NCBI RefSeq assembly: GCF_947568905.1
Contig: NC_079172.1
Span: 18,786,001 to 18,850,000, forward strand
DNA length: 64,000 nucleotides
Direction of reading: 5' to 3'
Origin: Ostrea edulis
Taxonomy: Eukaryota
How positions within the stretch are numbered: position 1 is the first letter of the stretch; each line of letters begins with the position of its first letter. Below, piece by piece: positions 1 through 64,000 of the stretch. A model generated the notes under the pieces. That model searched no databases. It saw only the letters and a program-made list of their open reading frames with translations, and was not told where the DNA came from. The translations under genes were made by a program, and so were the position numbers.

Positions 1-1416
1 GGATCCCAACATTATCTCATAATAAGTGGTATCTCTAGATATTTTATCTCATTTTAAATGAAGTCCACTGTATATTGATTGAGTTGAGAAATCATGTACG
101 TTAAGTTATTGCGTAAAAAAAATATCCGTTCTATAAATATTTGAAGTGCATAGAAATTCTAATGTTATCAGATTTTCATCCCACTCTCAAAGCAATTACT
201 GATAAACACTGTGTTTTTTCAGATTGTTTTCATTGACTTTCCTCTCAATTTACTTATTTCTAAGTATTTTGTTGATTCAGATGTGTTTGTGAATTACTTT
301 TGATTAACATTGATTGGTTAGACATGTTGCAAACTTCATTTTACCTCATGTGGATTCTCTTACATACAGGAAGTCGAGAAGAATTATCTTTTATCTTGAT
401 TTGTTGTTCTGAGGGGATATTTTTTTGCAATAAAAAGAGATGTGAAATAGACATTTTCTGATATAAAATTTTTCTCAACTTTACAATGAAAATGTGAAGA
501 ACAACAGTATAATGGGGAAAATAACAAGTAATTGAAAACTGTTGAAATAAAGTACTACAGTGGAGCTTCGTTAATCTGGACACTTGGGTTCCTTGCAAAT
601 CATCAGTAGGATGGTTAACTGATTGCATGTATCTTCATATATTTGTAATCAATGTGCTTGCTTCTTTGATATGTGATATGAAATACACATTAACAGTTTT
701 CTTTTTTACCATATTTTCCCGAATATGATAAGTAGTTATGTTTAATATGCCCACCCCATCCCATTTTGCGTCTGATACACAGTATTAACAGAAAGAACAA
801 AAATTCTAAAACATATTGTTTGGTTATTAAGATAGCATGTCATTTACATTGAAACATGCATATTCAGTAAAACAAATACATTTTTGATCTGAAATGTTTA
901 TTCTATCACAGCTCAGGTTAATCAACTCATGAAGTATACTGTATATAAATTTCAAGTCTGTGACAAATATATTGCAACAAGTATTTGAAGCACTCTCTGT
1001 ATTATTGTACATTTATTTTAGATAGGACAATTATGACAGTACATAAATTATATAATATACCAAAATGAATAATCATAAAACAATTAAGAGACAAAAATTC
1101 TTAAGGACAAAAAAAAATGGATGTATGGGTTGATATCAATTTTATGGCTTAATTAGTTTGGTTTTAATAAGTACAAAAGTACAAAATTCCTTAAATGCTA
1201 GGGGACTTCATTCTTTTAAATCTTCATTTTTTAAAATTCTATTGTCAAAAGTTATTGAAATCTATAACAAATTTTCCCCACTGTACTTATAGTCATTTAG
1301 AACTCATGGGAATGCATTATATTCCATATGGTAATTTGTATTCATTTTACTCATAACAACATGAATTTAGTTTTCATTTTCTAATAAAGTTTGTTTGCAG
1401 AACTCTTGATTCAAAT

Positions 1417-1510
1417 GATCGCATAGGATGAAACTAAGGAAACCAGTCTCAGTTCCGTCAATAGATCGCATAGGATGAAACTAAGGAAACCAGTCCCAGT
1501 TCTGTCAATA
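1417..1510. repeat. 47-bp tandem duplication (2 copies) just downstream of the receptor stop codon
   Basis: gatcgcataggatgaaactaaggaaaccagtctcagttccgtcaata twice, 2 mismatches. Confidence 0.9.
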
Positions 1511-1618
1511 GTTACTAGTTATAACATCCTATATGTTCTACTGTTTCCAACTGCTGCTGGTCGTAATCCACAGTGCTGATTATCATCGCCTTTCTCCATT
1601 TTGTTTTTATTGCAACAT

Positions 1619-2862
1619 TTAACATGGCGTTTCACACTTATCAATACTGTTGTTGGAGTCTGATCCGTTGTGGTAAAAAGACCCATTACTGACCATCCAG
1701 CTCTGGACTCTCTGTTTCCTCTGAATACGGTCATAGCGACACAACAGTAATTTCTTGAAGGTCATTTTGAAGGTCTTGTTAAACATGGTGTAGATAATTG
1801 GATTCAGGGTACTGGACACATACCCCAACCAGTTGAAGGATGCATACAAAGCTGCTTTAAAATTGCAGTCTTGACAAAGCGGTGTCATGATGTTGAGAAT
1901 GAAGAATGGAGCCCAACACACAACGAAGATGACGAATACAATTCCTATGACTTTAGAAGCCTTCTTCTCAGTGTGAACATCATCTAGCTTCTGAATATGA
2001 GTTTTCTTCATTAGTAATATGCTGGTGGCCTTTAAAACCAGTTGGTGCTTTCTGACAAGTCCTCTGAGGTGATTAGAATGACCATTTGGTATGATTAGTC
2101 GGGACCTTGCCCAAGGTGTGACCTTTCTGGACTTGTCACCAGGGCTTTGGTCAATATTTAAATGGCATGTAGAATCTGACAGTTCTAAATCTTTCACTGG
2201 ATTTTTCCTGGATTGTAAGTGGTTGTCTAATAATGGAGATGATGCACAAATGCCTTTCTGGCTTGAAATTTCTGAAATGTTTTCCATACTTGAATGTAAT
2301 GATTTGGGATTGGATTTTCGATTGATGATTGGTGTATATAGGTGTTCATTGGCATCTTCCTGATGGTGGGTGGCCCGATTTCTTGTCTGAAATCTTACCC
2401 TGGTCCCTCGTTTTATTGGCTTTCTGCTCAAGGAGCGTCTAATAACAGGCTGCTCATTTTCCTTTCCTTGAGCATGGAGTTTGTTTGACTGGCTTATTAA
2501 GGTGTACAGTGTCAATCCATAAGACAAAACCATGATAACTAGTGGAATGAAAAAAGCACAGACAGATCCATAGATTTTGAAATTACCATTGGATAATGCA
2601 CAGTGCTGATTAGAGTAAACATTACCCTCGTTAATGAAACCTAATATGGTTATTGGACTAGATATAGCTAATGAGGTGATCCAAACAATGGCTAGTTTAA
2701 TGATGACAATAGATTTGGAGATGTTTCTAGTTGTCAGCGGTGATCGTATGGCCATGTAACGATCTAGAGATATGGTACAGAGATGCAGTATGGATGCAGT
2801 GCACATTAAAACATCCGCAGTCACATAGAGGTTACAGATGATTGGCCCAAATAACCAGTATC
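1619..2862 (-). CDS. HTR2: 5-HT2-type serotonin receptor, coding exon 2: TM3-TM7, long ICL3, C-tail
   Basis: Acceptor tttttcag| at 2863 gives G|YWLFGPIICNLYVTADVLMCTASILHLCTISLDRY. Motifs: D3.32, DRY, GSVCAFFIPL, EKKASKVIG, CWAPFFILN, WLGYVSSTLNPIIY. 379+1244 nt = 541 codons including stop (540 aa). These motifs are typical of the 5-HT2 subfamily; no A/B/C subtype is assigned. Confidence 0.92.
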
Positions 2863-3085
2863 CTGAAAAACAGATGGAGTATAGTCAATTTAAGATTTAA
2901 ATCATTTGTTCTCAGTTTTTGAGAATGCAGGTATTAAATACTGATTGTTACAACAATTTAAGAAATATTTCTTGTATGATTTTAAAATATATCAAAATGA
3001 CAAGTTGCTGGAGTTCCAGACTGTTGAAACTTTCCGAAGTTTTAGAAGTTTTTCTTGGATTTTTAAACATAGCTCCAGGTTTTAA

Positions 3086-3598
3086 AGGGACTGATTCACG
3101 ATTTTACCCAAAATTTTGTTTTTCACTTTTAATGATCAAAATATACTGTCTAATGTGTTTGAAATATTTCACATGAAAATTAAGGTTATACATCATCACA
3201 GAAGCTCAATTTAGAGAGTTTATTATTTGTTTTGTAAACAAAGATTGCAGTATGCTATTGTGTACGAAATTTTCAAAAGAAATGGATATCGATCAAAGAA
3301 TTATTATATCTTTCATATTTCAAGCATTTTAGAGGTGAAATGTGTCATCTAAAAGTTAAAATTTGTGACTATGTAAAATCACGATGCATTATATTACAAA
3401 ATCAATATTTCACTTGTTTGTTTACATAAAAAGACTCGAGTCTTTGTTTACATAACACATATTTAAGGCTAAAATATTGCTTTCATTTTTGCATTCAGAA
3501 GGTCAAAATTTTGGCTGTCAACATTAAATGAGTTATATTTCTAACGTTTAACATCAAAAATGAAAAATATTTTTATCAAAAATCGTGAACCAGTCCCT
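3086..3598. mobile_element. Non-autonomous DNA transposon, TTAA target, Kolobok-like
   Basis: 20-bp TIR AGGGACTG(A/G)TTCACGATTTT with 1 mismatch; TTAA on both sides (3082-3085, 3599-3602). Confidence 0.8.
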
Positions 3599-3602
3599 TT
3601 AA

Positions 3603-3818
3603 AGGGGCTGTAGCTGTCATTTTGTCACCAAAAATTGAATTCATTGAAAATTGCTTTATATTATATATTTTAGTAATAGTACCTTGCAGTCTTTAATTAT
3701 ATCAGACTTTTTATCCTCAAAGCAGGCACATGAACTTGTAATTTTGGTAATCAAATGATTATATTGTTTTGGGAGGGGGGGGAATGGTTGCCATCACTTA
3801 CACAGCTAATATGCCCCT
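3603..3818. mobile_element. Second TTAA-flanked MITE abutting the first
   Basis: Starts AGGGGCTGTAGCTGT, ends ACAGCTAATATGCCCCT, then TTAA at 3819-3822; TIR degenerate. Confidence 0.5.
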
Positions 3819-6800
3819 TTAATATTTAGCTCTTTAATAAAATTTTCCAATGTGCTTTTTCTTGGAGGGAGTGTAGATATAATCAGCCTATATATTATCA
3901 AAATTAAGCATTGATGAAAACATGGCTACATGAATTAATAGTTCTTTTGTAATCATTTAAACTTGGGACACTCACTAATCTGTTTATTCCATTGAACAGA
4001 TGAAGCCAATAATTGTGGGAAAATTCTATGCAGTGTATAACTGATGCTTATTGCATAGTTGACTGTATGCAGAGATGGATTGATTCCTTGCAAAAATCAT
4101 GTTTTCTCTTGTTTTAATTCATATAGATTTTTGGGGGTGGGGGAGGGAGGTTGATTGGTTCTAGTTTGTGTATTTTATGAAGCATCAAGTTGTCTGACAA
4201 TGAAGAATGAAGTAGCTAATAGCTTGATTAGCTTTTGTTGGGTCTGAGCTTTCATTTTTGTACAAGTGTTTCAATAATTCATCATTTACATATAGCTCAA
4301 TATTTTTGAATTACTACATTGCATCTGCCTTTTATGCTCTAATGAAAGCTTGGTTTAGAAATGATACTTTGTTTAATGGGAGTAATGCACCCATTAAGAG
4401 TTTTATAATATTTCATCAATAAAAACAGAATTGTTAATCCTTGTGCAGAATTCCTATTTAGTTGTTTTTTTCTCTATTAATTGATATTCAAGGCTGTACA
4501 GTTGTTATTCTTCTTTTTTTATTCATATTGGGTGTTATCTGTCGGTCCATTAATTGTGGGCTTTTATTGAAAAAAGATTACAGTTTCTATAGGGCATATC
4601 CTTTTTGGAGTCCAAGGACCTAATGTTTCATTGTCAGACCAAATGTATCTCCTGAATCTTTCTTCTCCTGACAATAAACCTTGGTCAGTCTCTCAGGATG
4701 AGCATTCAGGGAATCTGGTGTTGCGTCATGTTCGATCATTTATTACCATGCTAATTGCAATTACTATGGATTTTCAGTGTTTGTTATGTAGAGGATTCCT
4801 TGGTAAAACTGCATGGCTCAATAGTAAATGACTTTTATAGAGTGTGCATGCATATGCATTCAGGTTAAAAAATAATTTTTAAAAAATGATAGAAATGTTT
4901 TGGTATTATGCAGTCTGCAAATACTTCTATCTTCTTCTTTTTTTTTAATATTATTATTTTTGCAAAAATGCTCAGCCTTTGAATTGTTTTGTGAACTTTG
5001 GTAATATATGTTGAAATCATGTTCCTACATTTGGACAAATCAGGGGAAAAGGTGAATTCAAGTAAGAGCTGTACATGTATGTCATTTGCATGGGTTATAA
5101 ACTCTGTTGGCTCTCTATTAATGTCGTAGCAGGCATTTCATCTCTCGATCTAGAAGGGAGGCTACTCTAACCAGTGTCCTCGGGTCAACAGAATTATAAA
5201 GCTGCCCAGTATAGTATTAGTGTGGATATAAAGATATTACCATCATGTTTTTACTGGATATAATTAACCAATGCTGAACACCCATTCAATAAAACAAATA
5301 AAATGCATGGTTTATAATGCCTGCGCAAGTTCTACTCAAGATAAAAGAATTGACCACCAAGTGAACCCTAAAAAACTTCTTTAAAAAAATTAAACAATTG
5401 GAGGGTATTTGAACAGGACATTTTACAAAAGATAAGCAAATGGCATGGGTTTTTTTTTTTTTAAGGAACTTGAATAAATCTGATCATTTTGGTTTAATTG
5501 ATGAAAGGGGATCATAATCATCGAAGTGTGATATGAAGAAGATTTTCTAAGATATGATGCTGCATGTGATTTTTATACTCCTAAGATGAAAGAGTGTGGC
5601 ATATAATTAACATTAACATTTAATCAAATGTATAACCTTGATCATAACTTTTGAACTATACAATTTGGTGCTTGGTGAACTGAGAGGTCAAGTCCAAGCT
5701 ATATATATGACTGATAAAGTTATATACTGCAACAAGTGTTGTCTCATATGCATTTATGTACTGGAAGATAGGAAAAATTCTGACTTCGAAGTGTCTGAAT
5801 TTTTCAAAGATCATGATTTAGATTTTCTTGGCTATTAATTTAGAAAGATGGAACCTCAGGTAGGCTGGCAGTGCCTAGTGCCTACTACTTTAAATTCATA
5901 ATTAAGCTTTCACAACAGAAATACCAGTAATCAATTTTGTAACTGATGCCCTAATTTCGATATTTTAAAGGATTTCCTACTCCTAGATATAGCACATTAG
6001 TCAAGTAAATATTGACAGAAGCTGACATTTTGCTACTTTCCAGTGTTGCTTGAAATTATCAGATTAATTCAGCAATCAAAATGAAAAGTGAAAAACAAGG
6101 TCAGATGTCAGAATTTCAAGCATTCCATCTGTATGTTCTTGGAGGGGTCCATGTTATTCTTCCCATTGACCAGAATATGTCCATGTAGAAAGTTTTTAGT
6201 GGAGTGAAAATAACAAGAGAAAAGTGGTTTTATAAAGCTGTATCAGTTGCAGGGGGATCAGTCTCTGAATGAAAATATTCAGAATTTCTCTGGAGTCATG
6301 AGGTGTGATATTGTTAATTAACCACATTCCCAAATGGAGCAGCTGAAAATTAAAAGGAGCAGATAAAAATTACAGGGAGCAATCTGTCTGCTAGGCTGGG
6401 AATTCTACTGAGAACTTGAGCATGTTTTATGGGGATTAAAAACGGAGTTAGAGACTTTTCAGATTATTTTTGTTGTCTTGTTACATAGGTGCTGCCAAAA
6501 ATTTATCGAAAGAATTGTATATTCTTCAATTATTTCAACAGCTTTCCAAGCCATTAAGTTTTGTGATAATTAATCTGACTAAAGAGAAAAACACGAACTG
6601 CCAAGTGATTTCATTAGTGGCATCACCTCATTCAGTTTTCTGTTCCGATCTCCATTGAAATGTTTTAGTAATTGTTCTCCTCAGTGAGTTAATTCTAAAA
6701 GATAATTGTGATATATTCAATTATATCATTCATGTAATTATAAAATCCGACAACGAAATAAATGTGCAATATAGCATTCATGGAATACATCTGCTGAGTG

Positions 6801-8737
6801 ACTCTGCAGTAAATGCTATTTGTGCTGAAAAATTTTGGTCATTGAAGGCAATCCATTTCATGCGTCATTGATAATGACATCTTGCTATATATTAATGTGT
6901 ATATTCGTCTTGATGAGAGTCTCTCTTGAGTTCCAACAGATTACTAGAACAAAGGACTTGTAGGCTTAATAGTTCCATATTGTTCTGCCTTTATGGATTT
7001 GGAGATTTGGAGCATGTTTTTGGTGTCCATGAATGCTTTTTTAATTTGGGTCGAGAAGGAGGGGGGCTTAATTGGTATATCATTTAATTGCATACACAAA
7101 TTCAATAAAGAATAATGAATAAATGTCAATTTTGGGTCAAGTTCACAGTGCCAGAAGTAATGAATGTATTGATCAGACACATTCATTTGAATTGCAGCAA
7201 CCAAAGCTAATGATATGATTAATATGATTAAACATTGTCCCAATGTGGAAAAAAAAAACCATTGTCAGTTTGACCAATTTGGATGTAAAGGTTTGTTCAC
7301 TGCACCTGGGAAGCTGAATTGAAAGTTGTACATAATGAATGCTTTACCATTCATCAATAAATATGTGTTATTTAGAAGCTCATATCCACATTGACTTCAA
7401 AGAGCTGGAAAACTTATTTCTTCCCCTAGTGAGCCTGCTGGGCATCAGTAATAAAAGAACTCAATTTAGATTTATCTCTCTTTATCAATCCTCTATCACC
7501 CTTCCACTCTTTTTAAATCAAATTTCAACAAGGTCATTTTCATTTATTGGCAAGCCAAATGAACACTTTTTTGCTTTTACTCATAGGAGAAGGTGATTTT
7601 TGATGCCTCCAGCTCATAATCAGTTTATGTCCCTACCAATACACCTGGACAGTATCAATGGCAATGAATGAATGCTGATCAATATTGCATCTATATATAT
7701 ATATATATATATATTTATTATTTCATATTGATACTGCAGCCTGTTAGATATTAATCCTATATGGGTTGATACACTGGTAGTAACAGGATTATTGCAGGGG
7801 GGAAGGGGGGGGGATCTGTCTCTTTGGGCATTTATAAAGTACAAATTGAGATGTTATTAGGGCTCTCAGCGGCTTAATATGAAAGGAATTAATTTTTTAT
7901 ATCAAAGTAATATTAACCCATATAAAATAATTCTCTTCTACACGAGATTCTGGAATGCAAGCTTTTAAAAGTTTTGACAAATGTAAATTGTCTGTAAGTA
8001 GTTAGATATTAAAGATATATTATCAGCGTTTGATACAAATAGCAGTAGGCAATGGTAAGTATAATTTGTGGTATTTGGAATTGATGAAAACAAAATCAGC
8101 ATACTGCAACTGACGTTTCAACACTTTGCATCCTAAATCCTAATATTTGTAACAGTGTAGGTGCTGGGGGAAGGATTTTTTGATCTGTAATGTACAAGAT
8201 AAGTGGCTTCAAAAAGTGTGAAAAAAAATGTATGCAGTGGATGAGAAAATTGGTTAATTTGCTACCACCATCAGATACTTGCAGTGAAGAGGTATTTTTA
8301 ACGACCATGATTTAGATGAATTAAGATATATATATACATGACACGTTTATCGCAAAAAAGCATGCATTTATAGAAACAGAAATGGTGTTTCTAGAAACAA
8401 TTTCACCCTGGAATTTTTGTTATCTCCGTTATTTAAAAGTGGTTGCTAGTTAATGAGTCGGTGTCTTGATGGGATCTCATTTAATCAGACATGCTGTTTA
8501 TATTAATTATTGTATGCAGTTAAAAAGATAGCTGAAAAAAAAATGTTTTCTGTTTGATGGGAGAAAATCATACTAAAATTATGCAATTCACAGAAAATAT
8601 CAAAAATTGTTAATCTTAATGTGTAAATTCAGTATAAGATCAATTACAGTTACGGTTTCATTGAAATTTAGTGACCATCTTCCATCCATGGCTTTGCTAT
8701 AATATAAAATTGCATTGCCTTTTAATAATGAAAAGAT

Positions 8738-9085
8738 GAAGATAATGAATAGTGGTCAATCTCATAACTCCTATAAGGAGTTGGGCAAACATGGACCCCT
8801 GGACATACCAGAGGTGGCATCAGGTGCCTAGAATGAGTAAGCATCCCCTGACAACTGATCACATCTGCTGACTTCTCACACCCACCATGAGCCCTACATC
8901 TTGATCAGGTAAATGGAGTAATCCATAGTCAAAATCAGTGTGTAAAAAACGGCCTAACAATTGGTATGAAACACATTGGACAGCATTTAACCCAATGACA
9001 GGTTGTATTTGCAAACTAGATCACTATAATGACCGTAGAAGTGGCAAAATGCTGACTTTAAATGAGACTGTTGAAACCCCTATGA
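8738..9085 (-). mobile_element. 3' end of a Penelope-like retroelement (ORF C-terminus, 3' UTR, tail unit)
   Basis: Reverse complement of 42256-42600; ends in the ataggagttatgagattga... tail motif. Confidence 0.65.
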
Positions 9086-10230
9086 ACATGCTGCTAATGT
9101 TCATATTTTCTTTTTAAATTAAAAAACTATTTTATTTATCACTTAATTTCTAGGTCTTTCTAAACCAGAAAAAGCAACAGAAATTGGTGAATAATGATGA
9201 AGATTTGTTGTGGTAGAAAGTATTTTTAGTGGAAAATAATTTCCTAAAAACTGGAATTCTTGTTAAATCCTTGTTAGAATTTTTTGTGGTCATGGAAACA
9301 ACATTATCAGACAGGGATTAATTCACTGGATGTTGGGATGGGAGCATTTCTCTGTTGGCTTTCCCTGGTTGTCTGTGTACTTGAAGGGGAAGTAGGGATT
9401 TGAAAATGCTGAAAGGGCCTAATTGGGCAGATGCCTGATGTTCCATTTGAAGTCTGTCTGGTGTGATGACAAGATCTCAGCTGATAATTGCTTCACCACC
9501 TGTAGGATCATAATGCATTGAACGTTCTGTACATTTTTGCAAAGATGCCATTGTGCAAGTCTGAATTGCGGGATTAATATTCATAGATTTATTTTTGCTA
9601 TGAAATGAAATATAATGATAAAAGTTATTTCAGGGCTTGAATTTTGTAGGTGTTAGAGAACCTGCCTTTCTGAAGTACAGCAGCTACTTCATGCTCTATA
9701 CCATGATAAAGATAACTTTATCAAAATGAAGAAATCGGGAGGGGGGGGTGCATATAGTAACTTATAACTGGTTCACTTTGGTAGCATACAACCTGAGTTT
9801 AGCTATCATTTTCAGTATGAGATATGACTAGTCTGTTTTCTGTTAATCTCCACAGTGGCAGACACTAACTAAATGTTGAAAAGCAAATGGTAATGAAAGA
9901 AAAACAATGGAATTGCCCATGCAATCTCTTTTAGTATCTTCTTTAAACAAGTCACTAAGTTGAAACTGTCTGCAAAGTTGATTAAGCTTATTAACTTGTT
10001 CTTTGAGCATACCTGACAACTAAATAATTGTTTGGAAGAAAGGGAAGCATTTGGGGATTTATTTTAAAAGGTTATGTCTGTTTAATCTCTGAGAGATAGT
10101 AATATCCTGTTGTGAGTTAATTGTTTGTTTATTATTAATTCATTATTATTCCCTTTGGGTCTGACTGATTTTGATCAAAGTTAGCTCGGAGAGTTTGTTT
10201 TAGTGACAATTTTGGGCATTGGTTTCTTAC

Positions 10231-10609
10231 CTGTGAAATCATTCACAACTGTGAATGGCATTACTATGATGCAGACCAGGAGGTCAGTAATGGCAAGAGA
10301 CAGCAGAAAATAATTTGTTACACTTTGTAAACGTTTCTCCATAGAAATGGCCATACACACTAAAATATTCCCACCCACTCCAAAAAATATCAGAGGGGTC
10401 AGGAGAAGTATTGGCCAATTATATCCCTGATGTCCATCTTCAATGGTAAGAATATCTGTGCAGTTGACTGATCCATTGAATTCTCCTTGGTTAAATGGAC
10501 ACCCCTTTGTCCTAAGACTGACACTGCTATTTTCCAGCACAAACATTCCATTGGTTAATCCACTGGAAGATGTAATGTTATCATAGGTGTTCACATTTCC
10601 AATCGGCAT
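10231..10609 (-). CDS. HTR2: 5-HT2-type serotonin receptor (class A GPCR), coding exon 1: N-terminus, TM1, TM2
   Basis: ORF MPIGN...GNILVCMAISMEKRLQSVTNYFLLSLAITDLLVCIIVMPF has the GN (TM1) and LAxxD (TM2) motifs and several N-glycosylation sequons. Donor ACAG|GTAAGA at 10230, phase 1. Confidence 0.9.
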
Positions 10610-12824
10610 TTAAAAGAATTTGGTCCCTTTGGAATTTTAAACAATGGTTTGTACTGTAGATTATTGAACCAAAATTACGTTTTATCTTTTCACATGGTAA
10701 AGGCACTTAGAGCAAACCTTGAACTTATATTCCATTGTTAGGAATTTTCCTTGTATAATCATGCATTTTCAACCAATCTGTCTATATTCCAGTCGAAAAA
10801 TAATGCAGCCAAATTTCCTCACATTCAAGGATGATCTAAGCTTCCAACAGAATTTTACCTGCAGAGGAAAAATTAATATGTATGAATTAACCTATACATT
10901 AAAGAAACAAGTTTTTAGGGAAGAAAAGCTGCAATAAATATGTTACCAATTTGACATTTGCAACATATTATTGATTTGGAAATACTTCTCACCATGGGGA
11001 TGATAGATTTATTATGTTAAAATAATAAGCATGCTCTACTTTTATTTTGAACAATTTCTTAATTTTCATTCACATTTTCCATGAATCAAAGGGCTCTGTT
11101 CTGCTTGGAAAGCTAATTAGACTAATAAAGAGACACTAATTAATCATAGTGTATCAGAAATAATGCCTGTGTCCAAGGGCAGATACTTTAACATTAAGCT
11201 TTTTTTTTAAAAGTTGTTTATTGTGTTGCAATTACATTGCACTTTAGAGTAATAATAAACTCATTCCTGAAAAAAAATAGAAAAATAACAAATATGAATT
11301 TATTTTAATTGCTCTGATTCAAGTTTTAAGCAGCTTCCACATTTCTTTGTAATTACAAACTATTAAGATAATTTTTTACCTGATTGATGCAGAAACTTTC
11401 AAGCTGCAGACTAATATCCAGCTGCAGTCCTCGAATCACTAGCACTTACTGGTCCACACAGTAGTGCTGGTAGCTACACACAAGTAAAATCTATCCCATC
11501 AATGCCTTCTACCTGGGATACAGCTGATCAGCATCTGATTAATCCCGTACATACAGAGGAAACAAATTCAAGTGGGGGCTATATCATCTGATTTTGAAAG
11601 TACCTTTTTTTTCCTCTTCTGAGATGATTGTATTGATCAATGGATTAATAAGATTTACACCCGCTTGAAAGTTTGTGGTTGTACACATGTATCGGGCACC
11701 TTGTATATATTTGATAACTGCTACAAAGGCATATCTCTCTGTCGGAAGGAGAAGTATTCAGAAATTTCTTTATATGTTCTTACCACCAATGTATCTTTGC
11801 AATGCAGTTAAATTATCCCACATGGAAATACAATAGTGATACTCTTTTTGAATATCCTTAAATTGTCTTTTAAAAAATGCCAACACATATTATCCTTGGC
11901 AAAATAAGTATATGGAAAGTCCATTATTCATTACAAGAATTTGTGATCCTTGGTGAGAAGAATTTTCCTTTTTATCTAAAGCATCCATTTGGTAGTTTCG
12001 ATTGTGTGTGGAATTCTATCCTTCAAACACCTGATTTTAAAAATACCATCAATCCAGGATGCTCCTTTGAATTAGAATCAGATAAGTGATAAAGTTCCAG
12101 TCTTGTAGTGTGAGGCAGAAGAAGCAGCCCCTATCTGTCGTGTTCTGTAGAGGCTCTCCAACCACTGATAACTTTATATATTGTTGATATCAATTGTTAC
12201 ATCTATACTTCACCTGATGTACTTGTATTGTCAGACTTTGCACAGTGGAATCAGAAGGGAACCAATACCTGTCATTGTCTGCAATCTGCATTATATCAAT
12301 CAATGTTTGTGATTTGAGTTACTAGTTTTTGATTGAATGTTAATTGGCTGCCTAAAACCAAACTACTCCTTGTTCCAAGCATTAATGCATGCACAATATG
12401 GGACATGCATGTTTGCCCATCTTTCATCTTTCTTTGCATTAGCATGTGTTCTGCATGGTCACAGTTTAAGAAACCTTCAAGCACATGATGCACATACAGC
12501 TTGGTGAGCATGTTGAAATTGGATGAACCTGACATTCTTTCTTTCTGACATTAAATCCACATTTCTTAATTCACATTTAGCAAATTTTGTTGATCTCCAC
12601 GGATATGCTATCATCTAATTACATACACAGACAACTTGAAACTATTAATAGTGATACAGTATTATGCAATTCATGGCCTTGGGTTAGGGAATGGGACATT
12701 ATGATTCATACATTTCTATGAAATTTTTCTAGAAGAGTTGTAGACACCAAACAGCTGAACTGAATTTAAGTGATATTGTGAAACTCGTGCTCCTGGGTCT
12801 CTTTTATGGGAGTAAAAAATTTCT

Positions 12825-12945
12825 TTTTTAAAACTCTAAACACTTTCCTGCAATATTTCGACCGTGTTACTGCTCTTTTTCAGTCATATTTATTTATCAT
12901 AGCAACGTAACGCAAGATTACATACACAAAAATACTATGACGTCA
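12825..12945 (-). repeat. Dispersed repeat carrying a degenerate hammerhead motif (homolog of 34575-34695)
   Basis: Aligns by eye to the reverse complement of 34575-34695; core decayed to CTGAAAAA...CACGGTCGAAATATT. Confidence 0.7.
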
Positions 12946-13525
12946 AAATGAGTATTACAATATGCAATTTCTAAGATATCAGCTCTTTGGTGATGGAGGT
13001 ACGTTCTGCTTTCTGTTGAATGCTTGGGTGGGTACAAGATGTATACATAATAGTATAGACTGGCTATGTAAATAAGGATAAAAGTGATGAAAGCAGAAAT
13101 TTTGTTTATATCGGCCGTTAAATTGGAATACATTAAACTGACCATATATTAAGGATAATTTGTTTCAATTAGGCCATTAAATTAGATATGAAATTATTAT
13201 TTATTTCCTCTTCTACACGAGTGATACTTCAATCAAAGAAAGATGGTGATTATCTATTTTTGTTTGAACTATTTTATTATCAAATACTCATAAACTTACT
13301 AAATTTGTGTGTCCCTGCAGTTCGGGTGGTTGCATGACGTCAGGCAATTATCCTTTAGGCAATATATGAATGCAGCAATAAGCATTTGTACCAACAGCAT
13401 GAATACAAAAATATGTTTTGCGTCTAAAGAGACTAATAATGAAATTAACAATGCTCACCCGACCCCGTGGACACGTACATCCTCAAATATGAATACACGT
13501 ACAATTAAATATATATGGTATTAAT

Positions 13526-15962
13526 TAGGGTTGTCAAATTGATCAAAAATTAGTAACCGGTTACTCGGTTGTCTTTCTGATCGCGTACTCGGTCGTCATT
13601 CAAGAGAACATTCAAATCTTAAACATAGTTGATTCTACTTAATAACACAGTCTATATCCATCATCCTGCTGTTTATGTATTCGTAATTTCGGGATCTCGA
13701 TCCGGACATTAAATAAGAGTACAAAGAAAAAAAATAATTTTTTTAATGAATAGAAATGTACATGATTATAAAAATAAACATTCAGTTTTTATTTAGTCCA
13801 GCTTTAATTTGGTAGCATTATAAGTATTAAACGTATATACATTTACGAATTTGTATGTTCGTCATCTTAGAGCTCTTTTAAACTAGTTTTTATTCAAGAA
13901 AATTATTTGATCTATACATGAGGAAGATAGCCTGCTTCGAAGTTTTGTAACAATTAGACTGGCAGATGAAAAAATGCGCTCGGATGGTACAGATGTTGCT
14001 GGGATCGCTAAGTATCGGCGAGCTAATACAGCAAGTCGCGGATACTTTGCCGAGTTCTCCTGCCACCAGTTTAATGGATCTTCCATTTCTGAACAATTGC
14101 GCAAGTAAGAGGAAATTTCACAATCGTCATGTCGTTTGTCTAAAGGCGCTTCAATGAGAAAGTCAAGCATCTACTGAGCTTTTGGCTTTGGCGGCGACGA
14201 ATCTCGTGGAGTATTCAAAGCTGGTTTTAAGGGAACTTCCTCAAGTTCAACTTCCAGAGTTTCGGTTGCTAATTTACGCTGCGTCTTAGATAGAAACAGA
14301 AGATGTTTATGTCTTGGGTCCAGAAGGGAGGAAAGGATCGGAGAGGTTGATGCAGTTGCATCATTGTCAGGTTTGAACCATGAACGAACGCAGTTCATTA
14401 GCAATAGAATGTTTGACTTTTGCTATAACACAAAGTATCGTCATCAGATATTGTGAGATGGTTTTTCAGGAGGCCGCAAACAATTGGATAAATTACAGAG
14501 GTCAAAACAACACTATCGGATGACATATAAGTAGTGACCTTTGTAACTTTCCCCAGCACATCGGAAAGTGATAAGGAATCATTCGTTGTCCTTAAGCAGC
14601 ATATAAACGTCTGCTTTCTTTGTTACGGAATTGTCAAGCATAACATCAGTAATGATGCGGCGTTGTTCTACTAACCTTTCTTTCATAAGTTGAGTAGAGT
14701 TCCATCGCGTGACAACATCTTGAATAAGATCCAATATTTTTTGACGTTTTCGCAACTCTGCGTTGATTGTTGTTGAATGCTTAAAGTGTCCAACAAGCTT
14801 GCGCGCACGCGATATGAGTTTGGAGACTGTTGGTATTTGCAGTGCGGGTTTAATGCAGAGTTGAAGTGTATGTCCGAAACAGTAACCGTCCGTCCACTTT
14901 GGGCATAAATTCCCTGCACATGTCATATTTCTTGCATTGTCATGTACGACATCGGTCACTTTACTATTTAGACTGAATTCAGCAACGACTTGTTTTAACT
15001 TTTCAGCGATATTTTCTCCCGTATGTCTCTCCGGCATCTCGCGAGTGACAAGTACATTTGATGTTAGCTTCCAGTCATGGTCAATGTGGTGTTCAGTTAC
15101 TGTCTTGTAAGTTTTTGTTGCATGTGATGTCCATGTATCTGTTGTTAGGGAGACAGTATCAACTTTATCAAGTTCCGATTGCAAAGTAGCCTTCCGTTCG
15201 TCGTAGGTCTTTTCAATTCTTGCCTTAATCGTGTTTCTGGAGGGTTTTATAGTTAGGCAACACGGTCGACATTAGCCTCTGAAATCCCTTCCCTTCGACT
15301 ATTCGCAGCGGCATATAATCCAGAACAACCATGTCAACAATTGCCTATGTTATGTCTTCCGATTGTTTGCCTGATAGATTTCTTGTACGCGGAGAATTTA
15401 GAAAATTAACCACAGACGGTTGTTTCTCTGGAGTTCCTTCAATATCACCATGTTTTATGCGCAAATGATTCAGCAAATTTGTTGTACCTCCCGTGAACGT
15501 TAATTCAACCTCGCAGAGTTGACATTTTATAGATTTTGAATCGCCGGTCCATTTAAAATATTTCCATACTTTAGAGGACGGAGGCATTTTTACTACTAAC
15601 AATTGTACGAGTCCACGCTTTTTTTAATTGAATTAATTTGAACTGTATTTAAGTTGAATTCAAATCATGGTATGCCCCTGGCTATAAACAAAGCGATGTG
15701 CTGCCACCGACAGAGGTGCTAATAATTGTTGTCAAAACAGGACAGGCCTTTAATTCAGGCTACATGTATACATTGTAGGTAATTGAGAGAACAGTACTTG
15801 AGATAACGTACGATGATCTGCGAAAATAGAATGAGTGAAACAAAACAAAAAATACAAGAAATAAACAATTTTTTTTTTCAAGTACTCGGTTACTGATTTT
15901 AGTAATCGATACTCGGACCTTCCGACGAGACTCGAGTAACGGGTTACTCGTTGACAACCCTA
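13526..15962 (-). mobile_element. Full-length hAT DNA transposon (ZBED1-like), 2437 bp
   Basis: Perfect 12-bp TIR TAGGGTTGTCAA; perfect 8-bp TSD GTATTAAT (13518-13525, 15963-15970); subterminal GTAACC(C/G)GTTACTCG motifs. Confidence 0.95.
13883..15587 (-). pseudogene. Disrupted hAT transposase
   Basis: BED finger (WKYF...CQLC...NLLNHLRIKH), LTTDTWTS, HDNARNM, CFGHTLQL, DVVTRWNST, LLDPRHK and the hATC dimerisation domain (WW...YPRLAVLARRYLAIPATSVPSERIFS). In-frame TAG at 15345, TGA at 14579 and several frameshifts. Confidence 0.92.
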
Positions 15963-16364
15963 GTATTAATAATATAGCAAGATTTTAGAAATGTTTGTTC
16001 GTTCATAGAACTTATAGTGATGAGGTACGTCAGCTGACGATATGTTATGTGTAATAGAATTTGATGCTTGAAATAATCAGTTCAATTATAAATAATAGAG
16101 TTAGTGGTTTTTATGAATTGTCAATATTTAGTCCAGTTCTCCTAAACATGTCTGCATGGTTGCATATGTAGTGGTACTATGGATGTCATGTATGAATAGT
16201 ACATCTTTTGATGTGAAAATTCTGTAAAGCTAAATCATTTGATTTTTATCACTGAGGATTATGGTAAGCTAAAAAAATGATTAAGACTGTGGTCTGTAGT
16301 TACACATATTGAGTAGGGATGTTTGGATATATGGAATGTCTTCAGATATGGGCCAAGGTGACTC

Positions 16365-16396
<32 letters not shown>

Positions 16397-16430
16397 TAAG
16401 CTTTCCACAGATCATAGAACTATTTTGATA

Positions 16431-17342
16431 TTTTTATGCCCCCCTTCAAAGAAGAGAGGCATTTAGGTTTGCACCTGTCGGTCGGTCTGTAGATCACATG
16501 TTGTCCGCTGAATATCTTAAGAACCATTCACTTGATATTTCATATGTAGGTTGTTATGTTTTTGGGGTCCAAAGGTCAAGGGTCACACTGGACATAGGAA
16601 TATTTAATATCTTGAGAACCCTTTGCTTGACAGATATTAAACATGGTACACTGGTACATCTTCAGGAGAAAATGACCCCTATTGATCTTGAGATCACTTG
16701 GTCAAAGGTCAAGGGTCATGCAGTCTGGACATAGGAATATACTGTCCTCTCAATATCTTTAGAACCCTTGAATTGACAGACATCAAACTTGGTACACTGG
16801 TACATCTTCAGGAGAAGATGACCCCTATTGATTTTGAGTTCACATGGTCAAAGGTCAAGGGTCACACTGGACATAGGAATATACTGTCCGCTCAATATCT
16901 TGAAAACCCTTTGCTAATGACAAACATCAAACTTGGTACACTGGTACATCTTCAGGAGAAAATGACCCCTATTGATCTTGAGATCACATGGTCAAAGGTC
17001 AAGGGTCAAACTGGATATAGGAATATACTGTCTGCTCAATATCTTGAGAACCCTTTGCTTGACAGACATCAGATTTGGTACACTGGTACATCTTCAGGAG
17101 TACCATATAGTTCGACTATATACAGGACCCCTATATATTGATTTTGAGGTCACATGGTCAAAGGTCAATGGTTAAACTGGACATAGTAATATATTGTCTC
17201 CTATAATTTAAGAATTTTTTGCTTGATTGACACCAAACTTGGTACAATGGTAAAGCATAAGAAGCAGATCGCAGGCCCCTATTGATTTTAGATCACTTTG
17301 TCAATCCACTCCTGACATAGGCAGATACTGTCTGCTCAATAT
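16431..17342 (+). mobile_element. Helentron-like non-autonomous element (HINE/pearl type) with ~142-146 bp tandem core
   Basis: Head ttttatgccccccttcaaagaagag, then a GTCG microsatellite, then about 5 core units containing ggtcaaaggtcaagggtca. Same family at 32001 and 43127. Confidence 0.7.
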
Positions 17343-17348
17343 ATCAAA

Positions 17349-18142
17349 TAGAATTAATATTTATTTAACTGGCGGCCGCCACTTAATTTATGTGGCAGCC
17401 GCCACTTATTATCTGGGGGCCGCCATATGCATTAACTGGCGGCCGCCACTTAATTTATATATGGCGGCTGCCAATTACAAAAACAGTGTAATTCGTATCG
17501 CTGAGTGATTATTTTGGAAAGATTTAGAATAGTACGCAAACACGCAGCATCGTTTTTCAAAGTGCATAGGGACAGTCGGAGGAGAAATTGTCTTCTACAA
17601 TTGTTGACAAGCAGAAAAGGAACCTAAAATGTCTCTTTTGTCCAAACTTCATACTCCTAAATTGGAGGGAGGGGGCTCCGTTCATCCTTCAATTGATCAG
17701 TTCATTCATTATTACATTTTTACCATTCATTACTACCACCAAAAGAGTGGGGTTGGGGCCAATCTGCCAATTAATCTTATTTCACATGTGAAAATAATTT
17801 AGTTTGCATGTGAAAATAATAGAAATTGAACATTGTCAAAAAAATGGAGGGTCAGCCCCGAGGTTCTACGTATTTAACAGCACAATCGAAAAACAATAAT
17901 TTAATGCTCTGAATTGTGTATATATATATATATATATATATATCACATACATATTACTAAGCTTTGGGGAGGGATTGCACCCCTTTCGTTTTGAGAGAGA
18001 GAGATAGAGAAAGAGAGAGGAATTGAATAACTGGTGACAGCCATATAAATGATTCAAATTGAGTGGCGGCCACCATATAAATTAAGTGGCGGCCGCCAGA
18101 TAAATTAAGTGGCGGCCGCGAGTTAATTAAATATTAATTCTA
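17349..18142. mobile_element. MITE with long TIRs built from NotI-containing subrepeats
   Basis: TAGAATTAATATTTA...AACT(G/C)GCGGCCGCCACTTAATTTA inverted at both ends, 3-4 subrepeats per arm; possible TA TSD. Confidence 0.8.
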
Positions 18143-20805
18143 TACCCTGGCACCTATCTGCTTCCGTAGTATAGTCCAATTTGTATATGTGTGATTTATG
18201 TAGAAACAATGCTACAATGATTATTATAAACTGAAAGAAAAAAAATTTGATCAGTTTATTTAAGTTATTATTGTCAAAATCATTCTACATACTTCTCAAT
18301 CTAGCGAATACAATTTATTATCAAAGAATTATTAGTTCTACACCGAGAGTTTGTTTTCAAAATGATTCAGGCACGATCTGACATCATGCACAGTTATATA
18401 GTACTACATGTTACCTGTAAAAGCAAAGGATGGACTTGCTGCTAATTGTAGAGACATGAATGAGGACAAATATTGACGTCACTTGTTTTTATTGCAGGGA
18501 CAGACAGAAATAGATAATTGAAAAATCTAGTCATAAAGTAAATAGGGTCACTTTGAAGTGTACCTTGTATAGACTCCCATGTATCTGCATCGTATTGTTT
18601 AAACCCAGTGTCTTCAAATTAGTAAAGCTTCTTAGTGTAAATAATGCAAAAGAACTCAATAATTTAGGAAAGTTCCTACAACAGGCTAATAATTTATGAA
18701 TTTTGTACTTGCAACAACATATTATTCAAGTGTATTGTTATGTGTATGTTGAAATGCATTGATTTTATGTCCTCAAAATTGTATCTGTATGTCTACTCAC
18801 CCTCTACTGTCTTATTTGTATATATTTGTAAATATTTTGTATTTATGACCGATGTAGTTTAAGAAAATAAAGAGTCTGAATAGTTTAATATGTATACATT
18901 TCGTTGGTATGGGGTCTTACAGTATGACCAGAGAAAACCCAAATGAATTTTGAAGTCTTTGTCTCAAGTCTGAATGCTGATTTAAGTTTTATTTGTCCTA
19001 TTATAGATTAAATTTCATTATGTTTTCGATGGATAAAAGTACGTTAGTACTTTCTTAGAACTATGTGATATATGCTCACGTAGGTATCCCACGATTTTCC
19101 CTATCTGTTCATCAGATCTTATTTCCTCCATAGAATGGAGCACAGAACTTCATTATGCATATAAAATCAAAGGCACAGTTTAGTGCAATATCAGCTGACG
19201 TCAGGGGTTGCCCAGAGTTACCTGGACAGAATCTTTATTGTGACAACATACAAGGCTGGTTTATGGGGAGTACAAGAGGGGATGTTGAAAGGAAGAATAG
19301 CAATTATCAATTAAGGGAGAAACAAGCAGGGTTATTAATCAATTAATTATCTCACTGAAATAAGGTTGACAAGTTTATAGTGACTTTTTAAAAAATGTAA
19401 GGAATAGAAGCTTTAGATGACATCGAGTTTTTATCAGTGTATGGACATCAACTCCACTAAATCAGCAAACACGGATTTACCCCATGACTTAGACATTTTC
19501 AGTAGACAATATATTCATCCAATTTCTGATTTTAAAAAAAACCATAAACAGTATTTTGTGATGAGGCAACAAATGAAAGGAAATACTGAAACAAATTAAA
19601 ATTTTCTTATTCAACATTAGAATTTAAGTTCATTTATTTTCAAATCCACATCCATCCATGGAGCAAATGAGATTAGACATAATTTCTCTGATATTTATAA
19701 AGTTAAATTATATTTGTTATTAGGATTTTATTTACACCAAGAAATAAAGTTTTACATTGATCGTATTTTTTTTAATTGGAGATGACTTTATATTTTATTG
19801 AGAAGAGAAAGAAATCCATGATTTATTCACCAAAGTTAATTCTAATAAAAGCAAAAAACAGGGCATGTACTCTTTGTGTTTGTCACCAAATTCAGCTGTG
19901 GAATTAAAAAAATTTTATTTAAAATACTGGCACATCCTCCAAAGAGACAAAGACGTTTTTTTCTGATATATCTATTGTGTCATACGAAATGCAATAAAAA
20001 TTTAGGGGATATACTCTAATCATCAATTATAAAAATAATCAAAATGCATGATAAAGTTTGTAAAGTGAAGACTCCTGATGAGGTGGATTTGCATGCAGCT
20101 GAAATTCTATCTATTTGTCAATTATTTTAATATCATAAGCTGACGTATATCACACTGTTGAAACACTGAATGCCCTGCCACGATGCGGCAATGTCTGAGT
20201 CAATGTGGCTGATGGGGGCCTTTATTATTTTCTTACTAGTAATAATATGAAAAGATCAATTTAATTCTTATTAAAGATATTACAATGCCTATCACAATAC
20301 AGTTAAAAATATTGCAATACGAAATTTCCTGAAAATACCCAGCCTATAGTTTTTGACGTCATAAGAGACCACAATCTGATCTGTGAAGCAAAACAAAAGC
20401 AAGTCAGTAGATGATTTATTTTGCATCTGGAGGAGTTTTTGGATGAGGGTCCGAAGTTTTTTGTACAAGGATATCACTTTGAATTCATAATTTATTAATG
20501 CAGATGTCGGCCACATCGATGATTTTTCATTGGAGGGCAAACAAGAAGATCGATCAAGATCCTATTCATTCTGAGTGGGACGTTAAACAGTATACAACCG
20601 ACCAACCATTTTTATGCAAAACAAACTTTTTTTGAAAATCGTCTCCTATGACCTATGTAGTTTTTGGGCATCAAATGTTTGTCATTTGATGTTTTACAAG
20701 TTTCACCAATAAACTGTTTTTAATATCATTCAAATATTGGAAGGATCAGCCTATAGTATATATTACACAAACTGGAAAGAAATTGAAATTTACATATTCA
20801 TATCT

Positions 20806-21105
20806 CAACAGTCTGTTGCAATTCCCATGGGCACGAATTGTGCTCCTTTGTTAACTGACCTGTTTTTATATTTTTAGGAAGCAGAATTTATTCAAAAACT
20901 TTTACATGAGAAGAAAAAATCTCTTGCTGTGGCCTTCAATGTGACATTTAGATATATCGACATTTTAACTATTAACAACACCTGCATATGGTGTTTATAT
21001 CTCTCAACTGATTCGATACGCAAGAGCTTGTTCTGCATATGATCAGTTTTTAAATCGAGGCAGGCTACTGATAAACAAGTTGATGGGTGCAGGGGTTTCA
21101 ACAAC
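20806..21105 (+). pseudogene. Penelope-like reverse transcriptase remnant, internally deleted
   Basis: Translates as QQSVAIPMGTNCAPLLTDLFLYF*EAEFIQKLL...FRYID and YGVYISQLIRYARACSAYDQFLNRGRLLINKLM, which are PLE RT motifs. Confidence 0.8.
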
Positions 21106-22991
21106 TATGTAAAATATTTTGGCTTTAAAAGAGAATAAAAATATAATTTGCTGATTCTGTAAGGTATAGTGTTTGCATAAGTAACAAAGAAGCTGATTAT
21201 GCCAAATATTCAGATTATTTTGATAGATAAGTTGTGTATAGATATATCATATGTAACACAATTAAATACTTTAAATTATACATGTATTCAATTACAAGGA
21301 AGAAAATTCACATTTCCATGTTTTATCCTTCTGTGAGTAATTCTTTAGGTGCCATTAACTATATAATTGTATCAGTAGTTAAGTCTCCCAAACAAAGTTT
21401 TGAGACTTATTTATTTCATTCTTGTAGTGATAACAAAAAATTGATTTATTATAGGGTTGTTAAAAGCTTGGAAAATTCTGTTTTTGCACTTATAAAACAT
21501 TCTATCTAAGAAAACAAATGATGTTGTTTTCATTTCAAATCTGTTTGATTTTGTATTCAATGATAATTCTGATCACTTGAATTCACAATAATATTACAAC
21601 AGGATGGGATAGTAACAATGAACCATTTTGTCGATTCCTGAACATTCAGATAAACAAGACGCAATTTCCTTGTGACATAAAGCAGACTTACAGAGTTTCA
21701 GCCAGGGGAAGGTGCTGAATAATTTGCTTAACAAGTCATAAAATATTTGTTTTGCAAGCATCCTAGCTAGCATACCAGACTGAAGCAGGATTAAAAGTTT
21801 CACGATAGTTTGCCAGTATCTCTAGTGATGGAAGAAAATACCACAACAAATATCTGAGTAGTTGATGTCCATCCTGATAAAACTGTTCATGATATTTCAC
21901 AGGAAATATTGAAACCCTTTCTTTATTGAGTCTGTATTTGTGCTGGGTGTTTCTGGTGCTGCTCTTTTGTTTCTATGGTTATTTAACAGTTTCTGGATAG
22001 AACTGAAAGAGACTCTCAAGATTGTCAGAAAGTCAAATAGCATGCCAACATTAAATGAATCAAAACAAGCATCTGTCTTCTCTGTGGCCTAACATGATCC
22101 CAGTCTTTATAATGAGAGTCTCTGATCGAAAAAGGCCTCATTAGGAATGTCTGCTGTAGAATTAAGAGCCATCTATTTAAGGTGTGGGGCTTTTTTTGTT
22201 ATTATATGCCCATCTTTAGACAGGACTATTGTGGTACAGCAATGTCTGTACATATATACGTCCATTTGTTCAGGGTTTTCTGTTTCAAATTTCATTTCTC
22301 TGTCACATATATCAAACTGAAGCTTGCTATGTAGCTTCTCTGTTGGTCACTCTAGATCATGTTGCAATTTTGATCCATTTTTACTTCTCTTGCAGGGGTT
22401 TTTCCCCTTTATTTGAAAAAAATAATGTAATATGGAGGGTACATATTAATTTGTCCCGCGAACTCCTCCCACAATTTTCTAGTGAAGACCTTCTTGTTTT
22501 ACAGGGTGTTTGTATGAGTATTAAAGATGTGCATGTGGCAAGGATTTTGATTTTCTTCAATTTTTGAGATAATTACAGGTTGTTGAACTTCGTCTGTTTT
22601 GAGGAAATACTATATTAAAGAAAGGACATGATTCCTCTCACAGTTTTGAAGCTAAGGGCCTTTGCAAATAAATTGAAGATGTGCATAGTGCTTAGGATTT
22701 TGTATTAATTTTTTTTAATGTTTAAAATTTTTGGGAAATGTTTTTACACACAGAACTCTTGGTTTGTCTATATATCTACCTCCTTTCAAGTTTTTAAGCT
22801 AGGACCTTTTATTCAAAGAAAGTATGTCAAAGCGTGACTGTACTACCTGAAGCAAAGTTCCACAAATCATGGCTGAAGAAAAACACTTAGCTTTTCACAG
22901 GCATATTTAAATATGTGCCATTTTTAGTAACTCTTGTTGATTTATTTTCATTTTTGAAAAATATAATGAAGATTTACTAACCAATTGCAAT

Positions 22992-23040
22992 ACTAGTTTT
23001 GTGATCTAACCGCTGAGCTAACTAGGCGGCTGATACATGT
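22992..23040 (-). repeat. tRNA-like (A-box) head of a dispersed repeat
   Basis: Minus strand reads gccgcctagtTAGCTCAGCGGTTAGA; no complete cloverleaf. Confidence 0.35.
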
Positions 23041-23549
23041 AAAATATAGTAACATTACTACAATATAGAATTTAAATCAATGCAATCTGATTAAAATCAG
23101 ATCCTTTGATCTGCTCACGTAGATAGCTACACAAGGATCTGAAATAATCCTCTTTGGGTGACGTCTACATGACCTTTTGTTTAATGATTGCGCCATACAG
23201 AAAATGACGTCAACAAGTTACAGTAATCTCTCTCCCACGAAGTTCAACTGTATGTGCTCGCATAAGGATTTTCTAAACTTTCACAATAATGCCTAATTTA
23301 TTTGGTTCAAACAAACAACAAATCGTACAAAATAAAATGCATCCAAATTTAATAAAATGTCAATTACAATAAAATACAACCAAATTTGATAAAATGTCAA
23401 TTATGATAAAATGCAACCAAATTTGATAAATTGTCAATTATGATTCATGTATGAATAGTGATGGGTATGATTTGAATAGTTGTCAAGATGGTGTTTGGAA
23501 AATCTCTTCCTTACCAATTATTGATACCAATGAAGAAAATAATATTTTA

Positions 23550-24235
23550 GCTAATTTGAACTAGAAGCTCTTTTGATCACCTATTGTCCATCATGTCTCT
23601 CTGTCCGTCTGTCTGTAAACTTTTCACGTTTTGGATTTCTTCTCCAGAAACATTGGACTTATTTCAATCAAACTTGGCAGAGAGCATCCTTGAGAGAATG
23701 GCTTTAAAGTCTATTCAAATGAAGGACCATGACATTGAAAAGGGAGATAATCACCAAAATGCAAAATTAGCATGGGGTCCTTTAAAAATCTTCTTGTCAA
23801 GAACCATTAGGCCAGAAGAGCTGAAATTTACATGAAAGCTTCCTGACATAGTGCAGTTTCAAGATTGATAAAATCATGGCTCCCGGGGGTAGGATGAGGC
23901 CACAATAGGGGATCAAATTTTTACATGCGAATTTATATGGAAAATCTTACTCTTCTTAAGAACCACTGGGCCAGAAGATCTTAAATTTTCATGAATGCTT
24001 CCTGACATAGTAAAGATTCAAGTTTGTTAAAATCATGACATGGAGGGTAGGATGGGGCCACAATAGGGGATCAAGGTTATACATGTGAATATATATAAGA
24101 AAGATCTTTTAAAAATCTTCTCAAGAACCATTGGGCCAAAGAAGGATGCATTTACATGAAAGCTTACTGACACAGTGCAGATTAAAGTTTGTGAACGTTC
24201 ACAGTCTTCAAGGGTAGGGTGGGGCCACAATAATG
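23550..24235 (+). mobile_element. Helentron-like element with ~165-170 bp HindIII-site satellite core (oyster Cg170/HindIII-like)
   Basis: About 3 units of aaaatcttc...agaaccactgggccagaa...catgaaagcttcctgacatagtgcag...ggggccacaataggggatcaa after a CTGT microsatellite. Related pieces at 16340-16400, 35878, 37100, 38930-39230 (reverse), 50865-51160 and 56290. Confidence 0.65.
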
Positions 24236-25596
24236 GTGATTTTTACATCTTTTTGGTATTTTTAAAAACTGTTATTGTTGTTACTTTCACGAATGTCACT
24301 GGCTCTATAGGCCCTTGAGACTACTGGAGTCCCAAATTTTCAAAATTCATTTCGCGCTAATCCAACAAGGCAACATCAAGAAAATAATGTCTTATGAAAT
24401 ATACATGATTTACAGTAACTTATTTGATTTTTTGAAATGACATGGATATTCTAAACATTGAGGGAGTACTTATTTTGAAAATTTTGATCACTTAGTGGCC
24501 TGAGGCTATGTTATATCCGCAGAAACCAGATTTGAACAAAGCTAAGTTAATGTCCGGTAGGAAGTCATTTTGTGTGTAGAACAGTGAACTTACTATTAAT
24601 ATAGTGTATAGGCTGCATTACATAATCTGTTGTTGTATTTTGTTTTCAGAGGGACTAATGTCCATATCTTAATTGCATTGAATTTTTTATCAATAATGGT
24701 CCATCAACAAGGAAATCAATGACCTTTGTGCCATTAGGACTATATTCATGCTTGTTGACGGTACATGAAATGGCTGCTCTCTTGTGAGCTTGATGGTGAT
24801 TTGGGTACCAACCTAAACAGATTATTGTCAAATTATTTAAAGCTGGAACAAACAAATTAAATAAACAAGAGCAATATCCTTACATATTTGCTCAATTTGT
24901 GTAGAAAAGACCTTAGAATGATCATAAACGGAACACAAACCAAAGCAATAAAACATTTCCTCTGTCACACAATTGAATGCCAGGAAAATGCTGTGGAATT
25001 ATGGATTAAGCGATACTTTCCAGTTTGGTTTTGATGTGAAATTGATAGTGTATTTACAAGGTTTACATGAATGATGTAAACTAAAGTACTGTAAATCACT
25101 GAATATTATTTCCTTTGTTTTTATGCCCAGAAGATATTAATTGGGTTTGTCTCTCTCTTTGCATGTCCACAACTTTAACTTTGGTCATAACTTTTGAATT
25201 ACATATAATGTAAGGCAGGGTCCTCATACAGTGGTGAATTGAAAGGTCAAGGTTAATGCTAATTGACTGCTGTAGTTTGGGGTCATCAAGGTCAAATTTG
25301 ACACAATTGAACATAGCCATGCTTATTTTGGTATGGACTGACAAATTCAAATCCTGCATGAACAGAAGAAAGAATGAGAACTGTGTAACTATGGAATCAA
25401 GACAATTTGAACAATTTTTTTCTCAAAGTGTGTTACTTTAACTCCACAAAAATAATTGATCTTCCAATATGATTTATGTACATGTATGTGGGAATAATTC
25501 TAAAATGCATCTTTTCATAAAACTTGCTGTTTTGGATGTATATCCAACAGTTTGTGGTTCCTATGCCACCAATATAATCTCTCTTTTTTTTTTCAG

Positions 25597-25711
25597 AACC
25601 CCTGAGCAATGCCCTCAAGTGGTATCCTTGCTGTCGGAGAGCTACAACCCACATGTACGATTTGGGGCAGCCATGGCCTTGGGAATTGCTTGTGCTGGAA
25701 CAGGTCTTAAG
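25597..25711 (+). CDS. PSMD1: 26S proteasome non-ATPase regulatory subunit 1 (Rpn2), first exon visible in the window
   Basis: tttcag|A ACC CCT GAG encodes [38 protein letters not shown], then |gtaaat. PC-repeat region, near-identical to recalled human PSMD1. Confidence 0.95.
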
Positions 25712-27160
25712 GTAAATTGTTTAGGGAAAGCCAAAGGGATTTGCAGTTTAGAATCGTTGATTCAACCACAAGTTCTGAATACAAATAATGTAGAAGTGTT
25801 TGATTTGCTTCGGTTTTTTTTATATTATCTTTTGGTTGTTTTTGTTGTTTTGTTTATTCATGACATGAGGGGTAGTTTGGTTTTTGTAGGTCACTTGAGT
25901 CACCCATATGGGCAGTACTATTCAAGTTTTTGTGCAAAGTTTTTACAATATTGTACATGTTGTAGAGGCAATGACGAGAAACCTTATTCCAATGAATAAT
26001 GTGCCTAGTATTGGGCATATTCCCATAATAACAACAAATTTCTATGTCCTAATACATATAGGCACCAATCAAGCTACTGCACAACCGAAAGTTGTGAACA
26101 AAAATTGTGTGATCGATATCCGGTTGTGCAGTAGACCCGCTAGATTCAGTTGTGTCAGAGGTCAATTGACCTTTACGAATTGAATTCAGCCTTATAAATA
26201 AAAAAAAAATAAGAGTGTAACGCTGAGGGAAATTTAATATCGTATGATTTCATAGAAAGCAATACACTCTGATGGCTCATTTGACGCTAGAATTTGTTTT
26301 GACACAAGAGTTGGTTATGAATTTTTACCAGTGAATGAAAAGAGTCTCAATCTTATTCATATCTGGGTATTCAATGATTACTGCATGGGCACATTTTGAT
26401 TTGAATTCAAAGTGATGTGAGTAAAAAAAAAAAGATGACATTTAGTAAATAAATATTCTCAAGTTTTATAGAATAATGAAACAAAAGTGGTTGTAACTTT
26501 GAATACACACAGACTTAAGTATCCATTAATAACTTATAGTGCAATAATGAAAATTACAATACATGTACTTTATGCATCTTAATGAATCTGAACCGCAATA
26601 TCTTGAAATTCTTCAGTAACTCAAAGTTTTTGGAAATTTGCAAAAAGCTGTTTAGTATAGTTCAGGATTTCAAAAACATTGATTTAAAGTAAATTATTCA
26701 GATGAACAAATGATTTGGCCCAGCACCTTAACTAATGATGGACAAAAGTGCAGGTGTGTGCACTATTGATAAATCTAACTTTCAAGAGCACTGAATAAAT
26801 TTTGGATAGCTAATTAATTTCCTTGTTTAGTCTTTGTCCCTTTGATTGATTGGCAACATTTTTATGGTACAATACCCAAATAATAACAGAAATGGGCCAT
26901 TAATTCTCTAAGTGAATTTTTAATGTTGGAAGATTTATAAGGACAAAGGTTTAGTGCAGCATTGACCAGCAGTGTTAGACAAATATTGCTGCATAGTGAA
27001 GTCTAAAGAGAACACTTTCATTAATCATCTCCTTGTTTTTGTGGTAGACATTATGGTAGACATTGGACAGAGGGAAGTACACTAAAAGTTTAGGAGAATT
27101 TGCAATTTTCATAAGATCAGAGGAAACATATTGTACTCTGAATTCCAAAACAGTATTCTA

Positions 27161-29217
27161 ACTAGACACTCATTACTAGTAATGAGTAGGTCTTCCGTTA
27201 GACCACTTCCGGTAAAGAGCTTTCTATTCCTACGAAAACCATTTAAATGTATCAGAAAATGTGCCTTAACAATGAATGAGAAATGTATTATCGAATTTTT
27301 TACTCCTTTCTCGTAACTTCCGGTGACGACCGGAAGTAATATTCAGATGCGTTTTCCTATAAATGACAGCGACTCTTTACTGTCTATATTCCCTGAAAAT
27401 TTCACGTCTCTATCTGAAAGAGTTCTCAACAAAAAGAAGTAGACTAAAGAAAGAAAAGGTAGTAGGTTACTACCGACCGGAAGTCAATTTTGAAAAACAA
27501 AATTATCAGAACTTTAGAAGTTGATACTTTTATTAAGACATCTGAAAATCATATGAAAGACTTCAAATATAAGCGAGATTTATGAGGACAAAGAGACGAA
27601 AAGTAAAAGGGTATTTTATCAAGAAACCGGAAGTAGTCGTTTTGACTACCGACAGAGTCAATATTCTTTTGACACTTTGAAAGAGAGTCAATAAACTAGT
27701 ATAGGTTTCATTTTAAAGGGAAAAGTTTGAAATTTGCGATTCTTTTCATCACTTCCGGTGACGACAGGAAGTGACAGTCGACATGTTCAACCCCCTACTG
27801 CACGCTTACAAACGGAGATTAATCATCCCTGAATATTTGATGAACCTATATTTTACCTTTTCCAAGAAAAATGCTGGACAAAATTCCTTTTGAGAAACAG
27901 AAAATCGGCCATATTTTCCTACCGGAAGTGAATGTTGTAAAAACAAAAATAATTATAGCAAGGTCATTTCATAAGACATTATTCCTGAAAATATCAAGAA
28001 AATATATGCAGACTCCAAGAAATCGGAAAATCGACATTTTTTCAAATACTTCCGGTAGAGACCGGAAGTGACGAACGAAATATTGAATGTATGTGTACAA
28101 TAAACTAATGTTAGTTGATCAACTCTACAAGTTTCAAGCATCTATCTATATTCATTATTGAGAAACTGAAAAAACAAGGTTTGAATATGTCCACCCCATA
28201 TCTCACGACCGGAAGTGAATTTTACAAAAATGTTTTAAATTTACTCTAGACATTTATAGTGTCTATAACATATGTAAAATTCAAATCATTAACTTGTTTT
28301 ATGACCGAGATTTATGGCACTGAAAAATGAGAGAATGAATAGTCTTTCTTTAATATAACCGGAAGTTGGAGATTCAACTTCCGGTCGGGTCAACATTTTT
28401 TGAGAATTAGAACGAGACCTAGTAAACCGATATAGGTTTCAATTTCAAACAAAAAAGTTTTGAAATTGATGATTCCTTTAATCACTTCCGGTGACGACCG
28501 GAAGTGACAGCCGACATTCTTAACCCCCTACTGCACGCCTACAAAGTGAGATCTATTAACTCTGAATATTTGAAGACTCTATCTTTTACCGTTTCTGAGA
28601 AAAACGCTTGACAACGAAAACAGCTAATAAGCCGTATTTGCCAACCGGAAGTGAATTTTACAAAAATATTTGACGTTGCTCTAGACATTTATAGTGACTA
28701 TAATATATGTAAAACTCAACTCATTAACTAGTTTCATGACCGAGATTTATGGCACTGAAAAATGAGAGAATGAATAGTCTTTTTTTAATATAACCGGAAG
28801 TTGGAGATTCAACTTCCGGTGGTATCAACATTTTTTGAGAATTAGAACTAGACCTAGTAAACCGATATAGGTTTCAATTTCAAAGAAAAAAGTTTGAAAT
28901 TGATGATTTATTTAATCACTTCCGGTGACGACCGGAAGTGACGGCGACAAAAAATATTACGTGCATGCACCATAGAGAAGATAGATCTATCATCCCTGAA
29001 AGTTTCATTCGATTATCTTTTGTGGTTTTCAAGTTTACCCCCGGACAAAGTTTCTTTCAAAAACCGGAAAATCGGACGTATCTCACGAACGGAAGTGAAT
29101 TTTGAAAAAATGAAAAAAATGCCTCGAGGTACCATCGTTGTCTATAACCTGTGAAAGTTTCAGGAAAATCCATCCAACGGTCTAGGAGACGAAAGGGAAA
29201 AAAAAAAAATAATAATA
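27161..29217 (-). mobile_element. Helentron-like element B with ~436-bp internal repeats
   Basis: Tail actagac, perfect palindrome ctcattactagtaatgag and subTIR aggtcttccg (27161-27197); repeated blocks at 28209 and 28645. Confidence 0.7.
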
Positions 29218-29782
29218 ACTAGACACGATCTCGTTGCGAGCAATGAGTAGGTCTTCCGTCCGATTTGTTGATGCACTCGGAGTTAAAAAAAAAAAAAAAA
29301 AAAAGACAAATGAGTCCCAATTTAGTTTCCGACTTTAAGACACTTTAGATATAATCAATTTTTCATATCATAAGCTTCTGAAGCAAAGTTGTGGTGAAAT
29401 TCGTTTGAAATTCGACTCTCCAGGCGAGCCATAAGGCCCGCGGGCCTATTTCTTGATGTCATTTGTTAGCCCTCTATAGACTCAACAACTTTAGTTCTAT
29501 ATGTCTTTACAAAATATTTACCTGTAAAAAGTTATTGAGATCGACCGATATCGACAAAAAATCGACTCTACAGGCGAGCCATTAGGACCATAGGCCTATT
29601 TCTTGATATCAATCGATAGATCTCGATAAACTGAACAACTTTTGTTCAATATGTCCTTACAAAATATTTACCAGTTACAAGTTTTTGAAATCGACTGATA
29701 TCGACAAAAATCGACTCTACAGGCGAGCCATGAGGCCCACAGACCCATTTTTTGATATTGATCGATAGGTTATGACACATTG

Positions 29783-29813
<31 letters not shown>

Positions 29814-30217
29814 AATATGTCGTTTTAAAGATATGAGGCGTCAAATATTTACGATTTTGGCCCTTAAAATCTCTAATTACGTAACATATGACCTACTTTT
29901 TGATTTGATAAGATCAAGCTCGTTGAGATGAACATTTCCGCTTCTACAACTTATTATAAAATATTAATAGTTTCTGAGATATTCTCAAAAACATTTGGAC
30001 CCTTCTGAACCCCTAATTTAAAGGGCCAGCCCGTTTTGCTTGATATCGTAAGAAAGGCCTTGTCATTTTAAACATTTTTTGCTCAACAAGTATTTAGAAA
30101 TTCTTTACCGTTCTCGAGTTATCTCTACAAGAAATATTTAGGGGCCAAACTGTAGCTCCCTAACGGGGCCACATAGGGAAAAAACGAAATGTACATATTG
30201 TTTAGATTATCATTCTG

Positions 30218-30249
<32 letters not shown>

Positions 30250-30299
30250 ATTTGTCGTTTTCAAGATATGAGACGTCAATTATTTATGATTTTGGCCCT

Positions 30300-30330
<31 letters not shown>

Positions 30331-30734
30331 CTTTTTGATTTGATAAGAACAAGCTCGTTTAGATGAACATTTCCGCTTCAATGACTTATTACAAAATATT
30401 AATAGTTTCTGAGATCTTCTCATAAACCTTTGGACCCTTCTGGGCCCCTAATTTAAAGGGTCAGCCCCTTTTGCTTGATATCATAAGAAAGGTCATGACA
30501 TTTCAAACATTTTTTGTTCAACAAGTATTTAGAAATTCTTTACCGTTCTCGAGTTATTTCTAGAAGTAAATTTTAGGGGCCAAACTGTAGCTCCCTAACG
30601 GGGCCACATAGGGTAAAAACGAAATATGCATATTGTTCAGATCATCATTCTGAACAACTTTTGTTCGTTATTGCTTTTCAAAATATTTGTCGTTTTCGAG
30701 ATACAAGGGGTAAAAAATTTATGGTTTTGGCCCT

Positions 30735-30765
<31 letters not shown>

Positions 30766-31690
30766 AATTTTTATATGAATAGATTTGGATTGTTGAGATG
30801 AAGATTTTTTGTTCTTTGACTTATACCAAAATATTAACGATTTTTGAGATATTTGATCTAGACTTTGAGCCCTTCTAGATCCCTAATTTAAGGGGCTAAC
30901 CCCTAAATCTTGATATTTTCGAAAAGATCTCGTAAATGTGCACAACTTTTGTTCTACATGTCTTAACAAAATATTTGCAAGAAAAAAGATATTGGAGATG
31001 AAAGGTCAAAAATCGCCGAAATCGGCGAAAAATTTTGGCATCCATTTTTTCAGGTCCAGGCGAGCGTTTAGGCAAATCGCCTCTGGTAAAATCGAATCCC
31101 CCACAAATCTTCTAAAATGTTTACTCTATCTTGTGTAGAAATTTCAAGACTCTAGCTTCAAAACTAACGGAGGAGATGCGTGGACAACAAGGCCCTTCAA
31201 AAAGTCACTAAAAGAGAGATAACTCCTGACCGGAAGTGACGTCAAGCACGAAATTTTGCAAGCAAAGTCTCGTCACCAAACGACATCTTTCCTGAAAATT
31301 TCGTGAAAATCGATCGAGAAATGGCTGAGAAAAACGCGTGTACTACCAAGGAAAATAATAATAATAATAATAATGAAGAAGAAGAACGCGAACAATAATA
31401 GTAAGGTCTTCCGCAGGAGACGGAAGACCTTAATAATGAAGAAGAAGAACGCGAACAATAATAGTAAGGTCTTCCGCAGGAGACGGAAGACCTTAATAAT
31501 GAAGAAGAAGAACGCGAACAATAATAGTAAGGTCTTCCGCAGGAGACGGAAGACCTTAATAATAATAATGAAGAAGAAGAACGCGAACAATAATAGTAAG
31601 GTCTTCCGCAGGAGACGGAAGACCTTAATAATGAAGAAGAAGAACGCGAACAATAATAGTAAGGCCTTCCGCAGGAGACGGAAGACCTTA
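29218..31690 (-). mobile_element. Helentron-like element A with ~150-bp and 435-bp internal repeats and a tandemly amplified head
   Basis: Tail actagacac...aggtcttccg at 29218-29258; tgaacaactttt anchors at 29781, 30216 and 30651; five head hairpins at 31403-31689. Confidence 0.7.
31364..31690. repeat. Five tandem 63-69 bp units, each with hairpin aaggtcttccgcaggagacggaagacctt and (AAT)n(GAA)n
   Basis: Hairpins start at 31403, 31466, 31529, 31598 and 31661; near-identical. They explain the spurious repetitive ORFs here. Confidence 0.95.
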
Positions 31691-31714
31691 AATATGAGAG
31701 GATATTAAACTCAT

Positions 31715-31981
31715 GATTTATTGATTGTATATTCTTTAACGTCCCACTCAAGAATATTTCACTCATATGGAGACGTCACCATTGCCAGTGAAGGGCTGCA
31801 AAATTTAGGCCTATGCTCGGCGCTTACAGCCTTTGAGCAGGGAGGGATCTTTATCGTGCCACACCTGCTGTGACATGGGGCCATGGTTTTTGCAGTCTCA
31901 TCCAAAGGACCACCCCATTTAGTCGCCTCTTATGACAAGCAAGGGAAATTGAGGACCTATTCTAACCCAGATCCCCTTGGA
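31715..31981 (-). mobile_element. SINE, probably Meta-domain bivalve type
   Basis: Minus strand gtggcacgataaagatccctccctgctcaaaggc...gcgccgagcataggcctaaattttgcagccc with tail gagtgggacgttaaa. Related pieces at ~20570, ~41165-41300 and ~59340-59440. The family name is from recall. Confidence 0.5.
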
Positions 31982-32000
31982 ATGATTAAACTCATTAAGA

Positions 32001-32685
32001 TTTTATGCCCCCCTTCAAAGAAGAGGGGCATATTGGTTTACACCTGTCTGTCGGTCGGTAGACCACATGTTGTCCACTTAATATCTTAAGAACCATTCAC
32101 TTGATCCTAATGATATTTCATGTGTGGGTTGGTTATGAGTAGGAGAGGACCCCTATTGTTTTTCAGGTCAAAAGGTCAAGGGTCAATTTACTCTAGACAT
32201 AGGAAGACCTTGTCCACCTCACTACTTGAGAACCCTTTGCTTGACAGACATCAAACTTGGTACACTGGTGTATCCTAAGGAGAAGATGACCCCTCTTGAT
32301 TTTGAGGTCACATGGTCAAAGGTCAAGAGTCACACTGGACATAGGAATATACTGTCCACTCAATATCTTGAGAACCCTTTTCTTGACCAACATCAAACTT
32401 GGTAAACTGGTACATCTTCAGGAGAAGATGACCCCTATTGAATTTGAGGTCATATGGTCAAAGGTCAAGGGTCAAACTGGACATAGGAATATACTGTCCG
32501 CCCAACATCTTGAGAACCTTTTCTTGACAGACATCAGACTTGGTACACTGGTACATCTTCAGGAGAAGATTACCCCTATTTATCTTTAGATCACATGGTC
32601 AAAGGTCAAGGGTCAAACTGGACTTAGGAATATACTGTTAGCTCAATATCTTGAGAACCCTTTTCTTGACAGACATCAAACTTGA
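32001..32685 (+). mobile_element. Helentron-like element, same family as 16431
   Basis: Same head and ~142-bp core units. Confidence 0.7.
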
Positions 32686-32995
32686 TGATACTCAGTTTTC
32701 CAAATGTTTTTCTAAACGCCTTGAGATATTTGAATTGATTTTTTGTATGCAGTTGTATATTGATGAGTTACAGATCGAGTTTGAGTTTTGTTCCAGTTTG
32801 TTTATTATGGAGTTGTGCCCCTTTAACATAGAAAAATTACTGTTACAACCAGTTTTCTGGGTGTTTTCTTAACACCTTGAGATATTGAACTGATTTTTTG
32901 TATGCAGATGTATATTAATGTGTTACAGATCGAGTTTAAGTTTGTTCCAGTTCGTTGATTTTTGATGTAGTTGTATTAATTTTATGGCTGTTAAA

Positions 32996-33540
32996 TATGG
33001 TGTCCGGATAGGGTCATTTGCAAAAGCGTGACTGCGCATTAGTCACAACATGCCGCCATGCCAACAAGCAACACGCCTTCGCGCTCTCATGCCAACAAGC
33101 AACGTACCTTCGCGCTCTCACGCCAACAAGCAACGTACCTTCGCGCAGACAAGCAAAGCGCCTTCGCGCTCTCACGACAACAAGCAACGTACCTTCGCGC
33201 TCTCATGCCAACAAGCAACGCGCCTTCGCGCAGACAAGCAAAGCGCCTTCGCGCTCTCACGACAACAAGCAACGTACCTTCGCGCTCTCATGCCAACAAG
33301 CAACGCGCCTTCGCGCAGACAAGCAAAGCGCCTTCGCGCTCTCACGACAACAAGCAACACTCCTTTGCACTCTCAAGGCGTGTTGCTTGTCGTGAGAGCG
33401 CGAAGGCGCGTTGCTTGTCTGCGCAAAGGCACGTTGCTGGTTGGCGTGAGAGCACAAAGGCGCATTGCTTGTTGGCACGACGGCGTGTTGTGACAAACTC
33501 GCAGTCACGCTTTTGCAAATGGCCCTATCCGGACACCATA
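32996..33540. mobile_element. Foldback-type element: long asymmetric inverted arms made of 24-31 bp subrepeats
   Basis: 41-bp terminal IR TATGGTGTCCGGATAGGG(T/C)CATTTGCAAAAGCGTGACTGCG; subrepeats caacaagcaacgtaccttcgcgctctca flip orientation near 33376. Confidence 0.9.
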
Positions 33541-34630
33541 GTTAAAACATATGTAGAGGATTGTTAAGTTCTTCTTTGTACTAAATGCAGGTAACATACA
33601 GTCTGAATACTACATTCAACGCTGTACTTCGATAGATTTCCTACATGTGACTTTACTGCAGGCAGGGGCATTCGTGTTGTGCCGACACATCTCAGTTTTA
33701 TCTAAAGTTACAGAACTAAAGGTCATGCAAGGACATGTAATCAAATGTAGCCTTACAATTTAGAATTAATGTATTGAATGATTCCACCTTCAGGAGGGAT
33801 ATCACTGGGTCCCCTTGTCAGAGAAGTTTCTGGGCTGCACCCTTAAACTCCACAAATGAATAAAGGATTGGTTGCATCTTTGAAACCAAAACAATGTTGA
33901 TGAACAAAAATTTCAATGTCATGTATGACATTTGTAATTTTGTCCAACTAATTTATCATGTGACTTTCAAAGATACTAATCTCACAAATACATATCCCTC
34001 TAGTGATTTTCAGTCAATAGTTTATTTAATCCTATGAACTGTGTGAAACTGAGATTGGGTCTATTTTATTTTTGTCATGTTTTTTTCATACATCATTCAG
34101 ATCAATATATGAATTTGGGTTGTGAACGTAAACAAAAGTCAATTAAGATTCCATTCAAGGTTTAGCTCCTCCGATCTCATTGACTATGAAATTGATCATG
34201 ATTGCTGACTGGAGCAGTGTCTAGCAATGTACAAAAAACGTGGAACAGGACCCTCCAAGTTTCCTATTGATTCATTGGTTGAGGTACTTGAGTGATAAGG
34301 CTGCAGGATAAGAATAAATGTTTATAGTTATCACTTCTGCCTGTTGTTTCTGACTTACTCTTTAAGAGGGTCATTGGGCAATTATCTTCACAGAAATTGT
34401 TTTTTCAACACTATGCAATAAAACAAAAGTGGTTTTTCTTCCAGTAGGAACAAAATTAGACTGATTAAGCTTTTTCAAATGTATGTATACATATATAATT
34501 AAACTCTTACCTTTCTCAAATGTTTTTTGCACAATATCAACTTTGACGTTGCTTTTCAATTATATAATATTTACTGTGACGTCATAGTACTTTCGTGTAT
34601 GTAGTCTTGCGTTATGTTGCTATGAGAGAT

Positions 34631-34684
34631 AAACACGACTGAAGAAGACCGGTAACACGGTCGAAATATTTTTACAAAGTGTTT
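34631..34684 (+). ncRNA. Minimal type I hammerhead ribozyme motif
   Basis: AAACACGA-CUGAAGA-A-GACCG-GUAACA-CGGUC-GAAA-UAUU-UU...GUGUUU: core, 5-bp stem II, GAAA, 1-bp stem III, interrupted stem I. Confidence 0.6.
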
Positions 34685-34689
34685 AGAGT

Positions 34690-34729
<40 letters not shown>

Positions 34730-35289
34730 TATATACTTTATTACTCAAAGTAATTAAACATAATTTTCTTAATAATTATTCTTAATAATTATTAAACTTA
34801 CCGATGGAGTTATTTTCGGCGTTCTAATTTTTTCTTTATTATCCAACAACACCCGATACCTAAAAGTGTCGGATCCACAACATGGATACAAGGTCAAATA
34901 CAAATAATTATATAAAGCACTAAAATGACCAACGACACAAACAACCAGATTGTCAAATTTTCGGGACGACCTCTCCCTTCTTCAGGACAAACAAAAAGAA
35001 TTACATAATGTGGTCACATTATGTAATTCTTTTCATTCAATGTTGTGAACAATCTGATGTATCTTTAATGAGTATGTCTTGAAATTAAGAAAGAAAAAAA
35101 TATTTACAACAACAAAGGTTTCACTCCAACTCCACCAACCCCCAATGAACCCTATAGCCTTTCTAACTTTTAGATTTTGCGGCCAGGTTCAAGAAAGTGA
35201 ACTGTTTTCAATTACTTCATGTCAAACTAATTGAGAGATAAATTTTTGTGTGTTCTTGATGTTTTTCTTATCATATTTTGTTTAAACAG

Positions 35290-35406
35290 GAAGCCATCAG
35301 TTTGTTGGAACCCATGACCAATGACCCTGTGAACTATGTTCGTCAAGGTGCTCTGATTGCATCTGCCTTGGTGTTAGTTCAACAGAATGAAAATACCTGT
35401 CCAAAG
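35290..35406 (+). CDS. PSMD1: PSMD1 exon
   Basis: aaacag|[39 protein letters not shown]|gtaaga; 117 nt, phase 0/0. Confidence 0.95.
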
Positions 35407-36676
35407 GTAAGAATATATAAAGGTGTATATTATACAGCACAGTTTCCATTCAACAGAAATTTGGGCTTGTTTGGCAGAGGAAGAAAATTTACAAGAAATA
35501 AAATTGCAATTACCCCAGGTGAAAGGACTATATATGATAAAGCTTTATTTGCCCACCAACATCAACATTTATGCTTTTCTTTCAAAATTAAGTGCATTTT
35601 GTGCAATAATCCCAATGCAACCCATTTGTTATTTTCTATTTGAAAATGACATACAGTTTCTAGGTACTGATCTCGGGTTACCCAGATGGGTTTCAGGTTA
35701 CCCAAACAAAAAGGACTTTAAACTGGCAAATGACAAGGTCCATTAAGAAAAACAGCATTCATACTGTGACAGAAGTTGATCCCTGCACTGTAGAAATGGA
35801 ATTATAGTGTTATAAACATGACATTTCGCTGTTATTTTCAGTATTTTGAAAAAAAAATTGCTATTTTTCACATCATGTTAGCTCACCTGAGCCATAGGTA
35901 TTCTAATCAAAATTTGTCCATTGTTGTCAGTGTAAACTTATTTTTACAATTTCATCAGCTAGGAAAAGCTGACTATGATCGGATGGTTCTTAGATTCAGA
36001 ACAGCACAAATGATTACCAATTATTATCATTATTATATTATCATATCGTACGAATTCAACATTAAAAGCGAGCATGTAAGTTTCAACATAATACAATTAC
36101 AAAGTATAGTAACAAGTTTTGTATCTTTTCTCCAGAACCATTGGGCCAATATTTCAACCTATTTAGGCACACAATATCTTTAAGGGAAGGGGGTTTAAGT
36201 TTGTTCAAATGATGGGCCATCCACCCTTCCAAGGGGGTGGGGGTAATAAAAAAAAAGGCAAAAAAAATAAGGTGGGGTTATCCAGTCTTTGCAAAAAACT
36301 TGCACCTTGATAGGTTTATTAAAAATACCATGTTAATTATGCCCCCCCCCCCCCACCACCACCACCAAATGATGTTAGAGGTATCTGAATTTTAATCAAT
36401 AATAAATATAGCTTTACAGTATAATCTGTCTTAACCGGCTGTGTGTGGTTCCAAAGAAATTGGCCGGTTTACATGGAGTGCAGAATGTTGAAAAGTATGA
36501 GAGCTGCTTCCCTTGTATTCGCTGTCTATTATGCATGTACATGTGTAATGATTACTAACGTTTTATTATATCACAAAAGAATTCAAAATGTCAAACTATA
36601 AATGTCAGTGTTTCATCGTCGTGTTCTTTTGAAAAAGTTTAATTTTTATTAAATGGTATAAAAATCTGGGAATTAT

Positions 36677-36678
<2 letters not shown>

Positions 36679-36742
<64 letters not shown>
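36679..36742. repeat. (TG)n microsatellite, about 31 units
   Basis: Direct reading. Other microsatellites: (TA)n ~7691-7713, ~17916-17942, ~34695-34735, ~42985-43011; poly-G ~49794-49815; (CATA)n ~54498-54530. Confidence 0.95.
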
Positions 36743-36744
<2 letters not shown>

Positions 36745-37661
36745 GGCCTCATTCCACATTTATGCCTTGATAATGCATGCATATGTTCATGATATTTCCT
36801 GCCGCGAGGGGATGCTCCGCTTAGTGGTGCCCTTGTTTAAGATAGAGCTTTCATGGCAATGTCTTTCATATCATACCATGATCTATCAACTTGTGACCTT
36901 GGTTTCATCCAGAACAGCAAGATCATGTTAGTCATATTGGTGTTAAGGCATCTCTGTGTTATATTAATTCATTTTCAATTATGTTGTGAACCTTTGGGGC
37001 TAGGCTTAATTGGGCCACAATGTGGGATCAAAAGTTTTCATAGGAATAAAGATTGATAACCAAAAAAATTTCAAATCGCAACAGCTGAACATCAGCAGGG
37101 CTTAGGGTGACTCAGGTGAGTGATGTGGCCCATGGGCCTCTTGTTTTCTAGATTTCTTGGAGTTAATGATACTCTTAACTTATACTCAGGTGACTGCAAG
37201 GCCTGTGGGCCTCTGGTTTTGTTAAAAATCAAGAACTTTGAAGTTTGCATGCCCTGTTCCTTGTTTGTAAGTCCAGCTGTTCCTCCACAAGCTGTTGAAT
37301 AAATGCTTCATGGAATGATAGGAAGTTTGGCTCAAGAAAGCATGTTTGAACTGGAAATTACCAAAGTTTAATATTTGATGTATACATACTGAACATAGTT
37401 CTTTGTTACACAGAAAGTAGCATCTTACAGAAAATACAAGGTGTGAAATGAAAATCGATGCATGTATTGGGGGTTGACTTTTTTTCTATACCCGAATTAA
37501 ATTCTTTTTTATTCGTTGAGGTTTTTTTTTTTTTTTTTTTTGGTTTTTTTTGGTGGGTTTGTTTTTTGTTGTTGTTTTTGTTTTTGTTTTCTTGGGGGGG
37601 GGGGGTATTATTATTATTTACATCTCGGATCAACAATGTAATTTTGTCTTGTGTTTTGCAG

Positions 37662-37764
37662 GTCTCTCACTACAGAAGCCTTTATTCAAAAATCATTAGT
37701 GACAAACATGATGATGTTATGGCAAAGTTTGGTGCAATCTTGGCTCAAGGAATTATAGATGCAG
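37662..37764 (+). CDS. PSMD1: PSMD1 exon
   Basis: ttgcag|[34 protein letters not shown]+G|gtgaga; 103 nt. Confidence 0.95.
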
Positions 37765-40700
37765 GTGAGAAGATTAAAAAAAAAGACCATTTTGAGAATA
37801 TATTGTTTCACAGTGGACCCCCAATTTTTATACAAAAGGGTCATAACTCTCACAAAAGTGGATTATTTACTAGAAAAGCTACATTGGAAGTTTCATATCA
37901 GTGTCTCAGAACTAAAACTGTCAACTGACTGTTAGACAGAGAGGAAACATATGTCAGCTCCCCTTTGGTTTTACCAATAGGAAACCAAAAATTGTAGTAA
38001 TTAAGGTTTTCTTGCACCGAAATTCTATAACTTTTTCTGAAGTAATTAAACTTGCCACAAAATTCAACTGAAGTTTGTGTATCAAATTTCATTAACCGAG
38101 GTGAAATGGACTGGTATGTAAATTTTTGTGATTCTTAGAACTAGTAAATACTCTCAGTGATAACAAAAATTGATCAAGATCTATTTTATCAATGCTGCAT
38201 AAGCATTCTTTTCTTCATTTAATGTCAATAACAGTATTTTAACCCTGAATGAGGTGATCAAAGTAATATTAACCATGCCAAATTTGAATCTGGAAGAGAT
38301 GGAAATGAATGGGTTATCTGCATGTTTTATAATCTGCATGTTTATAATCTGACAGTTTGATTCATGAAGCGATAGGTATGATTTCCTGGTAAACATTACA
38401 GAGAGAAAAATTCTTGATGGCCCTTGAGACTAAAAGAACAGGTGATGTGGCTGATAAGACTTTGCTCTTCACAAGATATGGAATTGGGCACTTAAATCCT
38501 AGTGTTAAAAAACCTGCAAGGATAAATTGATTGTAATGCTTAACAAACCCTACATACAGTGTTATGCTGTGCTTTTTAATAGAATCCAAAAATAAATGAA
38601 TCAATAGAGCTCCAAATACTATGAGAAAATTCAGGTTGATCTCATGGCATGTCATTTAAGAAATAAATTTCGTTTTTGAAAATACACGAGAGTATGAACT
38701 GCAAACCTTCCAGAAGACATGCTTCATGAAGTGTATTAGAATTTCCTTCAAATTCTCAAGACTCCTTGTTCGTAAAGATCTGGGATGACTTTTCGACTTT
38801 TGGAAATTTAGATTTATGTATGATTGCTATCAGTGTCAATAGGTCAATAGTAAGCATCTTGATCCATTTCTATTTACCATTCACTCACAAGCCTATAGGT
38901 TATGCACCTTTATTTCTGTTTGAAGTGTTTATCATCCTGTCAGATGTTATTATTACCCCCAGGGGCCATAACTTGAACAAGCTTGAATCTACACTATTTC
39001 AGGAAGCTTTCATGTAAGTTTCAACTTTTCTAGTCCCGTGAGTTCTTTAGAAGAAGATTTTTAAATGACCCCACTTGATTTTTGCTTTGATTATCAGCTC
39101 GCCTCTAAATGGGGCATGGCCCTTCCTTTGAATAAACTTGAATCCCTTTACCCAAACATGATTTGTGCCATTAAGTTTGATTGAAATTGTTCCAGTGGTT
39201 CTGGAGAAGAAGTTGAAAATGTTATATTTGCGACATGGATATATTACTCATTCATGGGTGATATATTAGATTAATTTTATTTTGAAATCTATTCCGTAAA
39301 TTTGAAACTCAAGGCAGCAGAAAATGGTGTTATGGACATTCGGAGGAATAAACACGTTTTCCTTACATCCCTTCATGCTTGAAAAGTAAATAATGTTTTA
39401 TTTCCATTTTTGTTTGTTATACATCCTTATTATTTTGCTTTTTTAGGTCACCTAAACTCAGGTGACCTATTGCAATTGGTCTGCATCCATCGCCGTGTGC
39501 TAACAACAATTAAACATTTTCAACTTCTTGATAACTACTACCATTCCAATTTTATAAAATTTCATATGTAGCAGTTTTTGGACAAGGGGGACATAAATTG
39601 TAAATTTCAGGACTACTGCCCCCCACCCCCACCCCCTGCAAAAATTTGACCAATTTTCAAAAATGTTCTCTACAACTGTGAATATGTAAGAAAAACTAAA
39701 TGCATGGTGATGTAGAGCAGGAAGTCCTCTACCAAAATTGTAAATTTCGTGATTTCAAGAGGAAACTCAGTCTACCAGATAACTTACTGAGATTACCTGT
39801 GTTCATTTTCCTATGCAAACAGAAATATGTACACACATAGTGATTATGCTTTAAACTGAGAAAAGAATTGTAATATTATAAATCACAAGTATATAATGTC
39901 ATACAATTTCTGTTTGCTCAAACAAAGTTTCTATGTTCTTTGATTTGAAAAGAGTGTGACCTTGAAATGACCTTCACAAAAACAAGAACCAGGGAATCCA
40001 CTTTTCTGTTTGTCAAAAGAATGTATACATTCTACACTTATTGTAGATAAAATATAACATCTCAATGCATCCAATAAACATGAAAAGAATCGATCCTTTA
40101 ATGAAATTTTTTTTACAAGTTTTTAGTACATTCTGAGTTTCCAGAATAGCTCTTTATTGTGAAATGTATGCAGGAAGTAAATGCATCTATTATTCATTCT
40201 GGAAATCCTTTAGTTTACATTGAATGTCTTTGGAAAAACATTATTTGTTTACAAGATGCATACAATAATCTATTGACTTTGGCTTGCTTCTTCTTCTTTG
40301 GAATTTTACAAGATGCAGATTTTCATAGATTTTTCAGTGTGTGTACACAGATTTCTTTTAGGGTTTTGCCAAAGATTATCAAAAAACGATCTGTAAGATT
40401 TGTTTTAGTGGATTTTGGTCCCTGCCACAATCCCAGATTTATTAGTTATGTTGTTTGCCATGAAAAAAGTTTGTTGCATTGAGATATTTTGACCACATTT
40501 TGGGTTTGTTTTTGTACGTTCAGCTAACAAAATTAACAAGAGTATGCTATTAATTTTGTGAGATGGAGACTAGATACTGTTCAGAATGAAGGAACTTGTG
40601 AAGCTTTAGAGATAATTTTTGACAATTCTTGATGCTTCCTCTTAGCTTTGTACATGTTGTGTGGGGGTGGGTTTTTTTTTTTATCAGAAAATCAAAGGTT

Positions 40701-42169
40701 GGGCAATTCTGCATTATGTTGCTTTGAAAATTTCAGACATTGGAAGAATTTTAAGACAAAAAATGAATTAAACTGGCTTTTCAGGCAAGTGCTCTCTGAA
40801 TTTGATTTTAACAAAAAAGCTACTAGAAATCAGGCCCATCTCTTTCTGAGGGTCAATGGTTAGGATCGGTACTTTCAATTAATAGGCTTGGAAATGAAGT
40901 TAGCTCAGTAATCTTAATTATTGTGTATCACAAGGAGATAAAATATGCAAAAACAAAACGTCTATTATAAGTATGTTTCACTTTAGTTGAAACCACCCAA
41001 GATGAAATTCAGTGAGACTGGTTTTTTATGCAAATCAGGCTGATATTGATATTTGAAAACAAACATTGTGAATTTTAGCTATTGTTTACATTCTTTGTTA
41101 AATTTAGTAAGCTGTTCATTTAAATCTGTTTCTTGTGTGCTTGATTTACGTCCCTTCAAAAACACTTCATGTCACCCGCTGTAGGTGAAGTACCACAAAT
41201 TTAGACTTATGCTTGGTGCTCATGGCCATAGAAGTGAGGGTTCTCTAACATGCCAATGCCTGCCGTGACACGACCTCCATTTTAAAAGGTCAAATCTCGG
41301 GTCCAAATCTGATGCTGGTGTAATTTTAGATGGTGCTATTAGAATCAGCAACAATGACTGGTGTATATTTGGAAATGACTTTTCACAGCATGCGTCTTCT
41401 GAAACTTTCAAAGTCATCCTCTGAAGTTGTTAATACTCTCTCCTACAGAACTTACTTTATTATATAATCTTAATGCATGTGTGAACTCAGATTACACTAA
41501 AATTATATTTAAACATCGCTACATGTAGTTCTTTTATAAGAACAAAATTCATTGAGTTTGTATATGGTAGATATAGAGGTATCGTCCAACCAATCACAAA
41601 TTGTTGGAAAAGGCCACCTTTAACTAGAATACAAACTTTTCAAATGGTTTTATTTGGGTATCACTGTTCTTAATTCCATTGCATAAATTTTGGTTAAAGG
41701 TGCCCTGCATGTTGAAAATGATTAAAATCTACAACCAGTATGAATCTGGTCTCTACTCTGAAGAGAAACCTGTCATAAATAAATCTTTTTCATATCAATG
41801 CCTACGTGGTTAGAGCTAGTTGTAAGTTTTTGTGATTCCAAGTTCGAGACCTACAGATATATATTTTAGGGTTTTTTCATGTTACATCGATTTCCACAAC
41901 ATGACAGATTTGACAAAACACCAGTTTGAGGAACTATTTAACATACTGATATCAGAATACAGTGTGAAGGTTCTGGTCATGAAGTTATGATGAACATAAT
42001 TATGATATTGACTATAAAGACTTATTGCTCATATGATTAACAACTACATAATGAATTAAACATGTTCATTTGGAAAATGAAATAAATTTAGGTTAGTGAC
42101 TTTTGTATTCTGCATTTTTGTCATATTATTCTAAAAGGAAAACCTGTAATAAACAAAACATCCCATACC

Positions 42170-42600
42170 ATAAACTTGGCCATAGACTCGTTATAACAAT
42201 CTAGTTTACCAATACAAGCTGTCATTGGGTCAGATGTTGTCTGACATGTTTCATTGGTGTTACAGGGGTTTCTGAAGTCTCGTTTAAAGCCAGCATTTCA
42301 CAAAATCTATGGTCGTTATAATGATTACTTTGCCAATACAACTTGTCAATGTTATTGGGTAAAATTCTGTCTGACGTGTTTCATACCAATTGTTGGGCCA
42401 TTCTTTACTCACTGATTTTGACTACAGATTACTCTGTTTACCGGATCAAGATATAGGGTTACGGTGGGTGTGACCGGTCAACAGGGGATGCTTACTCCTC
42501 CTAGGCACCTGATCCCACCTCTGGTATATCCAGAGGTCCGTGTTTGCCCAACTCTTAATTTTGTATTCCTTATAGGAGTTATGAGATTGGTGATCAGATC
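42170..42600 (+). mobile_element. Penelope-like 3' end in partial tandem arrangement
   Basis: A partial copy (42170-42255) precedes VLQGFLKSRLKPAFHKIYGRYND..., then 3' UTR caggggatgcttactcctcctaggcacctgatcccacctctgg and the tail unit. Confidence 0.7.
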
Positions 42601-42981
42601 GTTACCTTCAACTTTTCATTTCAATGTGATCAAGGTTACAAGTCTGAATCAATAGCCGAGTTATTGCCTTTTTGAACATTATTTTCAATACCATATAGCA
42701 TTGAGTTTTTTTCACAAGTGTAAACTTAAGCAATTTTTTTTTAACTCAAAAAGGTATACAAATAATTTTAACAGAATATATTTTAGTGGACATGGAGTTT
42801 CAAAACACAAAAATTGATGAGCAGTGTAGTGTTAATTACTTATTTGTAAAACATTTTGCTGTCATAAAAAACAGTTATCATAAAAATAATCCCCGTAGTT
42901 TATTTATCGAACAAGGTGAAGAGTGCTGCATATACCTTTCACATAAAAACTGATATACAGATCGAGTTATCTTTCTTGGTA

Positions 42982-43015
<34 letters not shown>

Positions 43016-43126
43016 TGCAGACATATTTGGGTGCAAATTTAGTTATTTTAACAATTTGGCAGAATGAAAGAAGCCAAAATTATCATCCTGTGGAAAAGAA
43101 AATGCTATATGGTATTATAGCTGATA

Positions 43127-43840
43127 TTTATGCTCCCCTTCAAAGAGGAACATATTGCTTTGCCCCTATCGGTCAGTAGACCACATGTTGTCCACTCAAT
43201 GTCTTGAGAACCATCCACTTGATCATAATAATATTGCATATGTAGGTTGGTAATGAATAGAAAAGGATCCCTATTTTTTTCAGGTCAAGGGTCAATTTAC
43301 TCTGGACATAGGAATATACTGTCTGTTCAATATCTTGAGAACCCTTTGCTTGACAGACATTAAACTTGGAACACTGGTACATCAAAAAGAGTAGATGACT
43401 CTTTATGATTTTGAGGTCACATGATCAAGGGTCAAACTGGACATAGGAAGAGACTGCTCTCTTTAGAACCCTTCGCTTGATAGACATCAGATTTGGTACA
43501 CTTGTACATCATAAGGAGTAAATGACCCCTATTAATTTTGGGTTCAAAGGTCAAGGGTCAAACTAGACATAGTAATATATTTTCTCCAATGTTTTAATAA
43601 CATTTGCTTGATTGACACCAAACCTGGTATACTGGTACATCCTAATGAGTAGACAACCTCTATTGATTTTTAGGTCACATGGTCAAAGGTCGAGGATCAA
43701 TCTACTCTGGACATGGGAAGATAATGAATATCTTGAATTGTTTTGGCACTACTATCAATTAAATGGTGCATGTGCATAACCCTTTTAAATTTTGCACGGG
43801 GTGGTGGGGGGGATATGTGTTTTACAAACATTTCTTGTTT
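43127..43840 (+). mobile_element. Helentron-like element, same family as 16431, with intact tail
   Basis: Head, core units and tail gggggatatgtgttttacaaacatttcttgttt. Confidence 0.7.
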
Positions 43841-43931
43841 ATTCATACATGTTGTATACATCATGCAGCTAAAATGACAGTTAGTGTTGTATGTAGATGA
43901 ATGACATGTGTTTTATACCATTTTTTCGCAG

Positions 43932-44101
43932 GAGGACGTAACATGACAATTTCACTGCAGTCTCGCACTGGCCACATGAACATGGAGGCAGTGGTGGGCA
44001 TGCTGGTGTTCACACAGTTTTGGTTCTGGTATCCCCTGACACATTTCCTGTCAATGGCCTTCACTCCAACCTGTCTGGTGGGTCTCAACGAGGACCTCAA
44101 G
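43932..44101 (+). CDS. PSMD1: PSMD1 exon
   Basis: tcgcag|(G)[56 protein letters not shown]|gtcagt; 170 nt. Confidence 0.95.
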
Positions 44102-44631
44102 GTCAGTATCTAACAAGAATGGAGCTCAATTAGGACCATAAGGTCAATATATAAAAAATACAGGCTTAGATTTGGATCTTATAAGATCAGTATTTTTTTT
44201 AAGAATGGGCTTTGTATGATGACCTTTAATTTAGTATCATAAATGGGAATTTTATCCAATCATCAATAGATATTTTATTCATGACTCACTGCAGATTTCC
44301 TTTAAAAGACTGGACTGTTTGACTAATCATCTGGTAGAAATTCACTTTGATCTTATGTACTTTGGATAGATACTGCATGGACCAGATGTCTTTTTAGGTC
44401 CTGCACTTTTTGATTAATTAATTGGTCAGACAGATAATCATGTAGTCCTATAAAGATTCACAGCCTGTTTAACTAAATGTCTGGTGACAGAAGAAGTTTT
44501 CTGCAGACAGTTGGTAAGATGTTCTTCTTTTTTTCTAAATATTGGAAATCAATAGCATGGTTGCTAACTGTTGGATCACCAAAGATTTAAAACTGGGCTA
44601 TTACATGACTGTATTAAGTTTGAAATTACTG

Positions 44632-46178
44632 ATGAAGCTTGCACGAGTCTAAAACCAGAATCCTGACATTTAATGAAGCTTGCACGAGTCTAGAAACCGG
44701 AATCCTGACATTTAAAGCTTGCACGAGTCTAGAACCAGAATCCTGACATTTAATGAAGCTTGCACGAGTCTAGAAACCGGAATCCTGACATTTAAAGCTT
44801 GCACGAGTCTAGAACCAGAATCCTGACATTTAATGAAGCTTGCACGAGTCTAGAAACAGGATCCTGACATTTAATGAAGCTTGCACGAGTCTAGAACCAG
44901 AATCCTGACATTTAATGAAGCTTGCACGAGTCTAGAACCAGGATCCTGACATTTAATGAAGCTTTCACGAGTCTAGAACCAGAATCCTGACATTTAATGA
45001 AGCTTGCACAAGTCTAGAACCAGGATCCTGACATTTAATGAAGCTTGCACGAGTCTAGAAACCGGAATCCTGACATTTAAAGCTTGCACGAGTCTAGAAC
45101 CAGGATCCTGACATTTAATGAAGCTTGCACGAGTCTAGAACCAGAATCCTGACATTTAATGAAGCTTGCACAAGTCTAGAACCAGAATCCTGACATTTAA
45201 TGAAGCTTGCACGAGTCTAGAACCAGGATCCTGACATTTAATGAAGCTTGCACGAGTCTAGAAACCGGAATCCTGACATTTAAAGCTTGCACGAGTCTAG
45301 AACCAGAATCCTGACATTTAATGAAGCTTGCACGAGTCTAGAAACAGGATCCTGACATTTAATGAAGCTTGCACGAGTCTAGAACCAGAATCCTGACATT
45401 TAATGAAGCTTGCACGAGTCTAGAACCAGGATCCTGACATTTAATGAAGCTTTCACGAGTCTAGAACCAGAATCCTGACATTTAATGAAGCTTGCACGAG
45501 TCTAGAACCAGGATCCTGACATTTAATGAAGCTTGCACGAGTCTAGAAACCGGAATCCTGACATTTAAAGCTTGCACGAGTCTAGAACCAGGATCCTGAC
45601 ATTTAATGAAGCTTGCACGAGTCTAGAACCAGAATCCTGACATTTAATGAAGCTTGCACAAGTCTAGAACCAGAATCCTGACATTTAATGAAGCTTGCAC
45701 GAGTCTAGAACCAGGATCCTGACATTTAATGAAGCTTGCACGAGTCTAGAAACCGGAATCCTGACATTTAAAGCTTGCACGAGTCTAGAACCAGGATCCT
45801 GACATTTAATGAAGCTTGCACGAGTCTAGAACCAGGATCCTGACATTTAATGAAGCTTGCACAAGTCTAGAACCAGAATCCTGACATTTAATGAAGCTTG
45901 CACGAGTCTAGAACCAGGATCCTGACATTTAATGAAGCTTGCACGAGTCTAGAACCAGAATCCTGACATTTAATGAAGCTTGCACGAGTCTAGAACCAGA
46001 ATCCTGACATTTAATGAAGCTTGCACGAGTCTAGAAACAGGATCCTGACATTTAATGAAGCTTGCACGAGTCTAGAACCAGAATCCTGACATTTAATGAA
46101 GCTTGCACGAGTCTAGAACCAGGATCCTGACATTTAATGAAGCTTGCACGAGTCTAGAACCGGAATCCTGACATTTAA
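44632..46178. repeat. 41-bp minisatellite, 38 copies, with a duplicated 12-unit (488 bp) block
   Basis: Unit gaagcttgcacgagtctagaaccagaatcctgacatttaat with 39-bp and point variants. Confidence 0.97.
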
Positions 46179-46216
46179 ACAAACTTGTTGGTAGAGCTTA
46201 CTTAAGCTCTGGTTCA

Positions 46217-46282
46217 TTGGATTCTTCATTAGAACCAGCAGGAATTGGATTCTTCATTAGAACCAGCAGGAATTGGATTTCA
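46217..46282. repeat. 28-bp tandem repeat, about 2.3 copies
   Basis: ttggattcttcattagaaccagcaggaa. Confidence 0.85.
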
Positions 46283-49200
46283 TTTAAAACTTTCAAATGT
46301 AAAGTCACTGCACAAAATGTAATTAAAACTAAACAAATGAAAAAAGGTCTGATACAAGGACTAGTACATCATGCTGCTTTTGAAAAGGGCTATCATTTGC
46401 TATAATAGAAGGTCATGTGACCTTTATAACCAAGATGTATTATCTGTAAACATCATAGGTGGAACACAATGTCATAATGATAAATGGCATGCGGGTGACA
46501 GATAATTAACTGTGGAAAGTGGATATTTAATCTTTCTATTTAATTGGCTTGCAAGATTTTCATTAAATAGGATGCTGAGCTCCACCCACGCATGTGATGA
46601 GAATTAGGGATAGGATCAGGGAGACATGTCATAGTTGGCATGGTTTCCATTTATTGTAATAAACAGGTTAAATTTTAACTGCAATCTTGACAAGGTAGTT
46701 ATCTGCTTAAAGCTTTCATTCTACCTACCCCTACCCCTTCCTACACAGAAATGGTCTTACTGTTGCGAGTTTGTCCATCCCATTACATCGGTTTATGAAA
46801 AAATAGCTTCAGAATTACTTGCAAATAGATATGATCTTATGATCAATTTCTAACTCAAGTACTAGTATTCAGGTAAACTTGTGAACAAAGAATGCTAGAG
46901 TGCATTGAAAAAAGGAATTCAAAGTTTGGTTGGCTGATTTCATTCTCAAAAAGCTATTGACAGTGTTTCTTGTGTATCTCTCAAACTCTTCGTCCTGGAG
47001 CCAGTCCATGCCATGTGACTTGTCTTAGCAAAATTAAAGGCAGAATGGACTTGTTAGAATTGTTTGAAAACACAGGAGTTCTAAAGTAATTGATTTAGGC
47101 TTTATGTGAGTATAGTTCTGACTGTATTTGACTTATGTTATTGCAGACTTTTAGTAAGTGATATTTTTTATCTCCCTGTATTATATGACTTGTAAATGTG
47201 GTCAAATAAATGATTATGCACTCATAATTGTTTAAACAATGTTTTGTTTGGAGTAAGTAGAAACTGGCAGGGGTAGGAGAGACGACCTGGGAAACTGTTC
47301 TTCGGCTTCGATCTTTTCTCCCTATCTCAAGACATTTGTTTTTTGACTGTTCCCCAAGAAGCCATGCAATAAGTGTAGGAACTTGGATGATAATAAGACG
47401 TGTCCGTGGTGACATGCCAGCAGATATTGAAGTGAAATTTAGTCAGTAGTTGTATGGCGATATTGAATTACAGATAAAACTAGACTTGTATTTATTTCCT
47501 CTGCTGTACTTTATATAGCTCCTAATTCTGATGTGTTATAGAAACTGAGATTTCCCCCTGGAAATCTGACTCTAGAATAAGACTTCCTCACAAGAAGAAT
47601 GTTGGTTTATGATATTGCGCTCGAAACCTGGATTTTATGTTTAATGATGCTAATGAACCTATTAAATGCAAAAAATGTAAAGAAATGATAGCAGTTGTTT
47701 TGAAACTTAAACATGATAAAACCACAGGGTATGATCATTTTGTAAGTTAACATATTTCACAATTTTTTTTTTCAAATTAAAATTTTTGAATGCAGAAACT
47801 GCTGATTGGTTTTGTTATATTTGTTTGGGGGTGGGGTGTAAAAAGCAAAGATTGTTAATTTTAATTGTATATTCTTATCTATTTAATTTATAGGTAGAAT
47901 TCAATTTATGTTTTATAGTAAAATCAGACTTTCAGTACACAATGCATACAGCTATAAAGCTTTTTCATATCATTCAACTTGATGAACAGAACATATATAT
48001 TCCATTTTCCATTAATTCATTTTTTGAATTTCCTTTTTCTTCATTGAGCAAATTTGACTAAAAAAATTAAAATATGTTCAACTTTGTGTACAAATAATAA
48101 TAGATAATAATAATACCATATTTATATAGCACCTTTTCATACACTATGTACGCTCAAAGGTGCTTTACAATGCATATATACCTTACAACAGAATGTTATA
48201 CACATTATACATAGAAAATAAATAAAACATTAAAAAGCAATGATATAAAAGGCGTTATCACATGTAAACAGTCCGCAGCTGTACCTGTCCTGATTGTATG
48301 TATAAAACATGAAAACACAAGATACCATAGATATATGCTAGATAAACGTAAACATCAGTTCTTCAAATAAAGAAGAAGATTAAGTGAATGGACATGGAAC
48401 ACGAGTGTAATTAATTCTACACAATGAGTGTTGTAAGATCTGATTTATGTGTCTAATTGAATATCAATTAATCAGGCATTATGGAAAGTTATTTCACCAT
48501 TATAAATTCAATTCTATGAAAGGTCAAAAAAAATATCATTTAATCTATCTATTTAGCAAAGGACAAAGAAAAAACTCTTGGTTTGTCCATCTTACTTGTC
48601 AAAGTTTTAAGCTAAGACCGGTAAAATGAAGCTGCCATGAAACGGTTTTAAAAGAAGAAAGGTTTTCAGTATTTTCTTTCCATAAATTCAACTAGTAAAT
48701 TTTAATTCTGCATTTACATCTAGCAATTCAACTGAAACTAATAGAGAAAGCATGTTACATTCAGCATAACCTGTTTTTGTATGAAGTTGTTTATTACAAT
48801 GCTCCACTTAATGTGATGAAATAGTTTGGAAAATAAAACATCGTATTAACCAGGTTCCACTGTACGTGCAGACTAATGAAAGAAACCAACTCATCAATCA
48901 ACTAATGGGTGAAAGATGAAATCTTTCTGACCACAACAGATACATAGCAATTATTTAAATTCACTCCAGACTTCAATCAACTTAGCTTTAACTGAATGTA
49001 GTGAAAAGAAGGAAAAATAGGGAAGAGATGGACATTTTCCAGATGCAGACATGCTTACAGTAGTTTGGGGGTTTGTAAATTCAATGCAAGTGCTAGCTGA
49101 TGATCTTTAAAATCTATTTATTAAAAAACAAATTAGAAATACATAGTGAAATATGCAGGGTCATGCTTGTTTGTAATTGAACAGAAAATATGAAAACATG

Positions 49201-49924
49201 GAAGAATTGTAAACAGGATTAATGAATCGTGATCCGTCAAATTTTTCCATTACCAGTAGAGGAATAGGGTGTTGTTCATTTCTCAGCTGCTCTCGAATAT
49301 CAAAAGTATAATTTTCTTCCTAGAAATAGTTTCTATTTCGTACTTTTGAAAATTAGGACTTTTTTACCAAGTAGTTTTTCAGAGTCCTGTTCAGTGTAAC
49401 CCTAATTCCATTGTTTAAGAATATTACAAATTAAATGTAAACAATTTTAAGACAAAGAAATAAAAGAAAATTCAGCCATTGATGGAATTGAACCTTCGTG
49501 GAGTTTTAAACTAAAAGTCTTTTTCTCTTAAAAAAAAATCAATATCACTTTGGAATACATGCAGTGACTCAATTTTGTAATTGGAATTTTTTGCAATTAT
49601 GAAAATTGATATCTGGATGCAGAGTTATTTAAGCCTTTGATAATTATATCTTGATGTCTATTGTGGTAGTAACACAATACATGTAGCTCCTTTTGAAAAT
49701 TTGTCTGCATACCATTATGTGTTATTTGCACAACGAATGTCAATATAATAAGTCCATTAAGTCAATGCTTGATCATTCTAATAATTCCCCATTGGGGGGG
49801 GGGGGGGGGGGGGGGTATGTATGGAATAAATCTCTAAAGCTTTCATTATAATCTAAAAGGAAAAATAATGTTGAATGTAATTATAATCTGACATCACTCT
49901 CAATTTTTTAGAAGTGAGGTTATG

Positions 49925-51160
49925 TGTTTTTAGTCCCCACTAGTGAAACCGAAGGGGACTTTAGGTTTCCTCTTCCTCTGTCTGTCAGTCAGTTTGCCAC
50001 ACTTGGTTTTCCACAATATTTATACCCCATGCAACGAGTTGCAGAGGGTATAGTGTTTTTACCAGCAAGTCAACGCAACTCCTCTGAAAACGCCTTACAG
50101 AATTTCTTGAAACTTTGTACTTAATAAGGGCATACTGTGTAGATGTGTGTATTCGCAGAAAATTCTTCTTCAATTTTTTTCTTGGGACTTATGCCCCTAT
50201 TGAATTCAATAAATTGGTCTCCATCACTCCTGTTCTTATCAACGCAACTCTCAAACTGCTGAACAGAATTTCATGAAACTTTGTATTTTGCTTCTGAACC
50301 CACCTCTGGTATGTCCAGAGATCCATGTTTGCCTTACTCTCAATTTTGTTTTTTTTTTTTAAGGAGTTATGAGATTGATCACTGTTCGTTATCTTCACCT
50401 TTATAGGAGTTATGAGATTGATCACTGTTCGTTATCTTCGCCTTTTCGCTTTATAAGGACATACTGTGTAGACATGCTAGACATGCATACTCACAACAGA
50501 AAATTCCGATTCAGGTTATTTTTTCTAGGAGTTATGCCCCTTTTAAACTTAGAAATTTGGCCAAAATTAGATATACTACTGATTACAGTTTGTCAGGGCA
50601 ACTTAACAGAATTCCATGAAACTTTGTAGTTAATAAGGACATACGGTGTAAATGTGCGTATTCACAGGAAAGTCTGATTCAGTTTTTTTTCAGGGAGTTC
50701 TGTCTCTATTAAACGTAGAAGTTTGACCAAATTTAGATTTACTATTGAAAAAATTTGTCAGCACAACACCTCTGAAACCATGTAACAGAAATTCTTGAAC
50801 CTTTGTAGTTAATAAGGAAATACTGTGTAAATGGGCATATTTGCAGGAAAGTCTAATCTATTGTTAGCTCACCTGAGCTGAAAGGTCAAGTGAGCTTTTC
50901 TAATCACCTGTTGTGCATCATTTGTCCATCTGTTTGTAAACTTTTTACATTTTCAACATCTTCTCCAGAACTACTGGGCTAATTTCAACCAAACTTGGCT
51001 AAAAGTATCCTTGGGTGAAGGGCTTTCAAGTTTGTTTAAATGAAGGGCGATGCCTCTTCAAAGGAATTACAAAAATGCAAAAATAGGATGTGGTCATTTA
51101 AAAATCTTCTCAAGAACCACTGGACCAGAAGAGCTGAAATTTACATGAAAGCTTCCTGAT
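49925..51160 (+). mobile_element. Cluster of nested Helentron-like fragments with an inserted Penelope tail (50300-50450)
   Basis: Successive hairpin heads at ~49925, ~50020 and ~50865, recurring gaaactttgtagttaataaggacatactgtgtagat units, and two 43-bp tail units. Confidence 0.55.
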
Positions 51161-51254
51161 ATGTGGTTTACTACTGTTTGTTTACAGATTTCGTCGTTTT
51201 TGTAGTGAAATTCTTAAAAAGAACTCAGACATGATGGTAGAAATGAGGCTTGTG

Positions 51255-51392
51255 TCCTTGCCCTGCTCAATTCAGGTCAAGAATTTCTTTGACCTGCTCA
51301 ATTCAGGACAAGACTTTCCTTGCCCTGCTCAATTCGGGACAAGAATTTCCTTGACCTGCTCGATTCAGGACAAGAATTTCCTTGACCTGCTA
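51255..51392. repeat. ~32-bp tandem repeat, 4 copies
   Basis: ccttg(c/a)cctgctcaattcaggacaagaatttc. Confidence 0.85.
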
Positions 51393-51604
51393 CATAATAA
51401 CCATATTCAAACAATATTTACCCCCACCCCCTAGCTGTACTGAGGAACATCATCCATGTGACCATATACAGTTAACAGTTCTTACCTGGGATGTAAAACC
51501 AAGAAATGGTGTACTATGGCCTAATGTTTAAATAGCACATATGATTTGCTTAATATTGTGAGAATTTCAGAAGTTTATTTTGGTATTGTTTTTTCTGGTG
51601 ACAG

Positions 51605-51781
51605 ATGCCAAAGTTGGAGTTCCGTTCTAATGCCAAGGCCTCACAATATGCCTATGTTCCGCCCCTTGAGGACAAGAAGGAGAAAACAAAAGAGAAAGTA
51701 CTGACTGCAGTTCTTAGCATCACTGCCAAACAGAAGAAGAAGGAGGCTGAAAAGAAGAAAGATGAAGAGAAGATGGATGTG
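51605..51781 (+). CDS. PSMD1: PSMD1 exon
   Basis: tgacag|[59 protein letters not shown]|gtaggt; 177 nt. Confidence 0.95.
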
Positions 51782-52051
51782 GTAGGTTAACAAGTAAACT
51801 ATGGTAATCCCATAACATACTGACAAAATCATGATTAATGTTGACCTTGTGACCTTGACTTTAAGATCATGGGTCCTTAGGAATTCACTGACCATCTTTA
51901 ATTTAGATACTGCATATGAAGTTTGGAGGTTGAAAAATACTTCAATTTATCATTCTATTATCTTGACAGATAAAGATATTGGGAATGCAATGTGTGTATA
52001 CTGTGAATGTGTGCTGTTAAATCCCTAAAAATCTTAAAGACTTGTAGACAG

Positions 52052-52130
52052 CACGGGCTAAGCCCGTTTTGGACCCGAATGAATATTTATGGTATCACAG
52101 AGTTCGGGCCCAAGACAGGCTTAGCCCCTG
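52052..52130. mobile_element. ~80-bp hairpin mini-element flanked by a direct repeat
   Basis: Imperfect ~27-bp IR c(a)cgggctaagcccgttttggacccgaa / ttcgggcccaagacaggcttagcccctg; flanks ttgtagacag and tagtagacag. Confidence 0.5.

Positions 52131-64000: not shown

Follow-up and report, generated by a model that had tools for sequence, protein, structure and literature searches.

A 5-HT2-type receptor gene antisense within an intron of PSMD1 in oysters: a nested pair most likely shared with vertebrates by common ancestry

In the 64,000-nucleotide stretch of Ostrea edulis DNA analysed here (the window), a minus-strand gene for a 5-HT2-type receptor and the 3' third of the plus-strand proteasome gene PSMD1 appear to form a nested pair, a gene-within-gene arrangement kept between molluscs and vertebrates down to one split codon. 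The nesting was most likely present in the last ancestor that molluscs and vertebrates share, and lost in several lineages; it survives in vertebrates, as HTR2B, and in oysters, and probably also in abalone and Lingula. We consider it probable that this is an ancestral bilaterian pair, inherited from the protostome-deuterostome ancestor and retained mainly by entrapment of the receptor in PSMD1.

The receptor gene is complete, as the sequence-only reading had stated for positions 1619-10609 of the minus strand: both coding exons (10609-10231 and 2862-1619), their splice sites, a coding sequence of 540 aa and Pfam 7tm_1 matches were recovered. Exon 1 (10231-10609) carries the ATG start at 10609, the N-terminus and TM1-TM2, and it breaks off after the first base of a Gly codon (phase 1). 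It matches 7tm_1 with E 7e-15, is 73% identical to exon 1 of Magallana gigas and has the donor ACAG/GTAAGA, read from the sequence (the slash marks the splice site). After an intron of 7.4 kb (2863-10230), exon 2 (1619-2862), with the acceptor TTTCAG/GA... read in the same way, encodes TM3-TM7, a long third intracellular loop and the C-tail, and ends with the stop codon at 1619-1621; its 7tm_1 match has E 4e-42, and it is 87% identical to an oyster '5-HT receptor 2C-like'. The corresponding open reading frames on the minus strand run over 10181-10609 and 1619-2824. The spliced coding sequence has a single stop, which is terminal, and the oyster orthologues have 542 aa. A second copy of the receptor was found neither within the window nor within 10 kb of the locus in M. 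gigas.

Judged by its sequence, the receptor is a serotonin receptor of the 5-HT2 family, within the class A aminergic GPCRs, with a rhodopsin-type 7TM domain on both exons. When it is ranked against PDB sequences, the best 26 distinct sequences are all 5-HT2C, 2A or 2B (197-164 bits), by a modest margin, since D2 is next at 164 bits, with 5-HT1B at 150. Exon 2 finds its best solved-structure matches in human 5-HT2C, 2A and 2B, before D2, and in the PDB comparison the oyster receptor is no nearer 2B than 2A or 2C. In translation, TM5 reads G-S-x-x-A, the 5-HT2 pattern, and lacks the serine triad of catecholamine receptors. A feature search of the ESM Atlas returned generic aminergic GPCR clusters only and left the subfamily level unseparated. 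Some sources call the M. gigas orthologue a 'D(2) dopamine receptor'; a D2-like identity was rejected on the basis of the PDB ranking, the TM5/TM6/TM7 motifs and the shared intron. This phase-1 intron between TM2 and TM3, typical of the 5-HT2 family, lies 8 residues past the 'MP' motif of TM2 and, in each of the four genes compared (oyster, Lingula, and the HTR2B of gar and pigeon), interrupts a codon between its first and second bases. Together with a receptor tree that matches the species tree, in a set built without aminergic outgroups, the shared intron indicates at the sequence level that the receptors are orthologous across these species.

On the plus strand, the window holds the final eight coding exons of PSMD1 (Rpn2), which encodes a regulatory subunit of the 26S proteasome. 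They are collinear with beetle, clam and abalone PSMD1 from residue ~629 to the C-terminal end, as expected for its PC repeats and RPN2_C tail. The first of these (25597-25711) opens with the final base of a split Arg codon, followed by 38 codons, TPEQCP...GTGLK, aligned to human PSMD1 629-666 (E 4e-21). Its acceptor reads ...TTTTTTCAG/A ACC CCT GAG, with the acceptor AG at 25595-25596, and its donor AAG/GTAAAT. The claim that the exon starts mid-protein, at R/TPEQCP after a phase-2 intron, is thus borne out by the alignment and the acceptor. The next exons are located approximately, by tblastn HSP limits, at 35287-35430, 37659-37766, 43928-44104, 51602-51781, 53492-53644 (a Lys/Glu-rich region) and 56837-56911, and the last coding exon (57088-57162) ends in ...PEPFEWTED, with the stop at about 57160.

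Upstream of the first of these exons, positions 1-25596 form the 3' part of the plus-strand host intron, which is in phase 2, measures at least 25.6 kb and interrupts the Arg codon that corresponds to human R628. PSMD1 residues 1-628, and with them the N-terminal RPN2_N domain, fall outside the window: a tblastn search at word size 2 and E up to 10, with full-length PSMD1 as query, yielded noise alone for residues 1-631 (E > 0.5), and a fuzzy six-frame search did not find the upstream-exon motifs ...SDVNDDVRRAAV... and ...LGFILFR anywhere in the window, in agreement with the earlier statement that 1-25596 contains no preceding PSMD1 exon. That the window has no PSMD1 residue before 629 is also what would be seen if there were no nesting in O. 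edulis: the upstream part of PSMD1 would lie elsewhere, because of a misassembly or because the gene is split or trans-spliced, and the receptor would simply precede a partial PSMD1. This seems very unlikely. The exon at 25597 opens mid-codon with a canonical acceptor and therefore needs an upstream exon, and in M. gigas, which belongs to the same family, the annotated PSMD1 spans the receptor. There, on a 51-Mb chromosome record, the orthologous receptor lies entirely within a complete PSMD1 gene (979 aa), on the opposite strand; the TPEQCP exon is 9.6 kb from the receptor 5' end, so that the receptor adjoins the same exon as in the window. From this orthologous locus we infer the nesting in O. 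edulis itself, the upstream PSMD1 exons presumably lying beyond the window.

The antisense pair was found in Chordata (gar, pigeon), Mollusca (M. gigas, Haliotis) and Brachiopoda (Lingula). The host introns of spotted gar (about 26 kb) and pigeon (about 28.6 kb) each contain an antisense 7tm_1 gene, which is HTR2B in pigeon and in gar has human HTR2B as its best match (246 bits vs 162 for 2A). Both introns read AG/GT...AG/G ACT at codon R628, split after base 2 as in oyster, so that the same host intron and antisense orientation are found in the window, M. gigas, gar and pigeon. Wherever the intron has been mapped (oysters, gar, pigeon), the receptor 5' end points to the downstream host exon. 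In Lingula, a 7tm_1 gene lies antisense within PSMD1, with the nearest PSMD1 exon more than 10 kb off on both sides; a 7tm_1 gene likewise lies antisense within PSMD1 in the abalone Haliotis rubra, per a low-quality gene model. For these two the comparison extends to host gene and orientation. A further PSMD1 record, from an ENA contig, has no introns and is no guide to the host intron. For human, a passage in a preprint (bioRxiv 10.64898/2026.10.21.760840) places HTR2B in a PSMD1 intron. The human position given in the sequence-only reading, intron 16 at R628, agrees with this nesting and with the antisense, phase-2 arrangement in gar and pigeon as far as the codon is concerned; the number 16 is unconfirmed, since in pigeon residues 21-628 of PSMD1 are spread over 14 coding exons and residues 1-20 over one or two more, so that the host intron is number 15 or 16.

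Outside these lineages the arrangement is patchy, and the survey of other phyla that had been proposed yields absences besides the nests of abalone and Lingula. In Daphnia and the tick Ixodes an intron matching in position and phase persists, though tiny and empty. The PSMD1 genes of Capitella and Nematostella lack an intron at the R628 site, and the Octopus orthologue of the receptor lies outside PSMD1. No unannotated receptor was found by tblastn in the PSMD1 loci of tick, Daphnia, Capitella and Nematostella. It could be imagined that 5-HT2 genes entered one PSMD1 intron separately in vertebrates and spiralians, given that the nesting is absent from the sampled ecdysozoans, annelid and cephalopod, and that the deuterostome evidence comes from vertebrates only. 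Such convergence is nevertheless extremely unlikely: chordates and molluscs agree in gene family, in the codon and phase of the intron and in antisense orientation, Lingula shares the host gene and the antisense nesting, the receptors are orthologous by their shared intron and tree, and multi-exon genes would very improbably hit the same one of about 20 introns independently. Because the nesting is common to oysters, abalone and Lingula as well as vertebrates, and the receptors share their phase-1 intron, common ancestry is by far the simplest reading, and the proposal that the nesting predates the protostome-deuterostome split is upheld. The further suggestion that HTR2B represents the ancestral 5-HT2 locus is fair in one sense only, namely that HTR2B, among the three vertebrate paralogues, keeps the ancestral host context.

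Why the pair has persisted is a separate question. One possibility is a selected cis-regulatory coupling, in which correct 5-HT2 expression would depend on enhancers, chromatin state or transcriptional interference within the PSMD1 intron, with PSMD1 either as the bystander of a genomic regulatory block or as partner in a true proteasome-serotonin link. In its favour, all mapped species with a nested receptor have a host intron of at least 25 kb, many ancient gene pairs are established cases of the bystander model (Irimia et al. 2012, PMC3514665), and five non-coding blocks are collinear between the two oyster genera. Three of these blocks lie in the receptor intron, at 6491-6589 (80% over 100 bp against M. 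gigas), 7434-7535 (80% over 106 bp) and, near exon 1, 9886-9950 (78% over 67 bp). A fourth, at 12026-12090 (80% over 65 bp), precedes the receptor ATG by 1.4 kb and may represent a promoter element or an exon of the 5'UTR; the fifth, at 24814-24857 (87% over 45 bp), precedes the PSMD1 acceptor by 0.75 kb. Their identity is about that of coding sequence, while the remainder of the intron is unalignable between the two genera, and they allow for some regulatory content.

At greater depth the picture is different. The search for conserved non-coding elements that had been suggested gave these short blocks between oyster genera and nothing beyond: by blastn, which short or diverged enhancers would escape, the receptor exons are the only intron sequence that gar has in common with pigeon, or oyster with Lingula or gar. 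Furthermore, the nesting is missing from at least four sampled lineages. HTR2A and HTR2C of vertebrates and the 5-HT2 genes of insects, among them fly 5-HT2A and 5-HT2B, are known to work without a PSMD1 host. We therefore regard a selected coupling as rather unlikely. A still less probable variant is that the antisense nesting is itself functional: constitutive transcription of PSMD1 across the intron, or the resulting chromatin, would tune or gate 5-HT2 expression, and selection would have kept the pair for more than 500 million years where it survives.

Entrapment is favoured over coupling because of the losses in Daphnia, Ixodes, Capitella and Octopus and the lack of deep non-coding conservation. 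Under entrapment, the receptor would be held in the PSMD1 intron mainly passively: PSMD1 is single-copy and essential, so an inversion or translocation breakpoint in the intron would destroy the host. The receptor's own regulatory DNA probably also occupies the host intron. Only loss of the receptor, or its copying to another place, would then part the pair, and after such a separation the host intron could shrink, as may have happened in Daphnia and the tick, or be erased, as perhaps in Capitella. Passive entrapment in an essential host accounts for the data at least as well, and no particular functional tie of the proteasome to serotonin signalling is needed. The regulatory constraint that the sequence-only reading had put forward to tie the two together has no support so far, in view of the repeated losses and the absence of deep intronic non-coding conservation by blastn.

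The nesting may serve as a positional orthology marker for 5-HT2 receptors across phyla, where database names conflict (5-HT2C-like vs D2 dopamine), and it indicates that vertebrate HTR2B retains the context that preceded the duplications. Lineages with and without the nest also constitute a natural experiment on what keeps nested genes in place, regulation or simple confinement to an essential host. Hundreds of gene pairs are deeply conserved, and a finding of this type is not new. A full-text search of the literature found nothing on invertebrate conservation of the PSMD1/5-HT2 nesting.

In the microsyntenic pairs and regulatory blocks described by Irimia et al. (2012, PMC3514665), a tissue-specific gene and a long-intron housekeeping bystander are kept together between distant phyla, as here. 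The hallmark of such blocks is the presence of conserved non-coding elements in the bystander intron, whereas blastn found none at depth in the intron of PSMD1, and the nested receptor is not a transcription factor. Among molluscan 5-HT2 receptors, those of Sinonovacula (5-HT2-1, 5-HT2-3), Elysia and Plakobranchus, for example, fall in one orthogroup with the oyster receptor, at 40-55% identity. A close parallel is the vertebrate HTR2B/PSMD1 pair. Unlike the oyster receptor, vertebrate HTR2B is interrupted by a second coding intron, in TM4; in both, the receptor 5' end is directed towards the downstream host exon and a phase-1 intron follows TM2, and the two pairs are identical in host gene, in antisense orientation and in the phase-2 intron at R628 before TPEQCP, as mapped in gar and pigeon.

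The receptor gene of the window, an aminergic receptor on the minus strand, is complete within 1-10609 and has two coding exons. Its two open reading frames, at 10181-10609 and 1619-2824 on the minus strand, match Pfam 7tm_1 with E values of 7e-15 and 4e-42, respectively. Upstream of the second frame the sequence reads as an acceptor, ...TTTCAG followed by GA TAC TGG, and the first leaves frame at the donor ACAG|GTAAGA, so that exon 1 extends from 10609 to 10231 and exon 2 from 2862 to 1619. With this phase-1 intron removed, the coding sequence yields 540 amino acids and a single terminal stop. The nearest proteins are oyster sequences of 542 amino acids named "5-hydroxytryptamine receptor 2C-like", with identities of 87% in Crassostrea angulata and Magallana gigas and 83% in Saccostrea.

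Among solved structures in the PDB, human 5-HT2C, 2A or 2B accounts for every one of the 26 top-ranking distinct sequences (197-164 bits), and D2 comes next with 164 bits. The translations contain the motifs G-S-x-x-A in TM5, ASKV-GIVF in TM6 and GYVSS...NP..YT.FNKTF in TM7, which were compared with those of human 5-HT2 and D2. The first coding intron lies at the same site in all four receptors considered (oyster, Lingula, gar and pigeon), eight residues past the "MP" of TM2, and splits the codon after its first base. For 31 receptors a quick tree was built by maximum likelihood, with the two vertebrate HTR2B genes as its sole outgroup; the assignment to the 5-HT2 family therefore follows from the ranking against PDB structures, the intron in common and the sequence motifs. 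In this tree Lingula falls outside the molluscs. Three mollusc groups are well supported (SH-aLRT 91-100), namely cephalopods, gastropods and bivalves, and one receptor duplication is placed within the bivalves. The branching order among the three mollusc groups is not resolved, and the receptor tree is thus compatible with the species tree.

Eight collinear PSMD1 exons were located on the plus strand by tblastn with full-length PSMD1 proteins, from 25597 to a stop near 57160. The first is preceded by sequence reading ...TTTTTTCAG|A ACC CCT GAG, and it therefore opens with the third base of an arginine codon, with TPEQCP encoded next; over 38 codons it matches human PSMD1 629-666 (E 4e-21). 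PSMD1 residues 1-631 gave no coding match in 1-25596 (tblastn, word size 2, E up to 10), where there was noise at E > 0.5 only, and a fuzzy six-frame search found the motifs of the preceding exon nowhere in the window. These results bear out the sequence-only reading, in which a complete antisense receptor is accompanied by a PSMD1 gene that starts mid-protein at 25597, its preceding exon being absent from 1-25596.

The host intron also contains a decayed hAT-family transposase on the minus strand (13883-15602), where local GC rises to 0.40. It consists of four ORF fragments, all on this strand: zf-BED at 15345-15602, DUF659 at 14579-15184, a fragment without assigned domain at 14171-14404 and the hAT dimerisation domain at 13883-14170. 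One family of tandem repeats, its unit measuring about 142-144 bp (83-89% matches), has one array in the receptor-hosting intron, at 16570-17100, and two in downstream PSMD1 introns, at 32144-32684 and 43333-43572; it yields spurious ORFs with the recurring motif ...KEKMTPIDFE..WSKVKGHTGHRNILS... A 41-bp satellite with 38 copies, 92% matches and a 488-bp higher-order period occupies 44632-46178 in a PSMD1 intron, directly after the exon 43928-44104. PSMD1 introns and the sequence beyond the gene hold further arrays, with periods of 150/435 bp (29408-30904), 63 bp (31368-31691), 31/85 bp (33060-33375), 33 bp (55822-56114) and 43 bp (63406-64000, continuing past the window end).

The receptor orthologue of M. 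gigas (gene P0013) lies wholly inside the range of an annotated gene of 979 amino acids on the opposite strand of a 51-Mb chromosome record, and the product of this host gene carries RPN2_N, PC_rep and RPN2_C. Within 10 kb of that receptor, PSMD1 is represented by the TPEQCP exon alone, at 9.6 kb from the 5' end of the receptor. The corresponding distance in the window is 15 kb and the layout agrees. The earlier PSMD1 exons of Ostrea edulis lie beyond the window; by extension from its confamilial M. gigas, its receptor would itself be nested within PSMD1.

PSMD1 proteins of many phyla were gathered with a 556-amino-acid piece of Nematostella PSMD1 as query, admitting forms of 950-970 amino acids, and their loci were then fetched. 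In the spotted gar, PSMD1 (locus 2001-54044, plus strand) has a host intron of about 26 kb with a nested 7tm_1 gene of 498 amino acids (17744-29924, minus strand); in the pigeon, PSMD1 (locus 1001-68156, plus strand) has one of about 28.6 kb with a nested 7tm_1 gene of 463 amino acids (27822-36282, minus strand). The gar exon ends in ...IGFIMF with the donor AG|GTACAG, and the exon after it opens at TTGCAG|G ACT CCA, which places the intron after the second base of codon R628; codon and phase are identical in the pigeon. For the terminal exon of the gene nested in gar, human HTR2B is the best match, with 246 bits versus 162 for 2A and 151 for 2C. The proposed identity of the oyster and vertebrate host introns is thereby supported, R628, phase 2 and an antisense receptor having been mapped in both gar and pigeon. 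The earlier label "intron 16" is compatible with the pigeon exon count, which comprises 14 coding exons for residues 21-628 plus one or two for residues 1-20.

Nesting probably extends to other spiralians. A receptor of Lingula anatina named 5-HT2C lies inside an opposite-strand gene whose product has PC_rep and RPN2_C; no PSMD1 exon was found within 10 kb on either side of it. PSMD1 of Haliotis rubra spans 296 kb with a 7tm_1 gene of 742 amino acids inside on the opposite strand; the protein is flagged as low quality.

Other lineages do not have the nest. Daphnia magna, with a PSMD1 gene of 4.2 kb, has the same phase-2 intron (AG|GTACGT...AAG|A AAT) at only about 300 bp, and in Ixodes persulcatus it measures about 55 bp in a 78-kb PSMD1 gene without a called nested gene. 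Residues 494-956 of Capitella teleta PSMD1 are encoded by one exon (L005, the Capitella locus, 8357-9808), versus about 10 exons there in other animals; this 3'-biased intron loss took out the receptor-hosting intron, and a 3' half free of introns agrees with cDNA-mediated loss. In Nematostella, the exon at 10948-11184 of the PSMD1 locus (L003) reads straight through the R|TPEQCP site, with neither intron nor nested gene. A tblastn search with the oyster receptor found no hidden receptor in the PSMD1 loci of these four animals. The receptor of Octopus bimaculoides, which groups in the tree as the cephalopod member of the orthogroup, lies inside no called gene and has no PSMD1 exon within 10 kb. 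A 2-Mb ENA contig (ctg6727l, L008) carries at 2001-4736 an intronless PSMD1 of 911 amino acids, either a processed copy or from an intron-poor eukaryote.

Chordates and molluscs, as mapped in gar, pigeon and oysters, have in common the receptor family, the host gene, the intron to the codon and phase, the antisense orientation and a receptor whose 5' end points towards the downstream host exon. With the brachiopod Lingula, what is seen to be shared is the antisense nesting. That the nesting arose independently in chordates and molluscs is very unlikely, and the arrangement was most probably present in the protostome-deuterostome ancestor, the deuterostomes sampled being vertebrates only. The match in family, intron, phase and orientation between molluscs and vertebrates supports the claim that the nesting predates this split. 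Its presence in arthropods, with nothing nested in it, makes the host intron at least as old as that ancestor; either it arose on the bilaterian stem or Nematostella lost it.

A regulatory constraint tying the proteasome gene to serotonin signalling had also been proposed. In blastn comparisons of the host intron, gar versus pigeon and oyster versus Lingula or gar, the receptor exons align and nothing else. The comparison of O. edulis with M. gigas brings out five short non-coding blocks in collinear order (6491-6589, 7434-7535, 9886-9950, 12026-12090 and 24814-24857); these may represent UTR of the receptor or regulatory sequence, and their conservation is at the family level only. The stretch 23780-24121 breaks collinearity, its match in the M. 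gigas locus (L001:28692-29034) lying at the opposite end; it is probably a dispersed repeat that the two oysters have in common and not a conserved element. 5-HT2 genes work outside PSMD1 in insects and, among vertebrates, as HTR2A and HTR2C. As the nest is absent from at least four sampled lineages, blastn gave no deep non-coding alignment and 5-HT2 genes work elsewhere, the constraint is unsupported and passive entrapment is favoured as what keeps the pair together. The host PSMD1 is single-copy and essential, a breakpoint within the intron would be lethal, and the pair could be broken only by relocation or loss of the receptor; after its departure the host intron would be free to shrink or be erased. 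A contribution of the bystander type, with receptor enhancers filling the host intron (Irimia et al. 2012, PMC3514665), is possible alongside passive entrapment. As for the suggestion that HTR2B holds the ancestral locus, it stands insofar as, of vertebrate HTR2A, HTR2B and HTR2C, only HTR2B has retained the ancestral host, and not beyond that limited sense.

The nesting of human HTR2B in PSMD1 is already known. No report of its conservation in invertebrates was found in the literature searched, from which the catalogues that list ancient microsyntenic pairs by the several hundred were absent. The pair is not a new type of arrangement; it is a well-defined new addition to the known class of ancient microsyntenic pairs.
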